Part shown: piece after piece, positions 1 through 64,000 of the stretch
How positions within the stretch are numbered: the stretch's first letter is position 1
How the letters are laid out: the number at the start of each line of letters is the position of its first letter
NCBI GenBank assembly: GCA_043826565.1
Contig: JBDRPX010000034.1
Coordinates: forward strand, 1,096-65,095
DNA length: 64,000 nucleotides
Reading direction: 5' to 3'
Source of the DNA: Candidatus Omnitrophota bacterium
Lineage (GTDB): Bacteria > Omnitrophota > Gorgyraeia > B26-G9
Program-made: the position numbers and the translations under genes
The notes under the pieces: generated by a model
What the model was told of the DNA's origin: nothing
The model's database searches: none
The model's input: the letters and a program-made list of their open reading frames with translations, nothing else

Positions 1-1155
1 GATCTCACCTAACAATTGGTCTGGGTTTATTATCCCATAATGCGCAGAAGGAAAATAATTATCTATAAACGCAAGCGCAAACTGCTGAATATCGGAAAAA
101 TTTTCATGGAAAGACTGCTCATTATCAAACATCATCGGCACATCCGCGTCCTTAACCGGCTGGTGATTGGCCCGGTGGAAATCATATTTTCTGATAAGTA
201 TCGCCAAAACCAGATTCCGGGTAAACGCCTTTCGAAAATCTTTGCGCATGACTTCTGCATCCTGCAGACGATAATCTCCGCTTATCCGCACTAAATGAAT
301 ATCCTGAGGTGTCGCTCCCACATATTTAGCCAAAGCCTGCGCCTGACGGCCTGCCGGCAGGATAATATCACAGACATTTGCCTGGATTTCTCGGCCGAAC
401 CGAAATGCAATATATTCACGAGTTGGATCATTTTTCTCCGGCCAGATAAAATCTCCTTCCTGTACTTTTTCCGGACGGTATTTAGTCCGGACAAAAAACA
501 ATGCCCCGTCCCTTTTCCTGATCACGATCCGGTCCTGATACTCTAATGTCTTGATTCCCAACTGATCTTTTAACCAGGAATAGTCATCGATACGTGCCGG
601 CGCATATTCGCACCATTCCGGAAGAGTTGACAATGCGGCAAGCTTCCCCGTTCCGGCAGCAATATCAGCCGCAGCCTGTTCTATAGTCGATAAAAATTTT
701 TCCAGAGAAAAAGGTTTATGTAAATAATAATGTCCCCCCATAGAAGCGACATCGGCATCTTTTAAATCATAACCGGAAACAATCAATATCCTTATTCCGG
801 GTGTAATCGAACGTAAAATATGGCCGCGGCCTTTAGCCGCTTCCGGATTGAGGATCGCCAGCTGCGGCGGATTATCCCGAAGATCCTGTTCGTCAAAAAC
901 AGAAAACAGTTCATACCCCTGATCTGCCAACTGCCCCTTAAAAAAGCTAAACATCATTTCCGCCGTATTGGAACGTTCTTCCCAATAAATTCGCTTCAGC
1001 CTTGCCGGCCGATATCCGGCAAAACTTTTCTGTATTGATTCAACATCAACACTAACCGCCGGCGATAAGCACCAGGCACAGTCAACAAACAATAATGTCT
1101 GAATGACAACAAAACATATGATCCGAATTGAGTTTTTTTGCTTTGCTTTATTCAT
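1..1155 (-). CDS. Partial CDS (3' end beyond window) for a secreted protein of the VQxFL-leader / LSP-motif family; function unknown
   Basis: My translation of the reverse strand gives an open frame from the ATG at 1155 to the window edge. It is absent from the ORF track because no stop lies in the window. The N-terminus MNKAKQKNSIRIICFVVIQTLLFVDCAWC-LSPAVSVDVESIQKSF has the same Gln-containing signal h-region and the LSP-x-phi-x-phi-x4-phi-x3-F motif as the 8031-21748 cluster. The small + strand ORFs at 16-1038 overlap it and are spurious. Confidence 0.55.
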   Translation of the reverse strand, partial: MNKAKQKNSIRIICFVVIQTLLFVDCAWCLSPAVSVDVESIQKSFAGYRPARLKRIYWEERSNTAEMMFSFFKGQLADQGYELFSVFDEQDLRDNPPQLAILNPEAAKGRGHILRSITPGIRILIVSGYDLKDADVASMGGHYYLHKPFSLEKFLSTIEQAAADIAAGTGKLAALSTLPEWCEYAPARIDDYSWLKDQLGIKTLEYQDRIVIRKRDGALFFVRTKYRPEKVQEGDFIWPEKNDPTREYIAFRFGREIQANVCDIILPAGRQAQALAKYVGATPQDIHLVRISGDYRLQDAEVMRKDFRKAFTRNLVLAILIRKYDFHRANHQPVKDADVPMMFDNEQSFHENFSDIQQFALAFIDNYFPSAHYGIINPDQLLGEI

Positions 1156-1290
1156 TTATATTTAACCTAATCTCCTATATTTAAAATAGTGTTAAAGTAT
1201 ATCATGTTTATCTTTGCCTTGCAAGCAAACCGCTGCTTTTAAAATTTACACAACTAATTGTAAAAACTCAAGATGGAATATTTTTATAAT

Positions 1291-1319
1291 TTTATATCCT
1301 TGACAGTGATTAGCTGCGA
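1291..1319 (+). promoter_or_regulatory. Sigma70-like promoter for fhs (TTGACA-N17-TATAAT)
   Basis: cTTGACAgtgattagctgcgaatTTATAATga is a near-consensus -35/-10 pair with a 17-nt spacer, about 120 nt upstream of the fhs start. Confidence 0.4.
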
Positions 1320-1438
1320 ATTTATAATGATTTTAACTGTTATAATAATTGACCCGCCACAAGACGCGGCGAGGTTTAATTCGTCTCGCCATTGTCCGCT
1401 TAAAGCGGCCGCTTGGCGGACTCATTAAAGGAGATATC

Positions 1439-3133
1439 ATGCAAAGTGACCTGGAAATTGCCCAATCAATACAATTAGCGCATATTACAAAAATCGCCGC
1501 GGATATCGGTATCCGTGAAGATGAGTTGGAGCTCTATGGACATTATAAAGCTAAAATCTCCTTAAGCCTTTTAGACCGGCTCAAAGACGAACCTAACGGT
1601 AAATATATTGATGTTACCGCGATCACTCCCACTCCCTGGGGAGAAGGAAAAACTCTCAATACGATCGGACTTTCTTTAGGCCTGAATAAAATCGGCAGAA
1701 GCGCGATTTGTTGTATCCGGCAACCTTCCTTAGGCCCGGTTTTCGGAGTCAAAGGCGGCGCTGCCGGCGGCGGGTATTCGCAGGTATTGCCCATGGAAGA
1801 TTTTAATTTACATTTAACCGGTGATGTCCATGCTATCGGAATGGCCCATAACTTATGCGCAGCTTTTTTAGATAATCACATTCAAAAAGGCAATGCTTTA
1901 AACATTGATCCGCAAAGTATTACCTGGCGCAGAGTAATTGATGTCAGCGATAGATTTTTGCGCAATGTTGTCATCGGTCTCGGCGGGCCGGAAAACGGAT
2001 TTTTGCGGCAAACCGGATTTGATATTACCGAAGCCAGCGAAGTAATGGCGGTATTAGCCTTAACCTCATCTTTAAAAGAACTGCGCGAAAAATTAGGAAA
2101 AATATTCTTAGGTACAACCTATGAAGGCAAACCCATCACTCCGGAAGACATAAAAGTTGCCGGAGCTATGGCCGTATTATTAAAAGACGCGATCAAGCCC
2201 AATCTTATTCAAACTACCGAACAAACCGCGTGTCTTGTCCACACCGGCCCATTCGGAAATATTGCTCACGGAAACAGTTCCATCCTTGCCGACAAGATGG
2301 CCTTAAAACTGGCTGATTACGTGGTTACTGAAAGCGGTTTCGGTGCAGATTGCGGCGCGGAAAAATTCATGGATATTAAATGCCGCTACAGCGGATTAAC
2401 TCCGGATTGTGTGGTTTTAGTGTGTTCGGTAAGAGCGCTAAAAATGCATAGCGGACATTACCATGTTGTTTCCGGCCGGCCTCCGGAGAAAGAACTCACT
2501 CAGGAAAACTTGCAAGCAGTTGAACTTGGATGCTGTAATCTGGAAAAACAAATTGCGAATATCCGGGCATTCGGAGTCCCGGTAGTCGTAACCATTAACC
2601 GCTTTTCTACTGATACCGACGCGGAAATTGAAATTATCAAACGAAAAGCCTGCGAATTCGGAGCCGAAGACGCGATCATCAGTATGGCTCATGCCCAAGG
2701 CGGAGAAGGAGCAAAAGAACTTGCCGAGGCAGTAGTAAAAGCAGCGGACAAACCAAGCGAGTTTAAATTTTTATACCCTCTGGATATTCCCATAGAGGAA
2801 AAAATCGAAATTATCGCCCGGGAAATGTACGGAGCAAAAGGAGTAAAATATCATCCGGCCGCGCAAAAGAAAATCAAACAATATACAGAACTGGGATTTG
2901 ATAAACTACCTATCTGCATGGCAAAAACACATCTCTCTCTTTCTCACGATCCAACACTAAAGGGCCGGCCGACAGATTTCATCCTGCCCATAGAAGACAT
3001 CCGGGCCTCCGTAGGCGCCGGTTTTATTTATCCGCTTTGCGGGAAAATGCGCACTATGCCGGGATTACCTTCTGTGCCGTGCGGAACTAATATGGATATT
3101 GATGAGAACGGCAAAGTCAGAGGAATGTTTTAA
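1439..3133 (+). CDS. fhs: Formate--tetrahydrofolate ligase
   Basis: Full-length match to the FTHFS family (PTPWGEGKTLNTIGL P-loop region; length about 565 aa). An AAAGGAG RBS lies 7 nt upstream of ATG 1439. The track ORF starting at 1349 is an in-frame extension into the leader. Confidence 0.9.
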   Translation: MQSDLEIAQSIQLAHITKIAADIGIREDELELYGHYKAKISLSLLDRLKDEPNGKYIDVTAITPTPWGEGKTLNTIGLSLGLNKIGRSAICCIRQPSLGPVFGVKGGAAGGGYSQVLPMEDFNLHLTGDVHAIGMAHNLCAAFLDNHIQKGNALNIDPQSITWRRVIDVSDRFLRNVVIGLGGPENGFLRQTGFDITEASEVMAVLALTSSLKELREKLGKIFLGTTYEGKPITPEDIKVAGAMAVLLKDAIKPNLIQTTEQTACLVHTGPFGNIAHGNSSILADKMALKLADYVVTESGFGADCGAEKFMDIKCRYSGLTPDCVVLVCSVRALKMHSGHYHVVSGRPPEKELTQENLQAVELGCCNLEKQIANIRAFGVPVVVTINRFSTDTDAEIEIIKRKACEFGAEDAIISMAHAQGGEGAKELAEAVVKAADKPSEFKFLYPLDIPIEEKIEIIAREMYGAKGVKYHPAAQKKIKQYTELGFDKLPICMAKTHLSLSHDPTLKGRPTDFILPIEDIRASVGAGFIYPLCGKMRTMPGLPSVPCGTNMDIDENGKVRGMF

Positions 3134-3220
3134 TCTTGTCACAGGTCCCAGGTCACAAGAAAAAACTAAATTTTTTTATCAAACCTGCAACCTGAGACTT
3201 GTAACCTGCAACCTTAAATC

Positions 3221-5110
3221 ATGTTTAAGATTTTAAAATTATACCTTGAGCAAAATTTAAGCCCGGAAAAACTTTTCACAGAACTTGTCGAATTCGGGTA
3301 TGAACGAACCGGAAACATATCGCAAAAAGGTGAATTTGCCGGCCGCGGCGATATTATAGATATTTATCCGATCAATTATGAAAATCCCGTACGTATTGAA
3401 ACCGAGTTTGACAAAATCACAAAAATATTTTCTTTTTCAGCCATCAGCGGCAAAAAAGAACAAGGACAAAATCCGCTGATTATTCTGCCGCATAAGACAT
3501 TCTCTTCTGCTGTTACCGCCGGGCGATTATCCATAAACAAATTTGAAGAACTGGAGAAAGGCGATTTAGTTGTTCATGTTGATCACGGGATCGGTAAATA
3601 TTTAGGGATCACAGATCTTAAGGGTAAACCGCATATAAAAATTGAGTATGCGGAAAAGGATAAACTCTACGTACCCGTAAAACAAAAAAATCTTCTGCAA
3701 AAATATATCGGGTTTACCGGGAACTCTCCCCGTCTGCATAAACTCGGCGGAAAAATCTGGCAGAATACCAAAACAAAAACAAAACAGGGTGTTACCAGCT
3801 TTGCTTTAGACCTATTAAAAATACAGGCAAAACGTGCCGCTCTTTCCGGCTATGCTTTTCCTAAAGATACAGACTGGCAAAATGATTTTGAAAAAAAATT
3901 CCCTTATCAGGAAACTCCGGATCAGCTAACTGCCAGTGAAGATGTTAAGCAGGATATGGAGTCATCCAAACCCATGGACCGGCTGCTTTGCGGTGATGTC
4001 GGTTATGGAAAAACAGAAGTAGCTTTTCGGGCGGCCTTTAAAGCTCTCATGGATAATAAGCAGGTGGCCATGCTCGTGCCGACAACAATCCTCACGGAAC
4101 AGCACTATCATAATTTCACCGAACGCGTCCGGGACTTCCCGGTAAATGTACAAATGCTCAGCCGCTTTAAAAAAGCCTCCGAACAGGATGAGATCGTTAA
4201 AGATTTAAAAAAAGGAAAAGTTGACATCGTGATCGGCACACACCGCCTTTTGTCCGATGATATCCGGTTCAAAAATTTAGGCCTGATCATTATCGACGAA
4301 GAACAACGCTTCGGGGTAAAAGCAAAAGAAAAATTAAAACATTTAAGAGAACTGGTCGATGTCCTCACACTAACCGCGACACCTATCCCCCGCACTTTAT
4401 ACATGTCTCTTTTGGGGGTTAAAGATATGTCAACCATAAATACTCCTCCGGAAAAACGTCAGCCTATTGAAACGTTCGTGTGTGTATATGACGAAGAAGT
4501 GGTGCGGAATGCTTTGCAAACCGAAATCGAAAGAAAAGGGCAAGTCTATTTTATCCACAACCGGATAAAAGATATTCAGACAATTCATGAAAAAGTAAAA
4601 AATCTTGTTCCCCAAGCCCGCGTTGCCATCGGACACGGCCGCATGCATGAAAAAGACCTCGAGCAGGTAATGATCGACTTTATCGAACATAAAATCGACA
4701 TTTTAATATCAACAACCATAGTTGAATCCGGGCTCGACATTCCTAATGCCAACACATTAATTGTCAATAACGCGCATAATTTCGGCCTGGCCGATCTTTA
4801 TCAACTGAGGGGAAGAGTCGGCAGATTCGACAGAAAAGCCTATGCTTATTTTCTTACTCCCAAGCACGCAACCTTCAATCCGGAAGCAAAAAAGCGCCTT
4901 AAATCAATACAAAAATTTACCGCCTTAGGCTCAGGATTTAAAATTGCCATGGAAGACCTGGAAATCCGCGGTGCCGGTAACCTGCTCGGTGAAAAGCAGC
5001 ATGGCTATATAATATCCGTAGGTTTTGATTTCTATTGCCAGTTACTCTCCGGCGCCATTGATCAACTGAAAAAAGCAGAAATCAGAAGTCAGAAAACAGA
5101 TAACAGATAA
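3221..5110 (+). CDS. mfd: Transcription-repair coupling factor, short form; retains the RNAP-interaction domain and SF2 helicase core but lacks N- and C-terminal modules
   Basis: GEFAGRGDIIDIYP is a UvrB-homology / Mfd D2 remnant. VVHVDHGIGKYLGI...LYVPV is the CarD/TRCF RNAP-interacting domain. The helicase motifs CGDVGYGKTEVA, DEEQRFGV and QLRGRVGR follow. At 629 aa it is far shorter than the roughly 1150-aa E. coli Mfd, and there is no room upstream (an 87-nt gap after fhs). Confidence 0.75.
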   Translation: MFKILKLYLEQNLSPEKLFTELVEFGYERTGNISQKGEFAGRGDIIDIYPINYENPVRIETEFDKITKIFSFSAISGKKEQGQNPLIILPHKTFSSAVTAGRLSINKFEELEKGDLVVHVDHGIGKYLGITDLKGKPHIKIEYAEKDKLYVPVKQKNLLQKYIGFTGNSPRLHKLGGKIWQNTKTKTKQGVTSFALDLLKIQAKRAALSGYAFPKDTDWQNDFEKKFPYQETPDQLTASEDVKQDMESSKPMDRLLCGDVGYGKTEVAFRAAFKALMDNKQVAMLVPTTILTEQHYHNFTERVRDFPVNVQMLSRFKKASEQDEIVKDLKKGKVDIVIGTHRLLSDDIRFKNLGLIIIDEEQRFGVKAKEKLKHLRELVDVLTLTATPIPRTLYMSLLGVKDMSTINTPPEKRQPIETFVCVYDEEVVRNALQTEIERKGQVYFIHNRIKDIQTIHEKVKNLVPQARVAIGHGRMHEKDLEQVMIDFIEHKIDILISTTIVESGLDIPNANTLIVNNAHNFGLADLYQLRGRVGRFDRKAYAYFLTPKHATFNPEAKKRLKSIQKFTALGSGFKIAMEDLEIRGAGNLLGEKQHGYIISVGFDFYCQLLSGAIDQLKKAEIRSQKTDNR

Positions 5111-5207
5111 AAAAGATAAAAAAGAACTTAAAAGAACTCAAAACACTATTGTTTTACGCCTGTTCCTGTGATATAATTATAATTCGTACAATCTTAGAGG
5201 ATAAAAC

Positions 5208-6182
5208 ATGTTTAAACAAACTCTCCTATTAATCATTATTTTAACAGTATTTTTCGGCCAAGATCATGTGCAGGCACAATTTACCGAAAAAATACTGGCG
5301 GTAGTCAACGGGGAAGCAATAACCCAAACCGATGTTGACGAAATCCTTGCGCCGATCTATCTCCAATATAAAAGTTCCTATCAGGGCCCGGCGCTTATAA
5401 AAAAAATGGAGACTGCTAAAACGGATATTTTAAATCAGCTTATTGAAGATAAACTTCTCCTGCAGCAAGCGCTAAAGCAGGAGCTTACGGTAGACGAAAA
5501 AGAGATCGACCAATTAGTTAAGAAACTTGAAAGCAATTTTCAAACCGCAGAAGAGTTTGAGAATATACTAAAAACCCAGGGAATCACCTTAAGCGATCTA
5601 AAAAAAAGATATAAAGAGCAGCTGCTGATTAAGAAAGTCGTCGGCAAAGAAATATTAAGCAAAATACTCATCTCTCCTAAAGAAATCTCTGCGTATTATG
5701 ATCTCCATAAGGAAGATTTCAAAGTCCCCGAACAAGTCAAACTAAGAAATATCTTTATTGAAACATCCAATGTCGCGGAAGAAAATTTGGAAATTGAGAA
5801 AAAAGTAAAAGATACATACGAGCAGTTAAAGAACGGCGTGGAATTTGTCGAGCTGGTAGAAAAATATTCCGAAGCACCTAATGTCGTTGATGCCGGAGAA
5901 ATGGGATTTATGAAACGCGGCAGTATGCGCGAAGAAATCGAAAACGCGGTTTTTGATTTAGAACCGGGTAATTTCACCTCTCCGATAAAAACCGCGTCCG
6001 GATATTATATCTTTAAAGTAGAAGGAAAAAAAGAAGCGCAGATCCAGCCGATGGAAAAGGTTCAGAATGAAATCCGCAATGCTATATTTCAAGAGAAGTC
6101 CAAACAGAAACTTAAAAAATGGATAGATGAATTAAAAGAATCAACCTTAATTGAGGTAAAAAAAGATGAAAAAAAACGCTAG
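5208..6182 (+). CDS. surA: SurA-like periplasmic chaperone / parvulin-type peptidyl-prolyl isomerase
   Basis: Signal peptide, a SurA N-terminal domain, and a parvulin PPIase domain (GEMGFMKRGSM...SGYYIFKV). It sits in the conserved surA-pdxA-rsmA arrangement. Confidence 0.75.
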   Translation: MFKQTLLLIIILTVFFGQDHVQAQFTEKILAVVNGEAITQTDVDEILAPIYLQYKSSYQGPALIKKMETAKTDILNQLIEDKLLLQQALKQELTVDEKEIDQLVKKLESNFQTAEEFENILKTQGITLSDLKKRYKEQLLIKKVVGKEILSKILISPKEISAYYDLHKEDFKVPEQVKLRNIFIETSNVAEENLEIEKKVKDTYEQLKNGVEFVELVEKYSEAPNVVDAGEMGFMKRGSMREEIENAVFDLEPGNFTSPIKTASGYYIFKVEGKKEAQIQPMEKVQNEIRNAIFQEKSKQKLKKWIDELKESTLIEVKKDEKKR

Positions 6183-7218
6183 AATAGGAATAACCCTGGG
6201 AGATCCGGCCGGGATTGGAACAGAGATAACTTTAAAAGCATTAAAAGACAAAAAATTACGGGCATCCGCTAGTTTCGTGCTTATCGGAGACTATAGTAAT
6301 GTCGTACATACACAGCGTCAACTTGATATGTCGCTTAACTATCACATCCTTTCGGATATCGGACGCCTTAATCTAAGCGATGAGTTAATAAACTTCGTTA
6401 ATCTCGGCAATATCACATTTAATATCCCTTTTGGAAAAGTTGACGAACGTTGCGGCAAGGCAGCCTATGAATACATTAATATGGCTTGTCTTTTACTCCG
6501 CTCACATAATAACCTCGATGGTTTGGTTACCGCTCCCATTAACAAGGAAGCCATGAACCTGGCCGGATTTAAGTACCAGGGACATACCCAGCTTCTGGCG
6601 CAGCGTTTTAATGCCCGCTATGTAAGGATGATGTTCGCGGCTGAACAAATGCGTGTGGTTCTCGTTACCATACACATACCGCTTAAAAATGTCCCTGGAT
6701 TAATAACAAAAAGAGAAATACTGGACACTATTTTTGCCACACATAGAGCAATGAACATACATTTTAAAATCAAACGGCCTAAAATTGCGGTTTGCGCTTT
6801 AAACCCGCATGCTTCGGAAGACGGTTTATTCGGGACTGAAGAAAAAGAACATATTATTCCGGCAATAGCAAAAGCCCGGTCGCAAAAAATAAAAGTCGAA
6901 GGCCCGGTTCCCGCGGACATTGCTTTTTGGAAAGCAAAACAAGGCGAATATGACGCGGTTATTGCCATGTATCACGATCAGGCGTGTATTCCGTTTAAAA
7001 CTTTATATTTTGACAAAGGAGTTAATGCCACTCTCGGACTGCCTTTCGTACGCACCTCACCTGATCATGGAACTGCTTTTGATATCGCCGGTAAAGGAAA
7101 AGCCGACCCTACGGCAATGAAGGAAGCGATCAAGCTGGCCGTGGAAATGGCTTCAAATATGCCGCGCAAGCGCAAGAAAAAGAAAGTATATGTCCCAACC
7201 ATCAGCCGTTCTCGCTAA
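6166..7218 (+). CDS. pdxA: 4-hydroxythreonine-4-phosphate dehydrogenase
   Basis: PdxA motifs ITLGDPAGIG and SPDHGTAFDIAGKGKADP. Confidence 0.85.
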   Translation: MKKNARIGITLGDPAGIGTEITLKALKDKKLRASASFVLIGDYSNVVHTQRQLDMSLNYHILSDIGRLNLSDELINFVNLGNITFNIPFGKVDERCGKAAYEYINMACLLLRSHNNLDGLVTAPINKEAMNLAGFKYQGHTQLLAQRFNARYVRMMFAAEQMRVVLVTIHIPLKNVPGLITKREILDTIFATHRAMNIHFKIKRPKIAVCALNPHASEDGLFGTEEKEHIIPAIAKARSQKIKVEGPVPADIAFWKAKQGEYDAVIAMYHDQACIPFKTLYFDKGVNATLGLPFVRTSPDHGTAFDIAGKGKADPTAMKEAIKLAVEMASNMPRKRKKKKVYVPTISRSR

Positions 7219-8038
7219 ATATAAAGTTCGCCCTAAGAAAAGGCTTGGACAAAACTTTCTGGATGATGAAAATGCGCTTAATCAAATTGCCTCCGCCGCC
7301 GGAATATCTAAAGAAGATCATGTCTTGGAGATCGGCGCCGGTATTGGGAATTTAAGTATTCTTTTAGCCGAAAAAGCCGGTAAGTTCTATGCTTTGGAAA
7401 AAGATAATTCCTTAGAAAAAATACTCAAAAAAACACTCGTCAAATCAGATAACTCTAAAATTATCATATCGGATATTCTCCAATTCAACTTAGACAGTAT
7501 TTATAAAGACAAAAAGCTTATCGTTGTCGGAAATCTTCCTTATTATATAACCTCTCCGATACTGCTGCATTTAATAAAGCAAAAAACCTGCATAAAGACA
7601 ATCCTGATAACCGTGCAAAAAGAAGTCGCCAAACGGATTACCGCCTCTGCCGGGAATAAGGATTACGGAAGATTAAGCTGCCTTTTACAATTTTACGCCA
7701 AAGCAGAATTACTGGAAATATTTCCTAAAAGACTCTTTATCCCTCAGCCGAACGTGGATTCCGCTCTGGTAAAGCTTGATATTTTGGACAGCCCGTCCAT
7801 TGACGTAAAATCAGAAGAAATGTTTTTTAAGGTCGTAAAAGCTATATTCAGCCACCGCCGAAAAACACTGCTAAACAGCATGCTCGCCTCCGGCAGCCTG
7901 GGATTAAGCAAAGAAGTTTTGGGAAAAACTTTAGAACAGCACGGGATATCTCCGGCAATCCGCGGAGAACAACTAAGCCTTAAAGAGATCGGTAAACTAG
8001 CCGATGCTTTTGACTTAGTTATCAAAAAGATCAAATAG
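7190..8038 (+). CDS. rsmA: 16S rRNA (adenine1518/1519-N6)-dimethyltransferase
   Basis: LGQNFL, the EIGAGIGNLS SAM-binding motif and GNLPY. Confidence 0.85.
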   Translation: MSQPSAVLAKYKVRPKKRLGQNFLDDENALNQIASAAGISKEDHVLEIGAGIGNLSILLAEKAGKFYALEKDNSLEKILKKTLVKSDNSKIIISDILQFNLDSIYKDKKLIVVGNLPYYITSPILLHLIKQKTCIKTILITVQKEVAKRITASAGNKDYGRLSCLLQFYAKAELLEIFPKRLFIPQPNVDSALVKLDILDSPSIDVKSEEMFFKVVKAIFSHRRKTLLNSMLASGSLGLSKEVLGKTLEQHGISPAIRGEQLSLKEIGKLADAFDLVIKKIK

Positions 8039-9716
8039 AACTGCCGGTCATAATCTCATTCTGTAACCCGAAGAAAGGCACCAAATCCAACACAATACTG
8101 CTTTGCACCATATCTTCAGTAACTAAGCCGCTTTCTAAAACTATCTTGCGCAGATACCGGTCCCATCTTACCTGCAATTCCTCATCAATAAATTTAAAGC
8201 CGCTGCTCAGGTAAAATAGTATTGCTTTAGAACTAAGTCCGTCCGGATTTGCTATTTGCCAACTGGACATCCTGACTTTTTCTGCTCCTAGAACTGTCCG
8301 GACCATTTCCAAAAATGCGCGAAAAGCACTTTTACTTCGGCTGCCGTGATGACGGTATTCTTTAAAAACATGAAAAGTAAGCACTGCTGTTTTCGGCTCG
8401 TTAGATATCAAACCCAACTCTACACTTCCATAACCAATAACTTCATCATTATGCATAACCGCCAAATAGTATGCTTCCGGGTCATAAACTCCAGGATATC
8501 CCTCATCCTGCCCAAGTAATATTGTTTTAACATCGTCTTTACCCTCAGCGATATAAACATGATTAGCATCCACATCCAATGCTGAGTTAAGTATTGATCT
8601 GTTACGATCCTCTAAGGCAGTTGCCAGATCATCCGCTAATCTCCTTGCCGATAAATCCCCGGCTTTTTTCACAGTAACCTTAGAAATCATATTATTATCG
8701 ATATTGATCGATGCCCGCGATGCTAAATTCTCAATCAATGTTCCGGTAAACAGTGCCGCCTGATGCGGATTAATATGCAGGGGAACTCCTAAATAATGAC
8801 GGCTTAACTCTGAACTATTGATAAAAAAACACACCTCGCTGCGTTCACAAACCGATATTATCGGCGGCGCCATTTGCTGAAAACTGTCTTTAGCTTTGTA
8901 CTCATCCATTTCGGCAGCTGTCCCCACAATAATATCAATATCCAGATCGGTAACTCCTCCGTTAACCGGAGAACTCTCCAGCTCTCTGAGTCCCAATATT
9001 GTTTCCGGAATATTAACATGCTTCGTTTTCGCATTATCCGGCGGTCCTAAGCGGTTTATTTTAACCAAATGGCTCGCCATCCCTGTAGTGACCAAATATC
9101 CCAGATAATCTGCCGGGCTCAATTTTGAAATACCGAATTCAATTTCTTTCTGCCAATCACAATTTTGTTTACGGTGAAGCGGTTTGTTCTGATGCGGCCC
9201 GAAATCTCCGTGCGCGTCAAGATGACGCCACTCTACCCCGCCGCGATCAATAATCTCCTGGGCTTTTTCCCGATAATGTTCAAAGAAAAAAGAATATGAC
9301 ATATTATGCTGGCCGCCCCAATAGATCTTTTTATTATTCGCAAGCGTTATCACAACATAATACTCTCCGCCGACTTTATATTTCGTGCCGTTCAAATAAA
9401 CTTCCAGCACCGGATAAATAACTGCCTGTCCCGGTTTTTCAAAATCAAACTGTTTCTGTTCGATAACCGCGTCAGAAAAAATAAATTCCTTATCAATCTT
9501 AATAACAAAATCCTCTTCAACCAAAGGTCTGGGAATAGAATCACTGTTGTATTTAGGGAGAAGATCATCTAAGGCATTGAAAAAACTTTTCTTAAGCAAA
9601 ACCTGCTCAATATTTATTGAAGGAGATAATTTATCTGTAGAAACAGGTCCGGCAAATAAATTTGCCGGTATCGATAGAACTAATATTATGAGGATTATTT
9701 TTTTTAATAATTTCAT
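8031..9716 (-). CDS. Secreted protein with C-terminal GNAT acetyltransferase fold; member of the VQxFL-leader / LSP / [AS][IL]-COOH family
   Basis: Likely start at the internal ATG (MKLLKKIILIILVLSIPANLFA signal peptide). The mature N-terminus is GPVSTDKLSPSINIEQVLLKKSF. The C-terminal roughly 110 aa resemble a GNAT domain (VIGYGSVEL...HGSRSKSAFRAFLEMV). The tail is ...TGSSI. Confidence 0.6.
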   Translation of the reverse strand: MKLLKKIILIILVLSIPANLFAGPVSTDKLSPSINIEQVLLKKSFFNALDDLLPKYNSDSIPRPLVEEDFVIKIDKEFIFSDAVIEQKQFDFEKPGQAVIYPVLEVYLNGTKYKVGGEYYVVITLANNKKIYWGGQHNMSYSFFFEHYREKAQEIIDRGGVEWRHLDAHGDFGPHQNKPLHRKQNCDWQKEIEFGISKLSPADYLGYLVTTGMASHLVKINRLGPPDNAKTKHVNIPETILGLRELESSPVNGGVTDLDIDIIVGTAAEMDEYKAKDSFQQMAPPIISVCERSEVCFFINSSELSRHYLGVPLHINPHQAALFTGTLIENLASRASINIDNNMISKVTVKKAGDLSARRLADDLATALEDRNRSILNSALDVDANHVYIAEGKDDVKTILLGQDEGYPGVYDPEAYYLAVMHNDEVIGYGSVELGLISNEPKTAVLTFHVFKEYRHHGSRSKSAFRAFLEMVRTVLGAEKVRMSSWQIANPDGLSSKAILFYLSSGFKFIDEELQVRWDRYLRKIVLESGLVTEDMVQSSIVLDLVPFFGLQNEIMTGSSI

Positions 9717-9744
9717 ATTATTTAATAGCAAATTACAATCAACA

Positions 9745-12700
9745 TTATATCGCTTGCTCAATAACTTCAAAACTATAACCATGTTCCATTCCAGTTCTAT
9801 CCCCATGAGAAACAGTTTCAATATTAGCTATAAATTGCTGCCTTATCGAATCCGAAGGAATAACATCATCCATTTCTACCGAGGGAACTCCTTCCAAAAG
9901 AGAAAGTAAATTCCTTATACGGGAGATCACACCCTGAAAAGCCATGGCAGAATCACCGTTTTTTTCTGTTCTTATATTTGTGTCGGCAATCCCGATAAGC
10001 GTACGCTGTAACAGCGGTTCCAAACGAGCTTTTAAAATCGGCAGTTCATAAGCTGAATAACTATTAAAGGTCACGTCCGCATTTACCCAGCTTGTATAAG
10101 TATACGCCAGCTGAGCGTTTCTTCGCAACGGCCATTGCTGGACAATATCAACTACTTTTCTGCCCAAATTTACATGGCTAAGTATATGCCGCATAAAACG
10201 CAGATCCAATGATGTCAATGGACGGTTTCCGGATAATTTAAAATTCGGCGCAGTATTCACGAAAACACGGTAAAGCTGTTCATCTTTTAAAACTCCGGAT
10301 TTTCCGGCGATCTCATCGGATAAAGCATAATCCCCTTCGATCACATACAGATCATCATTTTCCAGAGTTATTGTTTCCCTGACAAATTCTCCGTCTTTTC
10401 TGACCACTACATGCAATACCTTAATATCCGGATCTAAAATCCGGCGAATAATATCCTTCATCCGGATGACCCGGGCATTATATATCTCTTCCTGGTTAAG
10501 CTCTTTTTCCTCCTGAAGAAAATCTGTATACTGCCTTAACAGCATATCAATATGGATCATCTTTACTTTTCTGCCTTTTTCCTTTAAATCCTGAGCTACC
10601 CTTTTGGAAAAAGATATTTTTCCGCTGGTAGTCGGCCCGCTGACCAAAACAAAACCTCTTTTTCCCGGCGAAAATTCTTCATCAATACTATCTACAATAC
10701 GCCCGATCTCTTGGGTATGCTTTTCCTCGTTCTTTCGGATCAGTTCACCCAGTTTATTTTCCCGGCAAACCTGCTGTAAATGCTCCAGCGTACGCGGCTG
10801 AAGCCCCAGCTCACCATATCCCCGGTAAGGAATTCTGCCGGTCTTAGAAAATATCCTCTGCAGCCGCGGACTGCGGGCAATTTCCGCATCAATAACTCTG
10901 GCCATACTCAAAATAAAAGCCGCCTGACGCAGATCCGTCTTATATTTTTTAGCGATTTCTAAAACTGTGATCGTTTCGCTTTCAATCCGCTCTTCAAGCA
11001 TTTTATCCACACTGGTTTCTTCCCAGGCCTTACCTTCAATATTCTGCAGCCATTCAAAATAAGAAACCGTAACCCCTCCGACATTTGCTAAAATATCCGG
11101 AATGATCAGAATACCTTTATTTCGCAAAATCGGATCCGCTTCCGGAGTAGTCGGATTATTCGCTAATTCCAGAAGAATATCACAATTAACATCTGCGGCA
11201 TTAGCTATAGTGATCTGATTCTCTATCGCCGCCGGCACTTTTACATTTGTATGCACTTTCCAGAAAAGCGACTGTTTTTCTTCTTCCTGTTGTAAAATTT
11301 GATACACCCAATCCTGATAATCACCAAATCTTTCATCGATCACAAGTTCGGAAGCATTTTTTAACTGCCGGAATTTCAAGGTAACCTTTCCGCCTTTTTT
11401 ACTGACATATCCGTTTTCGATCAGATTTGCCAAAAGCTCCTTTGCATCCGAAGTAATTCGGGAAAAATCCGTTTCCGCCACACTGCCTTTTAAAAATTGC
11501 GTTCCGGTCCTGTCCAGAAAATCCTGGGAAACTGTACTAAACTCGTATAGTCGGTCATCGGACTTTTTACCCAGCACTTCCATTAATTCTTCCAAAGGAA
11601 TACCCTGAGGATTATAAAGCGTTCCGGTATGGTCCTGCCATAAATTCAACTGCGCTCCGGCAGTATTAATTGAACACGCGTAATACTCTCCCACATTACC
11701 TCCGCCCTGAACTCCCATGGTCATTTCCCGAATATCTTTACTAAACAATGCCTTTGCCCTCGCACTCAATTGACGGCCAACCGCATCACTGGAAACATCT
11801 ATTAACTGCGGAAAATGATTCAACATTGACCGCAAAGCTAAAAATCCGCCAAACCCGGTAGCTTTAGTCCTGCCTTTTGATCCGCCTTTCTCCACCGGCT
11901 TACCGGTTATAACTCCCAGTTCCGAGGCATCCAGAATGCCGAACATATCCGCGCGCTTAAGTCTTAAATAATAATTTAAATATGGTGTTTCTAATGGATC
12001 TTCGGAATTTTTAGATTTTACTTTCAGCAGCCCTCTTTCCATTCTCTTATCATCTATTTTACGGCTCCTGGCCTGGATTCTTAAATATTCATCCACAAAA
12101 ACAGCCATCATATCTGCTCCTGTACCCACATCCGGTGCCGGTACATCAATATAAGGTCCCACTGCTCCTTTTTTGGTAAGCTCCCGGGCAAAACCCCGGA
12201 CAATATATGCTTTAAGAGTGTCTGCCTTTTCTGCATAATCCGCGCTTTCCTGTAAGATCTTCTTAATTTCCTGATTTAAAAATTCTCTTAGTCCCGTATC
12301 TTCACCAGTACTGGTATAATGCATCAGTTCACCGAGAGCTTCTAAAAGAACCTCCTGGATATCCCGCCCCAGACTGTCTATAAAACCTTTCCTATCTTCT
12401 ATCTCCTGCCCGATAGCCTGAGAAAATCGCCTTAGTTTTTCTGCTTTGTCTTTTAATCCTTTAGCCTCTTTTTCATACCCTGAGATAACATTATTAACTT
12501 TATCTTCGATAACAACATCGCCTTTTCCTCCGCCGTAAGGGATACCGATCACGGCATTTTTTACCGTCATCAATGTCGCCAAACCCGCAGCTGTAGCCTT
12601 TGCCTCTTCCAATGTTTCTCCATGAACAAGAAGCCAGCGGAATCCGCCTTTAGACGGCCCCAAAGCATCACTTTGCGAAACACGAAATCCCCAAACTTTT

Positions 12701-13110
12701 ATTTTTTTTCCATCCGGCATAGGAATTTTGAAAGTAACGGTAGTAACTCTATTCGGATCCAGCAATATATTTCTCGGCTCTTTTAAACGGCTGGCTACCA
12801 GCAGATCATGTACCTTTCTGGATAAAAAACCTTTTTCATTAATAGACTCATCAACAAATACCGGATCAAGTCCGATCATTTCTGCCGCGGCCTGATAATG
12901 GATTTTTGCCGATTCCAGAATAGAAGGAGTTTCCCCGTCATGACGCGCAGCCAATATCATTTCTTCATTTCCCGGCATAAACGCCGCTCTGACAGCATTA
13001 ATCTCCAGGTGCACTGTCGGCGCTAAAGTATCACTTTGACGCATATCTGCCCAGGCAATCCCCGAAGAAAGAAATGTTTGTATAGTCACTGCTGCAATAA
13101 TCCTTAGCAT
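9745..13110 (-). CDS. Secreted fusion protein: Glu/Leu/Phe/Val-dehydrogenase-like domain plus uridine-kinase/PRK-like P-loop domain; family member
   Basis: Signal MLRIIAAVTIQTFLSSGIAWA; mature N-terminus DMRQSDTLAPTVHLEINAVRAAF. GDH-family signatures are present: LGPSKGGFRW (the K-G-G-x-R catalytic loop), IPYGGGKGDV, and the GGGNVG Rossmann motif. Downstream, LVSGPTTSGKISF (Walker A), YVIEGDYAL and LDLRFMRHI resemble uridine kinase / phosphoribulokinase. The tail is ...EVIEQAI. Confidence 0.65.
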   Translation of the reverse strand: MLRIIAAVTIQTFLSSGIAWADMRQSDTLAPTVHLEINAVRAAFMPGNEEMILAARHDGETPSILESAKIHYQAAAEMIGLDPVFVDESINEKGFLSRKVHDLLVASRLKEPRNILLDPNRVTTVTFKIPMPDGKKIKVWGFRVSQSDALGPSKGGFRWLLVHGETLEEAKATAAGLATLMTVKNAVIGIPYGGGKGDVVIEDKVNNVISGYEKEAKGLKDKAEKLRRFSQAIGQEIEDRKGFIDSLGRDIQEVLLEALGELMHYTSTGEDTGLREFLNQEIKKILQESADYAEKADTLKAYIVRGFARELTKKGAVGPYIDVPAPDVGTGADMMAVFVDEYLRIQARSRKIDDKRMERGLLKVKSKNSEDPLETPYLNYYLRLKRADMFGILDASELGVITGKPVEKGGSKGRTKATGFGGFLALRSMLNHFPQLIDVSSDAVGRQLSARAKALFSKDIREMTMGVQGGGNVGEYYACSINTAGAQLNLWQDHTGTLYNPQGIPLEELMEVLGKKSDDRLYEFSTVSQDFLDRTGTQFLKGSVAETDFSRITSDAKELLANLIENGYVSKKGGKVTLKFRQLKNASELVIDERFGDYQDWVYQILQQEEEKQSLFWKVHTNVKVPAAIENQITIANAADVNCDILLELANNPTTPEADPILRNKGILIIPDILANVGGVTVSYFEWLQNIEGKAWEETSVDKMLEERIESETITVLEIAKKYKTDLRQAAFILSMARVIDAEIARSPRLQRIFSKTGRIPYRGYGELGLQPRTLEHLQQVCRENKLGELIRKNEEKHTQEIGRIVDSIDEEFSPGKRGFVLVSGPTTSGKISFSKRVAQDLKEKGRKVKMIHIDMLLRQYTDFLQEEKELNQEEIYNARVIRMKDIIRRILDPDIKVLHVVVRKDGEFVRETITLENDDLYVIEGDYALSDEIAGKSGVLKDEQLYRVFVNTAPNFKLSGNRPLTSLDLRFMRHILSHVNLGRKVVDIVQQWPLRRNAQLAYTYTSWVNADVTFNSYSAYELPILKARLEPLLQRTLIGIADTNIRTEKNGDSAMAFQGVISRIRNLLSLLEGVPSVEMDDVIPSDSIRQQFIANIETVSHGDRTGMEHGYSFEVIEQAI

Positions 13111-13144
13111 CTTTCGATTCCTTGAAACCATCTCTCATTCTCCT

Positions 13145-14218
13145 TTAAATAGAATATTCTACTAATTTATTTATTTCCAAATCCGCTAAAAATTTCCCCA
13201 CAACTTTTAAATCATCCGCCGATAAATACTCAAGATCTTCCCTGAGTCCGTTATAATCATCTTTCCCATGTATTCCCCAGCCGATCTTAAAAACAAAAGC
13301 TTTTAAATATACTTCGTCATTTGTTCCCAGCATTTGTCTGGCAATATTAATAAGCTTATCCCGGCGATCCGCATATTCCCAGGCATTAAATTCATCTTCT
13401 CCAAAAAAATGTCCGCGCCTTAACGAATTTACCACAACTGCTTTTACATACGATTGATAATCCCGTTTATTACCCTGCAGGTTTCTCTTCTCAAAAAAAG
13501 ATTTTACCATATATTCTCTGCCGGAAAACCGTTCCGCAAGATCATTGATCGTCACTCCCGGACGCGGAGATAAAACCAATCCTTCCATAGGCTGTCGATG
13601 ATACCAGAGAAAAAACCGGAGTTCTTTCATTGTGATATCTCCTATAATATCTTCCGCTTCCCACTTACTTCTCCAATCCGCAAATTTTTTAAGCCCGTGC
13701 TTGCTTTGCAGCAAACTTACCAGTTCATCATATCGCCGTCTTATCCGAAAATCACGCATATTTACACTGCGCGTAAGCCGTTCCGGAGAAAACATCTCAC
13801 TAATTATATCCCGCCAATTATAAAGAATGTCCATTTCACTAAAAAACTTGATCCCAATACTTTTAACTAAAAAACTCTCTTGAAGTTTTTCAATTATCTG
13901 CTTGCGGGTATCGGAAACCAGTCCTCCATATTCTCCGCCTTTAAGCCAGACTATCGAAAACCCCTGATCTTCAACATCTCTCTGTTTAATTTCATCCAAT
14001 ACGGCTAAAAGATCTGCTTTATTATTCTGTAATAACGCAAAACTATTTTTAAGAACTTCCCCATTAACTTTAATCTCCGGAGATAATGTATCAATTTGCG
14101 GCTGCGCACAAGCATTTCCTAATATCAAAAACGCCTGGACAAACACCAGGCAAATAATCCCCGCATTATTATTAATTTTCACAATTTTTATTAATCCTTT
14201 TCTAAAGGGATCGCGCAA
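13145..14218 (-). CDS. Secreted hypothetical protein; family member
   Basis: Signal ...AGIICLVFVQAFLILGNACA; mature N-terminus QPQIDTLSPEIKVNGEVLKNSF; tail ...NKLVEYSI. No recognisable catalytic domain. Confidence 0.5.
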   Translation of the reverse strand: MRDPFRKGLIKIVKINNNAGIICLVFVQAFLILGNACAQPQIDTLSPEIKVNGEVLKNSFALLQNNKADLLAVLDEIKQRDVEDQGFSIVWLKGGEYGGLVSDTRKQIIEKLQESFLVKSIGIKFFSEMDILYNWRDIISEMFSPERLTRSVNMRDFRIRRRYDELVSLLQSKHGLKKFADWRSKWEAEDIIGDITMKELRFFLWYHRQPMEGLVLSPRPGVTINDLAERFSGREYMVKSFFEKRNLQGNKRDYQSYVKAVVVNSLRRGHFFGEDEFNAWEYADRRDKLINIARQMLGTNDEVYLKAFVFKIGWGIHGKDDYNGLREDLEYLSADDLKVVGKFLADLEINKLVEYSI

Positions 14219-14921
14219 TTAAATTCTGCTTCTGATCATTTCGAAAATCTCTTCTTCGGCTTCTTACCGGGCTCTTTAATCCTAAAGCTCTCGCTAAATG
14301 TCTTTCAAAACCAAAAATCCGGCCTTTATCGCCTTTTGCCCGTAATGCCTCTCTGACCTCCCGCACAGACACAGGAAAATACGCATGGACGGAATCAGTA
14401 AGCAAGAAAACTAATTCCCGCACCGTAAAATTGTCGATCGTCTCCGTTATTCCGGGATTTGAAAGAATCCCGACAGCAGTAAAATATCCTAAGCTTTCGG
14501 CTATTTCCGGATCAACATCTTCTAAATCTTCGGCCGGATCCCATTCTTGAGCAAGCATAGCTCTTTGATGGCGATGCTCTCTTCTTTCTAACATGATTAA
14601 ATGATCTTGAGATGGCCGCTTTCCCCGGCGGTTATTCAAGCGTCTGGATATTCCGGTTAACCGGGGAGCATTCTGATGCTGCATCTGGGCAATAGTTGCT
14701 TCATATTCATCGTCCGAAAGTTTTTTAGCGGCAAGCTGGGAAAATACCTGCTGCAGCAGCTGCGCATTAATTGATATTTCCGGCGATAAAGTTGATGGCT
14801 GTTCCCGATCAGATAAAAAAGAAATTTCTCCGGCTAGGGCAATATTCATTGTTAGAAACAATTGCACAAGCACACATCCGATAACCCGCAAATACAATCT
14901 TCTCATTAAATCCTCCTTCAT
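14202..14921 (-). CDS. Secreted hypothetical protein; family member
   Basis: Signal MRRLYLRVIGCVLVQLFLTMNIALA; mature N-terminus GEISFLSDREQPSTLSPEISINAQLLQQVF; tail ...NLIARSL. It overlaps the downstream family member by 17 nt. Confidence 0.5.
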   Translation of the reverse strand: MKEDLMRRLYLRVIGCVLVQLFLTMNIALAGEISFLSDREQPSTLSPEISINAQLLQQVFSQLAAKKLSDDEYEATIAQMQHQNAPRLTGISRRLNNRRGKRPSQDHLIMLERREHRHQRAMLAQEWDPAEDLEDVDPEIAESLGYFTAVGILSNPGITETIDNFTVRELVFLLTDSVHAYFPVSVREVREALRAKGDKGRIFGFERHLARALGLKSPVRSRRRDFRNDQKQNLIARSL

Positions 14922-15020
14922 TCATTTTCCAATTATTTGTTTATTATAATTTCTTTTTATCTTTTACTTTTTTAATCCCTATTCCCTATACGCTAACCGC
15001 TCTACGCTATACGCTGATTT

Positions 15021-16481
15021 TTATATCGCCTGCTGCACAAGTATCGGCAGTATCGCCGCCTGTTCGTCAAACTCCGGTAAACCATCCTCTGTTTCAACAC
15101 CGATAACTACATCCGCGGGAAAAATTGAAGGCTCTCCATTCAAAACCGCCTGCCATTCCGGCCTTTGTATTTCAAATAATATCGCCGCCAAATCCGATAA
15201 ATGGTCTGTTTGACGAAGCGCACGATAAGCCTGCTCCAAAGTCCCGGGAACATCCGGATGTGATTTTTTCCATTGCCTGGTTTTGGTATTGATAATAAAA
15301 TAACTTGAGGAACCGCCGGAGGCTTTATACGCGATTGCTATCTCACGGCCTCCAGACCTTGCCATTATTTCTACTTTAGTAATCTTAAACGAAGATGCTG
15401 TTGGCGAATCAGCAACGCTTATGGGAATTATCTGCTTAACTTCTGTTGCCATCTCTACAGAAATTGTACTCTTTTTGGAATCTGCTGTTCCTTGAGCCGC
15501 CGGATTAACATCAGCATCAGTTTCTCCATCAAGCGGCTGTAATCTGAAACCGGTAAAACTTCCGCTCGCATCCGGATCAGCATCAGCAGGATCAGCATCA
15601 GCAGAATCATCAGCCAATCCATCTTCATATTTATCCGCCATCATACTTTCAGCAATCGCAGTATCCATGGCTTCTGTTATCCGGTCTGTATGTTGTTTAA
15701 ATACTTCACCATCAATATGTTTATGTTGGAACAAAACCAGTAAAACCCTGTTCTCCCGGGAAAGCCCCTGCTCTCTTTGCTCGGGCATATTCATATTTTC
15801 TTTTTGCACATCAATTATAAGCCCGGATATATGCGCCACAGAAGTGTAGAATGCTGCCTTATTTCGCAATATCCCTGCGGAGATAACCGCGATATTATTT
15901 TTTATCCGGATAGCTCTGGTCCGCTGGATTTCTTTACCTTGCATACGCAATAGAAAAGTACCGTCCTTTTCTATTCCAAACGCGCAATGCGCCGCCTGTT
16001 TCGGCAAATGTGTTACTATGTATAATTCCGGAGCCATAACAATTGTTTTTCCGCTATAGCTATATAACCGCATCCTTGCCTGTATAACCATCTTTTTAAG
16101 CGCTTCATCCTGTTCGGCATTACCCAGACTACTCGCGGTTTTTTTGCCGTCTTTATATACTTCTATAGAACACTCTCCGGTTTTCCCATTGAGAATTTTA
16201 ATTTTAATATATTCCCCGCCCGGAGAACGCATTGCCTTTAAAAACGAGTGGTGTTCTTGCGGAGTTATATCTCCTTCTGATGAATAGTTTGTTCTTAATT
16301 CCAAATTGTACGCTGCGAATTTTTGGGCAAATTTTTGCAAATCAGAAATACTGACCTTTGGCGCCAGGGTTGCACTCAGTTCATTCTTACGCGTTGACAA
16401 ATCCGCGGCCTGCGCGTTCTGCACACACAGGAATACTTGAAACACCATCCACACTGCTGTTTTCCTGATTATTTTTTTCAT
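15021..16481 (-). CDS. Secreted hypothetical protein with an acidic (D/A/P-rich) linker; family member
   Basis: Signal MKKIIRKTAVWMVFQVFLCVQNAQA; mature N-terminus ADLSTRKNELSATLAPKVSISDLQKFAQKF; tail ...LPILVQQAI. Confidence 0.55.
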   Translation of the reverse strand: MKKIIRKTAVWMVFQVFLCVQNAQAADLSTRKNELSATLAPKVSISDLQKFAQKFAAYNLELRTNYSSEGDITPQEHHSFLKAMRSPGGEYIKIKILNGKTGECSIEVYKDGKKTASSLGNAEQDEALKKMVIQARMRLYSYSGKTIVMAPELYIVTHLPKQAAHCAFGIEKDGTFLLRMQGKEIQRTRAIRIKNNIAVISAGILRNKAAFYTSVAHISGLIIDVQKENMNMPEQREQGLSRENRVLLVLFQHKHIDGEVFKQHTDRITEAMDTAIAESMMADKYEDGLADDSADADPADADPDASGSFTGFRLQPLDGETDADVNPAAQGTADSKKSTISVEMATEVKQIIPISVADSPTASSFKITKVEIMARSGGREIAIAYKASGGSSSYFIINTKTRQWKKSHPDVPGTLEQAYRALRQTDHLSDLAAILFEIQRPEWQAVLNGEPSIFPADVVIGVETEDGLPEFDEQAAILPILVQQAI

Positions 16482-16527
16482 TTTTCTCCGATCTTTACAC
16501 TTTACACTTTTAACTTTTAACTTATTT

Positions 16528-17982
16528 TTATATCGCTTGCTGCACTAATTGCGCACCAGTAACATTAATGGGAAATATTACTTTTTCCTGAGTCAGCACA
16601 GGAACTATGTTTGTCTGAATAATCCGGGGATTACACGGTAAAATAATAATAAATTTTGCTCCGGTAATTTCACCCTGAATATCCCGGCAATTCTCTGCGC
16701 TTAAAGTTCCGCCAAAATATCTTTCAATGATCCGGCGGCAAAGCGAAAGTCCCAGACCATGAGCTGTCCCATTACCCGCTCTGGTGCTGAATCCTTCGGA
16801 AAAAATCAGATCAATTACCGCAGCTTCCTGGTTATCGGCATTTTCATGAGCTTCTGTCCACATTCCCAATACCTTTGCCTGCTTGATCAAATCAGTAATT
16901 AAAAACCCCTTCCCATTATCCGTAAATTCAAATATTATGTTATCTTTTGTCTTTTTCGCTTCTACAGTACAATCAAACATTTTATTTTGGCCGTTCATGG
17001 CATGGGCTAATAAATTTCTTTGTAAATTTTTAACAACAAATTCAAACCCATCGCGATATCCAAAATATTCTAACGGCTCAATTTTCCCTTTATACAAAAC
17101 CTGCGCTTGCACAACTTCCGCCAGATCAAACCGTTCCTGTTTAATGCCTTCGATAACCACATTAAGCCGTTTAATCATAAAATCAATAAAATCAAGCGCA
17201 CCCTGTGCCGCCCTTTTTAGAAATTTATCAGCCCCAGGCCGTTCCGCAATTTTTTTCAGCCATTCATAAGATGTATTAACCTCATAAACCGAGCTTAAAA
17301 GTACCATTACACCTCGCGGATCAGTAACATGATTATGCGCAAGCATATCTTTAATTCTGGATAATTTGGTAAATAGATCCCGGCAAATAGAAATAATTCT
17401 TTCTATTTCTTCAAGATCATCACTTTTAACAACATCCAGATTGTTTTCCTGATGCAAAAGATCTCCCAGCTGATGAAAAACCATACCAAACTCAACATGA
17501 ATCCGCTCAACTGTAGAAAATCCCATTTCTTTGCGATTAAAAATTGCCGCGGCATATTCACCAAAATCAGTAAAACTGTATCTTGTTCCCCCCTTTGCTC
17601 CTTTGTTTTTAAGATCCGGGATAAGATATCCCTTTTCTACAAGCTCGCTAAATCTCTGTTCAATCTCTTCAACAGATAAATTCCGGGCCGCAACCCGCTT
17701 AAAACGCCTCGCGGTTATCCTGGCCTCCTGGGCAACTTTATAGAGATCGGCATTCGTAACAATTTTTTCAAAAACATCGATCCAGTCACTTTGCTCTATA
17801 GTAATTTTTTGAACATCAAACTGTTGAAATGCGGACTGAAACTGCGGGATAAAAATATTTAGTTGCGGAGAGAGATTGTCTTCTGCCCAAACAACCTGCC
17901 CAAGCATAAGCATTTGAATAACAATAGCAATAAGCACTATGTTTAATCTTAATTTTTTAGATATAAAAAAACCGGTTTTCAT
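16528..17982 (-). CDS. Secreted histidine-kinase-like (GHKL) ATPase domain protein; family member
   Basis: Start taken at ATG 17982, which has a GGAG 6 nt upstream. Signal MKTGFFISKKLRLNIVLIAIVIQMLMLGQVVWA; mature N-terminus EDNLSPQLNIFIPQFQSAFQQF. The C-terminal HATPase_c shows G1 DNGKGF and G2 GLGLSLCRRI boxes and a possible degenerate H-box, LAHNHVTDPRG. The tail is ...AQLVQQAI. Confidence 0.6.
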   Translation of the reverse strand: MKTGFFISKKLRLNIVLIAIVIQMLMLGQVVWAEDNLSPQLNIFIPQFQSAFQQFDVQKITIEQSDWIDVFEKIVTNADLYKVAQEARITARRFKRVAARNLSVEEIEQRFSELVEKGYLIPDLKNKGAKGGTRYSFTDFGEYAAAIFNRKEMGFSTVERIHVEFGMVFHQLGDLLHQENNLDVVKSDDLEEIERIISICRDLFTKLSRIKDMLAHNHVTDPRGVMVLLSSVYEVNTSYEWLKKIAERPGADKFLKRAAQGALDFIDFMIKRLNVVIEGIKQERFDLAEVVQAQVLYKGKIEPLEYFGYRDGFEFVVKNLQRNLLAHAMNGQNKMFDCTVEAKKTKDNIIFEFTDNGKGFLITDLIKQAKVLGMWTEAHENADNQEAAVIDLIFSEGFSTRAGNGTAHGLGLSLCRRIIERYFGGTLSAENCRDIQGEITGAKFIIILPCNPRIIQTNIVPVLTQEKVIFPINVTGAQLVQQAI

Positions 17983-18310
17983 TCTCAGCTCCATAGCTGT
18001 TTTAAACGACAATTTTTCACACACTTATTACAAAGTTAATAAAAGCTCTAAAGTATACCATAAGTTTATATATCCTGCAATGTCAGAACCGGACTTTATG
18101 AAAAAATTTTATCACACCTAACATATTGAAAATAAATGTGATATAATTTAGGTAGTAAATGTTTTTTATCATTTGAAAGACCCCTTGATTCTGGGATTTA
18201 AATTCAGTAAAAAAATAGTGCGCGTCACTTGTAAACTATATATTAATATGGTATACTTTTTTAACTATTTTAACTCGCAATTAAACTTGATTCTAACAAG
18301 GAAATTATTT

Positions 18311-21300
18311 ATGATAACTCCAATAAAGACAAACAATAAAGCGCTAAAGAAAATTTTCGCGCTGATACTTGTTCAAATATTCCTATTTACCGGGATAGTC
18401 CAGTCCGCTCCTCAGGAATTCCTAGCGCCGTCAGTCCAGGTAACCCATGATGCATTTAAAACAGCCTTTGGAAATGCTACAACAACTATAAGAGGCCCAC
18501 GGGATACATTTCGGGAAACTGAAAATCCTCCGGCACCTTTATATGTAATTCCCGGACACGGCATGGATGTACGATTTCCTTTTATCGGCTCTGGAAAAAT
18601 CAATAATCGACTACGTACGTATAAAGAAGATTTAGTGCTCAGCACCATTGCAGCCCGTAACGCTAGAGCTGAAGCTTTTCTAAACACTGGAGATAAAGCA
18701 AATTTTATTTTTATAGATTTACATCTAGCCGACCATCTCTTAAGCACCTTCCCGCCAGAACATACAAATCAGGCATCGAAAGAAAGACTTATTCAGCAGC
18801 TGGAAGACTACACCTTACTCTTAGAAAAATTCTTAAATAATAATAAACAAGGTAATTACGCCTCCATATCAAATCCCGAAGGAGCTCATCACACAGAAAT
18901 ACTCACGCTTTCTTTAACAGAAATGAATGTGATTAATTTTGTATCACAACAGTTTAATGCTCACATTACACATTCTGCTACAGATAGCGGTGATCTTGTT
19001 GGCCGGACAAATGGAAAATGGGTAATGGTTGGATTATATGAATTTCAAGGACAGGAAACTTATAACCCAATTCCGTTGGATAACATATCCGATTCCCAGC
19101 TACCAAAACACTGCAAATGTACAGTAGTGGATTTAACCTCGAGAAAACTAGAGAATATGAAACTATTACGCAAAGCAAATGCACGTTACCATAAACAACG
19201 TCCTTTAGAAAACATAACTGATGAAGTTCGAGCTGAGATACGAAATGGATTTGAAGTTCACGGCGTTCCTAATGGTATTGGGAGAAAAGTCGTGCATGGA
19301 ACTATGGTTGTTGCGGATATTATAGATTCCCGTCCGGACTTATCATATCCAATGCCCCCATACTCCCCGGAAAATTTTCGAACTGCACGAGGAGAATTAA
19401 GACTTGCAACATCTAAAATTTATGAGAGTTTTAGTTTTCAGGATAACAATAAAGATAGAGCTCGCAAGATTCTTTCTTCCGCCATAAAAAATGCCAGCAC
19501 AGAATCCGGACGTACCGGATTCAACCCAACTCTTTTCTTTCTAGCTAGTATTAGAGATGTAATTCTGCAACTTAACACTGCAGAAGACAAGACTTTGAAA
19601 GAAGATTTAGCCAATATCTCCAAACAGATATCTGATACTATTTACCCCCCATTACATGCCTCTTTCGATGATGATCAGATAAAACCTCAAAGTAAGAAAG
19701 AAAATAATCTGGCTAAAGCTGCAAAAGAATACCTGGATAATTATTTAGCAAAGGAAAAACAATATAGAAAAGCAAAAGAAGCTCTTGTACCACAAATACA
19801 AGCTGAAAAAAGCATAGAAGTAATAGAACTCGAAAAGCAAATAGCAGAACAATCAGCACTAAGAACAAAATCAACAGATGACACAATTAGAGAACAATAC
19901 ATAGACACTATTAATAAACTAGAAATACAATTAGAATCAGTTAAAAGCGACAAGCTAAAAGCTCTTGAAGACAACTTCAATAAACAAAAAACTCTTGAAG
20001 AAGATATGCACAAATATTGGGGCCTTGGGAAAAGCGTATGGCATGTTGCAGTAAAAATTTTAAGAGAACAAGATTGTTCTATTCCAGAAGCAATTTTCAG
20101 AGCTGCTAATCCTTATTGTGTATATCTAATGCGTTATGCAGATAGTGATCACTTTGCGGGATCATATACTACCTTTGCTGAAATATCCAGTGAACTTCTT
20201 TCAAACTGGGAAATAGTAACCAATGCTCCGATAACCCGGAAAGTCTCTTTAAAAAATGTTCCTGAAAATAAACCTTTTATTCTCTTCTTGCCCAGAGATT
20301 TAAAAAACCCAACTGAATATTTTGAACTTCGTGATAAATATCCAAACATGGTAGCTATCATCAGCCGCGCCGGATTGAAGCACTATGGAACCTCGGCTAA
20401 ACAAGAACGCTTTCCAGTACTTAATGAAGCTGCTTCTCTTGTCAATGGACGTAGAGTCTCTACCCGACAGGCAATCGAGGGAAATGAGCCGGCTATTCTT
20501 GACACTGAAACACATATTTTGAAATTATGGCCAACAAGGGAAGAGCTTATTGCTGCACAACTAGAAGAAAAAATGGAACAAGCAGAGGAAATATTTCTCA
20601 ATCGAAGGATTTCTCTACCAGTTGTAACCACCGATGGAGTATCTGTCCAGGTTATGGCCAATCTTGATCGAGCTGAAGATGCCTCTAAATTAGCGAAGCT
20701 CGGCATAAAAAATGTCGGTCTTTACCGCACAGAATATGCTTATATGCAGCGTGGAGACATAACCGAAAATGAATGGGTAAGAATCTTTACCACCCTGGTA
20801 CAGGATTCTCAAGCAGATTTTATCAGCATGCGATTAGCAGACCGTAAAGTTACCGGAAAAGGTGAAGACATAAAAAATGTACCTGCATTCGGTAATAGTT
20901 CTGAAGAAGGTATCCGATTTCTACTTTTTGATAGTGTTGGCAGAAATATTGCGCTAACCCAGTTGCGAGCAGCAATGCGCGTATATGCTAAACATAAAGT
21001 AATTGGAGCTATGTTCCCGATGATCTCAACTACCGATCACGGAACCCGCGCACTGGCACTTTTCGATGAAGCTAAACAAAATCTCATTGATAAAGGGCTC
21101 GTAACAGAGCGTGACCTCGAAGGATTTAACAAGGGGTTAATGTTTGAAACACCATCTGCAGTAGATGCAAGCAAAGGATTAATGGAACGATTTTCTTTCG
21201 GGAGCTTTGGTTCTAATGATTACACCTCATTATCCGAATCTTTTTCGCGCGGTGATGAAGGATCAACAGAGCGTCTCACGGAATTTACCCCGAACATATT

Positions 21301-21748
21301 ACATGCTTCAGCAAAACTGGTTCAATCTGGTATGCCAGAAATAACAAGTGGACGTACCTCTAATTTCCCCCTATCTATCTGTGGAAATGTCGCTTCAAAC
21401 CCTTATTATCTACTCTATGCTGCATATGCAGCTTCTAAAGGAGGATTAATAAAACCAAGTGTTGGCCTGGGAGAAACAGCAAAGGTAATGGAATTCATCC
21501 GTCATATTGATACACGAAAATTAGCTGAAATTTTTGAAGATTCCCGGACACAAAATGATGAAATCACCTTAAAAACAGCTTTGACTCCGGAAGTAGAGCG
21601 AATCACAAAGGAAATCGCACTAGCTACTGATGCTGTATTTCAGGAAATAATGTTTAATACACCTGTTGAATCTTCATCAGATGATTCAATTTCGGGATTT
21701 CCGGCAACTCAGTTCACTCAGATGGATCTCATAGAACAGGCAATATAA
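18311..21748 (+). CDS. Large secreted protein with central coiled coil and C-terminal PEP-utilising-enzyme (PPDK / enzyme I-like TIM barrel) domain; family member
   Basis: Real start at ATG 18311: MITPIKTNNKALKKIFALILVQIFLFTGIVQSA; mature N-terminus APQEFLAPSVQVTHDAFKTAF. The PEP-utilisers barrel motifs are GLYRTEYAYM and FSFGSFGSNDYTSL. The tail is ...QMDLIEQAI. Confidence 0.7.
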   Translation: MITPIKTNNKALKKIFALILVQIFLFTGIVQSAPQEFLAPSVQVTHDAFKTAFGNATTTIRGPRDTFRETENPPAPLYVIPGHGMDVRFPFIGSGKINNRLRTYKEDLVLSTIAARNARAEAFLNTGDKANFIFIDLHLADHLLSTFPPEHTNQASKERLIQQLEDYTLLLEKFLNNNKQGNYASISNPEGAHHTEILTLSLTEMNVINFVSQQFNAHITHSATDSGDLVGRTNGKWVMVGLYEFQGQETYNPIPLDNISDSQLPKHCKCTVVDLTSRKLENMKLLRKANARYHKQRPLENITDEVRAEIRNGFEVHGVPNGIGRKVVHGTMVVADIIDSRPDLSYPMPPYSPENFRTARGELRLATSKIYESFSFQDNNKDRARKILSSAIKNASTESGRTGFNPTLFFLASIRDVILQLNTAEDKTLKEDLANISKQISDTIYPPLHASFDDDQIKPQSKKENNLAKAAKEYLDNYLAKEKQYRKAKEALVPQIQAEKSIEVIELEKQIAEQSALRTKSTDDTIREQYIDTINKLEIQLESVKSDKLKALEDNFNKQKTLEEDMHKYWGLGKSVWHVAVKILREQDCSIPEAIFRAANPYCVYLMRYADSDHFAGSYTTFAEISSELLSNWEIVTNAPITRKVSLKNVPENKPFILFLPRDLKNPTEYFELRDKYPNMVAIISRAGLKHYGTSAKQERFPVLNEAASLVNGRRVSTRQAIEGNEPAILDTETHILKLWPTREELIAAQLEEKMEQAEEIFLNRRISLPVVTTDGVSVQVMANLDRAEDASKLAKLGIKNVGLYRTEYAYMQRGDITENEWVRIFTTLVQDSQADFISMRLADRKVTGKGEDIKNVPAFGNSSEEGIRFLLFDSVGRNIALTQLRAAMRVYAKHKVIGAMFPMISTTDHGTRALALFDEAKQNLIDKGLVTERDLEGFNKGLMFETPSAVDASKGLMERFSFGSFGSNDYTSLSESFSRGDEGSTERLTEFTPNILHASAKLVQSGMPEITSGRTSNFPLSICGNVASNPYYLLYAAYAASKGGLIKPSVGLGETAKVMEFIRHIDTRKLAEIFEDSRTQNDEITLKTALTPEVERITKEIALATDAVFQEIMFNTPVESSSDDSISGFPATQFTQMDLIEQAI

Positions 21749-21799
21749 AAAATAGCGTGTAGCGTAGAGCGAGTAGCGTTTAGAAATCCTCTTAGCAGA

Positions 21800-22741
21800 T
21801 TATACACGACAGATTGCCGATTGCATATGGCAAATTACTGATTTTAAAGTTATTTCCTCATTCATGGCGATCCAGCAAATAGACGGTTCCTGCTGACGGA
21901 ACCAGGTTAACTGGCGTTTAGCATATCGGCGGGAATCACGTTTTAAGATATCTTTGGCTTCTTCTTGGGAGCATTCATTATTAAGATAAGCCCCGATCTG
22001 TTTTATACCCAAACCCTGGGCCGCGGTCCGGCTTAAAGACAAGGCGCGTAATTTTTTAACTTCTTCGACAATTCCCGCTTCAAACATCTCATCAACCCTT
22101 TGTTCGATCCGGCTGTATAACTCCCAGCGGTCCCACTCAAGTCCGAACAATTTGTAATCACACCAATCGCCGATCCCCTCGGTTTTTGTCTGCAGACTGG
22201 ATATTGATTCCTTATTGATTTCATAAGCTTCTAAAGCACGGATGATCCGCAAGGAATCATTGGGATGAATTCTTTCCGCGGCCTGCGGGTCAACTTCTTT
22301 TAAACGTTCATGTAAAAACACACTGCCCTTTTTACCGACGGTCTTTCTTAATTCCTTACGTAACAGAGGATCCTTTCCCCCATCGGCAAACAACCCCCGG
22401 GTAAGTGATTTCACATAAAGCCCGGTACCTCCGGCAATGATCGGGATCTTCTTGCGCTCACTTATTTCCTTGATCAATCTTTGCGCGTGCGCGCAAAAAA
22501 TAGCCGCGCTATATTCTTCCTCAGGATTTAGAATATCAATAAGATGATGCGGAACTTTTTTAAGGAGTTTTTCCGAAGGCTTGGCACTGAGAATATCCAT
22601 TCCCCGGTATACCTGCATAGAATCCGCAGAAATAATTTCTCCGTTGATTTTCTTGGCTAATTCCACAGCAACTTCCGACTTCCCGCTTGCTGTCGGCCCA
22701 ACGATAAATATCACTGGCTGTTTAGTTGATTTTAATTGCAT
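21800..22741 (-). CDS. miaA: tRNA dimethylallyltransferase
   Basis: IVGPTASGKS P-loop, ADSMQVYRGMDI and overall MiaA length. Confidence 0.85.
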   Translation of the reverse strand: MQLKSTKQPVIFIVGPTASGKSEVAVELAKKINGEIISADSMQVYRGMDILSAKPSEKLLKKVPHHLIDILNPEEEYSAAIFCAHAQRLIKEISERKKIPIIAGGTGLYVKSLTRGLFADGGKDPLLRKELRKTVGKKGSVFLHERLKEVDPQAAERIHPNDSLRIIRALEAYEINKESISSLQTKTEGIGDWCDYKLFGLEWDRWELYSRIEQRVDEMFEAGIVEEVKKLRALSLSRTAAQGLGIKQIGAYLNNECSQEEAKDILKRDSRRYAKRQLTWFRQQEPSICWIAMNEEITLKSVICHMQSAICRV

Positions 22742-22827
22742 ATTGCAAATCCCATATTGCAGATTTTATATTCTAAAATCTATTTTAATTTTCAATTTTC
22801 AACATTCAACACACAATTTTCAATTTA

Positions 22828-23595
22828 CTACGGGAACATATGGGTTGGTAAATGTTCTTTTGTTCTTAACCGCTCTTCTTCATATTCCGCGGCGATCCGG
22901 GAAACAAATTTTCCCACTCGCACGCGATATAAAGTTTGACCGTTCGACAGTAATTCGGTTATATATGCATCATAGTTTTTATTTTTTAGATCTGCCTGTA
23001 AATCCCGCGCATTCTGCTGATTCGTAAACGAACCAGTCTGTACGGTAAAAAAATTACCGCCGCTGGAATCACGCGACACAATTTCGTTTTCAAAGCTTTC
23101 CGGATATTCCCGCTTTAATCTGTTAAAATATTCTTCCGAACTTACCCATTCACTTTGTTTTTGATATGCCTTTCCGATCTTATAATAAAGCATAGCTTGA
23201 TAATTATCATTTTTATATTGATTAAGCACCTGCTCATAAACACTTATAGCCTGATCAAACAACTGCTGATTAAAATATGTATCGCCGATACCCATATATA
23301 TTTCTATACTTAATTCATCTTCCGCGCAATCCAGAGCCTTCTTAAAAACCTCTCTGGCCTCTTTATATTCATCAAGGCTGATCAAGGTCACTCCCTGTAA
23401 ATATAAAGCCTCGGCTTTTTCCGGCCCCTGGGTTTTCAAAGCCATACTCCGGCTTTTATCCAAAGCATCCGCGGAATCTCCGCGCAGAAGAGCGGAAACT
23501 ATATTATCCGCCTGCTTACTCAACGCATAAGCGTAACTTGTTGCAGTGTTAAATATTACTAACAAAACTAAAAATATAAGAAGAAACTTTTTCAT
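22828..23595 (-). CDS. Periplasmic TPR-repeat protein with C-terminal SPOR (peptidoglycan-binding) domain
   Basis: Signal MKKFLLIFLVLLVIFNTATSYA, TPR-like helices, and a C-terminal FTVQTGSFTNQQNARDL...YRVRVGKF that is typical of SPOR. Confidence 0.6.
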   Translation of the reverse strand: MKKFLLIFLVLLVIFNTATSYAYALSKQADNIVSALLRGDSADALDKSRSMALKTQGPEKAEALYLQGVTLISLDEYKEAREVFKKALDCAEDELSIEIYMGIGDTYFNQQLFDQAISVYEQVLNQYKNDNYQAMLYYKIGKAYQKQSEWVSSEEYFNRLKREYPESFENEIVSRDSSGGNFFTVQTGSFTNQQNARDLQADLKNKNYDAYITELLSNGQTLYRVRVGKFVSRIAAEYEEERLRTKEHLPTHMFP

Positions 23596-23642
23596 GCTAA
23601 CCTCAATTTGGACAATTGACAATAGACCATAGACTATAGACC

Positions 23643-24005
23643 TTAAACTATTTCTTTTTCAACTGCAGAAATCAAACCATACAAAGTTCTTGCTAAAGAT
23701 TGGAATAAATTTTCAATATTTTTAAAAATCAAATCTTCTACATACCCCAATTCATTTGCTAATTGAATCAAACACTCAACTTCTGCCATAGAACCTCTCG
23801 CTATATATAAAAAGTTTAAATAATCCTTTTTATGCTGCCTACTAGCTCCTTCTGCAATATTAGCCATTATAGAAACCGCTGCTCTTCGCAACTGAGAAGT
23901 CAATCCATACATTTCATCTTTAGGAAAGTTTTTAGTTGCCTGATAAATAAAAAGCACCAATTTGCTTGCTACTTCATAAGCTTTTATTTTTTTATAATCT
24001 CTCAT
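23643..24005 (-). CDS. Four-helix-bundle protein of the 23S-rRNA-intervening-sequence (IVS) protein family
   Basis: MRDYKKIKAYEVASKLVLFIY...LRRAAVSIMANIAEG is characteristic of the TIGR02436 / IVS family. It is flanked by imperfect inverted repeats (gaccatagactatagacc at 23622-23639; ctatagtcaatggtcc at about 24027-24042). Confidence 0.6.
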   Translation of the reverse strand: MRDYKKIKAYEVASKLVLFIYQATKNFPKDEMYGLTSQLRRAAVSIMANIAEGASRQHKKDYLNFLYIARGSMAEVECLIQLANELGYVEDLIFKNIENLFQSLARTLYGLISAVEKEIV

Positions 24006-24069
24006 ACTATTAATCTTTTTTAGTCTATAGTCAATGGTCCTGCATATCCCCACATTGACACATCATTGT

Positions 24070-25374
24070 CTATTGTCTAGACCTATATAATTTTTTCTGA
24101 AACTGCAACAGCACCTGATTTCTCTGTTTTTTAACCTCTACCGCAACATCATCTTCCAACCCCGCGGCTTTGGTATGCGGCCGGGGTGAATATTTAAAAA
24201 TATAAGCGGCGTCAAATTTAATTTCTTTAAATAAATTAAAAGTATCCTCAAAATCAGCATCGGTTTCTGTAGGAAACCCTACCATAACATCTGTCGTCAG
24301 TTTTAAACCCGGAACTATGTCCCGGCCTTTTTTTACTAATTCAATATAATGCTCCCGGGTATAACCGCGGTTCATCAGCTTTAAAATTTTATTTGATCCG
24401 GACTGCACCGGTAAATGCAGGAATTTTTTACATTTATCTAATTCCGCCATAGATTTAAACATTTCTAATGATGCGTCTTTAGGATGCGAAGTCACAAAAT
24501 CAAACTTCTTTAAACCTTTAATATCATTCACCATCCTCAGCAAATCAGTAAAGGTTACAGGTTTCATGTTACAAGTTTCATGTTTTTTATTTTTTTGCTT
24601 TTCTACCTGTGACCTGTAACTTGCAACCTGGGACTGGTAGCTATTCACATTCTGCCCCAGCAATGTGATCTCTTTTACTTCTTTATTAACCAATCCTTTG
24701 ATTTCCTTTAGGATATCCTCTGCCGGACGGGAACGCTCCCTTCCTCTTACATATGGCACAATACAGTATGAGCAGAAATTATTGCACCCTTCGGCAATGA
24801 TTACATTACAATGGGATTTATCCGCGATATACTCGGTATTATAAACAACCTCATCCCGCTGTTCCTTGCCCACAGCCAGGCCTTTGGAAAATTCTGTAGT
24901 CATATCCGCAAGCAGTCCGGGTATGGAATTAATATTATTCGGGCCTACGACCAGATCGATCAATGGCGATCTCGCGAACGCGGATTGCTGATAGTTCTGC
25001 GCCATACATCCGATCAAACCCACAATAACTTTTTTAGCTTCAGGCTTCAGGCTACAGGCTTCAGGGGCAAAACCATTAGTATTTTTTTTATACTCTTTGT
25101 TTTTAAAACTTGTAGCTTGCAGCTTGTGGCTTGAAGCTTTTAGCTTTTTAATTCTGCCGATCTCAGACCACACCTTATCCTCGGCCTTTTGCCGCACCGA
25201 ACAGGTATTAAACAAAATCACATCCGCCTTTGCCGGAGAATCCACCAGTTTATAGCCGTGCTTGATCAGCATCCCCGCAACTAGCTCAGAATCCCTGTCG
25301 TTCATCTGGCAGCCGAAAGTCCTGATGTAGATTTTTTTAGGCATATTTTTGTAAGTTTTTGATTCTTTTGACAT
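24070..25374 (-). CDS. MiaB/RimO-family radical-SAM methylthiotransferase carrying in-frame repeat-derived insertions and lacking a clear TRAM domain
   Basis: N-terminal MTTase domain (IYIRTFGCQMNDRDSE...FNTCSVR), and a radical-SAM CNNFCSYC motif. Two low-complexity insertions (KLKASSHKLQATSFKNKEY...PEACSLKPEAKK and SYQSQVASYRSQVEKQKNKKHETCNMKPV) are encoded by 7-mer tandem repeats. Confidence 0.7.
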   Translation of the reverse strand: MSKESKTYKNMPKKIYIRTFGCQMNDRDSELVAGMLIKHGYKLVDSPAKADVILFNTCSVRQKAEDKVWSEIGRIKKLKASSHKLQATSFKNKEYKKNTNGFAPEACSLKPEAKKVIVGLIGCMAQNYQQSAFARSPLIDLVVGPNNINSIPGLLADMTTEFSKGLAVGKEQRDEVVYNTEYIADKSHCNVIIAEGCNNFCSYCIVPYVRGRERSRPAEDILKEIKGLVNKEVKEITLLGQNVNSYQSQVASYRSQVEKQKNKKHETCNMKPVTFTDLLRMVNDIKGLKKFDFVTSHPKDASLEMFKSMAELDKCKKFLHLPVQSGSNKILKLMNRGYTREHYIELVKKGRDIVPGLKLTTDVMVGFPTETDADFEDTFNLFKEIKFDAAYIFKYSPRPHTKAAGLEDDVAVEVKKQRNQVLLQFQKKLYRSRQ

Positions 25375-25422
25375 TGTGATTTTCTTTCTGTTTCTGAAAG
25401 CAAAAAACTGTTATAACCTGTT

Positions 25423-26355
25423 TTATTTCGATTTTTCTAAAACGCTTCTTAATTCATCAACTGCTTTCTTATGTTTGCCAACACTCATCTTCGATAAGTT
25501 AACTAGTTTCCATTTAACAGCTGGCATATCTTTTGCTCTTTCAACGCCTAACAGATCCCATTTGGGTTTTTGTTCCTTGAAAGACAAAAGAAAGGTGCGT
25601 TCATCATCAGTTAACTTCTTATTAATCTCTTTGATTAGTGTTTTTCTAACACTTTCCAATTCCTCATATTTTACCCCAAATGATGTCATCCCCGAGAACT
25701 CATTTTCAAAAACCAATTTCATGTCTTTAAGGTTCGGAGACAGCAATTCAGAAATTGGACGATTATGACTGATCAGATAAACAAGGAACGCTTTACGTAC
25801 TTCGTTTGTAATGCCTTCGTTGTGAAGCAATAACATTATATCAAAAATATCTCGAGGGTGTTGACGATCAAGTGCCGCACAAATCTTAGATCCATAAAGC
25901 TCAGCAAACGACAATGTCTTAATAGTTACGAATTTCTCAAAAATATCTTCCGCTTTTTTGCAAATATCTTTTTCTTCACAATTAAATAACGCTCCGCGAA
26001 TAACTTGATTCGGCTCGATCTTGACGATTGCGTTTCGCCTTTTAACAAAAAGCTTTGTTGTAAAATTATTAGGAGTTTCTATTTTCTCTTCAATTTGTAC
26101 AGCTGGTAAACTTGTAGAAATTCGCCCGGATATCAACTTCAACTTCTCACTTATCTCTTGCAACGTTTTCTCTCGAGAACCAACATTTAAATAAGTAAGA
26201 TCAATATCAACAGAAAGGCGCGGCATATCCTGCACAAAGAAGTTAATTGCCGTGCCACCATGCAAAGCAAAGCTGGGATCTTCAGCCATATACGGAAGAA
26301 TCGATATCAAAAGATCTGCTTGTTGATAAAATAAATTTTTATCCATATCTTTCAT
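25423..26355 (-). CDS. abiEii: AbiEii/AbiGii-family nucleotidyltransferase (type IV toxin-antitoxin / abortive-infection toxin)
   Basis: HGGTAINFF...SVDIDLTY matches the nucleotidyltransferase motifs of the DUF1814/AbiEii family. The AbiEi-like gene follows directly. Confidence 0.7.
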   Translation of the reverse strand: MKDMDKNLFYQQADLLISILPYMAEDPSFALHGGTAINFFVQDMPRLSVDIDLTYLNVGSREKTLQEISEKLKLISGRISTSLPAVQIEEKIETPNNFTTKLFVKRRNAIVKIEPNQVIRGALFNCEEKDICKKAEDIFEKFVTIKTLSFAELYGSKICAALDRQHPRDIFDIMLLLHNEGITNEVRKAFLVYLISHNRPISELLSPNLKDMKLVFENEFSGMTSFGVKYEELESVRKTLIKEINKKLTDDERTFLLSFKEQKPKWDLLGVERAKDMPAVKWKLVNLSKMSVGKHKKAVDELRSVLEKSK

Positions 26356-27120
26356 TTATTTAGGAACGACTATTTTATATTTACTATTATAATGACCATT
26401 TTTAGCAAGAGACCTCTTCCCTGTTCCAAAGCTAACCTTTTCAAGATTTAGTTTATTAACCCACGCATGATTATGCTTCTCAGCTAAATACATGAAAAGT
26501 CTTTTTGCCTTAACTGAACCGCATTTTTCTAAGAGATTCTGAACCATATGTGGACGTAGCGTTACAAGACCAGACAATATATGATCTAATTCATCAAAAG
26601 ATTCCCGTATAGGAACATCATAACAAAACTCTAATGCCGCTCTTTCAGGTGAAGATATTTTGATATCGTAATTACCTGCATTATATGTTGTAAGACCCAA
26701 GGATATATCTTTTCCAAAAAGATCGGTCATTACATAACGGATTTCCACTTCCCATTTATAGCTTTTAAACCATGCCGGAAGCTTTTCGTTTTTAGAACCG
26801 AAAAGTACTATTTTTGATTGCTTTAAATTTGCCGGGAGGTAATGTGCGTTTCCTTGTAGTTGGAGAGCAGTTTTCCCCGAGGGATGAACAGACATGTTTA
26901 AATGTGATTGTAAAGCATAAAGTCCACTACTCCACTCAACATTTTCACCAGCCCTTTTAAAAGCACCTTGGCCTATTCGTTCTATCCAGCCAGTCTTAAC
27001 GTAAGTATCAGCTAATTGACGATATACACCCTGCCTCTCAAGGCCAGCGTAAACAACAACAGTATTTTTAGGCCAATTCTTAAGCAAATTGTTTATTATA
27101 CTTCTATTTTGTCTACTCAT
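26356..27120 (-). CDS. abiEi: AbiEi-family antitoxin / transcriptional regulator
   Basis: The N-terminal winged-helix-like region and its size match the AbiEi_4 family. Stop and start are adjacent to abiEii (26355/26356). Confidence 0.65.
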   Translation of the reverse strand: MSRQNRSIINNLLKNWPKNTVVVYAGLERQGVYRQLADTYVKTGWIERIGQGAFKRAGENVEWSSGLYALQSHLNMSVHPSGKTALQLQGNAHYLPANLKQSKIVLFGSKNEKLPAWFKSYKWEVEIRYVMTDLFGKDISLGLTTYNAGNYDIKISSPERAALEFCYDVPIRESFDELDHILSGLVTLRPHMVQNLLEKCGSVKAKRLFMYLAEKHNHAWVNKLNLEKVSFGTGKRSLAKNGHYNSKYKIVVPK

Positions 27121-27354
27121 AATAGACAGTTTAGCATAATTTTAAACTAATGTCAAGGTTTTCTTGCAGAATTTTATGGTTTGAAAAGATGCTATTTTGT
27201 CAATCTATTATAGACATCTAGGAATAATTATAAACCCTGAACCCTAGCGCCATATACAGTTCAGTAACATGAGTTTACAATTCGAGAATATTTGCTAATA
27301 CCCATTTTATTACACCCACACATTAACTAAAAAACAATTACTGTTTTGCTATCC

Positions 27355-27440
27355 CTGAAGGTCATTGGTCATCCGAAAGTTCGGATGAAGAAAGTCTTTT
27401 TCATAATGTGCCCATTATATACGGAAGGAATTATTATCCA
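27355..27440 (-). promoter_or_regulatory. Conserved promoter plus 11-codon sORF module, copy A (sORF 27369-27404, MKKTFFIRTFG*)
   Basis: The reverse strand reads TTGGAT-N16-TATAAT, then 9 nt, then ATG AAA AAG ACT TTC TTC ATC CGA ACT TTC GGA TGA. It is about 85% identical to copy B at 32238-32330, and the differences preserve the peptide. Confidence 0.4.
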
Positions 27441-27455
27441 ATAAAACTGCTTTTA

Positions 27456-29420
27456 CTAATATCTTAAAGCCTCTATGGGATTTAACTGCGATGCCTTACG
27501 GGCGGGCCAAAGGCCAAAACCTAAGCCTACAGCAATTGAAAAGCCTGTAGCGAGGATAATAGAAAAAAGTGAAACTCTCGTTGTCCAACCGGCAAAAATC
27601 GATACAAGAAAAGCCATGCCCATGCCAAAAATAATACCTAAAATTCCACCAGTGAAAGTCATAACTACTGATTCAATAAGAAACTGCATCATTATATCTT
27701 TCTTACGTGCCCCTAAAGCCTTGCGCAATCCTATTTCCCTGGTACGTTCGGTTACCGAAACAAGCATAATATTCATAATGCCTATTCCGCCCACAAGAAG
27801 AGAAATAGCCGATATAAACCCCAAAAGCATGGTCATCGTTTTTGTCATACCCTGAAGCGCTTTCTGAATCTCAGCCATATTCATGATATTAAAAGATTCT
27901 TCCTGATCTTTTTTAAGGCGATGACGATTGATTATAAGATTACTAATAGCTTCTTTAGCCTCATCCATAAAATCAATATCATCTATTTCCACATCAATAG
28001 AATCAACATATTCTTTACCCAATAATCGATACATCGCCGTAGTAACAGGAATTATTACCACATCGTCCTGATTCCCCATCGGGCCTCCCGCGCCTTTTTC
28101 CGGCAATACTCCAATCACTTTAAAATTTACACGATTTATTTTAATAGTTTCCCCAACAGGGTCATCATAGCCAAAAATTTCTTTTGCAACGCTAAGCCCG
28201 AGCAAAGCTAACTTCTTACGACTCCTTACTTGTTCCTCTGTAAAAAAACTTCCCGCGATAGGCACCGATGATTTCATTTCTGCGTAACCGGTTCCCGTCC
28301 CTTGAATCCGTGTATTCCAATTTTTATTTTTGTATACTACCTGTCCTCGTCCCGAGACTGAAGGAGACACTCTTCTTACTTGTGGAATTTTTAATATTTC
28401 CTCTGAGTCCTTAATAGTAAAACGAGTTATTGATCCTGACTCTAAAGATACCCCTCCCATTCGACGTGCACCGGGACGAATAGTCAGGATGTTTGTCCCC
28501 AAAGAAGAAAGTTCATCAGAAATAGATTCTTTTGCTCCTTGACCTAATGCCAGCATAGCAATTACCGCTGCCACACCAATAAGAATTCCCAGCATAGAAA
28601 GAAAAGACCTCAGCTTATTGGAAAAAATAGCCCGGAACCCCTGCTGCAAATTATCCGTAATTTCAGTCATACGAAAACCATTATTCTGACCGGGGTCCTT
28701 ACTATTAAAAAACTCTTTTTCCGGCATTTTCGCATCTTTTTGAAATTCATTATTATTCATCTTATCGGAAACAATCTTTCCATCGCGCATATAAATAATC
28801 CGTTTTGCTTTCTCGGCTATTTCGAGTTCATGAGTAACCATTACAATTGTCTTACCTTCCTGATTCAGTTCTTTCAAAATCGCAATGATTTCTTTTTCGC
28901 TTTTTGTGTCTAGGTTTCCGGTAGGCTCATCGGCAAAAATAATCAAAGGATCATTCACTAAAGAACGAGCAATAGCTACCCTCTGCTGTTGTCCACCGGA
29001 AAGTTCATTCGGCCGATGAAGCGCCCGGTCGGATAACCCGACAGCTTCTATTTTTTCAGCGGATTTTTGTTTTAAGGCTCTCTTACCCCCATAGATCAAA
29101 GGCAGTTCCACATTCTCAATAGCAGTCAACCGGGAAAGTAAATGAAACTGCTGGAAAACAAAACCAGCCAAACGATTCCTTAATTCAGCCAAGTCATCGT
29201 CAGTAAATCCGGACACATCTCTTCCTCTTAATAAATACATTCCTGAATCCGGCCTATCCAAAAACCCCAAAAGATGAAGAAGTGTAGATTTTCCGGAACC
29301 GGATGGCCCCATGATAGCAATAAATTCCCCTGAAGAAATCTTCAAGGACACATTCCGTAAAGCCTGAACTTCTACTTTCCCCATGGCATAGTTTTTACTA
29401 ATATTTTTTAATTCGATCAT
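27456..29420 (-). CDS. macB: MacB-type ABC transporter (fused ATPase plus FtsX-like permease)
   Basis: Walker [18 protein letters not shown] and Walker B in the N-terminal half; a large periplasmic domain and 4 TM helices of FtsX type in the C-terminal half. Start taken at MIELKN, which has an upstream AAAAGG. Confidence 0.8.
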
Positions 29421-29433
29421 TTTGACCTTTTGA

Positions 29434-30393
29434 TTATTTCTTTTTCCTGTCAAATTTCGGTATAAAAGGGTTCCTCCCAGATTCCTTGTTTTCGGGAAGC
29501 AGATATTTTTTACTTGTTATTACTATAATATCACTTGCTGTTACCCCGGAAAGAACCTCAATATTCTCATCGTCAGAAACCCCTAGTTCAACCTTTTGTT
29601 TAACGATCTTATGTTTATCATGTTTTACTAAAACAAATTTTTCATCTTTATCTTCTATAACCGCTTTAACCGGGATACATAAAACATTATCTTTACTTTT
29701 GGTAACTATATCCACATTCGCGCTCATGCCCGAACGAAAAACATCAGGAATATCAGCCGGTAAAATATCAACCTCATAAATAGTAACATTGTTTAGAACT
29801 GTAGCTTCATATGATATATGATCAACTTTCGCTTTAACTTCTATTTCAGGGTAGGCATCCAAACTAACTATAGCCTCATAACCAATTTTTACCTCTCCGA
29901 TATCTGTCTCATCAACATCTGCTTTTACTATGAGACGATCCGATAAAACAATAATAGCATCATTAGCAACTACTGTCTGCCCCGGCTCAACTGCTCTCAC
30001 AATCACCACTCCATTGATTGGCGCAATTAGCGGAGTGGCATTATAAACTTTTTTCCAGTACCCCAATTCTTCCTTGTTGTTAAGATATGCTGCATCTAAA
30101 AGCGTTGCCCTTTCTGTTGAACTCATTAAAGCAAGGATATCACCGGTTTTGACTTTCTCCCCTTCTTTAACTAAAATTTCTTCTATTCTGCCGCCTATCG
30201 GCGGTTTGATCTCCAAACGATTCTGAGGTTCAACCTCTCCTGTTGTTGATATTATAGTTCGGATATTTCCATGCCCAGGCACTATTTCCCGGGCAGATTC
30301 CGGAAAATCATCTTTTTTACCCTGTTTCATAAATATAATTACTATAATAAAAGCAATAGCTAATAAACCAATATACCTCTTTTTATTTATCAT
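29434..30393 (-). CDS. macA: HlyD/MacA-family periplasmic adaptor (membrane fusion protein)
   Basis: N-terminal TM anchor, lipoyl/beta-barrel adaptor topology, and genetic linkage to macB and the outer-membrane factor. Confidence 0.75.
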   Translation of the reverse strand: MINKKRYIGLLAIAFIIVIIFMKQGKKDDFPESAREIVPGHGNIRTIISTTGEVEPQNRLEIKPPIGGRIEEILVKEGEKVKTGDILALMSSTERATLLDAAYLNNKEELGYWKKVYNATPLIAPINGVVIVRAVEPGQTVVANDAIIVLSDRLIVKADVDETDIGEVKIGYEAIVSLDAYPEIEVKAKVDHISYEATVLNNVTIYEVDILPADIPDVFRSGMSANVDIVTKSKDNVLCIPVKAVIEDKDEKFVLVKHDKHKIVKQKVELGVSDDENIEVLSGVTASDIIVITSKKYLLPENKESGRNPFIPKFDRKKK

Positions 30394-31654
30394 ATTCCAA
30401 TATTCCTCCTCTTGCCTGAATCCAGTTAGCTTCGGTAATTAACATGCTTGCCCGAGAATCCAAAAAAGATTTCTTAGTGGATACCAAATTATCTTCTATG
30501 ATTATCCAGTCATTGAATGATATAAGACCGGCTGAATACTGAGCATTGGCTATTTTTGCCCGTTTTTCGGCAGCTTCAAGGTATTTTTGCCGCACAGAGA
30601 TATTATCTATTGCGTCCTGGAATTCTACCCAGGTTTTTTCCAATGTAAAAAGAATGCCATCACGCCCGCTTTGTTCATCAGCCTTAGCTTGATTTAATTC
30701 AGCTTTGGCTTTTGAAACTTTAGCTATACGGCTTCCTCCTTCAAATAAGGGAAAAGACAAACTTATTCCAGCTGACCATTGTTCTGCGCTCGGAGGCCAT
30801 GAAGAATCGCTCTTCCCTAAAGATCCATCCAAATAAACCTGAGGGGAAAAATCAGCCTTAACCGACTTAACCCCAAACCGAACTGCTTCTCTTTTAGCAA
30901 TAAGTTCCTTGAGCAAAGGAGTATTATCCGCTAAATAGTCAAAATCAGGTTTTACTCTATCAATTTCTGTAATTTCAAAATCACCAATGACTTTAATCGG
31001 CGCAAACCTCTTTCGGCCTAATTCCTTCATTAATTGTCTTTGCGCCAGCGTAATATTTCTTTTTGCCTGCATAACCTCAAGCTCCGCCTGCGCTAAATCC
31101 GCCTCAGCAGTTAATAAGGAACCTTCGTGTTCTCGGCCCGCCTCATATCGCAATCTTACAAGCTCTAAATTCTGGTTTCTGCGTAATGCGATATCCTCGG
31201 TTATAGACAAGAGTGCCTGAGCCCTGAGAAGCCCGGCAAAAGCCGTACTTAAATTCAGTCTTACATTAGAAGAGGTCACTGCATAGTCATATTGTGATGC
31301 CTTTATATTTTCTGAGGCAGCTCCAACATCATTGGATGTTTTAAAGCCGTCGAATAATAACTGTTTTCCGGTTACCCCATATGAATAAGTATCGCTTGTA
31401 CTCCTTGTTACACCGGTATCTACTCCTGTTCTCCTGCTATTGACCTCGCTGCTGATCTGAGGCAATGTAGAACTTCGAACAATTTCCTTATCTGCCCGAA
31501 ACTGTTTTAATTTTCCTGCTGCTGAAATAAGATCCGGATGGTTCTTAGCCGCCTCAGAAACACAATCATTCCATGTCATGCCATCCTCTGCATAAGCATC
31601 AGGCAAAAGAAAACTCAAAAATAATATTGTCATAGCGCCTTTTACAATTATCTT
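30383..31654 (-). CDS. TolC-like outer-membrane efflux factor
   Basis: Signal peptide (MKIIVKGAMTILFLSFLLPDAYA), two repeated alpha-helical/beta segments typical of the OMF family, and an operon with macAB. Confidence 0.7.
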   Translation of the reverse strand, partial: KIIVKGAMTILFLSFLLPDAYAEDGMTWNDCVSEAAKNHPDLISAAGKLKQFRADKEIVRSSTLPQISSEVNSRRTGVDTGVTRSTSDTYSYGVTGKQLLFDGFKTSNDVGAASENIKASQYDYAVTSSNVRLNLSTAFAGLLRAQALLSITEDIALRRNQNLELVRLRYEAGREHEGSLLTAEADLAQAELEVMQAKRNITLAQRQLMKELGRKRFAPIKVIGDFEITEIDRVKPDFDYLADNTPLLKELIAKREAVRFGVKSVKADFSPQVYLDGSLGKSDSSWPPSAEQWSAGISLSFPLFEGGSRIAKVSKAKAELNQAKADEQSGRDGILFTLEKTWVEFQDAIDNISVRQKYLEAAEKRAKIANAQYSAGLISFNDWIIIEDNLVSTKKSFLDSRASMLITEANWIQARGGILEYDK

Positions 31655-31721
31655 CATCGACAGATACCTCTTTATTTCCAATATCTAAAATAGTTCAAGT
31701 TCTGGGAGAAATATGATAGTG

Positions 31722-31970
31722 CTAACTTTTATTTTTCTTTTTGATCTCTTTTTTCATTGTAGTTAAATGCCCCTCTAAAAGTCCTAAAAACTTATTAAAT
31801 TCTTTTTCAGGAATAAGACTAATCACTTTTTCATGATGTGGTGGCCCGGAAATAATCACAACACTATCTCCTGATTTAATACCCAGCGCCTTCCTTGCTT
31901 CTGCAGGAATAACTATTTGTCCTTTTGTCCCCACTAATGCCTTGCCAAAAAACTTCGGTGAGCCTTTCAT
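31722..31970 (-). CDS. AbrB/MazE/SpoVT-family DNA-binding protein (antitoxin-like)
   Basis: GQIVIPAEARKALGIKSGDSVVI is a looped-hinge (swapped-hairpin) motif. No partner toxin is visible. It has its own TTGACA-N17-TATGCT promoter at about 32030-32060. Confidence 0.55.
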   Translation of the reverse strand: MKGSPKFFGKALVGTKGQIVIPAEARKALGIKSGDSVVIISGPPHHEKVISLIPEKEFNKFLGLLEGHLTTMKKEIKKKNKS

Positions 31971-32237
31971 TCTTTCCTCCTTTATTTATCATGTGTCCTC
32001 AAACAAAGCTAAGTATGACTTGTATGAAATGTACTACCTTACATACAAAGCATACCCTATGGTCAAATAATTGTCAAGTACGTTTTATAATTTTTCCCTT
32101 TTAAGGGGGGCTTTGAGCGCAGGTAAGCGAAAACACGACGTGGTTGAGCCCGAGCTCTAGGGAGGGCGAACGGTATATTCAAGTCAATTCAGGTAAGAAA
32201 ATGTAAGAAAGGAAGGGTTTGAGCACTTTGTAGAGCG

Positions 32238-32330
32238 CAATCCAAGGGTCATCCGAAAGTTTTTATATAAAATGTCTTTTCCATAGTTTATTCATTATAT
32301 AATCTGAGAGGAATTTAGGCAAGCTTTATT
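32238..32330 (-). promoter_or_regulatory. Conserved promoter plus 11-codon sORF module, copy B (sORF 32249-32284, MEKTFYIKTFG*)
   Basis: The reverse strand reads TTGCCT-N17-TATAAT, then 9 nt, then ATG GAA AAG ACA TTT TAT ATA AAA ACT TTC GGA TGA. It is paralogous to copy A. Confidence 0.4.
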
Positions 32331-32338
32331 GAAACTCT

Positions 32339-35191
32339 TTAGTTTTGAGGAACGTCCGGTTTCGGGACAAAATCCGCTTCATTGCCAAGCAGATAAATGC
32401 TGTTGCCGTTATACCCGGAAGTTTGGGTTGTCCCTCCGGAAACCGGCTGCGGCGGCCGGGTAGTTTGCGTAGGCGTAGCGCTATTACTGCGCGGCGGTTT
32501 ATAAGTAGGAATATTTGATGTCGGACTGGGAATATTCGGAAAATTAATCGGAGTGTTCCCTGATGCCGGAGGATTAACACTCAGACCTCCTCCGGTACGG
32601 GTATTTGGGCTCTTATCTTTCGGCTTATACGGGAAATTTCTCAGTATCGGTTCCAATTGTCCAATAATCCCTCCGATATCCGGGGGAGTTTGCTGCGGCT
32701 GCGGATTCTGTCTTACCGGCGGACTAATCGGCAGCTGCGGTACCTGCGTAATCACCGGGTCAGGAGTTGTCTGCAAGGTGCCGTATGAAGGAACATCCGG
32801 TTCAGGTGTTACAGGACGTACGGTATGTACCGGTTCCCAGCCGGTTGTTTCCCCAAAACCAGGGTCATCATCAGCCTCTCCGGTTGAATCTTGCTTTTGA
32901 TTAAAGTCAACATCAACGCGCACGCTGTTGCCGTTGAAATCCTCACCAAAAATTACAGTTCGACGATGCACCATGCTTCGGTCCTGCGTGCCGTAACTGG
33001 CGGTGCGCTGATGAATACTGCCTTCGCTGCCGGCATTGATAAAAATTTTCTCGTGTAAATCTTCTTTAACGATTTTTCCTTCTCCCAGTATTTCCATACG
33101 ATTAAGAATCACCCCGACATTTTCCGCCTTAATCACAATATCATACTCCCAATTGCAAAATGTTATTGATGTTTTGGAAAGATCTTTGGTAACATTCGCG
33201 ATCGCCCCGGTAAGCACTGCTTTTTCCTGCGACTTAAGCATGATCGTCCACTGCGCTTCATGAGCAAACGGCAATTCCCCTTCATAAGAAGAGTAATTCT
33301 TGCATTGCGCAGTAACCTTAGCTTTCTTATTTTCCTGAGAGATATATTTATCATCAAAAGAAAGCTTGAATTTCCCGTCTTCCTGCGTGACAAAATCCCG
33401 GCGGATACCGTCGACCATGGCCGTTACCTGCGCCCCGGATACCGGCTTGGTTTTCATGCTTGCGCCCCAAAACTGATCGCTTTTTTCACTGATCGATTCG
33501 CACTGCACCGTACCGCTGATGATCACCGGGCCGAAATCAAAAAGCGTCAAAGTGATTTTTTCATCTTCCGCCACCCAGCTGCCTTCTTTGGGTTCCTGTT
33601 TTTGAACCGTAAATTCCTTGATCTTGTCCGGAGCACGTTCACCTTTTTCTTCCGTGATTTCAAACTTATTAGACTGGCCTTTTAATATGTTGATCGCACC
33701 GACCCGGTCGCTTTTAAGCACCTCCTGCAGTTTTATCGCTTCAACTTTTATTTCAGATAAAGGAATATCACATACCGCTATGCCCGAGTCCGGCACATTA
33801 TTATAACTGCCTTCGACCACAACCCGCAGAAACGCTCCGGACTTATCCGAAAAACGCAGCTGTCCCTGTTCTTCTTTCAGTCCTTTAACGCGTACCGTAC
33901 CTTCCAGTTTTTTCCACTCACTGGTCTGGCTCTTACTGATCGTGTCCTTGATCGTGCCGGCAAAATTACCGGATAAAAATCCCGGGGCTTTAGCCTCTAT
34001 GCGCACCTTCACATTCTGCGCCAAATCTTCCGGTTCAAGGTTCTGTACACGCACCTTAATATAATATTCATCTTCTTTGCCCTTAGCTTTAACCAGCACA
34101 ATATCTTCGGGCTTTACCAGCAAAGCGCTAAAGCTTCCCCGCCAAAGAGTATACGTTGCCTGGATCGCCCGCGACCAAGCTTTAAACGGCGCCTGCATAT
34201 CCGTGGTAATCACCGAGTACGTATCCAAAGAAACGTTTACTCTTTTGCGGATGCTGCCTACTAATGTATCCGGATTCTGCTGCAGTGTCGTTTCCAAAGT
34301 GCGCATCCTCTGCTGGAAATCATCCGCGCTGAAATACACATCAGGATCTTTCCGGTCCAAAACGTTTCTCGTTTCCAAAGCCAGGTCCTTTGCCAGCTGT
34401 TCCGCGGATTTATCTTTTTTCCAGAACGGGCTGATAAATCGGTTGTTTATATTTATGGAGATCCAATCCAGCGGAGTGAAAATATATTTTCCTTCAATAA
34501 GACCTTCGTAGACAAAGTGAGTACTGCCCATGACCGGCTGCATATTCGGGCCGTCATAATACAAAGGATCAAACCAGTTGGTATTTGAATCCGTATCTTC
34601 CTTTGCCCTTTCCACCAAAAGACGCCACTGCTCCGGAGTATAACTCTGACGATAAGAACCGGTAATATCCGGTCCGGGAACTATGTTTGCATTTATCTCC
34701 GAACGCGGCTGTCCGCTGACATGGAAAGAACAATTCATATCCTGAATAAAATGCGCGCTGTATGCCGCGTATTTTGCCGCGCGCTCCATAAGATCCTCAG
34801 CTCTTGCTTTATTATCGTATTTGGCCAGATCCTGCAAAGAATGCTTCAGCCCATTAAAATTAGTCTGCACGCTTTTCGGAGCAGATCCGGCTCCGGTGCG
34901 GGGATTATAATAATGTTCATCGTACTTTGAATTCGCGGGATTATCCGGGCCCTTTCCCTGCTTTGAAGAATCAATACGCGAATACTCGAATATTTTTTTC
35001 CGGTCAGGGAATTTTATTTCCTTAAACACCGGATGCTTTTCCAACTCATCATAGGCTTTATCATTAAGAAACTCATGCGTGGCCAGGCCCTTTGCACTGG
35101 GATGGTCCAGAGAACTCCACGCGCAGGCCAAAGACAAACTTATATTTAAAAATAAAGCACTCAGAAGTACAATACTTAAAAATTTTTTCAT
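32339..35191 (-). CDS. Large secreted protein with N-terminal Zn-dependent phospholipase C / S1-P1 nuclease-like domain and C-terminal Pro/Thr/Gln-rich tail
   Basis: Signal MKKFLSIVLLSALFLNISLSLA. The mature N-terminus begins CAWS...H, matching the N-terminal Trp zinc ligand of PLC/P1. DEHYYNP and AHFIQDMNCSFH (H-x3-D-x5-H) match Zn-PLC metal-site spacing. The C-terminal roughly 180 aa are low complexity. Confidence 0.5.
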   Translation of the reverse strand: MKKFLSIVLLSALFLNISLSLACAWSSLDHPSAKGLATHEFLNDKAYDELEKHPVFKEIKFPDRKKIFEYSRIDSSKQGKGPDNPANSKYDEHYYNPRTGAGSAPKSVQTNFNGLKHSLQDLAKYDNKARAEDLMERAAKYAAYSAHFIQDMNCSFHVSGQPRSEINANIVPGPDITGSYRQSYTPEQWRLLVERAKEDTDSNTNWFDPLYYDGPNMQPVMGSTHFVYEGLIEGKYIFTPLDWISININNRFISPFWKKDKSAEQLAKDLALETRNVLDRKDPDVYFSADDFQQRMRTLETTLQQNPDTLVGSIRKRVNVSLDTYSVITTDMQAPFKAWSRAIQATYTLWRGSFSALLVKPEDIVLVKAKGKEDEYYIKVRVQNLEPEDLAQNVKVRIEAKAPGFLSGNFAGTIKDTISKSQTSEWKKLEGTVRVKGLKEEQGQLRFSDKSGAFLRVVVEGSYNNVPDSGIAVCDIPLSEIKVEAIKLQEVLKSDRVGAINILKGQSNKFEITEEKGERAPDKIKEFTVQKQEPKEGSWVAEDEKITLTLFDFGPVIISGTVQCESISEKSDQFWGASMKTKPVSGAQVTAMVDGIRRDFVTQEDGKFKLSFDDKYISQENKKAKVTAQCKNYSSYEGELPFAHEAQWTIMLKSQEKAVLTGAIANVTKDLSKTSITFCNWEYDIVIKAENVGVILNRMEILGEGKIVKEDLHEKIFINAGSEGSIHQRTASYGTQDRSMVHRRTVIFGEDFNGNSVRVDVDFNQKQDSTGEADDDPGFGETTGWEPVHTVRPVTPEPDVPSYGTLQTTPDPVITQVPQLPISPPVRQNPQPQQTPPDIGGIIGQLEPILRNFPYKPKDKSPNTRTGGGLSVNPPASGNTPINFPNIPSPTSNIPTYKPPRSNSATPTQTTRPPQPVSGGTTQTSGYNGNSIYLLGNEADFVPKPDVPQN

Positions 35192-35204
35192 AACAAGATC
35201 CCTA

Positions 35205-36611
35205 TTACCGGATAGTAAATTTTGCGGATCTGCCGGCAAAGGCATTTCCGTATTTAATCGTAACCTGTAGCTCATACTCGCCGGCTTGCTTCGCCGCGGT
35301 TAACCCTATTTTGGCAGCGCTGCGCAGTCCGTTCGAAGCCTGAAAATCCGTAGTTTTGCTGTATTTAATTTCCCCTTCCTTGAGTATTGCATATGAAATA
35401 GCTATTGGCAAAATATCATCAAGGAGCGCGCTGTCACCTGCGGTATAATCAATCTCCAGAAAAAACTCTTCTCCCGGAGATACTTTTCCAGGATTTACTT
35501 TAACATCATGAATGACCACGCCCTGCTCAGCAACCAGTTCCTGGCTTTCAGCGGTATTCCGCTGTAAGCGTATATCTTTGGTAAAAAGCTGGTCTTGACG
35601 CACGCCGGTAACATGTATCTTTCCATTGGAGGCATTGACCCTGGCGATCACATCCTGGGAAGTCTTGACCGCGCTGTTATCGATATTAAGAATAATATCT
35701 TCTTTCTGCAGCCCGGCTTTTTCCGCGGCTGAGCCCGGAGCAATATCTTTGATATATATGCCTGCGCTATAACCTATATCCAGCAGATGTTTCGCCAGCG
35801 CCTGAGAAGGTGTTTCCATGATCACGCCTAAGATATATTTACTTTGTAAAGATACTGTCTGCTGCAATGCCATCCCCGGCAATGCTGTTTGAGCAAGCGA
35901 TTGCATTTGCGGCTGCTCCGGCATCACGCATTGCAAATATACCGGAAGATATTTCAGGGTTGCGTAATTCCAGCGATCTACTTCCACATGCATTTTTCCG
36001 GCCGCGCAAAAACCCACATTGTGGTATTGCTGCGGCAGCACGCCCGTGGCAAATACTTGTCGCCGATTAATAAAGAAAAACGTTCCCTGATCTTTCTTAA
36101 ATACAACCGCCAGCGTATTATATTCTCCATGCCGCAGGAGAACATCGCTGGCTGTCCAATCACAGATCACATTCGGCTGGCCGTTAATCATCTGGTCAAT
36201 ACGAAACTGTTTATTGCCGGAGATCAAAAAACGGTAGTATTCTACAGCCCGCGGCGCAACCGCCCAGACAAAACCAAAACCCTGCTCCGGAAAGCCTTCT
36301 TTCGTGCGCATTGTCACTTCCACGGAAAAGTCGCGATTGCGCGTGATCGCGGTCATAAGCAGGAAGGACAAATATCCTGCATCGGTCTTACCGATCACGT
36401 GATACGCGCCGTCTTTGTAAAATGTCTGGCCGTACTGGTCATTAGATTTTTTAAACCCGCCGCGGAAGGCGCTCTTGAACTCATACTCATAATGAACGCT
36501 CTGCTCAAATAAAGCATAGGAAACTGGAGACAGAAAAAAAGAAAAGATAACTGATAGGATAACGGTTAAGAAGATAATGTAAAAAAAATTCCTCAGCGTC
36601 ATAATTCCCAA
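35205..36611 (-). CDS. Membrane-anchored PDZ-domain protein
   Basis: N-terminal TM/signal segment; central PDZ domain (GIYIKDIAPGSAAEKAGLQKEDIILNIDNSAVKT). Confidence 0.55.
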   Translation of the reverse strand: MGIMTLRNFFYIIFLTVILSVIFSFFLSPVSYALFEQSVHYEYEFKSAFRGGFKKSNDQYGQTFYKDGAYHVIGKTDAGYLSFLLMTAITRNRDFSVEVTMRTKEGFPEQGFGFVWAVAPRAVEYYRFLISGNKQFRIDQMINGQPNVICDWTASDVLLRHGEYNTLAVVFKKDQGTFFFINRRQVFATGVLPQQYHNVGFCAAGKMHVEVDRWNYATLKYLPVYLQCVMPEQPQMQSLAQTALPGMALQQTVSLQSKYILGVIMETPSQALAKHLLDIGYSAGIYIKDIAPGSAAEKAGLQKEDIILNIDNSAVKTSQDVIARVNASNGKIHVTGVRQDQLFTKDIRLQRNTAESQELVAEQGVVIHDVKVNPGKVSPGEEFFLEIDYTAGDSALLDDILPIAISYAILKEGEIKYSKTTDFQASNGLRSAAKIGLTAAKQAGEYELQVTIKYGNAFAGRSAKFTIR

Positions 36612-36796
36612 GTATAATATATGCCGGTGTTTTTGTCAATCCGGAATCTATTTCAACCCTAACCCCTTAGCAATGCCCGCGCCGTAATCTTTAGCTATTT
36701 TTTTAACCAGTCTTTGCTGCTCACCTTCCGGTAATAAGCGCTATAGATTGCCCGGCTGAACATAAAGCGTCCATTTAGGATAATCTCTATTTCTTA

Positions 36797-39376
36797 TTAT
36801 TTAAAAAAACATATGACTTTCTGTGAAATCACATCCGACATTATTCTTAACCCGCTAGCTTCAACATCATATACTCCAATAATATCTTTATACTTAACTG
36901 CCTGAGGAATGAGTTCTGGGAATAAATTTTTTAATTTCACAAACCATTCATGATTGAACAAAACACCTTTCTTTTCCGGGAACAAGGCAATGTAGAATAT
37001 ATTGGTTTCCACTAAGTCCTGAAAAAAATGTGTTCCTAAGGATAACTCCGGCATTAGATTTCCCGCGGGAAAAGCAATCTCCACAAGTATTGACACATTA
37101 TTAATTTCGGCAAACTTGACCGGCACCCCTAAAGATGGAGTTGTTGTACCCCATCTGCCCGGCCCCATAAGCATCGTTCCCCTCTGATCTTTATTTTCTA
37201 TCGCTCTATTTAAATTTCCGACTAGGCGGCCGACCTCATACTTATCTACCCAGGGCAAATCTATATATTTCTGCGGATCAACATAAATAATTCTTTGGAT
37301 CTTTTGAGAAAAATTACCGCCCAAAAAATACCCTTGTGAGTCAAAAAGTATATCTTTCTTATTTATTTTATCCGGCATTTGAATCCTTTTACCTACTCCC
37401 CATGTTTGCAAAGGCCGGCACTGAAGAAGACTTATTTTAAATAGATTATCTTCAATGAAATTCACGGTAAATTCTATCTCAACCGGATAATGGTAACTAG
37501 ACTCAAGTATCCCGAGTACCTTCTTAAAAGTTTCCGCAAAAGTATTATCGCTAAATATCCGATCAAGTGTCAATATCCAGTATTCTTTGTCCGGCTCATT
37601 AGTTTTATTCATCAAACTCATCGATTCATAATCTTTTACGGCAATCCGATCGATATCGATATCGATATCGATTCTTGCGTCAATTAACGTCTGAAAAGGA
37701 ATTGTTCCGAAAATATTTTCTTTTATGTTTATCAAATCTACGTCGTGCTGGGAAAATTTTCTTAAATCACTCTTTTCCGAATAAGGCCGGCGTAAAGGCT
37801 CATCCAAGGCAACCATCCTGGGATAATCACCTTCAACGCGGTTAACCGCCCGCGTGCCCAAGCCAAAAACCAGCCGCAACATCCCGGCTTTGGGATCCAT
37901 GCTTTCGTTCCAAACATATGTATTATGGGACACACCCACTCCGGCTAAATCAGGAAAAAAATATTCACTATGGTTTGCTCCGGAAACCCGCTGTACCAAA
38001 AGAGCCATTTGCTCATCTAATTTGTCCAGGCCTCTTTGTTTTCTGTAAACCAGAGCATCTTCACTCATCGTGCTGGCGTAAATCTTTTTTACGGCTTCGG
38101 CAAATTGGATATACCTCTGCTCAGGACTTCCCTGATTAGCCAAAAAAATACTTTCATATTTGCCGGCAAAAGCATTGCCAAATCCGTCTTCTAAAAGTGA
38201 ACTTGAACGTATGATAATCGGAGAAGCGCCGAAATATTCTATGATCTGCTGAAACTGCTCCATGATCTCCGGAGAAAAAGAACCAAAAAGCATTTTTTCT
38301 CCTAAGATTTTCGCGACTAAGAAATACCCTTCTTTTTCTCTTTGCTGCACACGAAGCTTCCACCATTTATTTTGGACGATATATGAGTAAAAGATATCCG
38401 ATCCTATATAAAATGAATCATGCGGCTCGGACAGCTTCGGCCAATCCAACAATTTACTTTGGGCCAGGATATTGCGGGCCAGGAGCATGCCGGCTGTTTT
38501 CCCTCCGATAAACCCTGTTCCGATCAATCTTGATTTTATAGCGATAAGCTCTGAAAGTGAGAAGTGTTTCATCGCTAAAGATAAGATCTTTTTATTCCTG
38601 CTTATCATTATACCGGAGAGCTTTTTCATAATATCTTTTATTTCTTCTTTTGAAGCCCGGCTGTCGACTATCTCCTGGGCTGTTAAAAATAACCTGTCCC
38701 AATAATCAAGGTTCCGCTTAGCACTCTCAATACCCTTTTCGCTAATATGCGATAAGATCTCTACGGCATTAACACTATCGGTAATCGGAATAAAATTATC
38801 CTTATCTTTCTTATGCGGAAGAAACATGGTCGGTGAATAGCGGTCCCATACTTTCAAGGGATGAATGTAGCAGCTGCCTTGGCAGCGATAAACATCTATA
38901 AGCAGCTGGGTAGTTTCACGTATGCGGGCTATAGATTTAAAAGAATGATTATTGCGCAAAATCGAAAAATAGGTAAAAGTTTTAAGCTCATAAAGATAAG
39001 GACAGGTAACCATAAAAAAATTCCCGATCATAATATCTGAAGCCCAGGCGGAAAGAAGCTCGGAAAGACAATCAAATATATAATAAGAACCTTGCCCTTC
39101 CCGGGTAATAATATTATTCACTTTAGCCGTAAATGATTCAAATCCGGCTAGCGGGTTAAGCTCATAACGCTTAACCTTATCTGATTGTTTAATAAGCTCT
39201 TTATGTGAAGCAAAACGTATGTAAATAACCTTCTTATTTTCCCCTAATGCCTGACGCACAAAAGGCTTAACCAAGTCAATGTAATCGTTTAAGTTATCTA
39301 TCTGCCAAACGACATTATCGCCTTTGCGAAGGCCGGTAATTACATTATCCAAACCTTTTATTCCGGTACTTATCAT
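36797..39376 (-). CDS. Cytoplasmic multidomain protein with PPDK/PEP-synthase N-terminal ATP-grasp (nucleotide-binding) domain and a degenerate KaiC/RecA-like N-terminal domain
   Basis: GFIGGKTAGM and IIRSSSLLEDGFGNAFAGKYES match the PPDK_N (PF01326) GGK and RSS..ED..SFAG motifs. The N-terminal GIKGLDNVITGLRKGDNVV resembles KaiC/RadA but has no Walker A. There is no signal peptide. Confidence 0.55.
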   Translation of the reverse strand: MISTGIKGLDNVITGLRKGDNVVWQIDNLNDYIDLVKPFVRQALGENKKVIYIRFASHKELIKQSDKVKRYELNPLAGFESFTAKVNNIITREGQGSYYIFDCLSELLSAWASDIMIGNFFMVTCPYLYELKTFTYFSILRNNHSFKSIARIRETTQLLIDVYRCQGSCYIHPLKVWDRYSPTMFLPHKKDKDNFIPITDSVNAVEILSHISEKGIESAKRNLDYWDRLFLTAQEIVDSRASKEEIKDIMKKLSGIMISRNKKILSLAMKHFSLSELIAIKSRLIGTGFIGGKTAGMLLARNILAQSKLLDWPKLSEPHDSFYIGSDIFYSYIVQNKWWKLRVQQREKEGYFLVAKILGEKMLFGSFSPEIMEQFQQIIEYFGASPIIIRSSSLLEDGFGNAFAGKYESIFLANQGSPEQRYIQFAEAVKKIYASTMSEDALVYRKQRGLDKLDEQMALLVQRVSGANHSEYFFPDLAGVGVSHNTYVWNESMDPKAGMLRLVFGLGTRAVNRVEGDYPRMVALDEPLRRPYSEKSDLRKFSQHDVDLINIKENIFGTIPFQTLIDARIDIDIDIDRIAVKDYESMSLMNKTNEPDKEYWILTLDRIFSDNTFAETFKKVLGILESSYHYPVEIEFTVNFIEDNLFKISLLQCRPLQTWGVGKRIQMPDKINKKDILFDSQGYFLGGNFSQKIQRIIYVDPQKYIDLPWVDKYEVGRLVGNLNRAIENKDQRGTMLMGPGRWGTTTPSLGVPVKFAEINNVSILVEIAFPAGNLMPELSLGTHFFQDLVETNIFYIALFPEKKGVLFNHEWFVKLKNLFPELIPQAVKYKDIIGVYDVEASGLRIMSDVISQKVICFFK

Positions 39377-39405
39377 ATTAATAGTCTCTTCCCTGATTGT
39401 GCAAA

Positions 39406-40461
39406 CTATTCCTGAAAAAGCTTTCTATATTCTCCATAACCTTCTTTTTCTAAATCTTCTTGAGGAATAAAACGCAAAGCCGCGGAGTTCATGCAATAAC
39501 GCAATCCCGCTGGTTTGGGGCCGTCATCAAAAACATGGCCCAGATGCGAATCCGCGTTTTTGCTTCTGATCTCTGTTCTTACAGAAAACAAACTTCGGTC
39601 TTCTTTCTCCACAATATTAGCCGGCTCTAAAGGCTTGGTAAAACTTGGCCAGCCCGTACCGGACTTATATTTATCCAGCGAACTAAACAAAGGCTCTCCG
39701 GAAACAATATCAACATAAATACCTTCTTTTTTATTATCCCAGTATTCGTTTTTAAACGCCGGTTCTGTACCACACTCTTGAGTAACTCTATATTGCATTG
39801 GTGTAAGTTTTTTCTTAATTTTTACTTCCGGCGGTTCTTCATACTCCCCGAAGTTATTAACCGTCTTATCGCTCCATTTTTCTTTAATGAAATTCTCCCG
39901 GCCGGAACCTTTTTTATAAGCATTATATTTAAGCGGGCATGTTTTATAATAATTCTGATGATACCCTTCTGCCTTATAAAAAGCAGCTGCCTCTAGTATT
40001 TCCGTAACAACTGGTTTATCAAATATCCTTGATTCTTCGAGTTTTCTTTTTGACTCTTCCGCCAACTGTTTTTGCTCTTCATCCTGATAAAAAATAGCGG
40101 TCTTATATTGCGAACCTTTATCGGCAAATTGTCCGCTTGCGTCAGTCGGGTCAATCTGGCGCCAAAACACATCCAGAAGTTTCTCGTATGTTATTTTTGC
40201 CGGATCATATATCACCTGAACCGCTTCCATATGTCCGGTTTTACCCGAGGATACTTCTTCATATGAAGGATTTTCTTTCCGGCCGCCGGTATATCCCGAG
40301 ATAACTTCTTTTACGCCATCCAACTCCTCAAAAGGTGATTCCATACACCAGAAACATCCGCCGGCAAAAACCGCTTTATTCAACTCATTTGCAAATGAAT
40401 TAACCTGCATAAGCCCCCCCATGATTAAAAATAGGCTCACAAACCATAGTGCTTTTTTCAT
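39406..40461 (-). CDS. msrAB: Periplasmic bifunctional peptide-methionine sulfoxide reductase MsrA-MsrB
   Basis: Signal peptide; MsrA GCFWC motif; Msr[10 protein letters not shown] plus CGTEPAF / GWPSF motifs. Confidence 0.85.
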
Positions 40462-40492
40462 TTAAAACTCCCCGCGGCATTAATTAAACTAA

Positions 40493-41173
40493 CTACTCAC
40501 AATCATCATCTAATTTTTCATAATGATGTTTTATAACTTTAGCATTGATCATGTAAACAACGTCCTCGGCAATATTGGTAGCATGATCACAAATTCTTTC
40601 TAAGTGGCGGGCAATCAGAAGCAGCGGCACTGCCCGCGTCGCGCTGGAAGCATCTTTACTCATGTAATCATTGATCAGCTCTTCCTGAATTAAATTCCTC
40701 AGATCATCCGCTTCGGAATCGGAAAGTATCACTTTTTTAGCTAAATTTTCGTCACTGTTTACAAAAGAATCAATAACATCTTTGACCATTCTTCTGGCAA
40801 CTTCAGTTAACTTAGGAATATCAATCAGCGGTTTTAATATCGGCTTATCGCTAAGTTCCAGAACCCGCTGGGCGATATTTACCGCCAGATCCGCGATTCT
40901 TTCTAACTCCGCGTTAACTTTCATTCCGGTGGTGATAAAACGCAGGTCGCGTGCCATAGGCTGATAGCGGGCGATCAGATCAATACATTTCTCATCTATT
41001 GCCAGCTCCAAGTTATCAATATCGGCATCTTTATCAATAATACTTCTGGCTACCTCAGCATCTCTGTTCTTCAATGCTTCAATAGATTTATAGATCGCTT
41101 CCTCAGCTAAAGCGCTCATCTTAAGAATATCTTTATTTAATTCTTTCAATTCCTGATCAAAATGTCTTTCCAT
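40493..41173 (-). CDS. phoU: Phosphate signalling complex protein PhoU (copy 1)
   Basis: Two PhoU repeats. The C-terminal half is almost identical to PhoU copy 2 (45639-46304). Confidence 0.85.
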   Translation of the reverse strand: MERHFDQELKELNKDILKMSALAEEAIYKSIEALKNRDAEVARSIIDKDADIDNLELAIDEKCIDLIARYQPMARDLRFITTGMKVNAELERIADLAVNIAQRVLELSDKPILKPLIDIPKLTEVARRMVKDVIDSFVNSDENLAKKVILSDSEADDLRNLIQEELINDYMSKDASSATRAVPLLLIARHLERICDHATNIAEDVVYMINAKVIKHHYEKLDDDCE

Positions 41174-41246
41174 AATAAACCCCTTCTTTTATCGGCTCTT
41201 TCGCAATTAATGTGATATTTTCTTTGTTTTTATTTTATAATCGATT

Positions 41247-41440
41247 GCCAAATCAAAATTCAAAAAGCAAAAGTCAAAAATACAAGGCAAAATTAAAAAG
41301 TTATTTACCCAATTTTTATTTTTCACTTAGCATTATTTTTCTTAAGAATTTTATACTCAATAATATTCAACAATTGTATCTTTAAACTTTTGATTTTTTA
41401 ATTGCACTTTTGAGTTTTGATCTTTGACTTTTGAATTTTC
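41247..41440. repeat. MITE-like inverted-repeat element, copy A, between pstB and phoU
   Basis: Arms of about 50 nt: caaaattcaaaaagcaaaagtcaaaaatacaaggcaaaattaaaaag, and on the other side cttttgattttttaattgcacttttgagttttgatctttgacttttgaattttc. They are imperfect reverse complements with an AT-rich core of about 100 nt between them. The right arm is 37/39 identical to copy B (54708-54747). Confidence 0.4.
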
Positions 41441-42195
41441 TATCCGTATCTTCCGGTAATATAATCTTCCGTACGTTTATCGCGCGGAGCATTGAATATT
41501 TTCTGAGTTTCCCCGGATTCGATTAACTCGCCTAAAAGCATAAAACCCGTATTATCGGAAACCCGCGCCGCCTGCTGCATATTATGCGTTACGATTATTA
41601 TAGTATACTTGCTCTTAAGTTCACGCATTAATTCCTCGACTCTCTCGGTTGCCTGCGGGTCCAAGGTCGAACAAGGCTCATCCATTAATAATACATCCGG
41701 CTTAACCGCGATCAGCCGGGCAATACAAAGCCTCTGTTTTTGTTCCAATGATAATTTCAAAGCCGGTTCATTAAGCTTGTCTTTTAATTCGTCCCACAAA
41801 AGCACATCGGAGAGGCTTCTTTCGACAATTTCATCTAACGTGTCTCTGGTTACTTTTTCGGCATGGATTTTTTCTCCAAAAACAATATTCTCATAAATTG
41901 ACAAGGGAAATGGATTAGGCCTTTGGAAGACCATTCCTACTTTTTTACGTAAAACAACCAGATCGGTATGAGCATCCAGAATATTCTCATCATCAATTAA
42001 AACTTCTCCCTGTGTACGCACTCCTTCGATCAGATCATTCATCCGATTAAACACCCGCAGTAATGTTGACTTACCGCAGCCCGAAGGCCCGATTATCGCC
42101 GTGATCCGGTTCTGCGCAAAAGACGAATTAATATTCTTTAAAGCCGGAAACGTCCCATACCAGAAATTTAAATTTTTAGTGATTATCTTTTGCAT
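41440..42195 (-). CDS. pstB: Phosphate ABC transporter ATP-binding protein (second of two tandem PstB)
   Basis: Walker [11 protein letters not shown]-loop, [13 protein letters not shown] signature, and Walker B. Confidence 0.9.
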
Positions 42196-42941
42196 TATCC
42201 GAACTTTCCTCTGATATAACCATCAGTACGTTTGTCGTGCGGAGCAGTAAACATCTTATCGGTCTTATCCAGTTCGATAAGCTCCCCATTTAGAAAAAAA
42301 GCAGTTCGATCTCCTACTCTCGCTGCTTGCTTCACATTATTAGTTACTAAAACAATAGTGTATTTTTGTTTTAATTTAACCATAGCCTCTTCGACCTTTG
42401 CCGTAGAAATAGGGTCCAGCCCGGAGCAAGGCTCATCAAATAAGATAACTTCCGGCTCAACCGCCAGAGTTCTGGCGATACAAAGCCGCTGCTGCTGGCC
42501 CCCAGATAATTTAAAAGCTGATTCATTTAATCTATCCTTAACCTCTTCCCAAAGATAAGACTCCTGCAAAGACTGCTCTACTTTATTTTTCAATGTTTTT
42601 TTATTATCCAAGCCATGCATTCTTACTCCATAAGCCACATTATCAAAAATTGACAAAGGCAACGGCAAAGGCAAGGCAAATACCATCCCCACCCGCTTAC
42701 GCAGTAATTCCGCATTAATTTCTTTTATATCTTGATTTTCCAGTTTTACTGTTCCGGTCATCTTTAAATTTTGATTTAAATCATTCAAGCGATTAAGCAT
42801 TCTCAAAAAAGTTGTCTTACCGCTGTTAGACGGCCCGATAATGCTTAAAATTTCATTTGCTTGAATTTGCAAATTTATATGTTTCAAGGCAGCTACAGAA
42901 TCAAACCAAATATTAAGGTCTTGGATATCAAACTTTACCAT
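42195..42941 (-). CDS. pstB: Phosphate ABC transporter ATP-binding protein (first of two tandem PstB)
   Basis: [22 protein letters not shown]; its stop overlaps the start of the next pstB (ATGA). Confidence 0.9.
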
Positions 42942-43783
42942 TTTTTCTTCTTCCTGAATTTAGTCCGGATAACTATTCCCACTAAATTCATGCATAAAAC
43001 TAAAGCTAATAAAACAAACGCTGTCCCATACCTTATTTTCTCATCGACATTAGGCACCTGAGTAGAAATAACATACAGATGATACGGCAATGCCATGGCC
43101 TGATCAAAAATTGACTTTGGTAAACGCGGCAGATAAAAAGCCGCCACAGTAAAAAGGATCGGCGCGGTTTCTCCCGCGGCCCGGCCTAAACCTAAAATAG
43201 TTCCGGTTAATATACCAGGTATGGCATTGGGCAACACAATGTGCCGAATAGTCTGCCATTTACTCGCACCTAAAGATAAGCTTACCTCGCGAAAAGAATC
43301 CGGCACACTTTCTAAAGCTTCGCGCGAAGTAGTAATGATCACCGGCAGAATCATGATTCCCAAAGTAAGAGAACCAGAGAGAATCGATGCTCCGAATTTG
43401 AAAAATACCACAAAAAGCGCTAAGCCGAAAAGTCCGTAAACTACCGATGGTACTCCGGAAAGATTGACAATTGCCAGACGAATAATCCGGGTAAGTATAT
43501 TATCTTTGGAATATTCACTTAAATATATCGCGGCCAAAAGCCCTATAGGCAAAGCAAAAAGAATCGCTCCGCTAACTAAATATAATGTTCCGACTATTGC
43601 CGGAAATATTCCTCCGGCGCGCATACCCTGCCGAGGCATAGCCGAAAGAAATTCCCAGCTAATCCCGGGTAATCCTTTTTGAATAATAATAACCACGATC
43701 ATCCCTACCGGAACTACGATTAAAAGTGTGGCTAAGAGTAATAAGAAAAAAGCGATTTTTTGAGTTCGATGCGGGTTTCGCAT
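42935..43783 (-). CDS. pstA: Phosphate ABC transporter permease PstA
   Basis: 6-TM permease with the EAA-like loop (ALSLGASKWQTIRHIVLP). Confidence 0.85.
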   Translation of the reverse strand: MRNPHRTQKIAFFLLLLATLLIVVPVGMIVVIIIQKGLPGISWEFLSAMPRQGMRAGGIFPAIVGTLYLVSGAILFALPIGLLAAIYLSEYSKDNILTRIIRLAIVNLSGVPSVVYGLFGLALFVVFFKFGASILSGSLTLGIMILPVIITTSREALESVPDSFREVSLSLGASKWQTIRHIVLPNAIPGILTGTILGLGRAAGETAPILFTVAAFYLPRLPKSIFDQAMALPYHLYVISTQVPNVDEKIRYGTAFVLLALVLCMNLVGIVIRTKFRKKKKW

Positions 43784-44646
43784 TATTGTCCTTTATGTAA
43801 AAACAGATCCGCGGTTACATTTATCGCAAAACTGATAACAAACAAAACTATACCGATAGCAAATAAAGCAAAATAATGTTCACTGCCGACAACAGCTTCT
43901 CCCATTTCCGCGGCAATTGTCGCAGTCAGAGTTCTCACCGGAGCTAAAATACTATTGGGAATAACCGCAGCATTACCTGTAATCATCATTACTGCCATTG
44001 TTTCCCCAATTACCCTACCGATGCCTAGCATGATTGCGGCCAAAATACCGCTGGAAGCTGCCGGAAGCATTACCCTCCAGATGGTCTGCCATTGAGTCGC
44101 GCCTAAAGCTAATGCACCTTCCTTATATGTTTTGGGAACTGAATATAAAGCATCCTCGGCAATGGAAACTATGGTCGGCATAGCCATAAAAGCCAGCATT
44201 ATTGAACCGGATAAAGCAGTTAAGCCGGTGGGTAAATGAAATACGTTCTTTACTAAAGGCACTAAAGTTACCATGCCGATAAAACCTAAGACAACACTGG
44301 GAATAGCAGCCAATAATTCAATCCCAGCCTTAAGAATCTCTTTGATTTTTAAAGGAGCGATTTCTGCAATATAAATCGCACAGCCAACTCCAATGGGAAT
44401 TGAAATAATTGCCGCGCCCACTGTAATTAAAAAAGAACCCAGAATCAAAGGCAGAATACCTAATTGCGGCGGTTCAGAAATAGGATACCAGCTCTTACCT
44501 AAAAGAAACTTAAAAGGGCTGACTATTTTAAATACCGCAATTCCTTCTCTAAGTAGAAAAAGGAAAATCAAAACCACAAAGAATATGGAAGCTATTCCGC
44601 AGAGAAGTATAAGTTTCTCAATAATAAATTCTTTAAGTTTACGCAC
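43783..44646 (-). CDS. pstC: Phosphate ABC transporter permease PstC
   Basis: 6-TM permease, ALALGATQWQTIWRVMLP. Confidence 0.85.
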   Translation of the reverse strand: MRKLKEFIIEKLILLCGIASIFFVVLIFLFLLREGIAVFKIVSPFKFLLGKSWYPISEPPQLGILPLILGSFLITVGAAIISIPIGVGCAIYIAEIAPLKIKEILKAGIELLAAIPSVVLGFIGMVTLVPLVKNVFHLPTGLTALSGSIMLAFMAMPTIVSIAEDALYSVPKTYKEGALALGATQWQTIWRVMLPAASSGILAAIMLGIGRVIGETMAVMMITGNAAVIPNSILAPVRTLTATIAAEMGEAVVGSEHYFALFAIGIVLFVISFAINVTADLFLHKGQ

Positions 44647-44659
44647 AAAGCTCCTTGAG

Positions 44660-45517
44660 TTATCTACTCACCGGCACAAAATCAGTTGCTAAGACAATAT
44701 CCTGGCCTTCTTTCGAAAGCGCAAAATCCACGAATTTTTTTACCAGGCCTTTAGGAGTATCATTGGTGTAAAGAAATAAAGGCCGCGATATGGGATATTT
44801 ACCGTTTACGACATTTTCAATCAACGGAGAAACATACTCTGATTTTTCATCTTGCGCTACAGCCAAAGCTTTTTGTTTTGGAGAAATATAGCCCATTCCA
44901 TAATATCCAATAGCCGTTGGATTACCCTCAACTTCATCAGCAATAGCCTGTGAAGAAGAAAGCAGTAAAGCCGCAGGAGCAAATTCTTCTTTCCGAGTCG
45001 AGTCATTATTTCTTAATACATGTTCTTTAAAATAAACATGTGTTCCGGAATTAACTTCGCGCGAAAGAATAACTATTTTTGCATCCATGCCGCCAAGCTC
45101 TTTCCAATTCATGATTTTACCGGTAAAAATTCCCGCTAACTGGTCAATGGTAAGTTTGCTCACCGGATTATTCGGATTGACCACAACCGCCAGCCCATCC
45201 AAACCAACTTTAATCTCATTCGGTTTTATTCCTCTTTGATTAGCTAAAGTAATTTCTTTCCCTTTAATATTTCTGGAAGCCATGGCAATCTCACAAGTCC
45301 CACTGATCAGACTAGCCAGGCCAGTACCAGATCCTCCTCCGGTAACCGCAATAAAATCTGCGGGATTTTTATCCATATATTCTTCAGCCCAGGCCTGCCC
45401 CAGATTTACCATAGTATCCGAACCTTTAACCTGGATCATATCCTCGGCATATACAAAACTACTACACAACACCAAACTTATTATTAAACCTATTAAACCA
45501 ATCCTAATTTTTTTCAT
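44660..45517 (-). CDS. pstS: Periplasmic phosphate-binding protein PstS (copy 1)
   Basis: Signal peptide, TGGGSGTG and SREVNSGT motifs of the PBP superfamily. Start taken at MKKIRIG, which has an AGGGGAG RBS. Confidence 0.85.
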   Translation of the reverse strand: MKKIRIGLIGLIISLVLCSSFVYAEDMIQVKGSDTMVNLGQAWAEEYMDKNPADFIAVTGGGSGTGLASLISGTCEIAMASRNIKGKEITLANQRGIKPNEIKVGLDGLAVVVNPNNPVSKLTIDQLAGIFTGKIMNWKELGGMDAKIVILSREVNSGTHVYFKEHVLRNNDSTRKEEFAPAALLLSSSQAIADEVEGNPTAIGYYGMGYISPKQKALAVAQDEKSEYVSPLIENVVNGKYPISRPLFLYTNDTPKGLVKKFVDFALSKEGQDIVLATDFVPVSR

Positions 45518-45578
45518 TATCTCCCCTTTCTTCAAAGTCTAAATACAATATTTAATATTTAATTTATTGTATTAGGCG

Positions 45579-45612
45579 ATTGTGACAATTGTGTGACAAT
45601 TGTGTGACAAGT
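45579..45612 (-). promoter_or_regulatory. Pho-box array: three direct TTGTCAC heptads at 11-bp periodicity, upstream of pstS copy 1
   Basis: The reverse strand reads TTGTCAC-ACAA-TTGTCAC-ACAA-TTGTCAC. This is the same 7+4 architecture as the E. coli Pho box (CTGTCAT-N4-CTGTCAY). Confidence 0.5.
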
Positions 45613-45638
45613 TTAAGGAGATAAGGATCGGTTATATT

Positions 45639-46304
45639 TTACAATTCTTCATAATGATGTTTGATGACTTTTGCATTGATCATGTAAACAACGTCCTCGG
45701 CAATATTGGTAGCATGATCGCAAATTCTTTCTAAATGGCGGGCAATCAACAATAAAGGAACTGCCCGGGTAGCAGTAGCGGCGTCTTTACTCATATAATC
45801 ATTGATCAGCTCTTCCTGAATTAAATTCCTCAGATCATCCGCCTGAGAATCGGAAAGTATCACTTGCTTAGCTAAATTTTCGTTTTTATTAACAAAAGCA
45901 TCAATAACATCTTTGACCATTTTCCTGGCTACCTCAGTCAATTTCGGAATATCGATCAGCGGTTTTAATATCGGCTTATCACTAAGTTCTATTACCCGCT
46001 GGGATATGTTTACGGCCAGGTCCGCGATCCGCTCTAATTCCGCATTGATCTTCATCCCGGTAGTTATAAACCTCAGATCCCGCGCTATAGGCTGCTGTAA
46101 AGCCAAAAGAGAGATTGCTGTTTCTTCCACGGCTAATTCTAACTCATCGACCTTTTGGTCATTTTGAATTACGGACTGGGCTAATTCCATATCCCTGTTC
46201 TTTAATGCCTCTACAGATTTGAATATCGCCTCTTCCGCAAGAACCGCCATTTTTAAAATATCCATATTTAATTTTTTCAGATCATCATCAAAATGCCTTT
46301 TCAT
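45639..46304 (-). CDS. phoU: PhoU (copy 2)
   Basis: Two PhoU repeats. The 3' half is about 90% identical at nucleotide level to copy 1. Confidence 0.85.
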   Translation of the reverse strand: MKRHFDDDLKKLNMDILKMAVLAEEAIFKSVEALKNRDMELAQSVIQNDQKVDELELAVEETAISLLALQQPIARDLRFITTGMKINAELERIADLAVNISQRVIELSDKPILKPLIDIPKLTEVARKMVKDVIDAFVNKNENLAKQVILSDSQADDLRNLIQEELINDYMSKDAATATRAVPLLLIARHLERICDHATNIAEDVVYMINAKVIKHHYEEL

Positions 46305-46317
46305 AAAACCCCTTTTC

Positions 46318-47121
46318 TTATCCGAATCTTCCGGTTATATAGTCTTCCGTAATTTTTTTAGACGGCTTAGTAAAGATCGTACTGGTGATATTATATTCAA
46401 TTAATTCTCCCATCATGAAAAATGCCGTATAATCGGAGATCCGCGCCGCCTGCTGCATATTATGGGTGACAATGATTATGGTATATTTTTTCTTTAATTC
46501 GTGAATTAATTCTTCCACTTTCGCTGTCGCGATCGGATCAAGCGCGGAAGCCGGCTCATCCAGCAGTAATATTTCCGGTTCCACGGCCAATGCCCGCGCG
46601 ATACATAACCTTTGCTGCTGGCCTCCGGATAAATCAAAAGCGCTCCGGTTAAGCCGGTCCTTTACTTCTGTCCACAAAGCCGCGTCTTTTAAACTCTTTT
46701 CTACTTTCTGAACAATATAATCTTCGTCTTTTATTCCGTTAACTCTCAAGCCGTAGGCAACATTCTCAAAAATTGATTTTGGGAAAGGGTTAGATTTCTG
46801 AAAAACCATTCCTACATTACGCCTTAGATCCACAACATCAATTTCTTTAGTAAAAATATTATCTCCGTCTATCTTGATCGCTCCTTCATAACGTATCCCG
46901 GGGATCGTATCATTCATCCGGTTAAAACAACGCAAAAATGTAGACTTACCGCATCCGGACGGGCCGATAATTCCCACGACAACATTTTCCTTGATATCGA
47001 GACTGATCCCTGCAAGCGCCTGTACGGATTCATAATAAAAACTAAAATCACTTACAATAATTTTTGTTTTATTGTTCTTAATATTGCTCGTCGCGCTTGC
47101 CCGGGAAATGGATATACTCAT
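46318..47121 (-). CDS. pstB: Phosphate ABC transporter ATP-binding protein (third PstB)
   Basis: [22 protein letters not shown]. Confidence 0.9.
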
Positions 47122-47972
47122 TTAATTTTTACCTTTCTTAACTTATACCTTGTAAGTATTGCGAAAAAATTCATACAAAAGATCAAAGCGATCAAAACCA
47201 GTGCCGTGCCGTAAGCTAAAGGCCGCACTTTTTCGATCGCGTGATGCTGTGTCGCCATAATATAGAGATGATACGGTAAAGCCATAAATTGATCGGAAAA
47301 TGATTTTGGTAAGAACGGCAGAAAAAAAGCCGCTCCGGTAAATAAGATCGGCGCGGTCTCACCGGCCGCGCGGGAAAGCCCCAAGATCGTTCCGGTCAGC
47401 ATCCCCGGGATCGAATAAGGCAGAACATTGGTACGGATCGACTGCCATTTTGTAGCGCCTAAGGCCAAGGCTCCGTCACGATATGCCTGCGGGACATTTT
47501 TTAATGCTTCTTCACTGGCGGTAATTGTCCAGGGAAGGGTCATCAGCCCGAGGGTTAAACCCGCGGATAAAATTGAGGTATTTAACCGCATTAACTGAAC
47601 AAACAAAACAACTCCAAAAAGCCCGTAAACGATCGAAGGCACTCCGGATAAATTACGTATCGACATCCGGATCAAGCGGGTGATCCTGCCCTTTTTTGCG
47701 TATTCATGCAGATAAATAGCACAGCCCATGCCTAAAGGAATGGATAGAACCGCGGTAATTAATGTAACCAGGAACGTTCCCACAATTGCCGGGAATATTC
47801 CTCCTTCGGTCATGCCTTTTCTGGGCATAGCGCTTAAAAATTCCCAGTTTATAACTCCCGCTCCTTTTTTAAAAATATCATTAAGGATCACCGCTAAAAT
47901 AAAGATAACGATCCCCATACAAACTCTTAAGAGAAGAAATCCGAAAAATTGTTCTGTTTTACGATTTTTCAT
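47118..47972 (-). CDS. pstA: PstA (copy 2)
   Basis: Permease paralog with [18 protein letters not shown]. Confidence 0.85.
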
Positions 47973-48889
47973 CGGTTCACCTTTTCGTATTTATTTAAAA
48001 TAATATCCGATGATAAATTTACAAGAAATGTAATAATAAATAAGACCAATCCTAAAGCAAACAAAGCATAATAATGCGTAGTATTATAGGCCACTTCTCC
48101 TAATTCAATGGCAATTGATGAGGTTAATGTCCGTACCGGGCCTAAAAAGCTTTCCGGCATAGCCGGAGCGCATCCGGTAGCCATAAGCACAGTCATTGTC
48201 TCTCCGATTGCGCGGCCCATTCCCAGCATACAAGCGGCAATGATCCCGGACAGTCCAGCGGGTATTTTCACCAAGATAACTGTCTGCCATTTTGTAGCGC
48301 CTAAAGCTAAGGAAGCCTGATAATACGAATCCGGAATATTTGTTAATGTATCCTCAGAAATACTAATGATCGTCGGCAAAGACATGACCGCCAAAAGGAT
48401 CGAACCGTTCAATCCATTTAGCCCGTTATGCGTGCCGAAGACCTTCGCGAGGACCGGGCCGAGCAGAACTATGCCCAGGAATCCGATAACCACAGACGGA
48501 ATACCCGCAAGAATCTCGATTATCGGCTTAGCGATCTCCCTGACCCTGGGACTGGCAACATCGGATAAATATGCTGCTGTACCAACCCCTAGCGGGATCG
48601 CAATGATCAAAGCGCCTAAAGTAACCATTAACGTACTCAGCAGCATGGGAATGATCCCGTATTCTTCTTTAACATATGAAGTTGGATTCCATTGACTGCC
48701 AAGCAGAAAATCCTTTAGATTTATCTCCTGAAAAGCCGGGATAGATGTAAATATCAAAAGCGTAAATATTCCGATCATCACAATAACGGAAATAATCCCG
48801 TTAAAGAAGAAAAAACCATGGATAAGCTTTTCCTGTAAAGCTCTGCTTATCCATGGTTTTCTTTTATTTCTTCCCAAAACATTCTGCAT
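47969..48889 (-). CDS. pstC: PstC (copy 2)
   Basis: Permease paralog with [19 protein letters not shown]. Confidence 0.85.
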   Translation of the reverse strand: MQNVLGRNKRKPWISRALQEKLIHGFFFFNGIISVIVMIGIFTLLIFTSIPAFQEINLKDFLLGSQWNPTSYVKEEYGIIPMLLSTLMVTLGALIIAIPLGVGTAAYLSDVASPRVREIAKPIIEILAGIPSVVIGFLGIVLLGPVLAKVFGTHNGLNGLNGSILLAVMSLPTIISISEDTLTNIPDSYYQASLALGATKWQTVILVKIPAGLSGIIAACMLGMGRAIGETMTVLMATGCAPAMPESFLGPVRTLTSSIAIELGEVAYNTTHYYALFALGLVLFIITFLVNLSSDIILNKYEKVNR

Positions 48890-48893
48890 TTAT

Positions 48894-49772
48894 TTATAAT
48901 CCTACTTTAGAATTCAATTCCTCATACTCCTGCGGGATCTGAAAAAAACCTTCCTCTTCAACAATTTCCTGTCCCTGCGCGCTTAACTCAAACGCGAGAA
49001 AAGCTTTTACCGCCCCGGTTGGAGTTCCATTGATATATTGATTCAAAGGACGGGATATCGGGTAGTTGCCGCTTTTAACATCAGCTCCGTTTAGCGGACT
49101 GGCATAAACTCCGCCGGCCCGGGCCGCGACTTTCAGCACATTTAAACCTGTCGCTTCTTTAACATAACCAACCCCCACATAACCGATACCGGAACGATCC
49201 TGTTTCACCGCTTCCACGATCTGAGCGTTTCCGTTCATTCTATTCATTTTCTGGGAATAATCACCTTTTAAAACAGCGTCCCTGAAGAAAACAAATGTCC
49301 CGGAATTAGACTGGCGTCCGTATAAGGTTATGGACATATCTGCTCCGCCGACTTCCTTCCAGTTAGTTACTTCTCCCCGGAAAATTTTGCCGATCTGATC
49401 TACAGTCAGCTGGGTTACAGAACTGCTGCCATTGGTAATTACACTCAACCCGTCCATCGCGATAACAACACGATTGACCTGAACTCCGTTATCTGTAGCC
49501 TGAGCAACTTCTGTTGATTTCATTAATCGGGACGCATTAGCGATATCACACTTTTTATTGATCAGCGCGGCAACACCTGTTCCTGATCCGCCTCCGGTAA
49601 CCGCTATATACTGGCCGGGATATTCTTCCATGTAAATTTCCGACAATCTCTGCACCAGGTTTATTAATGTATCCGAACCTTTGATCTGTAACATATTTTC
49701 GGCATACGCGAAACTGTTCATAAGCATTAAGCTGATGACTAAGCCGGCGAGCCCTATACTAAGTTTTTTCAT
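48894..49772 (-). CDS. pstS: PstS (copy 2)
   Basis: Signal peptide, TGGGSGTG, SNSGT. Confidence 0.85.
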   Translation of the reverse strand: MKKLSIGLAGLVISLMLMNSFAYAENMLQIKGSDTLINLVQRLSEIYMEEYPGQYIAVTGGGSGTGVAALINKKCDIANASRLMKSTEVAQATDNGVQVNRVVIAMDGLSVITNGSSSVTQLTVDQIGKIFRGEVTNWKEVGGADMSITLYGRQSNSGTFVFFRDAVLKGDYSQKMNRMNGNAQIVEAVKQDRSGIGYVGVGYVKEATGLNVLKVAARAGGVYASPLNGADVKSGNYPISRPLNQYINGTPTGAVKAFLAFELSAQGQEIVEEEGFFQIPQEYEELNSKVGL

Positions 49773-49848
49773 TTTATTCTTCTCCTGTTAATAAGTTTAC
49801 TTTGTTATTGTTATAGTAGTGTTACATCGCCGCAACACTACTGTTACG

Positions 49849-51126
49849 TTAAAACTTCAATACCATATCTATCTGATATAAATCCTGATCATACTTTGTA
49901 GTTCCGGCTATTGATTCAGTTTTGTAATAATCAAACCCTAGAATTACGTTTTTAGCTACGGCATACTGCATAATAAATTCATAGCCTTTAGCATTTGTCT
50001 GCCCGCCTAAGAAATCAGAATCCGGTAAAAAGTCCGGCCAGGCATCTTTTTCCAGTTCCCGATAAAGCACTTTTGACTGCCAGGTGCCGGGATTCTTAAC
50101 CTTCTTATCCCCGAATTTGATCCCCGCCAGATAACCTGTATTATCCGTAGAAGGGTCGCTATTGCTGATATAGTCACCGAATACCGCGACATAATTAATG
50201 ATCTCATCAACTTCCGCGTCTTCCTGTAAATTCACTCCTAATTCCGTGCTGAACCCTACGGAATCATAATCATACTTAAATGATGCCGGCGTTGTGCTGG
50301 TACTGTTTGTGCCGCCGCCGTCAACAATATTAGAATATGGAAGCCCTTCAATAGAATTAAAAGTGTAATAATTCAAAGAACTCTTTAAAGTCACGCTTTC
50401 ATTAGCTTCCCAAATAAATCCCGGCTGAAAAATAAACATCGACGGTTCCGCTCCGCTGCTTACTTCATCAATAATAAAATAACCGGTATTCAGAAAAATT
50501 TCGGTTGACGAATCCAAAGGTAAATTACTCTTAACAAAAACACCTTCCGGGTTAATATCTCCGTCCCAAAGCAGGTCGGAAGCCAGCCATAAAGTGTTTT
50601 TCAGTTTGATCTTTCCGCCCATGACATCGACATTGTTATTTAAAGCATATGTCCCGAACGCATAATCAAGCATAATCCCTTTGGAAGAAAAATTATCCTG
50701 AAATGTCTGATTAGTTGAACGCGGGTCTGTACCGCCGGAAGCTAAACCAAAATCAACTTTCCAGCCATCGGTAACTCGGGCTTCGGCACCCAAACGAAAC
50801 CGCACTCTGGCTCTTTCTCTTTTCGCTTTGGTAACTCCGGAAGTTTTGGCCGTATCTTTTTCTTCATTCTGATAACGCAATCTCAAATCGCCTTTGAACT
50901 TCATGGTTTGGATCCAGGCCGGCAGCGTTCCTGATTTTCCTTCGGCAATTTCTTTAGCTACCGCTGTTTTGGTTTCATCAAGCAATATTTGAGCTTCCAC
51001 CGGGCTAAGCACATCTTTCTCCACTAATTTATTAACAAGCAGATCCACTTCTCCGGCAAAAGTCTTACCGCAGACAGCCGATAAAGCAATACTCAGCATA
51101 ATTGTTAAAAACACTATTTTCTTCAT
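49849..51126 (-). CDS. Outer-membrane beta-barrel porin, probably phosphate-selective (OprO/P-like), in the Pho operon
   Basis: Signal peptide, alternating amphipathic beta-strand pattern, C-terminal ...MVLKF-COOH. It sits between phoBR and pstS. Confidence 0.6.
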   Translation of the reverse strand: MKKIVFLTIMLSIALSAVCGKTFAGEVDLLVNKLVEKDVLSPVEAQILLDETKTAVAKEIAEGKSGTLPAWIQTMKFKGDLRLRYQNEEKDTAKTSGVTKAKRERARVRFRLGAEARVTDGWKVDFGLASGGTDPRSTNQTFQDNFSSKGIMLDYAFGTYALNNNVDVMGGKIKLKNTLWLASDLLWDGDINPEGVFVKSNLPLDSSTEIFLNTGYFIIDEVSSGAEPSMFIFQPGFIWEANESVTLKSSLNYYTFNSIEGLPYSNIVDGGGTNSTSTTPASFKYDYDSVGFSTELGVNLQEDAEVDEIINYVAVFGDYISNSDPSTDNTGYLAGIKFGDKKVKNPGTWQSKVLYRELEKDAWPDFLPDSDFLGGQTNAKGYEFIMQYAVAKNVILGFDYYKTESIAGTTKYDQDLYQIDMVLKF

Positions 51127-51144
51127 TATTAAAACCTCCTTTAA

Positions 51145-51393
51145 TTAATTACTGCATTCTTTTCTGAAACGATGTATATTTTTCTCAATATGTCTCATCG
51201 ATTCTTTAAAATACCAACCGTTATATCTTTTAGCGTTTTCAACACTGCTTAATACATTATTCAATGTCGTAAGCTGTAAACGCAGAAATCTAGCCATATA
51301 ATCCTGCTGCAATCTTGAAAGTTTTTTAACTTCTCTTTCTGATTGTCTATGAAAATTCTGAGCAAAAATCATATGACCCATGTTAAAATCCAT
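51145..51393 (-). CDS. Small hypothetical protein (82 aa) between phoR and the porin
   Basis: An ORF only; Lys/Arg-rich and helical; no recognisable family. Confidence 0.3.
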   Translation of the reverse strand: MDFNMGHMIFAQNFHRQSEREVKKLSRLQQDYMARFLRLQLTTLNNVLSSVENAKRYNGWYFKESMRHIEKNIHRFRKECSN

Positions 51394-51489
51394 TCTTCAC
51401 CTCCTTTCCTTTCTTTGTTCTCAAGATAAAGGATACAATCATTATGTGAAGAACATATGACAAACAAGTAAAGATTTGATATTATGGGT

Positions 51490-53277
51490 TTAAGCTTGAG
51501 GAATGGTAAAACTAAAGGTCGAGCCCTGTTCTTCCAAGCTCTCAACAGAGACTTCGCCATCATGGGACTGGATAATATGTTTGGCAATGGAAAGCCCTAA
51601 ACCGGTACCGCCTAATTCGCGGGAACGCGCTTTATCGACCCGGTAAAAACGCTCAAAAAGACGAGGCATATCTTTCGGCGGGATACCGATCCCGGTATCC
51701 TGAATATCCACCTGAATAAATTTATTTATTGCACAAGCAGAGATAGATATTTCACCGTTTGGACGGTTATACTTTATCGCATTATCAATAAAATTAAGTA
51801 AAACCTGTTTTATTCTGGTTTCATCAACAAAAATATCCGGCAAATTTTTCGGAATGTTAATTTTCGCAATGATTGATTTTTCATCTATCTGCTGTTTTAA
51901 ACTGGAGACAACCTTCTCAATAATCGGTAATAATTTACAAGCCTTCTTCTCCATCAAAAGCTTACCGGACTCTATGCGGGAAAGATTAAGCAGATCATCA
52001 ATCAGGTTCGCCAAACGATTTGAATCAGCCAGAATAATCTCCAGAAAATCCCGGGCATTATCCTGATCCTTAATCGCTCCGGAGAGTAAAGTCTCGGCAA
52101 AACCTTTAATACTGGATATGGGAGTTCTTAGTTCGTGCGATACATTCGCCACAAAATCCTGCCGGATCTTTTCCAGCTTTCTTAGGTTTGTCACGTCATG
52201 GAAAACTAAAACCGCGCCTTCAATGTTTTTATTTTTTTTAATCTGAGTCGCGTGTATTAGTAATACTTTTTCTTCGGGGAGCAAAGTCGCGATCTCTTTG
52301 GAAACAAGCCCCTCTTGAGTATGCAGTGTTTTATCAACTATTTCCTGTATCTGCAGATTGCGGATCACTTCAATTGGATCTCTCCCTGAATAATCTTCCT
52401 CAATATTCAGCAGTTTGATCAGCGACTGGTTAATTAATAAAATTTTTCCTTCGCAATCAACAACCATAACTCCTTCGACCATGCTTAAAAAAATCGCTTC
52501 TAAACGGGACTTGCTTTCGTTTACTTCTTCGATTCTCAATTTTACCTGCTCAGACATATTATTAAAAGCCGCAGCCAGGTCTCCGATCTCATCATTGGAT
52601 CTAAGATATATTTTTTTAGAATAATTCCCTCGCGCAATATCCTGCGCTGCCCAGGATATTTCACTTATCGGCCGCGAAATAAACAAAGAAGCCCAATAAC
52701 TAACTAACACAGCCAAAATAAACGCAGCTAAAAGAGAAACTACCAAAAGATGCTTTAAGTGCCTTAATAAATCATCTATTTCCGAAAGCGGCATAGCTAA
52801 ACGAATAATACCTTGGGTATCATTCTTATTAAATACCACAGCGATATAAAGAAGATCTTTTTGTATGGTCGTACTAAATCTCCGGACTTGGCCAATCCCG
52901 GACGCAAGAGCTTGCTGTACTTCCGGCCGGTAGAGATGGTTTTCTACATTAACCAGAGCGTCTCCGGATAAATCAGAATCACCGTAAACAATGCCGTCAA
53001 GACCGATAATTGTAACCCTGAGATCTAGATCTTTGCCAATCGTATCTGCGATTGCATCTAAATCATAAGATTTGGCATTCGCTACCGGAACATCTGCTAA
53101 ATACGATTTACTCAATTCCAGTTCTTTAATAAGATTAGTTTTTATCCGGTTATAGGTATACTTTTGAAGATTATTGCTTAGGTAAAGAAAAACTCCCCAA
53201 AGAATAATCGCGCTGATTATCATAAAAATAAAAGTAGTTTTATGATGGATATTGATCCGCACCCTAATCTCCTTCAT
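51490..53277 (-). CDS. phoR: Phosphate regulon sensor histidine kinase
   Basis: Two TM helices, HAMP, PAS, the HisKA H-box SHELRTP and HATPase_c (DTGIGI, GGTGLGLSI). It overlaps phoB by 14 nt. Confidence 0.85.
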   Translation of the reverse strand: MKEIRVRINIHHKTTFIFMIISAIILWGVFLYLSNNLQKYTYNRIKTNLIKELELSKSYLADVPVANAKSYDLDAIADTIGKDLDLRVTIIGLDGIVYGDSDLSGDALVNVENHLYRPEVQQALASGIGQVRRFSTTIQKDLLYIAVVFNKNDTQGIIRLAMPLSEIDDLLRHLKHLLVVSLLAAFILAVLVSYWASLFISRPISEISWAAQDIARGNYSKKIYLRSNDEIGDLAAAFNNMSEQVKLRIEEVNESKSRLEAIFLSMVEGVMVVDCEGKILLINQSLIKLLNIEEDYSGRDPIEVIRNLQIQEIVDKTLHTQEGLVSKEIATLLPEEKVLLIHATQIKKNKNIEGAVLVFHDVTNLRKLEKIRQDFVANVSHELRTPISSIKGFAETLLSGAIKDQDNARDFLEIILADSNRLANLIDDLLNLSRIESGKLLMEKKACKLLPIIEKVVSSLKQQIDEKSIIAKINIPKNLPDIFVDETRIKQVLLNFIDNAIKYNRPNGEISISACAINKFIQVDIQDTGIGIPPKDMPRLFERFYRVDKARSRELGGTGLGLSIAKHIIQSHDGEVSVESLEEQGSTFSFTIPQA

Positions 53278-53992
53278 CGAATCGATAGCCGATACCTCGG
53301 ACAGTTTCGATCAACTTGCCGGCTTTACCTAATTTTTCCCTGAGACGTTTTATATGTGTATCAATGGTGCGCGTGGTAACATCCGAAGCCATATCCCAAA
53401 CATTTTCCAGTAATGCATCTCTGGATTGAACCCGGCCCTTTTTTTTAATAAGCATAACTAAAAGTTTAAATTCCAGATGAGTTAAAACCACTTCTTTTTT
53501 GTCTACTGTTACTTTATGGCGGGAAATATCCACAATTATTTTATCCACTGTTAAGATATCTTTTTCATTTTCCTGTGGTTTTCCGCGTTTCAAGACAGCT
53601 TTTACCCTTAAAATAAGCACTCGGGGGCTAAACGGCTTAACCACATAATCGTCTGCGCCTAATTCAAAACCCACGACTTTATCCACTTCTTCACCCTTAG
53701 CTGTAAGCATGATAACAGGAATTTTCGCCATGTTCTTGTTTTGCTTGATCTGCCGGCAAGTTTCAAACCCATCCATTTTCGGTAGCATAATATCCAAGAT
53801 GATCAGATCAATTGATTCTCGATCTAAAATTTCCAAAGCATCTTCACCAGTTATCGTTAATGTGCAATCAAATCCGGCTTTTTCTAAATTATACTTAATA
53901 AGCTTGGAAATATGCTTATCATCTTCAACCACAAGAATTTTTTGCTTCGTCACGTTTATCTCTCCTAATTGTTTATCCTTGTACTGCATCAT
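53264..53992 (-). CDS. phoB: Phosphate regulon response regulator (OmpR/PhoB family)
   Basis: Receiver domain (ILVVEDD...DLIILDIMLP...K) and a winged-helix trans_reg_C domain. Confidence 0.85.
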   Translation of the reverse strand: MMQYKDKQLGEINVTKQKILVVEDDKHISKLIKYNLEKAGFDCTLTITGEDALEILDRESIDLIILDIMLPKMDGFETCRQIKQNKNMAKIPVIMLTAKGEEVDKVVGFELGADDYVVKPFSPRVLILRVKAVLKRGKPQENEKDILTVDKIIVDISRHKVTVDKKEVVLTHLEFKLLVMLIKKKGRVQSRDALLENVWDMASDVTTRTIDTHIKRLREKLGKAGKLIETVRGIGYRFDEGD

Positions 53993-54019
53993 ATATTATC
54001 TAATATTAACATGAAATTC

Positions 54020-54048
54020 AAGTTACGGTTTTGTGACCTTTTTGTGAA
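54020..54048 (-). promoter_or_regulatory. Pho-box-like 7+4 heptad array upstream of phoB
   Basis: The reverse strand reads TTCACAA-AAAG-GTCACAA-AACC-GTAACTT, 11-bp phased, directly upstream of phoBR. Confidence 0.4.
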
Positions 54049-54058
54049 TCTTCCAATT

Positions 54059-54499
54059 TTATTTTCCTTTGGAATCTTTTTTCTTTTTTTTCTTTAAACT
54101 CAGGCTGTATTTGCCCGCGCCGATTAGAATAAAGCTTAAGAAAACAATACCCAGCTCAATCGCATGCGAAGCTCCGGCAAAACCATCCCCATTTTTAAAA
54201 TGAAAAATCGCGGCCACAGTCATGGTGACTGACAGCAAAACACAAGCCGATTTAAGCATAAACCCCGTGATCAAACATATTCCCCCAACCATTTCCGAAA
54301 AAGCCGCCATAAAACCCCAGAAAGCCGGGGCAAAAGTAATTCCCAGATTAGCCATAGCCTTGCCTAATCCCGCCCATTGTTCCGGTCCGGCGAGAATTTT
54401 CGGCCACCCGTGAATAATAAACATTATTCCCAACCCAACCCGCAGGATCAACAACCCCGCATCCCGATACTTATCCCCAACATTAGCCTTCATAAGCAC
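54059..54499 (-). CDS. DoxX-family membrane protein
   Basis: LRVGLGIMFIIHGWPK is the DoxX signature; four TM helices. Confidence 0.7.
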   Translation of the reverse strand: MLMKANVGDKYRDAGLLILRVGLGIMFIIHGWPKILAGPEQWAGLGKAMANLGITFAPAFWGFMAAFSEMVGGICLITGFMLKSACVLLSVTMTVAAIFHFKNGDGFAGASHAIELGIVFLSFILIGAGKYSLSLKKKKKKDSKGK

Positions 54500-54582
54500 C
54501 TCCTGGTATTTTTAAACATATTCCCAAAGTATAGGTTAATTCAATATTTATCAGTAAGTTTTTCTAAATAACCTACTTTATA

Positions 54583-54748
54583 AGTCAAAAATCAAAAGGT
54601 AAAATTCAAAAATTCAATTCAAAATTTAAAACTTACTTATTATCATAAATTCATGTTATTAAAAATAAAGGGAATTAAAATCTTTTTTGATTATTTTTGA
54701 CTTTTAACTTGCACTTTTGAGTTTTGACCTTTGACTTTTGAATTCCCT
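54583..54748. repeat. MITE-like inverted-repeat element, copy B
   Basis: aagtcaaaaatcaaaaggtaaaattcaaaaattcaa ... cttgcacttttgagttttgacctttgacttttgaattccc. The right arm is 37/39 identical to copy A (41401-41440). Confidence 0.4.
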
Positions 54749-54758
54749 ACTCTTGACA

Positions 54759-55877
54759 TTACCTATTTAATAGATTGCTAATAATTCCCAATTTATTTTT
54801 AAGCGTTACGGAACGAAAAATACACATCAGATAATGCAGTTTAACTGCCAAAAATCCCTTTACCTTAAACCCCAGCACAATACCGCAGGCTTTATTATTC
54901 GCCATGGGAATAATATAACCTAAATCCCGGGGGCTATATTTCAAAAACGTCAGCTTATCCATATTTCTGATCACATTCATAGCCGCGGTCTCTCCCTGCA
55001 TAATCGCGAACTGAACCGACATGCGCAAAGCAGCAGGATCCTGCTTAAAATGCGCTGTATCTCCGCAGCAAAAGCAATTATTGCTTAAACGCAGGTATTC
55101 ATCGACAAATATCCTGCCCTGAGAATCAACATCCGCGGTAATATTTTTTAGAAAATCCTGAGCTTTCACTCCCGCCGCCCAGATCAGCATAGCTTTATCA
55201 AAGCACTCTTTGTTCTTAAGCACAACCTTATTCTCTAAAGCGGATTCTACCTCTGAATCCACCCGCATTTCCACACCAAGGGCAGATAAATTATTAATAA
55301 CATACTCCCGCATATATTCGGGAACCAGGCCCAGGAATTTCTTGGATTTTTCGATGATAATAATTTTTTTAGTTTTTCTTTTCCTTATAAAATAACGATG
55401 GATATTCGTAGCGATCTCAATTCCCGTATAACCGCCGCCGCTAATCACAAAAGTATCAAATTCATCAGAATCTAAATTATTCAAAATGATTTTCGCGTCT
55501 TCAATATCGTCAAGTTTAAACGCGGATTTACTTAGCGGGATATTATTGTAGAAATTAGTTTGGGAGCCCGCGGCAATGATCAGATAATCATAATAAATAT
55601 TTTCTTCAGCAAATGAGACTTTATTTTCTTTAAGATCAATTCCGCTGACACAGCCGTGGATAAACTTAAAGGAAAACTTTTCTGCCAGAACAGCTAACTC
55701 CGCGGATAAAAATTCATAATTTATCCGGCAGCTTAAAATATCCGGCAATAAGGGAAGAAAAACAGTTTCTTTCTTCCGGTCAATCAGCACAACCTCAACC
55801 TGCTCCTTATACTTCTTCAGGTATGCGGCCGCGGCTAGCCCGCTAAATCCTCCGCCGATAATCACGATACGTTTCAT
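54759..55877 (-). CDS. NAD(P)/FAD-dependent oxidoreductase (type-II NADH dehydrogenase-like pyridine-nucleotide disulfide oxidoreductase fold)
   Basis: IVIIGGGFSGLAAA dinucleotide-binding motif and a second Rossmann GGGYTG motif. Its end overlaps the prenyltransferase gene. Confidence 0.65.
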   Translation of the reverse strand: MKRIVIIGGGFSGLAAAAYLKKYKEQVEVVLIDRKKETVFLPLLPDILSCRINYEFLSAELAVLAEKFSFKFIHGCVSGIDLKENKVSFAEENIYYDYLIIAAGSQTNFYNNIPLSKSAFKLDDIEDAKIILNNLDSDEFDTFVISGGGYTGIEIATNIHRYFIRKRKTKKIIIIEKSKKFLGLVPEYMREYVINNLSALGVEMRVDSEVESALENKVVLKNKECFDKAMLIWAAGVKAQDFLKNITADVDSQGRIFVDEYLRLSNNCFCCGDTAHFKQDPAALRMSVQFAIMQGETAAMNVIRNMDKLTFLKYSPRDLGYIIPMANNKACGIVLGFKVKGFLAVKLHYLMCIFRSVTLKNKLGIISNLLNR

Positions 55878-56809
55878 ATTATTAGGTCCAATACTATAAG
55901 TACTCCGGTTACTGTTTGGCTAAGAATCGTTAATTTAGAAGCCTCCACCAGTTTGTCCTTATTATTATAATCCTTTTTGAGAATAGTACCAGCTTTAACG
56001 ACTAAAGGAATACAGACAAGCACTCCCAGGCAGATAAGCGACAATACGCCCCTTTGGATATTTATTAAAACCAAAATCATCCCCGTAAACACCAGAATAT
56101 AATAAAGAACATAAGCATATTCTGCCCCGGTCAGCTTGACCCAGGTGAATTTTTTAGCTTTTAAGTCTTCTTGATAATCCGGCACTTCATTGCAAAAAAG
56201 AATTGCCGCGGTTAATAAGCCGAACGGTACAGACAAAACAAAAGCAGACATACTGGGGAAAATATGGCTTTGAATAAAATATCCTCCCATGACCAGGGCC
56301 GGGCCGAATAAAGTAAAAATAACCGGCTCGCCTAAATACCTATAGGAAAACCGCAAAGGCCCGTGAGAATACGAAACCCCGAGAAACAGAATAATCATAT
56401 AAAATCCAACTACGGACGCGCTCTTTAGCAGAACAATAAGCAAAAACACCGAGAGCAAAGCCAAAGCAAAAACACCGATAGATGCCTTTAAATATGACTT
56501 TTCACTCAAGACTTTTTCCTGGATAAGCTTAGAGCCTCCGAAAAAACCGTAAAATTTCATATCCTGCCAGTCGCAGCCGGATCTTGAATCCGCGTAATCA
56601 TTGATCAAATTAGCACCCAGATGCGTAGCCATCACAGCCGCCAGTCCCACGCTAAACTTAAGGAAATCAATCCTGGCATTAAAAAGAAATGTTCCGGCGA
56701 TAAAAGGCAGGATGCTCGCGGTAATAAACGGAAGCCGTAAAGCCCGGATCCAGCATTTTACCCAACTGATTTTATCTTGAGATATATCCTTCACTTTTAA
56801 TTGTTCCAT
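55874..56809 (-). CDS. menA: UbiA-family prenyltransferase, MenA-like (1,4-dihydroxy-2-naphthoate polyprenyltransferase)
   Basis: NDYADSRSGCD (the NDxxD motif), 8-9 TM helices, and a polyprenyl synthase gene next to it. Confidence 0.6.
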   Translation of the reverse strand: MEQLKVKDISQDKISWVKCWIRALRLPFITASILPFIAGTFLFNARIDFLKFSVGLAAVMATHLGANLINDYADSRSGCDWQDMKFYGFFGGSKLIQEKVLSEKSYLKASIGVFALALLSVFLLIVLLKSASVVGFYMIILFLGVSYSHGPLRFSYRYLGEPVIFTLFGPALVMGGYFIQSHIFPSMSAFVLSVPFGLLTAAILFCNEVPDYQEDLKAKKFTWVKLTGAEYAYVLYYILVFTGMILVLINIQRGVLSLICLGVLVCIPLVVKAGTILKKDYNNKDKLVEASKLTILSQTVTGVLIVLDLII

Positions 56810-56835
56810 ATTAGTATATATGATATCATAGTCTC

Positions 56836-57873
56836 ATGTTTAACAAACTAAAAAATAAATTAGACTCAGAATTAATAAAATTTATCGCTTATACCAATAT
56901 CCGCTATGGACTTTCCGGGATCTCCCCCCTGCTGTTTGATAATATGAAGCAATTTATTTTACGCGAAGGCAAAAGAATCCGGCCCATACTTTTTATCGTC
57001 GGCTATAAGGGGTTTTCTCAGAAAAATCCCAAAAACCTTTTCCGCAGTGCCCTGGCCATAGAACTTTTACATGACTTCCTGCTGGTCCATGACGACATTG
57101 TGGATAACTCGGACTTGCGCCGGGGTAAACCTTCCATGCATAAATTAATGGAACAAAAAATAAAAAGTAAAAAAGCCGGTTTTTCCGGTAAAGACCTGGC
57201 CATGATCACCGGAGACATCATGTACGCTATTGCTATTGAAGCTTTCCTGGCCATAAATGAAAATCCTCAGCGCAAAGAAGCCGCCTTGCGGAAGTTTATT
57301 GCCACCGCCTGTTATACCGGCTGCGGTGAATTTATTGAACTGCTCTACAGCCTTGAGGATATCAGCAAAATAAAAAAAGACCAGATCTATAAGATCTATG
57401 ATTATAAAACCGCTTATTATACTTTCACCGCTCCTTTGATCACCGGAGCGATCTTAGCCGGCGCATCAAAAAAGCAAACTGATAAACTGCATAAATTCGG
57501 CATAGCTTTGGGCCGGGCGTTTCAGATCAAAGACGATATTCTCGGCATATTTGCCCAGGAAGCAAAAACCGGAAAATCAAGCTTAAGTGATCTGCAGGAA
57601 GCTAAAAAAACCCTGCTTATCTGGCATGCTTACACTCATGCGAATACAAGAGAGAAAAATCAGCTTAAAAAAATCCTCGGCAAAACCAAGATCACCCTAA
57701 AAGACCTTGAGATTAGCCGTAAGATAATTATTAATACCAAAAGTCTGGAATACGCGAAAACTCAGATCAGGATTTTATTAGGACAGGCGCAAACAACGAT
57801 GCGGGATTTAAATATGCGTCCGGTATATAAAAAAGCACTTCTTGATTATACCCAGCGCATATTAAACATCTAA
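56836..57873 (+). CDS. Polyprenyl diphosphate synthase (trans-isoprenyl diphosphate synthase)
   Basis: FARM LLHDFLLVHDDIVD and SARM FQIKDDILG. Confidence 0.8.
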   Translation: MFNKLKNKLDSELIKFIAYTNIRYGLSGISPLLFDNMKQFILREGKRIRPILFIVGYKGFSQKNPKNLFRSALAIELLHDFLLVHDDIVDNSDLRRGKPSMHKLMEQKIKSKKAGFSGKDLAMITGDIMYAIAIEAFLAINENPQRKEAALRKFIATACYTGCGEFIELLYSLEDISKIKKDQIYKIYDYKTAYYTFTAPLITGAILAGASKKQTDKLHKFGIALGRAFQIKDDILGIFAQEAKTGKSSLSDLQEAKKTLLIWHAYTHANTREKNQLKKILGKTKITLKDLEISRKIIINTKSLEYAKTQIRILLGQAQTTMRDLNMRPVYKKALLDYTQRILNI

Positions 57874-57876
57874 AGT

Positions 57877-58737
57877 TTACTTCAGAGAAGTTTCAACCTC
57901 ATTAGCCAGATAATTTTTCGGGTCTTTTTCTAAAGCCATACGCAAATATTTTTTTAAATTCTCCATATCCCCCTGACGCTGATATACCTGGCCCAGACGT
58001 ACATAAGCGTCAATAATATGCGGATCAAGCTCTATTGTTTTTTTTAAATATTCTTCGGCTTTATCAATATCCCCTCCGGCAATGGCCGGAGCCAGTAAAT
58101 AAAAACTTCCCAAACCAAAATAAACTCCGGGAAATTCCGGGAGCAGGCTTCTCGCTCTTTTTAAATTAGGAAATACCTGTAATCCATAAACCGCTTTGGC
58201 GATCGGCCCTCCGGTATCCGCAAGCATGCCCTTAGCTCCGGCGCAAATTAAATAAGCCCGCGTATAATTACTAATATCCACATTTTCTTTTCCCTGCCGG
58301 ATAACCTGATCCGCCAGCCGGACAGCTTGTTTGTAATTCTTTAAACTGAATTCCAGATAAGCCAGGGTAATATATGCCGGAGAAAATTCCGGATCGGCTT
58401 TAATGATCTCCTGCAGTTTAGTTTGGCTTTCGGCTAAATTATATTCACTTCTTTGTATTTCGCTCATGCCCCATTTAGCTTCGATCGACTGCGGGTTGAT
58501 CTTGAGCATTTTCAAAAATATTGCCTTCGCCTGATCCGGCTTATATTCATTAAGATAAACCAAGGCCAAAACATACAAAGAATCCAGCGAACTTTGATTT
58601 ACCCCGACTAATTCTTCGGCTTGGCTGATATTCAGCTTGTCCGCGGATTCATGGAGCATTTTCCAATCCAGGCCATAGCCATAAACACATTGTCCCAGGC
58701 AGAGAAAAACTAATAAAGTTATTTTAAGTTTTTTCAT
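57877..58737 (-). CDS. Secreted TPR-repeat protein
   Basis: Signal MKKLKITLLVFLCLGQCVYG; multiple TPR-like helix pairs. Confidence 0.55.
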   Translation of the reverse strand: MKKLKITLLVFLCLGQCVYGYGLDWKMLHESADKLNISQAEELVGVNQSSLDSLYVLALVYLNEYKPDQAKAIFLKMLKINPQSIEAKWGMSEIQRSEYNLAESQTKLQEIIKADPEFSPAYITLAYLEFSLKNYKQAVRLADQVIRQGKENVDISNYTRAYLICAGAKGMLADTGGPIAKAVYGLQVFPNLKRARSLLPEFPGVYFGLGSFYLLAPAIAGGDIDKAEEYLKKTIELDPHIIDAYVRLGQVYQRQGDMENLKKYLRMALEKDPKNYLANEVETSLK

Positions 58738-58828
58738 AGATTTATGGTAATTATATGTTGATAAATGATAATTGAGTATTGAAAATAGATAATATGGAAA
58801 ATATTTTTGTTTTTACAATGTTTAACTC

Positions 58829-58935
58829 TCTATGGTCTATGGTCTATGGTCTATGGTCTATGGTCTATGGTCTATGGTCTATGGTCTATGGTCTATGGTC
58901 TATGGTCTATGGTCTATGGTCTATGGTCTATGGTC
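58829..58935. repeat. Heptanucleotide tandem array (TATGGTC/TGGTCTA) of about 15 units
   Basis: A perfect 7-bp tandem repeat. It supplies the last codons and the TAG stop of the radical-SAM gene (..ADHRP*). Confidence 0.9.
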
Positions 58936-60540
58936 AGCTTCTAACATATTTAACTTAATTACTGGTTCTTTCTTTTTATTTAAATGGCCTTGCGCGGATT
59001 GGACCTTTTGCAAAAAATTGTCTTTCTTAAATCCCGCTTTCCATTTTTTTAAAACGATCCAGCCGCCGAAACGAATCAAAGAATTACGCCACGGCCGATA
59101 CCATCTTCGCCATCCGGCCCGGATATTATGCAAAAAGAAAACTAGTGAAGGAAAGGAAAATATATTCAGCCCGATCATAAACATATATTTAAACTCATAA
59201 AACCGGCCCATGATTTTTTTAACCGAATAAAGCATATCTTCGGCACTCAGCGGTTCATCCGGGGTAAATAGCGGAAAATTCCCGTCATAATATTCCCAGC
59301 CCACATCCGCCATAGGATAAACCCGGTTTTGTTTAATTAATCTCTCCCGCAATTCTGTGCCCGGCAAAGGCACCGGCAATAAAACCTGGATCGTGTCCAG
59401 TTTGGCCTTTTGAATAAAGCGCCGGAAATACCGAATGCGTTTTTTCGCGGACATCTTAAAAGAAACATTTTCCTGCATCGGATAACCGAAGATAAACATG
59501 CCGTGGACGAGAAAACCCATTTTACTATACACTCTGGTTAAATTGATCATCTCCCGCGGATTAATATGTTTATTCATGGCATTTAATTCTTCTTCTATCG
59601 GCGATTCATAGCCGATCGCCACCATGTTTACCCCGGCCGCGCGCATGGCTAAAAGAAGCTCGGTATCTTTAGCCTTGTCTAAGCGTATCTGCGTAATTAA
59701 ATCCAGCCTTCGGTTAATGCTTTTCTGGTAATGCGTTAACATGCGGCAAAAACGTATTGTTTCCTCACGCTGCTGGCCAAAAAGGTCATCCACGACAAAG
59801 AAGGCTTTGGCATTTTGCGTTTCGACCAAAGCACTGATCTGCTGAAGCAGCCGCTCCGGAGTGGCGCAGCGCGGTTTATCTCTTACCGTACAAAATTCAC
59901 AATTCATTCCACAGCCGCGGATTCTTTCTACCGGATATACTTTTAAGTCCGCGTAACGCAGCAGCGAAAAATCCGGCAAAGGCAGGCTGTCAAAATCAGT
60001 GATCTTTTCTCTTTCCGGGTTTACAATGATTTTTTCTTTATCTTTATAAGCAATGCCCTTAACCGCACGCAAATCTTTTTTATCTTTTAAGGCCGGGATC
60101 AGCTCTCTGATCGTATACTCACCTTCGCCGATAACCACATAATCAATATTTGAATTTAAAGCTTCCGCGATATTATCCTTAGCAAAATGCTGGCCGCCGG
60201 CAATCGTAATAATGCCTTTGGCTTTATAAAAACCGGCAAGTTCATATAATCGGGGGATGGTACTGGTTAAGCCGCCATAGAAACCAATAATATCCGCGGG
60301 CCTAAGTTTTTGCAGCAGTTCGTGGTCGGCACCTTTTTCCGGATTTTTCGGAGCATTGCGGTGAAGGTTATTTTCATCAATAACCTCAACATCCCAGCCT
60401 TCGATCTCATTGACCACACTGGCAATAGTAATGGGGCCTAAAGCCGTGGTTTTCCTGGCGATACCCGAGTAGATATTAAACGCGGGAAACGCCGGAAGAA
60501 TAATGCGAAATCTATATCTTTTTTTAACCAGATCAACCAT
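58921..60540 (-). CDS. B12-binding-domain radical SAM protein
   Basis: N-terminal cobalamin-binding Rossmann-like domain, radical-SAM CGMNCEFC, and a basic/aromatic C-terminal extension that runs into the heptamer array. Confidence 0.75.
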   Translation of the reverse strand: MVDLVKKRYRFRIILPAFPAFNIYSGIARKTTALGPITIASVVNEIEGWDVEVIDENNLHRNAPKNPEKGADHELLQKLRPADIIGFYGGLTSTIPRLYELAGFYKAKGIITIAGGQHFAKDNIAEALNSNIDYVVIGEGEYTIRELIPALKDKKDLRAVKGIAYKDKEKIIVNPEREKITDFDSLPLPDFSLLRYADLKVYPVERIRGCGMNCEFCTVRDKPRCATPERLLQQISALVETQNAKAFFVVDDLFGQQREETIRFCRMLTHYQKSINRRLDLITQIRLDKAKDTELLLAMRAAGVNMVAIGYESPIEEELNAMNKHINPREMINLTRVYSKMGFLVHGMFIFGYPMQENVSFKMSAKKRIRYFRRFIQKAKLDTIQVLLPVPLPGTELRERLIKQNRVYPMADVGWEYYDGNFPLFTPDEPLSAEDMLYSVKKIMGRFYEFKYMFMIGLNIFSFPSLVFFLHNIRAGWRRWYRPWRNSLIRFGGWIVLKKWKAGFKKDNFLQKVQSAQGHLNKKKEPVIKLNMLEADHRP

Positions 60541-60644
60541 TGTATATCCGGGTAATGATTATTGAAAATTGAGTATTGATAATTGAATATTGAAAGTAGA
60601 TAATAGAAAAAATATTTTTACAATGTCCAACTCTCTATGGTCTA

Positions 60645-60775
60645 TTCTCTATTGTCTATTCTCTATTGTCTATTCTCTATTGTCTATTCTCTATTGTCTA
60701 TTCTCTATTGTCTATTCTCTATGGTCTATGGTCTATGGTCTATGGTCTATGGTCTATGGTCTATGGTCTATGGTC
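60645..60775. repeat. Compound heptamer array: about 6 units of (TATTCTC TATTGTC) then about 8 units of TATGGTC, upstream of the radical-SAM gene
   Basis: Direct reading of 60645-60775. It lies in the promoter region of gene 58921-60540. Confidence 0.9.
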
Positions 60776-60807
60776 ATTATCTTTTCTCTCTACTCGCTAT
60801 TTATATA

Positions 60808-62433
60808 TTATACTCCAACAGCATATAATTCTTCACGTTGTTTTTTTATAGACTCATTAGCCAGATACTCATCTAAAGTATAACGCGGCCGGTCAATATA
60901 CCCCTGCGGAGTTATCTCCACAATGTGATCCGCCACGGACTGCACGATCGCATGGTCATGCGAAGCCAAAAGCAAAGTACCCTTAAACCGCACCAAGCCG
61001 TCATTAAGCGCGGTAATTGATTCCAGATCAAGATGATTCGTCGGTTCGTCCAATATCAGAGTGTTTGCCTTAGAAAGCATAACTTTAGCCAGCATACAGC
61101 GCACCTTTTCTCCACCGGAAAGCACTCCCACTTTTTTAAACACATCATCACCGCTAAACAACATCTTTCCTAAAAAACTACGCATGAAATTTTCATCCGT
61201 ATCCTTTGAATATTGCCGCAGCCAATCGATCAAAGATAAGTCCTGTTGAAAATACGGGCCGAAATCTTTGGGAAAATAACTATATTTTACGGCCGGGCCC
61301 CATTTATATTCTCCGGAATCTGCTTCGGTTGCTGCGGTCAATAATTCAAACAGCGCAGTCTTGGCCGCGTCATTAGGCCCTAAAAAGGCTACTTTTTCTC
61401 CTTTGTTTATCTGCAGGGTAAAATCTTTAAACATCTGCTCTTGGGAAATTGTCTTACTCAATTTTGTCACACTTAATAAATTATCTCCGCTGTCTTTTTC
61501 AAAAGCCAGGTCAATATACGGATATTTGCGCGACGAAGGTTTGATCTCCTCAAGATTAAGTTTTTCCAAAGCTTTCTTGCGCGAAGTTGCCTGACGCGAT
61601 TTGGAAGCATTCGCGCTAAACCGGGCAATAAATTCCAGCAGTTCTTTACGTTTTTCTCCGACCTTGTGGTTTTTATCCTGCCGCTGGCGCAGAGCTAATT
61701 CCCGCGACTGTGACCAAAAGCTGTAATTACCGGTATAGAGTTCAATTTTGTTAAAATCAATATCCGCCATATGCGTACAGACTTTATCTAAGAAATGCCG
61801 GTCATGAGAAACAATAACCGCGGTATTGTTAAACTCGATCAAAAATTCCTCCAGCCACATACAGGTTTCCATATCCAAATGGTTCGTCGGCTCATCCAAA
61901 AGCAATACATCGGGATTACCGATCAAAGCCTGGGCTAAAAGCACGCGCACTTTCATATTGGCATTAAGCTGTTTCATTTTCTGCTGATGCAACTCATCTT
62001 TAACGCCCAGATTACTTAAAAGTTTACCGGCTTCAGATTCAATGCTCCAGCCGTCCATTTTATTAAAGTCTTCTTCGAGTTCGGCCAGGCGATGCCCGTC
62101 AGCATCGGTAAAATCACTTTTCGCATAGATCAATTCGCGCTCGAGCATAATATCATAAAGATGTTTATGCCCCATGATCACGGTATTTAAGGCGGTTTCT
62201 TCATTAAAAGCAAAATGGTCCTGCCTTAACACAGAAATGCGCTGTCCCCGCGGCACAGAAACGGTTCCGGCACTTGATTCAATTTCTCCGGAGAGGATTT
62301 TTAAAAATGTTGATTTTCCGGAGCCGTTAGCTCCGATCAATCCATAGCAATTGCCGTCGGTAAAGATGAGGTTCACATCTTTAAACAAAGGCTCTTTGCC
62401 GAATTGTAAGGTTACGGAATTTACTTTGATCAT
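60808..62433 (-). CDS. ABC-F family ATPase (EttA/Uup-like translation factor); two ABC domains, no TM
   Basis: Two Walker A boxes (GANGSGKST; GPNDAAKT) and two signature motifs (LSGGEK..), with a PtIM-like linker. Confidence 0.8.
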   Translation of the reverse strand: MIKVNSVTLQFGKEPLFKDVNLIFTDGNCYGLIGANGSGKSTFLKILSGEIESSAGTVSVPRGQRISVLRQDHFAFNEETALNTVIMGHKHLYDIMLERELIYAKSDFTDADGHRLAELEEDFNKMDGWSIESEAGKLLSNLGVKDELHQQKMKQLNANMKVRVLLAQALIGNPDVLLLDEPTNHLDMETCMWLEEFLIEFNNTAVIVSHDRHFLDKVCTHMADIDFNKIELYTGNYSFWSQSRELALRQRQDKNHKVGEKRKELLEFIARFSANASKSRQATSRKKALEKLNLEEIKPSSRKYPYIDLAFEKDSGDNLLSVTKLSKTISQEQMFKDFTLQINKGEKVAFLGPNDAAKTALFELLTAATEADSGEYKWGPAVKYSYFPKDFGPYFQQDLSLIDWLRQYSKDTDENFMRSFLGKMLFSGDDVFKKVGVLSGGEKVRCMLAKVMLSKANTLILDEPTNHLDLESITALNDGLVRFKGTLLLASHDHAIVQSVADHIVEITPQGYIDRPRYTLDEYLANESIKKQREELYAVGV

Positions 62434-62641
62434 CTTACTTCATACTCCTGGTATAATTTAAATAATATTATACCTGATTACAGAGAATACTTAATTCATT
62501 AGTAAAAGGCATCCTGAACTTTATAAAATGTCTTTAATTTCCCAGGAAACGGATATTATATACTGGATTGGTTTATTATGCAAGAAAATGCGTCAGGAGA
62601 TCATTTCCGCGAATAGCATTCGTACTCCGGCTTAGAAATTT

Positions 62642-62830
62642 TTAGAATTTGTGACCTAAAGATATTTCGACCGCTCTCCCCGGACGGGCAAGAGGACGCG
62701 TGACTGTTCCGCCAACCTCATAAGCTTTATCCAGAACATTCGTAAGCGTAAGACGGCTATCCCAGTCTTTTACATTATAATTAAGGCTTAGATCCATAGT
62801 CGCCCATCCTTTTACCGCGTCAGCTCCGGT
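62642..62830 (-). pseudogene. Remnant: C-terminal roughly 60 codons of a TonB-dependent receptor
   Basis: ...DLSLNYNVKDWDSRLTLTNVLDKAYEVGG...GRAVEISLGHKF-COOH matches the terminal beta-strands and C-terminal Phe of TBDRs. No upstream TBDR body is present: the DUF1848 gene starts at 62865. Confidence 0.55.
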
Positions 62831-62864
62831 AATAGAATCGCTTGTTCTAACTTTTGAATAACGC

Positions 62865-63743
62865 CTACCCCTCACCCCGGGGGTGCGATTTTGGGGTATT
62901 TGTGGCATAACAATATTTACATCCAAACCGGCAGGTATTATTGCTTCCTATATCTTTGGACTTAACGCAGCCGCAGGCTTTTCTTTGCGCCGGGTCTTTA
63001 GAAGAAGTTACTTTGCGATCAATGATTCTCTGGATTAGCGCATTATCAATACATTTACCATGCTCTATGCCATAACAGGATAAATCCATCGGCTCCGCGC
63101 AGGTAACTACCCGGATCCCCTTCTCCGGCATAGATGATCCGATCCATTTCCCTAGTTCTAAATATGTTTTTGCTTCAAAAGCATGATCATCTAAAGTAAA
63201 AGTCTTGCTGGTTTCTTTTTCCAGGCGAATTTTTGTTTTTCGGTATGGATCAATAAAGCTTATAACCATTTGTTCTGTTTTTCCTTTAAGCTTTCCGAAT
63301 ATTTTTTCTATTTGATCTTTATGCCATGGCAAAGGCGTTAGATTAGAAAATAGTATCGGGTCATATCGCCAAATCACTTTTTCTTTTCCTATTCTATCGC
63401 TGAGTTCAAGAAATGTTTTGATCGCTCTATCCACAGACGGACATTTAGGGTCGATTTCCCGGGGATACCCCAGGATCGTATATTGGAAATAGTATTTATA
63501 TCCCCGTTCATCAAGCTCGGATAAATATTTCATTAAAGGCCCGGGGTCACGCGTCCAGAAAACGATTATTTCCACATCTTCCGGACGCAGGCTGATAGGT
63601 TTAGTTTTTTGTTTGGGATACATAGGATTGGGAACAATACAATATCCTTGCCTGATCCTATTCATAAACCACTCCGAATAAAAAGCAGGGATATCTGTTC
63701 TGCGGCTGGCGCTAATTATGGTTTTATGTTTTCTGTTCATCAC
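62865..63743 (-). CDS. DUF1848-family protein (Cys-rich C-terminus)
   Basis: IISASRRTDIPAFY start and C-terminal CGCV...CRFGCKYCYA match my recollection of the DUF1848/PF08902 family. Confidence 0.55.
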   Translation of the reverse strand: MMNRKHKTIISASRRTDIPAFYSEWFMNRIRQGYCIVPNPMYPKQKTKPISLRPEDVEIIVFWTRDPGPLMKYLSELDERGYKYYFQYTILGYPREIDPKCPSVDRAIKTFLELSDRIGKEKVIWRYDPILFSNLTPLPWHKDQIEKIFGKLKGKTEQMVISFIDPYRKTKIRLEKETSKTFTLDDHAFEAKTYLELGKWIGSSMPEKGIRVVTCAEPMDLSCYGIEHGKCIDNALIQRIIDRKVTSSKDPAQRKACGCVKSKDIGSNNTCRFGCKYCYATNTPKSHPRGEG

Positions 63744-63786
63744 GATCCCGCTTCACAGGATAAAGGCAAGGTTCGTCACTATGTGT

Positions 63787-64000
63787 CTAAAGTTCCATCA
63801 AATTTTCCTCGACGGAAACTTTCATCTTAAAATAAAAACCCAGATAAATGGCTGCGGACATAATTCCAAAGCCCAACAAAACATGAATCAGCTCCAGCCT
63901 CAATATGCCGGGTCTGATAATATGTGAACAGTTAAAAAAAGTGATTCCTCCCAAGAAAGCATTTATAATAGTTATAAGCACACAACTATTAATAAATCTT
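63787..64000 (-). CDS. Partial CDS (N-terminus beyond window) for a hydrophobic membrane protein
   Basis: The open frame continues to the window edge; the translated segment is a TM helix hairpin. Function unknown. Confidence 0.3.
   Translation of the reverse strand, partial: RFINSCVLITIINAFLGGITFFNCSHIIRPGILRLELIHVLLGFGIMSAAIYLGFYFKMKVSVEENLMEL

What the first reader, a model, noticed from the sequence alone, without database searches (positions are those of the whole stretch)
1..1155. An eighth, dispersed member of the LSP-leader family at the window edge
My translation of the reverse strand gives MNKAKQKNSIRIICFVVIQTLLFVDCAWC-LSPAVSVDVESIQKSF.... This has the same Gln-containing h-region and the same 16-residue LSP-x-phi-x-phi-x4-phi-x3-F spacing as the cluster. 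The gene is separated from the cluster by about 7 kb of housekeeping genes (fhs, mfd, surA-pdxA-rsmA), so the family is dispersed, not only tandem. The ORF is missing from the supplied track because its stop lies outside the window.
Basis: seen in the sequence. Interest (0 to 1): 0.55.

Follow-up and report, generated by a model that had tools for sequence, protein, structure and literature searches.

The report
Eighth LSP-leader/QAI-tail protein, confirmed
The open reading frame at the window edge is a real, intact gene for a probably exported kinase-like protein, and it carries both the N-terminal leader and the six-residue C-terminal tail that mark a large family of Omnitrophota proteins absent from the databases and papers searched.

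Summary
Confirmed. Window 1155→1 (minus strand) is an intact 385-codon ORF that runs off the window. A public contig that is 100% identical over 1,400 nt of overlap (L006, Logan SRR26275510) completes it. The full protein is 500 aa with no frameshift and ends in LLEQAI-COOH, the family's consensus tail.

Its N-terminus scores 28 bits (E 2e-8) against a profile built only from the seven clustered paralogs. It scores 42 bits (E 2e-12) against a profile built only from proteins of other genomes. No other window ORF exceeds 7 bits, so it is the eighth member.

The cargo is a pseudo-receiver domain (phospho-acceptor Asp→Asn) followed by an atypical kinase-like domain.

At family level, a leader-only profile finds 152 protein clusters, and every named one is Omnitrophota or PVC group. 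In 20 loci, 51 of 51 C-terminally complete leader-bearing ORFs end in [AS][ILV]-COOH. The leader has a textbook Sec/signal-peptidase-I layout but an unusually conserved sequence (KIIALVLIQAFLVMDIAWA|GG). It is followed by [DS]TL[SA]PxIxI[DN]xxxFQxxF. Cargo domains are cytoplasm-type enzymes.

No Pfam or NCBIfam model and no paper found describes the family. Export followed by sorting through unknown machinery, possibly delivery of effectors, is inferred and not shown.

The parts
1..1155 (-). Coding sequence, codons 1-385 of a 500-codon gene. The last 115 codons and the stop lie beyond window position 1, at L006 637-984.
   Evidence: Open frame. The full gene is L006 637-2139(-), 500 aa ending LLEQAI*. 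L006 985-2384 is 100% identical to window 1-1400.
1069..1155 (-). Family leader, residues 1-29: MNKAKQKNSIR-IICFVVIQTLLFV-DCAWC. It has a basic n-region, a 13-residue h-region with the conserved Gln19, and a c-region with Ala at -3 and Cys at -1.
   Evidence: Every conserved position of the family logo is matched or conservatively replaced: R-8, I-7, I-6, C-5, Q0, L+3, D+6, A+8, W+9, C+10. Profile scores are 28.1 and 42.4 bits.
1021..1068 (-). LSP motif, residues 30-45: LSPAVSVDVESIQKSF. It starts directly at the predicted signal-peptidase site, so the linker is 0 residues.
   Evidence: It matches the family logo L0, [SA]1, P2, phi4, phi6, [DN]7, phi11, [QK]12, F15.
661..993 (-). Receiver (REC)-like pseudo-receiver domain, about residues 55-165. 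Asn103 (nt 847-849) replaces the phospho-acceptor Asp. The beta5 Lys is kept in the YLHKPF motif (709-726).
   Evidence: Profile A1 against PDB sequences hits response regulators 3rqi_A (E 4.4e-4) and 3a0r_B (E 2.2e-3). The printed alignment puts 'ILNPE' opposite 'ILDIE'. The AF2 model shows alternating strands and helices at pLDDT about 70-83.
1..630 (-). Atypical kinase-like domain, residues 176-385; it continues beyond the window. The catalytic-loop-like motif LIRKYDFHRANH is at 163-198 (D325, H327, N330). The DFG-like motif MMFDNEQSFH is at 106-135 (D344).
   Evidence: - D, N and D are invariant in 9 homologues down to 37% identity.
- The AF2 domain model has pLDDT 70.9 and pTM 0.74.
- The Foldseek top-50 list is made up almost entirely of kinase-fold proteins. 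The best are Fam20A 5wrs_B and H. pylori CtkA 3akk_A (E 0.02, prob 0.98, TM 0.37). HipA, PI3K and LepB follow.
- No Pfam hit.
1196..1224 (-). Promoter-like site TTGCAA-17-TATACT with an extended -10 TG. Its -10 hexamer ends about 40 nt upstream of the ATG.
   Evidence: Consensus scan only; this is not evidence of function.
8031..9716 (-). Family member 2 (561 aa, tail GSSI, weakest leader, no Gln).
   Evidence: Identical to library protein P0047.
9745..13131 (-). Family member 3 (1128 aa; glutamate-dehydrogenase domain plus nucleoside-kinase-like domain; tail EQAI).
13145..14182 (-). Family member 4 (345 aa, tail EYSI).
   Evidence: (P0009).
14202..14921 (-). Family member 5 (239 aa, tail ARSL).
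15021..16481 (-). Family member 6 (486 aa, tail QQAI; LAP motif with a one-residue shift).
16528..17982 (-). Family member 7 (484 aa, HATPase_c cargo, tail QQAI).
18311..21748 (+). Family member 8 (1145 aa, PEP-utilizers_C cargo, tail EQAI).

Best explanation
**Shown**
- Window 1155→1(-) is the first 77% of an intact 500-codon gene of an uncultured Omnitrophota bacterium.
- Its product is a full member of a large family that appears restricted to Omnitrophota. The family is defined by a two-part tag placed around varied cargo.
  - Tag part 1: an N-terminal leader with the n-h-c layout of a Sec/signal-peptidase-I signal peptide. Its sequence is itself conserved: [KR]-I-I-[ASC]-L-V-L-I-Q-A-F-L-x-x-[DN]-x-A-W-[AC].
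  - Tag part 2: 0-31 residues later, the motif [DS]-T-L-[SA]-P-x-phi-x-phi-[DN]-x3-phi-[QK]-x2-F.
  - Tag part 3: a six-residue C-terminal tail, L-[IV]-E-Q-[AS]-I-COOH.
- In this protein the cargo is a receiver-like domain that cannot be phosphorylated (Asn103 in place of Asp). It is followed by an atypical protein-kinase-like domain and a helical region.

**Inferred**
1. The leader takes the protein through Sec and is cut after AWC, so the mature protein begins with LSP.
2. The exposed N-terminal motif and the C-terminal carboxylate tail are then read by a dedicated, still unidentified sorting or secretion step.
3. That step places these cytoplasm-type enzymes beyond the inner membrane, on the cell surface or in a host or prey cell.
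4. The protein would then act there as a kinase or pseudokinase.
For: **Membership**
- Profile scores are 28.1 bits (profile from the seven cluster leaders only) and 42.4 bits (profile from other genomes only).
- The leader and LSP motif match the family logos at the conserved positions.
- The tail LLEQAI is present on the completed gene.

**Leader and tail are one unit**
- A leader-only profile search of 1.84 billion representatives gives 152 hits at E<=1e-3.
- 101 of 145 true hits end in [AS][ILV]-COOH, against 3.3% expected from composition. Hits without a tail have a median length of 230 aa against 808 aa, as expected of fragments.
- In 20 loci, 51 of 51 C-terminally complete leader-bearing ORFs carry the tail.

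**Sec-like layout**
- The n-region has a mean net charge of +3.3; the 15 residues after the hydrophobic stretch average -1.2.
- The h-region is 13 residues long.
- A -3/-1 small-residue site lies 10-11 residues after Gln in 105 of the 138 leaders for which a candidate site was found.
- Ordinary signal peptides of the same genome (PstS, SurA) score at most about 5 bits.

**Selection acts on the protein**
- Conserved residues use different codons in the eight copies.

**Cargo**
- Receiver-like domain with Asp→Asn.
- Kinase-like fold and invariant D-x-H-x-x-N and F-D-N motifs.
- The same kinase-like domain sits behind ordinary signal peptides in two unrelated architectures, L005 and P0008. This supports a location outside the cytoplasm.

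**Taxonomy**
- All 10 sampled family members that carry a source name are Omnitrophota/Omnitrophica or 'PVC group', as is the one named orthologue of the finding gene (P0005).
- Omnitrophota are proposed to be host-dependent, predatory or parasitic nanobacteria (PMC10066038).
Against: - No export, cleavage or localisation was tested. No signal-peptide predictor was available, so the Sec reading rests on rule-based inspection.
- Family cargo includes Radical_SAM, GGDEF, HTH_8, SAM methyltransferases, an NAD(P)-dependent dehydrogenase and ATP-dependent enzymes. None of these could work in a periplasm. This forces either delivery into another cell or a wrong topology inference.
- No candidate machinery gene recurs next to family members in 20 loci. 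Flanks are housekeeping genes, and the only recurrent neighbour is a small PilZ-like protein in 3 loci.
- The kinase-fold evidence is weak: Foldseek E 0.02, TM 0.37, and no Pfam or PDB sequence hit.
- The C-terminus comes from a second assembly, not from the window.
- The finding gene's orthologues have degraded leaders (8-18 bits, Gln lost). The tag may therefore be under weaker constraint in this subfamily.
Confidence: 0.7

Rival explanations
1. The leader is an uncleaved signal-anchor or a targeting signal for an internal membrane compartment. Anammoxosome enzymes of other PVC bacteria carry signal peptides in this way. The proteins stay in or on the producer cell, and the tail acts as a KDEL- or PTS1-like retention or docking tag.
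For: - The h-region is far more conserved than Sec needs: Gln in 128/135, Phe+2 in 110/135, Leu+3 in 103/135. That suggests a helix recognised by a partner within the membrane.
- Cargo domains are cytoplasm-type.
- The 2026 Omnitrophota preprint reads similar domain sets on long proteins as membrane-anchored.
Against: - The uncharged hydrophobic stretch is 13 residues, ending at Asp/Asn, in the largest class of leaders (60 of 143; 18-21 residues in most others). It is followed by a strongly conserved -3/-1 A-W-A site. A short h-region with an AxA site is typical of cleaved signals, not anchors.
- The charge bias puts the cargo on the far (trans) side of the membrane in any case.
- No internal compartment is known in these ultra-small cells (my own knowledge, plus PMC10066038).
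Confidence: 0.15
2. The C-terminal tail is a degradation tag, not an address. A hydrophobic carboxylate end such as ...QAI is read by ClpXP or a tail-specific protease. This would resemble the ssrA tag LAA and the MuA tail RRKKAI. Copies that fail to be exported would be destroyed. This is compatible with export through the leader.
For: - The tail is only six residues long and ends in a small residue plus an aliphatic residue with a free carboxylate.
- It accompanies potentially harmful enzymes such as Fic, GGDEF and kinases.
- The resemblance to ClpX C-motifs is from my own knowledge and was not tested.
Against: - Positions -6 to -3 (L, I/V, E, Q) are as conserved as the last two residues. 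That is more specific than known degrons.
- The 51/51 coupling with the leader fits a shared pathway equally well.
Confidence: 0.12
3. The N-terminal strand-like motif (phi-x-phi) and the C-terminal strand-like tail are assembly elements. They would pair within one protein as a clasp, or head-to-tail between proteins, as in donor-strand exchange in chaperone-usher pili. This would build a multi-enzyme array.
For: - Alternating hydrophobic residues follow LSP, and the tail is hydrophobic.
- Members are often encoded in tandem.
Against: - There is no S/A covariation between the two motifs (Fisher p 0.82).
- Both ends are low-confidence and unpaired in the AF2 model of orthologue P0001.
- Cargo folds are unrelated to one another and complete in themselves.
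Confidence: 0.06
4. The resemblance is chance: this is an ordinary secreted protein with a generic signal peptide, or a pseudogene remnant.
For: Nothing found. The only points in its favour are that short motifs can recur by chance and that the ORF is cut by the window edge.
Against: - E values are 1.7e-8 and 1.7e-12 against two independent profiles, while generic signal peptides of the same window score about 5 bits or less.
- The frame is intact over 500 codons and carries the consensus tail.
- Full-length orthologues sit at the syntenic position.
Confidence: 0.01

Closest known systems
General Sec / signal peptidase I signal peptides
   Same: Basic n-region, h-region of about 13 residues, polar c-region with small residues at -3 and -1 (A-W-A|G), total length about 25-30 aa.
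   Different: - About twelve leader positions carry 2-4 bits of information, including a near-invariant Gln in the middle of the h-region.
- Generic signal peptides of the same genome do not match the profile.
- The leader is always paired with a motif near the start of the mature chain and a C-terminal tail.
Specialised, sequence-conserved signal peptides (SipW-dependent TasA-type, YSIRK-G/S, KxYKxGKxW); comparison from my own knowledge
   Same: A recognisable sequence motif inside or next to a Sec signal peptide. It marks a subset of exported proteins for a dedicated peptidase or secretion site.
   Different: - The motif and the phylum differ: those are Firmicutes, this is Omnitrophota.
- None of them has a partner C-terminal carboxylate tail.
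- None was hit in NCBIfam or Pfam even at E<=10.
N-terminal signal peptide plus C-terminal sorting signal systems (sortase/LPXTG, exosortase/PEP-CTERM, rhombosortase/GlyGly-CTERM, archaeosortase/PGF-CTERM)
   Same: Many paralogues per genome with unrelated cargo share a signal peptide at one end and a short conserved tag at the other. The families are lineage-specific and often encoded in clusters.
   Different: - Those C-terminal signals have three parts (motif, transmembrane helix, basic cluster; about 25-35 aa). Here the tag is six residues ending in the free carboxylate, with nothing conserved upstream.
- No sortase-like gene was seen nearby.
- Those cargoes are surface proteins, not cytoplasm-type enzymes.
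Short carboxylate-dependent C-terminal tags (peroxisomal PTS1 -SKL, ER -KDEL, PDZ ligands, ClpX degrons ssrA -LAA and MuA -RRKKAI)
   Same: A tag of 3-6 residues that must sit at the very C-terminus, on proteins of many folds.
   Different: - The sequence L-[IV]-E-Q-[AS]-I matches none of these consensus motifs.
- In PDZ ligands position -1 is usually free. Here it is fixed as Ala or Ser.
- No receptor has been identified.
Secreted atypical kinases: Fam20 family, Helicobacter pylori CtkA, and the HipA / PI3-4K-like group
   Same: These are the best structural matches of the C-terminal domain. The domain also has a D-x-H-x-x-N catalytic-loop-like motif and a D-containing DFG-like motif in the right order, and a signal peptide upstream.
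   Different: Matches are weak (E 0.02, TM 0.37, 11-14% identity), with no sequence-level hit to any kinase family. Activity is untested.
Response-regulator receiver (REC) domains
   Same: Profile-level sequence match (E 4e-4) and a predicted alternating strand-helix fold. The beta5 Lys and the beta4 Ser/Thr positions are kept.
   Different: The phospho-acceptor Asp is Asn in all seven homologues that contain the domain. The domain sits behind an export signal, and it is absent from the P0007/L004 orthologue.

Membership tests
LSP-leader / QAI-tail family (found in no database searched; defined here) | Leader core [KR]-I-I-[ASC]-x-x-x-x-Q-x-[FL]-L ... [DN]-x-A-W-[AC] | tested here: met
   Residues 11-29, RIICFVVIQTLLFVDCAWC, fit every conserved logo position. 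Scores are 28.1 bits against the cluster-only profile and 42.4 bits against the other-genomes profile.
LSP-leader / QAI-tail family (found in no database searched; defined here) | Motif L-[SA]-P-x-phi-x-phi-[DN]-x3-phi-[QK]-x2-F within about 31 residues of the leader | tested here: met
   LSPAVSVDVESIQKSF at residues 30-45. The linker is 0 residues, as in its orthologues.
LSP-leader / QAI-tail family (found in no database searched; defined here) | C-terminal tail phi-phi-[EGQ]-[QS]-[AS]-[IL]-COOH | tested here: met
   ...NNELLEQAI* on L006, which is 100% identical to the window over 1,400 nt. The tail itself lies outside the window.
LSP-leader / QAI-tail family (found in no database searched; defined here) | Omnitrophota origin and a neighbourhood shared with other members | tested here: met
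   The one named orthologue (P0005) and the GTDB loci L003/L004 that hold orthologues are labelled Candidatus Omnitrophota. Synteny with fhs-mfd-surA-pdxA-rsmA and the member island is seen in L001, L002 and L007.
Sec-type (signal peptidase I) signal peptide | n-h-c layout with small residues at -3 and -1 | tested here: met
   The n-region MNKAKQKNSIR has net charge +4. The h-region is 13 residues. A27 is at -3 and C29 at -1. This is rule-based; no predictor was available.
Sec-type (signal peptidase I) signal peptide | Actual export and cleavage | not testable with these tools
   Needs N-terminal proteomics or reporter fusions.
Type IV prepilin-like (class III) signal | [KR]-G|F-T-L-I-E motif at the start of a hydrophobic helix of about 20-25 residues, with no downstream AxA site | tested here: not met
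   - A small residue lies 5 positions before Gln, which looks superficially similar. However, K/R is at -4, not -2.
- Only about 10 hydrophobic residues would remain before Asp (about 15 before the A-W-A site).
- A conserved A-W-A site follows.
- No N_methyl or pilin model was hit at E<=10.
Bacterial lipoprotein (signal peptidase II) | Lipobox [LVI]-[ASTVI]-[GAS]-C | tested here: not met
   The finding has C-A-W-C, with Trp at -1. Across the family the corresponding position is Ala in 102/135 and Cys in only 20/135.
Tat signal peptide | Twin-arginine S/T-R-R-x-F-L-K motif | tested here: not met
   There is no RR in the n-region. No TAT model was hit.
Sortase / exosortase-type C-terminal sorting signals | Motif followed by a transmembrane helix and a basic tail | tested here: not met
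   Only the last six residues are conserved. There is no hydrophobic helix or basic cluster.
Response-regulator receiver domain | Receiver fold | tested here: met
   PDB profile hits 3rqi_A (E 4.4e-4) and 3a0r_B (E 2.2e-3). Below the Pfam reporting threshold.
Response-regulator receiver domain | Phospho-acceptor Asp at the end of beta3 | tested here: not met
   Asn103 (AILNPE) aligns with the acceptor Asp of 3a0r_B. It is invariant in all seven homologues that contain the domain.
Protein-kinase-like fold (Fam20 / CtkA / HipA / PI3-4K-like) | Bilobal kinase fold with a catalytic-loop Asp/Asn and a metal-binding Asp | tested here: inconclusive
   D325-x-H-x-x-N330 and F-D344-N are invariant. The Foldseek list is almost all kinases but weak (best E 0.02, TM 0.37). 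There is no sequence-profile hit.

The most novel reading that the evidence does not exclude
The LSP leader and QAI tail together are the address label of a protein-delivery pathway specific to the phylum. Through it, ultra-small host-dependent Omnitrophota would export a large and varied set of cytoplasm-type enzymes to their surface or into host or prey cells. These include kinases, Fic, GGDEF, methyltransferases, glutamate dehydrogenase, PEP-utilising and radical-SAM enzymes, up to more than 3,000 aa. The machinery is not yet recognised. The gene at the window edge would encode a secreted atypical kinase effector of that pathway.
Probability: 0.3. Interest if true: 0.85.

Novelty: new variant of a known kind. 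Interest (0 to 1): 0.55.

Why it matters
- **A computable marker.** Omnitrophota are widespread, uncultured, ultra-small bacteria thought to live off other cells. How they act on their hosts is unknown. A leader profile plus a C-terminal tail check would list a candidate exported proteome or effector set in any Omnitrophota genome. It would also give a handle for finding the machinery by co-occurrence.
- **What this gene adds.** It shows that the tag is not confined to one tandem island. It supplies a clean test of leader-tail coupling, because the tail was predicted first and then found. It also adds a kinase-like cargo whose relatives elsewhere also sit behind signal peptides.
- **If the tag is only a membrane tether.** It would still define a large family absent from the databases searched and improve annotation of proteins now labelled hypothetical.

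Tried and rejected
- **Word-indexed search with the leader alignment.** 218 candidates, none at E<=10. The leader is too short for that tool; the exhaustive profile search worked instead.
- **Pfam and NCBIfam.** Full proteins gave no family for the leader or for the kinase-like domain. Isolated leaders gave nothing at E<=10.
- **AF2 of full-length orthologue P0001.** Poor model (pLDDT 58.5). It was used only for the receiver part. The domain-only model was better.
- **GTDB genome scan with the orthologue profile.** Only 3 loci, so the orthologue group is narrow.
- **Rfam over the whole window.** No family at gathering threshold. The inverted repeat upstream of fhs is therefore not a known riboswitch.
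- **Literature.**
  - No paper links Omnitrophota to a sorting signal.
  - No relevant paper contains the motif strings.
  - The two main Omnitrophota papers do not describe the leader.
- **Pilin-like reading of the leader.** Considered because a small residue lies five positions before Gln. Rejected on spacing, length and the A-W-A site.
- **Lipoprotein and Tat readings.** Rejected.
- **DNA-level explanation (gene conversion or an RNA motif).** Rejected, because codons differ at conserved residues.
- **Covariation between LSP/LAP and AI/SI.** None.
- **Search for recurrent neighbouring machinery in 20 loci.** Only housekeeping synteny and a small PilZ-like gene in 3 loci.
- **Look-up of P0141.** Not on record.
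Full report
**1. The observation**

- The reverse strand of window 1-1155 translates as quoted: 385 codons with no stop, running off the window.
- An in-frame stop lies two codons upstream of the ATG at 1155-1153, so the start is fixed.
  - It hits seven places only.
  - Each hit sits directly after a hydrophobic N-terminal segment, and one is at 1068(-).
  - The seventh gene of the tandem cluster (15021-16481) has the same motif with a one-residue shift.
- The cluster holds seven genes (8031-21748). They end in GSSI, EQAI, EYSI, ARSL, QQAI, QQAI and EQAI.
- None of the other ORFs of at least 150 aa ends in [AS][IL].

**2. Is the resemblance more than chance?**

- A profile built only from the seven cluster leaders scores the finding ORF at 28.1 bits, E 1.7e-8. 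The best non-member among 253 six-frame segments scores 6.9 bits.
- A second profile was built only from family proteins of other genomes, with the window's own proteins left out.
  - It scores the finding ORF at 42.4 bits, E 1.7e-12.
  - That is third of the eight window members, which range from 64.7 to 21.1 bits.
  - The next window ORF, a PstS signal peptide, scores 5.2-5.3 bits.
- The window therefore holds exactly eight members.
- Conservation acts on the protein. The invariant Leu, Pro and Gln use different codons among the eight copies, and the motif cores share 49% nucleotide identity on average.

**3. The missing C-terminus**

- An exact look-up of the window's Fhs protein found Logan contig SRR26275510_109600, held as L006.
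- L006 985-2384 is 100% identical to window 1-1400. L006 extends 984 nt beyond window position 1.
- There the gene is L006 637-2139(-): 500 codons plus a stop. Its first 385 residues are identical to the window ORF. It ends ...AAEIEFNNELLEQAI*.
- Six full-length orthologues (45-48% identity, 501-510 aa) end in ESI or RSI.

**4. Neighbourhood**

- Between the gene and the cluster lie fhs, a short mfd-like gene, surA, pdxA and rsmA. The Pfam labels come from the identical contig.
- The same arrangement holds in two other Omnitrophota assemblies: orthologue, then divergent fhs, mfd, surA, pdxA, rsmA.
- In a third assembly (L007), five family members fill the interval between rsmA and miaA. clpB occupies the slot next to fhs.
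- 'Dispersed' is correct. This copy sits at a conserved position beside a conserved island.
- Singletons among unrelated housekeeping genes also exist (L008), as do runs of five large members (L009).
- Promoter-like hexamers face both ways in the 283-bp fhs-finding gene spacer. This is a consensus match only.

**5. The family**

*Size and taxonomy*
- A 54-position leader-only profile was searched against 1.84 billion representative proteins. It found 152 with E<=1e-3, nearly all matching at residues 1-60.
- Four of the 149 fetched hits are obvious false positives (P0021, P0075, P0136, P0142), with several internal matches each.
- All 10 sampled members that carry a source name are Candidatus Omnitrophota/Omnitrophica or 'PVC group bacterium'.

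*Leader-tail coupling*
- Of the other 145 hits, 101 end in [AS][ILV]-COOH (63 AI, 31 SI), against 3.3% expected from composition.
- Hits without a tail have a median length of 230 aa against 808 aa, as expected of contig-end fragments.
- In 20 fetched loci, 59 ORFs match the leader. Of these, 51 have a complete C-terminus, and all 51 carry the tail.

*Logos*
- Leader: basic n-region, then [KR]-I-I-[ASC]-L-[IV]-L-I-Q-A-F-L-x-x-[DN]-x-A-W-[AC] | G-G. Gln is present in 128 of 135.
- After a linker of 2-31 residues (0 in the finding gene and its orthologues): [DS]-T-L-[SA]-P-x-phi-x-phi-[DN]-x3-phi-[QK]-x2-F.
- Tail: L-[IV]-E-Q-[AS]-I, with nothing conserved upstream of it.

*Cargo*
- Cargo in 73 members includes SAM methyltransferases, HEAT, PEP-utilizers_C, HATPase_c, GGDEF and Fic.
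- It also includes HTH_8, GT1, Radical_SAM, HAD, ATP-grasp, HD, ROK and a nucleotidyltransferase.

*Databases and literature*
- No Pfam or NCBIfam model matches the leader, even at E<=10.
- No paper found describes it.

**6. This protein**

- Residues 1-29 are the leader and 30-45 the LSP motif, with no linker between them.
- Residues about 55-165 match response-regulator receiver domains at profile level (3rqi_A E 4.4e-4; 3a0r_B E 2.2e-3).
  - The printed alignment puts Asn103 (AILNPE) opposite the phospho-acceptor Asp.
  - The Asn is invariant in all seven homologues that contain the domain. I call it a pseudo-receiver.
- Residues about 176-400 have no Pfam hit.
  - They carry invariant LIRKYDFHxANH and MMFDNxQSFH motifs in nine homologues down to 37% identity.
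  - A domain-only AF2 model has pLDDT 70.9 and pTM 0.74.
  - The Foldseek list for that model is almost entirely kinases. Fam20A and H. pylori CtkA come first (E 0.02, prob 0.98, TM 0.37). HipA, PI3K and LepB follow.
  - I read this as an atypical kinase-like fold, with weak support.
- The same domain sits behind ordinary signal peptides in two other architectures: L005 (receiver-like plus kinase-like) and P0008 (an unidentified ~390-residue N-terminal region, by eye beta-propeller-like, plus kinase-like). Neither carries the tail. This argues independently for a location outside the cytoplasm.

**7. How it most likely works**

*Shown*
- The tag has three parts, and they are tightly coupled.
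- The leader has the charge, length and -3/-1 features of a cleaved Sec signal: n-region +3.3, following 15 residues -1.2, 13-residue h-region, A-W-A site.

*Inferred*
- The protein is exported through Sec and cleaved after AWC29.
- The N-terminal motif and the C-terminal carboxylate tail are then recognised by dedicated machinery.

*The difficulty*
- The family cargo could not work in a periplasm.
- The most coherent reading is delivery to another cell. This fits the proposed host-dependent lifestyle of the phylum (PMC10066038).
- Retention at a membrane or an internal compartment, a degron role for the tail, and an assembly role for the two ends are not excluded.

*Machinery*
- No machinery gene recurs beside members.
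- The only repeated non-housekeeping neighbour is a small protein that looks PilZ-like by eye, seen in 3 loci.

**8. Verdict**

- Observation confirmed and interpretation supported.
- The gene itself is an incremental addition: an eighth member.
- The check gave a clean prospective test of leader-tail coupling.
- The family appears restricted to Omnitrophota, comprises at least ~150 clusters at 50% identity, and is missing from the databases and papers searched.
- I rate it a new variant of a known kind: a specialised Sec leader plus a terminal sorting tag.

Noticed in passing
P0001-P0007; L001 10001-11512, L002 10001-11506, L004 4728-5816: Orthologues of the finding gene have degraded leaders. 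Gln is replaced by E, H, L or G. They score 8-18 bits against the independent family profile, against 42 bits for the window copy. Their tails are ESI or RSI, not EQAI. The P0007/L004 copy lacks the receiver-like domain altogether.
   Followed up: partly
L005 9689-11227 and protein P0008: The kinase-like domain also occurs outside the family behind ordinary signal peptides. L005 ('MAG: bacterium') encodes a 512-aa receiver-like plus kinase-like protein. P0008 is an 865-aa protein from a high-GC source with a beta-propeller-like region plus the kinase-like domain. Neither has the tail.
   Followed up: partly
L005 11368-13986: The 872-aa neighbour of the L005 homologue has KLAPPVGQQVVISDF after a hydrophobic N-terminus and ends in ...GMESL. 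It may be a distant variant of the tag outside Omnitrophota.
   Followed up: no
L001 7165-8049; L004 about 3756-4640: Related genomes encode an extra family member of about 296 aa (tails ETSI and FRAI). In L001 it lies between mfd and fhs; in L004 it lies just upstream of the kinase-like gene. The window has only an 88-bp gap between fhs and mfd.
   Followed up: partly
window 8031-21748; L007 3836-14343: The interval between rsmA and miaA is a conserved island filled only with family members: seven in the window and five in L007. The membership differs, but the PEP-utilizers_C member is shared.
   Followed up: partly
L014 about 6020, L020 about 3192, L021 about 1900 and 5220: Small proteins of about 115-150 aa sit among family members in three loci, in three of the four cases directly upstream of one. 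They carry RRxxxR and D-x-S-x-G-G motifs, which look PilZ-like (c-di-GMP binding) by eye. Some family cargoes are GGDEF domains.
   Followed up: no
window 1300-1328 (+): A perfect TTGACA-17-TATAAT promoter consensus lies upstream of fhs. A GC-rich inverted repeat (about 1355-1395) follows it and matches no Rfam family.
   Followed up: partly
window 3221-5110; also L001, L002, L007: The Mfd-like gene is only 620-629 aa in all four genomes. It has the UvrB_inter, CarD_TRCF_RID, DEAD and Helicase_C domains. That is about half the length of canonical Mfd.
   Followed up: no
window about 40493-49772: Two tandem pstS-pstC-pstA-pstB-phoU operons are followed by a porin-like gene and a two-component pair that looks like phoR/phoB. 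I identified these by eye from the translations.
   Followed up: no
L002 1-1951: The large helicase (AAA_11/AAA_12, 1074 aa) next to rsmA ends in FIQSAI. It is probably a family member whose leader lies outside the fetched locus.
   Followed up: no

What the first reader, a model, noticed from the sequence alone, without database searches (positions are those of the whole stretch)
8031..21748. Cluster of 7 secreted enzymes with a shared signal peptide, mature N-terminal LSP motif and [AS][IL]-COOH tail: candidate cargo set of an undescribed sorting or delivery system
What the sequence shows. Seven consecutive genes encode proteins with unrelated cores. The cores are a GNAT domain, a GDH-like domain fused to a uridine-kinase-like domain, two proteins of unknown fold, a protein with an acidic linker, a GHKL ATPase, and a PEP-utilising phosphotransferase. 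All seven nevertheless share three elements. (a) A near-identical Sec signal peptide with a Gln inside the hydrophobic core: TIQTFLS, VFVQAFLIL, LVQLFLT, VFQVFLC, IVIQMLML and LVQIFLF, each followed by an AxA-type cleavage site. (b) Immediately after cleavage, a 16-residue motif with the same spacing in every case: (T/K)L(S/A)P-x-[IV]-x-[IVL]-x4-[LIA]-x3-F. Examples are TLSPEIKVNGEVLKNSF, TLSPEISINAQLLQQVF, KLSPSINIEQVLLKKSF, TLAPKVSISDLQKFAQKF and TLAPTVHLEINAVRAAF. (c) A C-terminal tail phi-phi-x-x-[AS]-[IL]-COOH. Four end exactly in (E/Q)QAI (LVQQAI, LVQQAI, VIEQAI, LIEQAI) and the others end in VEYSI, IARSL and TGSSI. The last codons are conserved at nucleotide level (cag cag gcg ata taa).

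Inference. A bipartite N+C tag on catalytic domains that need ATP, NAD or PEP is not explained by periplasmic function. It looks like a dedicated targeting, docking or processing signal. Candidate analogies are PEP-CTERM/exosortase, LPXTG/sortase, T9SS C-terminal domains, a PDZ or Prc-type C-tail reader, termini joining into a shared clasp, or effector delivery into a host or prey. None of the known signals matches.
Basis: partly seen in the sequence, partly recalled or inferred. Interest (0 to 1): 0.92.

Follow-up and report, generated by a model that had tools for sequence, protein, structure and literature searches.

The report
Omnitrophota enzymes sharing a two-ended tag
Neighbouring genes of an uncultured Omnitrophota bacterium encode unrelated ATP-, NAD- and PEP-type enzymes that all carry the same unusual export-type leader at the front and the same six-residue tail at the back, an undescribed address label that also links them to this phylum's puzzling giant proteins.

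Summary
Seven adjacent genes, plus an eighth cut by the window start, share three elements. The first is a Sec-like leader with fixed geometry: K/R, 7 hydrophobic residues, Gln, then 10 residues ending A-x-A/C/S. The second is a TL(S/A)P...F motif. The third is a tail of two hydrophobic residues, two variable ones, then [AS][IL]-COOH. The cores are unrelated: a GDH plus uridine-kinase-like fusion, a GHKL ATPase, a PEP-binding domain, a probable GNAT and unknown folds.

A second Omnitrophota genome carries the same tags on 12 complete proteins. Five sit in the syntenic miaA-ksgA site and seven in a second cluster. Their cores are mostly different: GGDEF, ATP-grasp/methyltransferase, GT1 and others. 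Across both genomes 19 of 19 leader-positive ORFs carry the tail, against 1 of 51 others (p = 3e-16).

Pfam and NCBIfam have no model for either tag, and the literature search found no mention. AlphaFold places both tags outside the folded core. Homologous modules occur inside giant Omnitrophota proteins of at least 4,380 and 6,890 aa, which begin with a related leader.

The best reading is a lineage-specific export and targeting tag for small relatives of the giant-protein enzyme modules. Export, cleavage and the receptor are all inferred. No machinery was found, and a database-wide census failed.

The parts
8031..9716 (-). G1, 561 aa. Divergent member: the leader lacks Gln, the motif is KLSPSINIEQVLLKKSF, and the tail is MTGSSI. 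The C-terminal domain is probably GNAT-like.
   Evidence: The leader model scores 37 bits. There is no Pfam or PDB sequence hit. The GNAT fold hint is weak. NCBI accession MFH2138731.
9745..13131 (-). G2, 1128 aa. Leader, then a Glu/Leu/Phe/Val dehydrogenase with a large helical insert, then a P-loop nucleoside-kinase-like domain, then the tail VIEQAI.
   Evidence: It has orthologs with the tags (P0002), with other leaders (P0004, P0005, P0007), without any leader (P0006, L008), and embedded in giant ORFs (L006, L007).
13145..14182 (-). G3, 345 aa, with an unknown fold and the tail LVEYSI. The core is homologous only to internal modules of two large protein fragments.
   Evidence: an exhaustive HMMER search gave only P0050 and P0051 as credible relatives. 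Alignment.
14202..14906 (-). G4, 234 aa, function unknown, tail LIARSL. Its ortholog is M5 in the syntenic locus of the second genome (41% identity).
15021..16481 (-). G5, 486 aa. An unknown N-terminal domain, then an acidic linker, then the tail LVQQAI. Its ortholog is M4 (32% identity).
16528..17982 (-). G6, 484 aa. A GHKL (HATPase_c) ATPase with intact DxGxG and GxGxGL boxes, and the tail LVQQAI.
18311..21748 (+). G7, 1145 aa. An unknown region of about 700 aa, then a PEP-utilizers_C domain, then the tail LIEQAI. It is transcribed divergently from G6. Its ortholog is M1 (29% identity).
1..1155 (-). G8, the eighth leader-bearing gene (MNKAKQKNSIRIICFVVIQTLLFVDCAWC-LSPAVSVDVESIQKSF). It is cut by the window start, so its tail is not visible.
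   Evidence: Leader model 51.7 bits.
12979..13131 (-). Example of the leader, from G2. It has a basic n-region, then 7 hydrophobic residues, then Gln, then 10 residues ending AWA, then a short spacer, then TLAP-x-[IV]-x-[IVL]...F. The equivalent segments in the other genes are G1 9582-9716, G3 14039-14182, G4 14742-14906, G5 16329-16481, G6 17827-17982, G7 18311-18469 and G8 1021-1155.
9748..9765 (-). Example of the six-residue tail, from G2 (VIEQAI). The equivalent segments are G1 8034-8051, G3 13148-13165, G4 14205-14222, G5 15024-15041, G6 16531-16548 and G7 21728-21745.
18050..18259 (.). Divergent control region between G6 and G7. It holds two inverted TGGTATACT boxes that resemble an extended -10 element. 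The same box lies upstream of M1 and M2 in the second genome.
   Evidence: (I8)
14960..15020 (-). 3' spacer after G5, made of short TAGCGT/TAGGG-type repeats. It has a 47-nt inverted copy after G7 (21737-21783). Related repeats of roughly 7-nt period that contain stop codons lie between G6 and G5 (16482-16527).
   Evidence: (I1, D9)

Best explanation
The seven genes, plus the eighth at the window start, form two divergent operons in an Omnitrophota genome. They encode separately translated, small relatives of the enzyme modules that this phylum otherwise strings together in giant proteins. Each carries a lineage-specific two-ended targeting tag.

**Step 1 (inferred from sequence rules).** The N-terminal leader acts as a Sec-type signal. 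It has a basic n-region, an 18-residue hydrophobic segment ending in A-x-A/C/S, and an acidic flank that favours an N-in/C-out orientation. The protein crosses the inner membrane and is probably cut by signal peptidase I. The invariant mid-helix Gln (Glu in one member), at a fixed distance from both the last basic residue and the cleavage site, marks these leaders as a special subclass. I infer that it is read inside the membrane or by a dedicated targeting factor. The analogy is the way glycines in the hydrophobic core route accessory-Sec substrates. One candidate reader is the divergent SecA-like modules reported in Omnitrophota giant proteins.

**Step 2 (inferred).** After cleavage, two flexible ends are exposed: TL(S/A)P, a short alternating strand, a turn and an amphipathic helix ending in Phe at the N-terminus, and two hydrophobic residues, two variable ones, then [AS][IL] with a free carboxylate at the C-terminus. 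These serve as common handles. A shared receptor uses them to retain, assemble or pass on the cargo outside the cytoplasm, either into the cell's extracellular coat or giant-protein layer, or across the outer membrane towards a host or prey cell.

**What is shown:** the tags, their independence from the cores, their conservation and co-occurrence, their flexibility in a model, and the kinship with giant-protein modules.

**What is not shown:** export, cleavage, the receptor and the destination.
For: **The tags are real and tightly linked.** 19 of 19 leader-positive ORFs have the tail, against 1 of 51 others (p = 3e-16). The leader model scores members it was not trained on at 39-57 bits.

**The tags sit on unrelated cores.** In the window these are GDH plus kinase, GHKL and PEP-binding domains. 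In the second genome they are GGDEF, ATP-grasp plus methyltransferase, GT1 and GNAT. Paralogs share only the leader.

**The locus is conserved while its content varies.** The cluster lies at miaB, TPR/SPOR, miaA | cluster | ksgA-pdxA-surA in both genomes. Only G4, G5 and G7 have syntenic orthologs, at 29-41% identity.

**The leader has signal-peptide features and rigid geometry**. Ordinary secreted proteins in the window (SurA, PstS, MsrAB, TolC-like, porin) lack the Gln and the motif and do not match the model.

**Window leaders are conserved as protein, not as DNA repeats**. This argues for selection rather than recent gene conversion.

**AlphaFold places the tags outside the core.** In the G2 model, residues 1-60 and 1094-1121 have pLDDT below 50 while the core is confident.

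**The same GDH-kinase enzyme exists without leader or tail in other lineages** (P0006, L008). This suggests the tags were added to a cytoplasm-type enzyme.

**There is a link to giant proteins.**
- G2-like modules lie inside ORFs of at least 4,380 and at least 6,890 aa. These ORFs begin with a related leader that scores 40-43 bits and reads ...DISWAY..TLAPP.
- The giant ORFs carry HATPase_c, TPR, pseudouridine synthase and arginase domains.
- G3-like modules are internal to two large protein fragments.
- Published catalogues of Omnitrophota giant proteins list the same domain repertoire, predict it to be mostly extracellular, and report divergent SecA domains and neighbouring type II-like secretion loci (10.1101/2023.11.21.568195; 10.64898/2026.06.07.730766).

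**No known model matches either tag**, and no paper in the library mentions the motifs.
Against: - No signal-peptide predictor could be run, and there are no experimental data. Export and cleavage rest on the positive-inside and -3/-1 rules applied by eye.
- The cargo needs ATP, GTP, NAD(P), SAM, acetyl-CoA, PEP or NDP-sugars, which are not expected outside the cytoplasm. Pseudouridine synthase in a leader-bearing giant protein is hard to reconcile with any extracytoplasmic role unless it acts in a host cell.
- No candidate receptor, protease or secretion system is syntenic with any of the three clusters.
- The tags were seen in only two genomes. Related leaders were seen in three more lineages. 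More distant GDH-kinase orthologs have other N-termini and tails ending in ..RAA..TSA or ..IAA, and they sit alone among housekeeping genes.
- The giant proteins fetched show no internal tail or leader motifs, and their C-termini were out of reach. Whether the tail belongs to the giant-protein system is therefore unknown.
- The low pLDDT of the tags may simply reflect a shallow alignment.
Confidence: 0.5

Rival explanations
1. Docking tags rather than a sorting signal. The exposed N-terminal motif of one protein binds the C-terminal tail of another, or both bind a giant scaffold protein. The separately encoded enzymes then assemble non-covalently into the equivalent of a giant multi-enzyme protein or coat. 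This would resemble the N- and C-terminal docking domains that join PKS and NRPS subunits.
For: - The modules are homologous to modules that are covalently joined in giant proteins.
- Both tags are short, flexible and terminal.
- The N-motif has an alternating strand-like x-[IV]-x-[IVL] pattern, and the tail could form a strand or an amphipathic helix end.
- The genes are co-transcribed and some are translationally coupled.
- G3's tail aligns where the giant fragment P0050 has its inter-module ...SSV-DNGG linker.
Against: - All heads and all tails are nearly the same, so no order could be specified.
- The AlphaFold monomer gave no head-tail contact, though this is weak evidence.
- There was no complex prediction tool to test the idea.
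- The LSP motif does not recur at module boundaries in the giant proteins.
- This model explains neither the conserved Gln nor the rigid leader geometry.
Confidence: 0.2
2. Uncleaved membrane anchor. The leader stays in the inner membrane as a single helix, and its central Gln drives helix-helix association. The enzymes are thereby clustered at the membrane. The tail is a stability or quality-control determinant, for example read by, or protecting from, a PDZ-bearing C-terminal protease.
For: - A polar Gln or Glu exactly in the middle of an 18-residue hydrophobic segment is a classic driver of transmembrane helix association (established biophysics, not tested here).
- Trp near the end of the segment (AWA, AWC) suits a membrane interface.
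- A PDZ protein with an N-terminal hydrophobic segment is encoded in the window.
- The 2026 preprint argues that many long Omnitrophota proteins are membrane-anchored.
Against: - The A-x-A/C/S site, at a fixed 11 residues after Gln, is conserved like a cleavage site.
- The charge distribution puts the catalytic domains outside the cytoplasm even if the leader is uncleaved, so the cofactor paradox remains.
- The conserved TL(S/A)P...F motif is left unexplained.
- The PDZ gene is 13 kb away and is not syntenic in the second genome.
Confidence: 0.17
3. No dedicated function. The shared ends are leftovers of duplication or gene conversion among neighbouring genes, or the 'genes' are pieces of one giant gene broken by assembly errors.
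For: - In the second genome, leader-coding DNA is 67-94% identical between some neighbours over about 170 nt (L001 D1 and D2).
- The tail codons and 3' spacers of G5, G6 and G7 are repeated at the DNA level (D9 and I1).
- Giant genes are known to be split by assembly errors (10.1101/2023.11.21.568195).
Against: - Window leaders share no DNA repeats yet keep the protein pattern.
- The tags persist in orthologs at 29-50% identity in another genome, and on unrelated cores.
- Each gene has its own start codon. Those checked (G2, G4) have a Shine-Dalgarno-like sequence, and several spacers carry stops in all frames. The two operons also have promoter-like boxes.
- An independent assembly and NCBI's annotation give the same genes.
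- The leader-tail association has p = 3e-16.
Confidence: 0.03
4. A variable anti-phage defence island that happens to encode membrane-tethered enzymes.
For: - Gene content varies at a conserved chromosomal site.
- An AbiE toxin-antitoxin pair lies 4 kb away.
- GHKL, GGDEF-like and GNAT domains occur in some defence systems (from general knowledge).
Against: - None of the eight proteins matches any of the 5,027 PADLOC models.
- Uniform signal-peptide-like leaders and tails are not a feature of known defence systems.
- The homologous modules sit in giant surface-associated proteins.
Confidence: 0.02

Closest known systems
Omnitrophota giant proteins ('archaeovorins'; West-Roberts et al. 2023 preprint; 2026 complete-genome preprint)
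   Same: The phylum is the same. The domain repertoire is the same: HATPase_c, GNAT, methyltransferase, GT1, GGDEF and PEP/pyruvate dikinase parts. G2-like and G3-like modules are directly homologous to internal modules of giant ORFs. Two giant ORFs start with a related leader. Both are predicted to be extracytoplasmic despite cytoplasm-type enzymology.
   Different: These proteins are 234-1128 aa, not 10,000 aa or more. Each is a separate gene with its own leader and a conserved tail. No multiple transmembrane helices and no SecA, C39 or S8 domains were found in them. Neither paper, in the passages searched, describes a leader motif or a C-terminal tail.
Specialised signal-peptide subclasses: accessory-Sec (SecA2/Y2) leaders with glycines in the hydrophobic core, and YSIRK-G/S leaders
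   Same: A conserved feature inside an otherwise ordinary Sec-type signal peptide that may route a defined cargo set to a special pathway or place. This is a works-like analogy drawn from my own knowledge.
   Different: The motif here differs: a mid-helix Gln at a fixed position, with no KxYKxGKxW or YSIRK. The organism is Gram-negative-type. No accessory SecA2/Y2 genes were seen nearby. A C-terminal tail is also present.
C-terminal sorting signals: PEP-CTERM/exosortase, LPXTG/sortase, GlyGly-CTERM/rhombosortase, T9SS C-terminal domain
   Same: An N-terminal signal peptide plus a conserved C-terminal element on many unrelated proteins of one genome.
   Different: Those signals are a motif plus a transmembrane helix plus a basic tail, or an 80-aa beta-sandwich. 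Here the element is six residues ending in a free carboxylate. There is no hydrophobic helix and no model hit.
Free-carboxylate tail signals: PDZ ligands, Prc/Tsp and DegS recognition tails, peroxisomal PTS1 (paired with the N-terminal PTS2)
   Same: A very short C-terminal motif with a hydrophobic last residue that must be at the true C-terminus. In the PTS1/PTS2 case, the signals serve folded, cofactor-bearing enzymes.
   Different: The sequence differs: it is not S/T-x-hydrophobic, YxF, LAA or SKL. No reader has been identified. Here both tags sit on the same protein, after a Sec-type leader.
PKS/NRPS docking domains
   Same: Short, flexible N- and C-terminal elements on separately encoded enzymes that elsewhere occur as one megaprotein.
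   Different: Docking domains are pair-specific and cytoplasmic. Here all heads and tails are alike and follow an export leader.

Membership tests
Sec-type signal peptide cleaved by signal peptidase I | A basic n-region, a hydrophobic h-region of about 7-15 residues, and small residues at -3 and -1 | tested here: met
   Met by inspection in all eight window leaders and the 12 in the second genome. No predictor such as SignalP was available.
Sec-type signal peptide cleaved by signal peptidase I | Actual export and cleavage | not testable with these tools
   This needs N-terminal sequencing or reporter fusions.
Lipoprotein signal (lipobox, signal peptidase II) | L-[AS]-[GA]-C, with Cys at +1 | tested here: not met
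   Only some members have a Cys (..VAWC-G), and Trp sits at -1. Window members have AWA, ACA, ALA, AQA, VWA and VQS at that position.
Tat signal peptide | Twin-arginine S/T-R-R-x-F-L-K before the h-region | tested here: not met
   Most leaders have single K or R residues there. RRR occurs in only three paralogs of the second genome.
Type IV prepilin / class III signal | G|F(M)xxxE at the start of the hydrophobic segment | tested here: not met
   There is no G-F/M junction. The polar residue is Gln at position 8 of the segment.
PEP-CTERM, LPXTG, GlyGly-CTERM, PGF-CTERM sorting signals | A C-terminal motif followed by a transmembrane helix and a basic tail, detected by NCBIfam/TIGRFAM models | tested here: not met
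   No NCBIfam or Pfam hit. The proteins end six residues after the last variable region, with no hydrophobic helix.
T9SS C-terminal domain | A conserved C-terminal beta-sandwich of about 70-100 aa | tested here: not met
   No model hit. Sequences upstream of the last six residues are unrelated among members.
Outer-membrane protein beta-signal | A C-terminal aromatic residue (F or W) after alternating hydrophobics, on a beta-barrel | tested here: not met
   The terminal residue is I or L. The cores are soluble enzyme folds.
Bacterial microcompartment encapsulation peptide | A terminal amphipathic helix on enzymes encoded next to BMC shell genes, with no signal peptide | tested here: not met
   The N-motif could be partly helical, but it follows a signal-like leader. 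No BMC shell domain was found among the ORFs of 150 aa or more that were scanned with Pfam. That covers most of them, and the rest were read only by their ends and look like phosphate-transport and other housekeeping genes. Small ORFs were not scanned.
Omnitrophota giant proteins (archaeovorin type) | Homologous enzyme modules and domain repertoire | tested here: met
   compared.
Omnitrophota giant proteins (archaeovorin type) | Length in the tens of thousands of residues, with many transmembrane helices and SecA-like, C39 or S8 domains | tested here: not met
   Lengths are 234-1128 aa, there is one hydrophobic segment, and none of those domains is present.
PDZ-ligand type C-terminal tag | Binding of the free C-terminal residues by a PDZ domain | not testable with these tools
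   A PDZ protein exists at 35205-36611. No complex prediction tool was available, and the gene is not syntenic in the second genome.
Known anti-phage defence systems | A match to PADLOC models | tested here: not met

The most novel reading that the evidence does not exclude
The two tags define a dedicated delivery route in Omnitrophota. A Gln-marked leader hands cytoplasm-type, cofactor-dependent enzymes to a specialised export motor, such as the divergent SecA-like modules of the giant proteins. The exposed N-motif and the [AS][IL]-COOH tail are then read by a receptor. That receptor loads the enzymes into the extracellular coat or injects them into host or prey cells, where ATP, NAD and PEP are available. 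The tagged small proteins and the giant proteins would then be two packagings of one effector arsenal. The tail would also mark the natural module end, which hints at where giant proteins are cut.
Probability: 0.25. Interest if true: 0.9.

Novelty: new variant of a known kind. Interest (0 to 1): 0.72.

Why it matters
Omnitrophota are ultra-small, uncultured, probably predatory or parasitic bacteria. Their giant proteins carry dozens of cytoplasm-type enzyme domains that are predicted to lie outside the cell. Nobody knows how those proteins are exported, whether they are cut, or where the enzymes act.

A short two-ended label that can be recognised by sequence, carried by small stand-alone versions of the same modules, offers a tractable handle:
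- It can be searched for across the phylum to define the cargo set.
- It can be correlated with candidate machinery.
- It can be fused to reporters.
- It can be looked for in proteomes of the one cultured relative.

If the label is a true sorting signal, it would add a new type to the short list of bacterial protein-sorting tags. It would also explain how enzymes that need ATP, NAD or PEP can be useful outside the producer's cytoplasm.

Tried and rejected
1. **Census by leader profile in the 5.8-billion-protein index.** I tried twice, and no candidate scored. The same profiles score true members at 40-85 bits locally, and the window's proteins are in the collection. The failure therefore lies in the word-index retrieval and is not evidence of absence.

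2. **Exhaustive HMMER search with G3**. It returned two real relatives. The 7,296-aa hit P0049 looks spurious: by eye it is a long array of near-identical ~90-residue repeats (not scanned against Pfam), matched in 11 short stretches.

3. **Metagenome scan with the full leader alignment.** A narrower alignment found only the second genome.

4. **Idea that tail plus leader is a fossil inter-module junction of giant proteins.** This is rejected for L006 and L007. They have no internal tail or leader motifs, and the LSP model finds no internal copies in any of the four large proteins. A weaker form survives only as speculation. G3's tail aligns with the ...SSV that precedes DNGG linkers in P0050, and SS[SA]L recurs in P0051.

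5. **Look-ups of the window's own contig.** These failed.

6. **Tags conserved more than cores in ortholog pairs.** Not clearly so. Positions are kept, but identity is similar to that of the cores.

7. **Correlation between LSP/LAP variants and tail variants.** None of note, judged by eye.

8. **G1 versus the GNAT-bearing La protein.** No significant similarity.

9. **Defence-island reading.** No PADLOC hits.

10. **Linked secretion genes.** The MacB-HlyD-TolC genes at 27456-31681 are 6 kb away, lie beyond an AbiE pair, and are absent from the syntenic locus. I did not treat them as linked.

Full report
**Setting**

The window comes from a Candidatus Omnitrophota metagenome-assembled genome. 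G2 is 100% identical to NCBI protein MFH2138732, and the seven proteins are MFH2138731-37. Four are annotated as hypothetical; the other three carry only generic domain names (Glu/Leu/Phe/Val dehydrogenase domain-containing, ATP-binding, putative PEP-binding). Each is alone in its 90%-identity cluster, apart from a second assembly.

The cluster lies between miaA (21800-22741) and ksgA-pdxA-surA (5208-8038). Base composition is like the rest of the window.

**The observation**

An eighth leader-bearing gene runs off the window start.

- In 16 of 19 cases across two genomes, the last basic residue is followed by exactly seven hydrophobic residues and then Gln (Glu in one case).
- Ten further residues end in A-x-A/C/S.
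- A spacer of 0-22 residues with neutral-to-negative net charge follows, and then TL(S/A)P-x-[IVL]-x-[IVL]...F.

G1 is the outlier, with no Gln. G5 has a one-residue insertion in the motif.

The tail is two hydrophobic residues, two variable ones, then [AS][IL]. The dominant form is [LI][VI][EQG]QAI. Its Ile codon is ATA in 13 of 14 QAI tails.

In the window, only these seven ORFs of 150 aa or more end in [AS][IL]. Ordinary secreted proteins of the window have plain signal peptides and do not match a leader profile.

**The cores**

Confirmed domains:
- G2: Glu/Leu/Phe/Val dehydrogenase with the GGGKG catalytic motif, plus a P-loop nucleoside-kinase-like domain.
- G6: HATPase_c with intact ATP-binding boxes.
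- G7: PEP-utilizers_C.

G1, G3, G4, G5 and G8 have no family hit, even at permissive thresholds. G1's GNAT assignment rests on a poor single-sequence model whose top 50 PDB fold matches are nevertheless all GNATs.

None of the eight proteins matches a defence-system model.

**Conservation elsewhere**

The closest relative of G2 is P0002 (50% identity, from genome GCA_004196255.1). It has the same leader and ends in LVEQAI, although it carries about 790 extra residues between the kinase-like domain and the tail.

Its contig holds at least eight consecutive tagged genes. A second contig of that genome holds five more, at exactly the syntenic site: miaB, TPR/SPOR and miaA on one side, ksgA-pdxA-surA on the other.

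Only G4, G5 and G7 have orthologs there, at 41%, 32% and 29% identity. G2's ortholog is in the other cluster. The remaining members differ between the genomes.

The extra cores in that genome are GGDEF, ATP-grasp plus methyltransferase, a CheR-like methyltransferase, glycosyltransferase family 1 and a weak GNAT.

Pooling the loci, 19 of 19 complete leader-positive ORFs carry the tail, against 1 of 51 others (p = 3e-16). Leader profiles score members outside their training set at 39-57 bits.

In the window the leaders share no DNA-level repeats. The protein pattern is therefore maintained by selection, not by recent gene conversion. In the second genome some leaders are recent DNA copies.

**The tags are appendages**

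An AlphaFold model of G2, built from an 11-sequence alignment, is confident for the dehydrogenase and kinase-like domains. It gives pLDDT below 50 for residues 1-60 and 1094-1121.

Versions of the same GDH-kinase enzyme without any leader or tail exist in a Verrucomicrobiae MAG (P0006) and in an uncultured bacterium (L008). More distant Omnitrophota orthologs have other signal-like N-termini and tails ending in ..RAA..TSA or ..IAA. They sit alone among housekeeping genes.

**Link to giant proteins**

A scan of one genome per species, using the kinase-like half of G2, found the module inside two very large ORFs:
- one of at least 4,380 aa in Omnitrophota nW3bin14;
- one of at least 6,890 aa in a MAG labelled Planctomycetia.

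Both begin with a related leader (..LTFAMLVSDISWAYGDVSTATLAPP and ..SLVLIATFIAYDISWAYPD), which scores 40-43 bits. Both also carry HATPase_c, and one or the other carries TPR repeats (L006), pseudouridine synthase or arginase domains (both L007).

An exhaustive search with G3 found only two credible relatives. Both are internal modules of large protein fragments.

Two preprints describe this class of Omnitrophota protein:
- It is rich in HATPase_c, GNAT, methyltransferase, GT1, GGDEF and pyruvate-phosphate-dikinase parts.
- It is predicted to be largely extracellular or membrane-associated.
- It often carries divergent SecA domains and lies next to type II-like secretion loci.
- Its cleavage points are unknown.

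In the passages I searched, neither preprint mentions a leader motif or a C-terminal tail. A full-text search for the motif strings found nothing relevant.

**Gene organisation**

The cluster forms two divergent operons. A TGGTATACT box, resembling an extended -10 element, faces each way between G6 and G7. The same box precedes M1 and M2 in the other genome.

Some junctions overlap stop and start codons (ATATGATGA). Others are spacers built of short repeats, of roughly 7-nt period in the clearest cases, that contain TAG or TAA. Together with the Shine-Dalgarno-like sequences seen upstream of G2 and G4, and agreement between two assemblies, this excludes a broken giant gene.

**Interpretation**

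By charge distribution and the -3/-1 rule, the leader is a Sec-type signal that places the bulk of the protein outside the cytoplasm. The fixed mid-helix Gln and the rigid spacing indicate a specialised subclass.

I rank a dedicated export-plus-targeting tag first (about 0.5). It explains all three conserved elements, their uniformity across cargo, and the shared leader on giant proteins.

Docking between tags or onto giant scaffolds (0.2) and an uncleaved, self-associating membrane anchor with a quality-control tail (0.17) remain open.

The main difficulty for every extracytoplasmic reading is the cofactor dependence of the cargo. Delivery into a host or prey cell, consistent with the proposed lifestyle of the phylum, would resolve it but is untested.

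**Limits**

- No signal-peptide predictor or complex predictor was available.
- The database-wide census failed for technical reasons.
- The C-termini of the giant proteins were out of reach.
- No candidate receptor is linked to the clusters.

Noticed in passing
window 16482-16527, 14960-15020 and 21749-21783; L010 after M2, M3 and M5; L001 after Le and Lf: Spacers between and after the tagged genes are short tandem repeats that contain a stop codon, with a period of 7 nt in the clearest cases: AAAGTTA, TAGGGTG and TAGCGT-type units. A 7-nt period would put stops in all three frames. The (TAGGGTG)x5 run after M2 is a G3N4 x4 pattern that could form a G-quadruplex. A 47-nt stretch comprising the last tail codons, the stop and the spacer is shared in inverted orientation by G5 and G7.
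   Followed up: partly
window 18050-18072 (-) and 18237-18259 (+); L010 upstream of M1 and M2: A conserved TGGTATACT box, resembling an extended -10 element, sits on both sides of the divergent intergenic region in both genomes.
   Followed up: partly
P0050 (GCA_028717025.1, contig JAQUOR010000086.1; L015) and P0051: The large protein fragments that hold G3-like modules have recurring boundary motifs. S/H-[LIV]-DNGG occurs five times in P0050, and SS[SA]L occurs four times in P0051. The Gly-Gly ending recalls the cleavage sites of C39 peptidases, which are reported at the N-termini of Omnitrophota giant proteins. These could be the unknown processing sites.
   Followed up: partly
P0008-P0047: Anammox bacteria (Candidatus Scalindua, Brocadiia) encode proteins of about 1,100 aa that fuse phosphoglycerate kinase, an HHH domain and a Glu/Leu/Phe/Val dehydrogenase. 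These are the next-closest relatives of G2's dehydrogenase domain.
   Followed up: no
L007 248-15247: A leader-bearing ORF of at least 6,890 aa carries an RNA pseudouridine synthase domain and an arginase-family domain next to HATPase_c and GDH. These are odd cargo for a protein predicted to be exported. The MAG is labelled Planctomycetia, but the protein looks like an Omnitrophota type.
   Followed up: no
window 36797-39376 (-): An 859-aa protein with a PPDK_N (ATP-grasp) domain has neither leader nor tail. G7 carries only the PEP-binding C-terminal domain, so the parts of a pyruvate-phosphate-dikinase-like enzyme are split between a tagged and an untagged protein.
   Followed up: no
window 32339-36611 (-): A 978-aa protein with a plain signal peptide and no firm domain overlaps the end of a 468-aa PDZ protein that has an N-terminal hydrophobic segment.
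   Followed up: partly
window 25423-27120 (-) and 27456-31681 (-): An AbiEii/AbiEi toxin-antitoxin pair is followed by a MacB-type ABC transporter, a HlyD-family adaptor and a TolC-like outer-membrane protein.
   Followed up: no
window 40493-51126 (-): There are two tandem copies of a phosphate-uptake gene set (pstS, two permease genes, ATPase gene(s), phoU), then a porin and a PhoR/PhoB-like two-component pair. The first copy has two adjacent pstB-like ATPase genes.
   Followed up: no
tails of G2, G5, G6 and G7, and 9 of the 10 QAI tails in L001, L009 and L010: The terminal Ile of ...QAI tails is encoded by ATA in 13 of 14 cases (La uses ATT), while ...S-I tails use ATT or ATC. The sequence GC(G/A)ATAT(A/G)(A/G) may be constrained at the nucleotide level, for example by stop-start coupling as in ATATGATGA.
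   Followed up: no

What the first reader, a model, noticed from the sequence alone, without database searches (positions are those of the whole stretch)
9745..13110. Secreted fusion of an amino-acid-dehydrogenase fold with a uridine-kinase-like P-loop domain
The N-terminal half carries the diagnostic Glu/Leu/Phe/Val dehydrogenase elements: the K-G-G-x-R catalytic loop, GxPYGGGKG, and the GGGNVG dinucleotide-binding motif. The C-terminal roughly 300 aa carry a Walker A (SGPTTSGKIS) and the spacing of uridine kinase / phosphoribulokinase. I know of no described GDH-Udk fusion. Placing it behind a Sec signal is also unexpected for NAD(P)- and ATP-dependent chemistry.
Basis: partly seen in the sequence, partly recalled or inferred. 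Interest (0 to 1): 0.55.

Follow-up and report, generated by a model that had tools for sequence, protein, structure and literature searches.

The report
Exported glutamate dehydrogenase with shared end-tags
This gene from an uncultured Omnitrophota bacterium encodes an apparently intact glutamate dehydrogenase fused to a degenerate uridine-kinase-like domain, and it carries the same N-terminal export leader and six-residue C-terminal tag as its six neighbours and more than 100 other Omnitrophota enzyme-like proteins, which points to an undescribed sorting route for enzymes that normally stay inside cells.

Summary
ORF 9745..13131 (- strand, 1128 aa) has a Sec-type signal peptide. It has a complete GDH core (Pfam 6e-54; all catalytic residues invariant across relatives) split by four insertions. 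Its C-terminal domain has the Udk/PRK P-loop kinase fold (AF2 pLDDT 87; Foldseek UCK2 2e-7; profile hits to PF00485 proteins 2e-36).

1. The kinase-like domain is degenerate. In all seven fused homologs Walker A is GxxxxGK[I/Q/A], never GK[ST], and the nucleoside-binding motifs are gone. It is more likely a nucleotide-binding or regulatory pseudokinase than a uridine kinase.
2. GDH-UdkL is a recurrent Omnitrophota module. It occurs in 7 proteins plus 7 genome loci and sits inside ORFs of at least 4-7 kaa in some MAGs. One Verrucomicrobial copy has no signal peptide.
3. The leader is not a one-off. All seven adjacent genes (8031-21748) share a conserved signal peptide (..LIQAFL..AWA), a TL[SA]PxIxI box and a C-terminal [LIV][IV]EQ[AS]I-COOH tail.

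An exhaustive profile search found 171 leader-bearing representatives. Most complete ones carry the tail, and their domains are cytoplasm-type (methyltransferase, HATPase, GGDEF, PEP-utilizer). No Pfam or NCBIfam model and no paper in the library covers this signal pair. The destination and the sorting machinery remain inferred.

The parts
9745..13131 (-). Complete ORF (1128 aa plus stop). It is identical to P0001, which NCBI names 'Glu/Leu/Phe/Val dehydrogenase dimerization domain-containing protein' from a Candidatus Omnitrophota MAG.
13048..13131 (-). Sec-type signal peptide, residues 1-28 (MVSRNRKMLR / IIAAVTIQTFLSSGI / AWA|D). It carries the family-conserved Gln in the h-region.
   Evidence: The sequence itself. 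Alignment A2. The leader profile hits 171 representatives. Flank charge is +3.1 before the h-region and -0.9 after it. The N-terminal KD19 peak is 1.5; the only other peak (1.61 at residue 674) lies in the GDH core, on the GILIIPDILANVGGVTVSY segment aligned to T. maritima GDH.
12979..13032 (-). 'TL[SA]P box' of the mature N-terminus, residues 34-51 (DTLAPTVHLEINAVRAAF). L36, P38 and F51 are invariant among the 8 aligned leaders.
10873..12936 (-). Glutamate dehydrogenase core, residues 66-753. It holds K161GGFR, K191, GGGK203G, PAPD334, G476GGNVG and GGVTVS690.
12199..12498 (-). GDH insertion 1, residues 212-311. It is predicted to form a long helical hairpin (H210-252, H256-270, H280-320).
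11923..12084 (-). GDH insertion 2, residues 350-403 (..TPYLNYYL..). It is shared with the Verrucomicrobial protein P0006 and with the Scalindua PGK-GDH fusions.
11260..11577 (-). GDH insertion 4, residues 519-624, inside the NAD(P) domain. It is a small alpha/beta element modelled with low confidence.
10657..10872 (-). Conserved helical linker, residues 754-825 (..PYxGYGELGL..).
9823..10656 (-). Diverged Udk/PRK-family P-loop domain with a C-terminal helical extension, residues 826-1103. Conserved residues include D862, E932, R978, R981, R1004 and D1019.
10615..10638 (-). Non-canonical Walker A, G832-PTTSGK838-I839. There is no Ser/Thr after the Lys.
9748..9771 (-). C-terminal tail FEVIEQAI-COOH. 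The family consensus is L(-6) I/V(-5) E(-4) Q(-3) A/S(-2) I(-1).
8031..9716 (-). Neighbouring cassette gene (561 aa, P0072). Leader ..DKLSPSINI.., degenerate tail ..MTGSSI. No Pfam hit.
13145..14182 (-). Neighbouring cassette gene (345 aa, P0053). Leader plus tail LVEYSI.
14202..14906 (-). Neighbouring cassette gene (234 aa, P0054). Leader plus tail LIARSL.
15021..16481 (-). Neighbouring cassette gene (486 aa, P0055). Leader plus tail LVQQAI.
16528..17982 (-). Neighbouring cassette gene (484 aa, P0056). Leader, HATPase_c domain (2e-12) and tail LVQQAI.
18311..21748 (+). Divergently transcribed cassette gene (1145 aa, P0052). Leader, PEP-utilizers_C domain (4e-33) and tail LIEQAI.

Best explanation
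The ORF encodes an exported multidomain protein of a Candidatus Omnitrophota bacterium. From N to C it contains:
- a cleavable Sec-type signal peptide (residues 1-28);
- a family-specific TL[SA]P box on the new N-terminus (34-51);
- a catalytically competent, glutamate-specific GDH core (66-753) carrying four lineage-specific insertions, including a helical hairpin of about 100 aa;
- a helical linker;
- a diverged Udk/PRK-family P-loop domain (826-1103);
- a flexible C-terminal tail ending VIEQAI-COOH.

Shown:
- The domain identities.
- Retention of all GDH active-site residues.
- Loss of the Walker-A Ser/Thr and of the Udk nucleoside motifs, while the phosphate-binding Lys and the LID arginines are kept.
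- Recurrence of the GDH-UdkL module in Omnitrophota.
- Membership of a large Omnitrophota-specific set of proteins that pair this leader with this tail around otherwise unrelated, cytoplasm-type enzyme domains.

Inferred:
- The protein is translocated by Sec and cleaved after AWA.
- The TL[SA]P box and the free C-terminal tail are then read by a lineage-specific sorting or secretion step, which takes the cargo to the cell surface, the medium or a host/prey cell.
- There the GDH works on glutamate and NAD(P) that the producer's periplasm would not supply.
- The UdkL domain acts as a nucleotide-binding regulatory or structural pseudokinase rather than as a uridine kinase.
For: GDH:
- Pfam 6e-54 and 4.5e-24; PDB GDHs down to 1e-58, aligned in five blocks.
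- Invariant across the target, 6 fusion homologs and 3 Scalindua relatives: K161/G162/G163/R165, K191, K203, D334, S418/R421, Q475/G476/G478/N479/V480, D500, N658, G685/G686/V687/S690.

UdkL:
- AF2 pLDDT 87.4 and pTM 0.87.
- Foldseek UCK2 2e-7, then Udk, PanK and PRK.
- Profile against UCK2 3.7e-10.
- End-to-end BLASTP 4e-16 to the ATP-cone+PF00485 protein P0048.
- Profile hits to PF00485 proteins at 2e-36.
- GK[I/Q/A] in all 7 fused members, against GKTT in the canonical relatives.

Module recurrence. Six of seven genome loci are Omnitrophota, and some sit inside ORFs of at least 4408-6963 aa.

Leader and tail:
- Seven adjacent genes here, and seven in locus L001 of another MAG, carry both signals.
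- In the window, only the cluster ORFs match, out of 252 stop-to-stop ORFs.
- 171 representatives match the leader at E<=1e-3, almost all at residues 1-70.
- 104 of 144 family candidates end in [AS][IVL], and those without the tail are mostly short sequences.
- Co-occurrence of leader and tail gives Fisher p=6e-17.
- The tail codons vary synonymously, so the constraint is on the protein.
- Flank charge is +3.1 before the h-region and -0.9 after it, and 98 of 144 have A-x-[AGSCT]. The 98/144 count comes from an unanchored pattern searched across residues 13-70, so it is only weak evidence of a cleavage site.
- Leader and tail are flexible in the full-length model (pLDDT <50), as expected of linear signals.

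Cargo census: methyltransferases, HEAT, HATPase_c, GGDEF, Aminotran_5, PEP-utilizers, GT1, PGM, HAD and GNAT. This is the same repertoire that two preprints report in Omnitrophota giant proteins predicted to be extracellular or SP-bearing (10.1101/2023.11.21.568195; 10.64898/2026.06.07.730766).

Host dependence or predation of Omnitrophota comes from those same papers.
Against: - No signal-peptide predictor was run and no experiment exists. Cleavage and export rest on sequence rules.
- A bacterial periplasm or exterior is not known to hold NAD(P) or ATP, so catalysis outside the cytoplasm needs a host compartment or lysate that has not been demonstrated.
- No secretion or sorting gene lies next to the island in the window, L001 or L008.
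- The Verrucomicrobial homolog P0006 has no signal peptide. The GDH-UdkL unit can therefore work in a cytoplasm.
- Homologs P0004, P0005 and P0007 have other leaders and other tails (..TSA..RAA..IAA). The signal pair is lineage-restricted.
- The degenerate P-loop could still bind and transfer phosphate by a non-canonical route.
Confidence: 0.55

Rival explanations
1. The protein is a membrane-tethered cytoplasmic enzyme. In this reading the hydrophobic N-terminus is an uncleaved anchor, or a targeting helix for an internal membrane system. The GDH-UdkL body then stays where NAD(P) and ATP are available, and the TL[SA]P box and tail mediate assembly into a membrane-associated multi-enzyme complex.
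For: - All cargo domains of the family use cytoplasmic cofactors: NAD(P), ATP, GTP, SAM and PEP.
- The conserved Gln inside the h-region (133 of 144) is unusual for a disposable signal peptide and suggests helix-helix recognition.
- The 2026 preprint reads many Omnitrophota long proteins as inner-membrane-anchored with cytoplasmic domains.
- P0006 works without any leader.
Against: - The positive-inside rule places the body outside: +3.1 before the helix and -0.9 after it.
- The h-region is short (about 13-15 residues, KD19 only 1.5 for the target). It is followed by a polar c-region with A-x-A, which is the signature of a cleaved signal rather than an anchor.
- There is no second TM segment that could bring the chain back inside.
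Confidence: 0.2
2. The protein is an ordinary assimilatory or catabolic GDH with a regulatory nucleotide-sensing domain. In this reading the leader is irrelevant or mis-called, and the protein is housekeeping.
For: - The active site is intact.
- A cytoplasmic GDH-UdkL exists in a Verrucomicrobiae MAG.
- The closest relatives of the kinase-like domain carry allosteric ATP-cones, which is consistent with nucleotide sensing.
Against: - The leader is conserved at the protein level in 144 family candidates and in 7 of 7 neighbours, so it is not a start-codon artefact.
- The gene sits in a variable-content island between rsmA and miaA whose members change between genomes.
- In other MAGs the module is embedded in giant SP-bearing proteins.
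- It scores far below the NCBIfam GDH equivalog cut-offs (245 against 750 bits).
Confidence: 0.1
3. The protein is a pseudo-enzyme scaffold. The GDH and Udk folds would be kept only as oligomerising or structural modules of a surface assembly, analogous to the HEAT/TPR scaffolds in Omnitrophota giant proteins, with no catalysis.
For: - The kinase-like domain has lost GK[ST] and the substrate motifs. One homolog, P0005, has even lost the Lys.
- The GDH carries four large insertions.
- The proposed location lacks cofactors.
Against: Every GDH residue needed for glutamate binding, catalysis and dinucleotide binding is invariant across about 30-50% identical homologs. That argues for selection on chemistry or at least on ligand binding. 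The LID arginines and the P-loop glycines of UdkL are also invariant.
Confidence: 0.1

Closest known systems
Hexameric 'small' glutamate dehydrogenases of the archaeal/Thermotoga type (e.g. T. maritima GDH, PDB 2tmg/1b26; NCBIfam GdhA_Arch)
   Same: Both Pfam domains are present. The KGGxR, GGGKG, PAPD, GxGNVG and GGVTVSYFEW motifs are all there, and the C-terminal 125 residues align without gaps.
   Different: - About 300 extra residues in four insertions.
- Fusion to a kinase-like domain.
- A signal peptide and end-tags.
- Scores well below the equivalog cut-off (245 against 750 bits).
Uridine-cytidine kinase / PRK family (PF00485), especially the long 330-560-aa bacterial subfamily (P0199-P0206) and the ATP-cone+PRK proteins (P0048-P0050)
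   Same: Same fold (Foldseek UCK2 2e-7). The domain aligns end to end with this subfamily, including the C-terminal helical extension that ends ..IPxDSIxRxFIG. The P-loop Gly/Lys, the E of hhEG, the LID Arg-x-x-Arg and the ADV motif are all retained.
   Different: - GK[ST] is replaced by GK[I/Q/A].
- The DNYF, YDFE and FDFxxGxR motifs of the canonical relatives are absent.
- The domain does not reach the Pfam PRK threshold.
Candidatus Scalindua/Brocadiia PGK-HhH-GDH fusion proteins (~1100 aa; P0008-P0047)
   Same: They belong to the same GDH clade and share insertion 2 (..TPYLDxYL..). They are also GDHs fused to a phosphotransfer-type domain in the wider PVC-related radiation.
   Different: The partner is an N-terminal phosphoglycerate kinase plus a helix-hairpin-helix, not a C-terminal Udk-like domain. 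There is no signal peptide and no tail.
Omnitrophota giant proteins ('Archaeovorins', West-Roberts et al. 2023 preprint; Nielsen & Lui 2026 preprint)
   Same: Same phylum. Same paradox of cytoplasm-type enzyme domains behind signal peptides. The domain repertoire overlaps: HEAT, HATPase_c, GGDEF, HAD, methyltransferase, GT1, PGM and PEP/PPDK. In other MAGs the GDH-UdkL module lies inside ORFs of at least 4-7 kaa.
   Different: The target and its neighbours are normal-sized proteins with one or two domains. Neither paper mentions GDH, the TL[SA]P box or the EQAI tail.
Two-signal secretion and sorting systems (Sec signal plus T9SS C-terminal domain; Sec signal plus LPXTG, PEP-CTERM or GlyGly-CTERM)
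   Same: The logic is the same: an N-terminal Sec signal combined with a conserved C-terminal tag on cargo with unrelated domains, often encoded in arrays.
   Different: The tag here is 6 residues ending at the free carboxylate. It has no TM helix, no basic tail and no beta-sandwich domain. There is an additional conserved box at the mature N-terminus. No cognate sortase- or T9SS-like machinery was identified.
Mammalian GDH with antenna and purine-nucleotide allostery
   Same: It is a GDH with an added helical protrusion and a link to nucleotides.
   Different: The helical hairpin is inserted at a different site, after GGGKG in domain I. Nucleotide binding would occur in a separate fused domain. 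The resemblance is an analogy only and was not tested.

Membership tests
Glu/Leu/Phe/Val dehydrogenase (PF02812 + PF00208) | Both Pfam domains score above the gathering threshold | tested here: met
   183.7 bits against a cut-off of 23.4, and 85.1 against 25.3.
Glu/Leu/Phe/Val dehydrogenase (PF02812 + PF00208) | Catalytic Lys in GGGKG, catalytic Asp in PAPD, and the substrate-carboxylate lysines (KGG and the xKN lysine) | tested here: met
   K203, D334, K161 and K191 are present and invariant in the 10-sequence alignment. Equivalence to C. symbiosum K125/D165/K89/K113 comes from my knowledge of the motifs.
Glu/Leu/Phe/Val dehydrogenase (PF02812 + PF00208) | Rossmann GxGxxG and the Ser of GGVxxS that selects glutamate | tested here: met
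   G476-G-G-N-V-G481 and S690 are invariant.
Glutamate dehydrogenase equivalog (NCBIfam GdhA_Arch NF040817) | Whole-protein score above the curated cut-off | tested here: not met
   245 bits against a cut-off of 750, with the match split into 4 stretches by the insertions.
Glutamate dehydrogenase (functional) | Hexamer formation and glutamate/NAD(P) turnover | not testable with these tools
   This needs purified protein.
PRK/uridine kinase family (PF00485) | P-loop kinase fold of the Udk/PanK/PRK type | tested here: met
   AF2 pLDDT 87.4. Foldseek UCK2 E 2e-7, TM(target) about 0.6.
PRK/uridine kinase family (PF00485) | Significant sequence relationship to family members | tested here: met
   Profile A5 hits PF00485 proteins at 2e-36. 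Profile A1 hits UCK2 at 3.7e-10. Pairwise BLASTP to P0048 gives 4e-16.
PRK/uridine kinase family (PF00485) | Pfam gathering threshold reached by the protein itself | tested here: not met
   No PF00485 hit at E<=0.1. NCBIfam udk gives 20.8 bits against a cut-off of 220.
PRK/uridine kinase family (PF00485) | Canonical Walker A GxxxxGK[ST] | tested here: not met
   The target has GPTTSGK-I. All 7 fused homologs lack the Ser/Thr, and P0005 also lacks the Lys. The canonical relatives have GKTT.
Uridine kinase (functional) | Nucleoside-binding and catalytic motifs (UCK2 D62 in DSFY; D84; Y112/F114/H117) | tested here: inconclusive
   An Asp (D862) aligns with the DSFY/DNYF aspartate. The YDFE and FDFxxGxR equivalents seen in P0048 and P0199 are absent. 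UCK2 residue roles are taken from my knowledge of the 2004 UCK2 structures.
Sec/SPase I signal peptide | Basic n-region, h-region of about 10-15 residues, small residues at -3 and -1 | tested here: met
   The target has RNRKMLR / IIAAVTIQTFLSSGI / A-W-A|D. No dedicated predictor was available.
Tat signal peptide | Twin-arginine S/T-R-R-x-F-L-K motif | tested here: not met
   The target leader has no RR pair. Only some family leaders contain RR or RRR.
Lipoprotein (SPase II) | Lipobox L-[AS]-[GA]-C | tested here: not met
   The target has no Cys at the cleavage region. Some relatives have AWC|G, but not consistently.
Known C-terminal sorting tags (LPXTG, PEP-CTERM, GlyGly-CTERM, T9SS CTD) | Motif followed by a TM helix and a basic tail, or an 80-100-aa beta-sandwich CTD | tested here: not met
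   Conservation covers only the last 6 residues, up to the free carboxylate. There is no C-terminal hydrophobic peak. No Pfam or NCBIfam hit falls at either end.
Omnitrophota leader/tail cassette family (defined here) | N-terminal hh-Q-x-F-L signal peptide, TL[SA]PxIxI box and [LIV][IV]xQ[AS]I-COOH tail | tested here: met
   The target (as P0001) scores 64.4 bits, E 6e-13, against the leader profile, but its own leader is one of the eight sequences the profile was built from, so this score is circular and does not count as independent evidence. The independent evidence is that the leader aligns with those of its neighbours and P0002, and that the tail VIEQAI fits the consensus derived from the other family members.

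The most novel reading that the evidence does not exclude
The conserved signal peptide, the TL[SA]P box and the six-residue [LIV][IV]EQ[AS]I-COOH tail together form a previously unrecognised, Omnitrophota-specific protein-sorting code. It would direct a large and rapidly turning-over arsenal of cytoplasm-type enzymes (GDH-pseudokinase, GHKL ATPases, GGDEF, methyltransferases, PEP-utilising enzymes) out of the cell and into or onto host/prey cells. If so, these proteins are metabolic effectors of an episymbiotic or predatory nanobacterium, and the same code is used by the multi-kiloresidue proteins of the phylum.
Probability: 0.4. Interest if true: 0.85.

Novelty: new variant of a known kind. 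Interest (0 to 1): 0.7.

Why it matters
Two preprints have noted that Omnitrophota place glycolytic, kinase and methyltransferase domains behind signal peptides in giant proteins. Neither could say whether that topology is real. Here the same paradox appears in small, tractable proteins of one or two domains. They share a simple, sequence-defined leader and a six-residue tail.

That makes the question testable. Reporters can be fused to the leader and tail. Cleaved termini can be sought by proteomics. Complete genomes can be searched for the machinery that co-varies with the tags.

For enzymology, this is a GDH with every catalytic residue intact, four insertions and a fused degenerate Udk-like domain. 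It is an unstudied architecture that may couple glutamate oxidation to nucleotide sensing. For annotation, more than 100 protein clusters now labelled 'hypothetical protein' can be grouped by their termini.

Tried and rejected
- **Sequence-only PDB search of the C-terminal third:** only noise (designer PPR proteins and PilT at E>0.01). The fold assignment needed a family alignment and a model.
- **Single-sequence homolog search of the C-terminal domain:** only 3 proteins returned, and not even the protein itself. This is a word-index limitation. The profile search fixed it.
- **The search for related loci with the 7-sequence alignment:** A 4-sequence alignment worked.
- **Tat, lipoprotein and prepilin-type leaders:** considered and rejected on sequence (no consistent RR, no lipobox Cys, no G|F-T-L-x-E).
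- **Double-glycine/C39 leader:** considered because many leaders read AWAGG. Rejected as the primary reading because the preceding segment is a classical hydrophobic h-region and the GG is not universal.
- **Conserved tail as a DNA or RNA element rather than a peptide:** rejected because the tail codons vary synonymously.
- **Hidden upstream signal peptide in the Verrucomicrobial homolog:** none. Only 8 in-frame codons precede its start before a stop.
- **Leader box and tail packing against each other or against the body:** the full-length AF2 model gave pLDDT <50 for residues 1-66 and 1104-1128. There is no support, though with such a shallow alignment this is weak evidence.
- **Secretion machinery beside the island:** none found in the window, L001 or L008. 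A MacB/HlyD/TolC-like set lies 6-10 kb away (ORFs at 27456-31681; assignment by eye, not tested).
- **Promoter and terminator scans of the island:** uninformative.
- **Literature searches:** nothing for the tail sequence or for a Scalindua GDH-PGK fusion.

Full report
**1. The observation**

A single ORF occupies 9745..13131 on the minus strand and encodes 1128 aa. That is the start used for the identical database protein P0001 (1121 aa), which NCBI names a 'Glu/Leu/Phe/Val dehydrogenase dimerization domain-containing protein' from a Candidatus Omnitrophota MAG. An AGGAG lies 8 nt before the ATG at 13131. Either start preserves the hydrophobic leader.

The quoted motifs are all present: K161GGFR165, G196IPYGGGKG204, G476GGNVG481 and S831GPTTSGKIS840.

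**2. The N-terminal two-thirds is a real and apparently competent glutamate dehydrogenase**

Pfam gives ELFV_dehydrog 6.2e-54 and ELFV_dehydrog_N 4.5e-24. The best solved relatives are the Thermotoga, Pyrococcus and Thermococcus hexameric GDHs, down to 1.3e-58.

The match comes in five blocks: query 121-211, 312-349, 404-428, 463-518 and 625-749. These blocks define four insertions at roughly 212-311, 350-403, 429-462 and 519-624.

I aligned the target with its six fusion homologs and three Scalindua relatives. The following residues are invariant:
- the KGGxR loop;
- K191;
- the catalytic Lys of GGGKG (K203);
- the Asp of PAPD (D334);
- GGSxGR;
- Q475/G476/G478/N479/V480;
- D500;
- N658;
- G685/G686/V687/S690.

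By my knowledge of the C. symbiosum enzyme, these correspond to K89, K113, K125, D165 and S380. That is the full set for glutamate binding, catalysis and dinucleotide binding.

The protein falls far below the NCBIfam equivalog cut-off (245 against 750 bits) because of the insertions.

In the full-length AlphaFold model (pLDDT 74, pTM 0.76), insertion 1 is a long helical hairpin. Insertion 4 is a poorly defined small alpha/beta element.

**3. The C-terminal third has the Udk/PRK fold but is degenerate**

On its own the segment gives only weak hits: NCBIfam nucleoside/nucleotide kinase 3e-7 and udk 2.4e-4, and nothing in the PDB by sequence.

An alignment with the fused homologs and three ATP-cone+PF00485 proteins gave a confident model (pLDDT 87.4). 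Its best structural matches are human UCK2 (E 2e-7), Thermus Udk, pantothenate kinase and PRK.

The profile hits UCK2 at 3.7e-10. A profile of the seven fused domains alone hits PF00485 proteins of 330-560 aa at 2e-36 to 1e-20 in 5.8 billion sequences.

Those canonical relatives carry GPSSSGKTT, DNYF, YDFE and FDFxxGxR. The fused subfamily instead has GPxTSGK followed by I, Q or A. It never has Ser/Thr, and P0005 has even lost the Lys. It also lacks the other three motifs.

The fused subfamily does keep the P-loop glycines, an Asp aligned with the DSFY/DNYF aspartate (D862), the E of hhEG (E932), the LID Arg-x-x-Arg (R978, R981), R1004 and D1019.

My reading, which is inference, is that the domain still binds a nucleotide phosphate but is unlikely to be a uridine kinase. 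A regulatory or structural pseudokinase is more likely than an active kinase. I would put it at roughly 60:40.

**4. The fusion is a conserved module**

Six other proteins share the contiguous GDH-linker-UdkL core:
- P0002 (1804 aa), P0003, P0004 and P0005 (1483 aa) and P0007, from Omnitrophota or unnamed metagenomes.
- P0006 (800 aa), from a Verrucomicrobiae MAG. This is the bare core with no signal peptide. Only 8 in-frame codons lie upstream of its start.

A scan of one genome per GTDB species found seven more loci. Six are in Omnitrophota MAGs and one is in a MAG labelled Planctomycetia. In several of them the module lies inside very long ORFs of at least 4408, 6890, 6963 and 2769 aa.

The next-closest GDHs are the ~1100-aa PGK-HhH-GDH fusions of anammox Scalindua/Brocadiia. 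They share insertion 2.

**5. The leader is part of a much larger pattern**

All seven consecutive genes from 8031 to 21748 begin in the same way. Six are on the minus strand and one is divergent. Each has:
- a basic n-region;
- an h-region with a conserved Gln (V/I-Q-x-F-L);
- an A-x-A-type site;
- then, 5-25 residues later, a [ST/D]-L-[SA]-P-x-[IV]-x-[IV] box followed by spaced Phe residues.

All seven also end in a related C-terminal tail: VIEQAI, LVQQAI (twice), LIEQAI, LVEYSI, MTGSSI and LIARSL. In the window, no ORF outside the cluster matches either pattern, out of 252 stop-to-stop ORFs.

The locus of homolog P0002 in another Omnitrophota MAG shows the same thing. Seven consecutive genes carry the leader and end in LVEQAI, IIEQAI, LVNQAI or LIGESI. 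The next gene, a GH116, has neither.

A second contig of that MAG is syntenic with the window: fhs, mfd-like, surA, pdxA, rsmA, island, miaA. Its island holds five different leader/tail genes. The island is therefore a fixed site with variable content.

**6. Size and content of the leader/tail family**

I built a 60-position profile from eight leaders and searched it exhaustively against 1.84 billion representative proteins. It found 171 proteins at E<=1e-3, almost all matching at residues 1-70.

After removing six false positives with internal DTLAPTV repeats, 104 of 144 candidates end in [AS][IVL]. The tail consensus is L(-6), I/V(-5), E(-4), Q(-3), A/S(-2), I(-1). Those without the tail are mostly short sequences, which I take to be fragments.

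Among complete ORFs of the window and the fetched loci, leader and tail co-occur with Fisher p=6e-17. The tail codons vary synonymously, so the constraint is on the peptide. Every member that carries a source name is from Candidatus Omnitrophota.

A Pfam census of 66 members shows SAM methyltransferases, HEAT repeats, HATPase_c, GGDEF, class-V aminotransferase, ARMT1-like phosphatase, PEP-utilizers_C, GT1, phosphoglucomutase, HAD, GNAT and an HTH_8 domain. In the two arrays there are also an ATP-grasp+methyltransferase and a CheR-like domain.

These are cytoplasm-type domains that depend on nucleotides or cofactors. The same repertoire is reported for Omnitrophota giant proteins predicted to be extracellular or SP-bearing (10.1101/2023.11.21.568195; 10.64898/2026.06.07.730766).

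Neither paper mentions GDH, the box or the tail. Pfam and NCBIfam have no model for either end. A full-text search for the tail sequences found nothing relevant.

**7. How it most likely works**

Shown:
- The domain identities.
- Conservation of the active site.
- The degenerate P-loop.
- The dual terminal motifs and their taxonomic restriction.

Inferred from sequence rules:
- Sec translocation, with cleavage after A26-W-A28. The flank charge is +3.1 before the h-region and -0.9 after it. The h-region is short, with KD19 of 1.5. There is no further TM segment.

Inferred by analogy with two-signal systems:
- The TL[SA]P box near the new N-terminus and the free C-terminal hexapeptide are linear signals. 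Both are flexible in the model.
- They would be read by a lineage-specific sorting or secretion step. T2SS-like loci are conserved in the phylum according to West-Roberts et al.

Speculative:
- The destination is the cell surface or a host/prey cell, where glutamate and NAD(P) are available.
- The UdkL domain tunes the GDH in response to nucleotides.

The main rival is that the helix is an uncleaved anchor and the body stays cytoplasmic. The cofactor argument and the conserved Gln favour that reading. The charge distribution and the A-x-A site disfavour it.

**8. Verdict**

The more important finding is the context.

The GDH-UdkL protein is one cargo of an undescribed family of Omnitrophota proteins tagged with this leader and tail. 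I rate the protein itself a new variant of known kinds. The sorting-code reading is the most novel possibility. It is not excluded, and it is directly testable.

Noticed in passing
window 14986-15015, 16494-16523, 21753-21783: Period-7 tandem repeats (about 4 copies; units CTATACG/TAGCGTG and TTTAACT) start a few bases after the stop codon of three leader/tail genes. Similar TAGGGTA-like runs follow tail-coding ends in L001. Their function is unknown. They could be terminators, regulatory sites or recombination sites.
   Followed up: partly
window 8031-21748 compared with L008 210-10717: The island sits between rsmA and miaA in both genomes, but its cassette content differs (7 genes here, 5 there). 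Only the PEP-utilizer gene next to miaA is at the equivalent position. This looks like a variable-content hotspot.
   Followed up: partly
L001 2455-4407, 10001-15415, 15502-16761: Three paralogous leaders share a near-identical n-region of about 22 aa (MK.HKQKNYILRTKSGEAKLWRR.). The rest of each protein is unrelated. This suggests recent gene conversion or shuffling of leader-coding 5' ends.
   Followed up: no
L011 1499-14722, L012 266-20935, L014, L016: In other Omnitrophota MAGs the GDH-UdkL module is embedded in ORFs of at least 4.4-7 kaa that run off the contigs. Their signal peptides are a variant of the leader (..LIATFIAYDISWA..).
   Followed up: partly
P0008-P0047 (Candidatus Scalindua / Brocadiia): Proteins of about 1100 aa combine phosphoglycerate kinase, a ComEA-like helix-hairpin-helix and a GDH of the same clade. 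No paper in the library describes them.
   Followed up: partly
window 36797-39376 (-): An 859-aa protein has a KaiC/RecA-like N-terminus (by eye) and a PPDK_N domain (2.8e-44). PPDK domains are also noted in Omnitrophota giant proteins.
   Followed up: no
window 32339-35275 and 35205-36611 (-): Two overlapping ORFs (978 and 468 aa) have hydrophobic N-termini. The 978-aa one, the only one scanned, has no Pfam hit. Neither carries the leader box or the tail.
   Followed up: no
window 41440-49772 and 51490-53992 (-): There are two tandem pstSCAB-phoU-like operons, followed by a porin-like gene and a phoR/phoB-like pair. The assignment is by eye from the N-terminal sequences. The duplicated phosphate-uptake systems are unusual for a small genome.
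   Followed up: no
window 8031-9821 (-): The mechanical ORF start (TTG at 9821) overlaps the 3' end of the target. The database protein P0072 starts at the ATG at 9716, 29 nt after the target's stop. The overlap is therefore an ORF-listing artefact.
   Followed up: yes
P0051, P0068, P0097, P0124, P0133, P0138: These false-positive hits to the leader profile are large proteins with many internal 'DTLAPTV'-type repeats; I read these, from memory and untested, as strand-A starts of bacterial Ig-like domains. The resemblance hints that the TL[SA]P box could act as a lone beta-strand that docks by strand addition.
   Followed up: no
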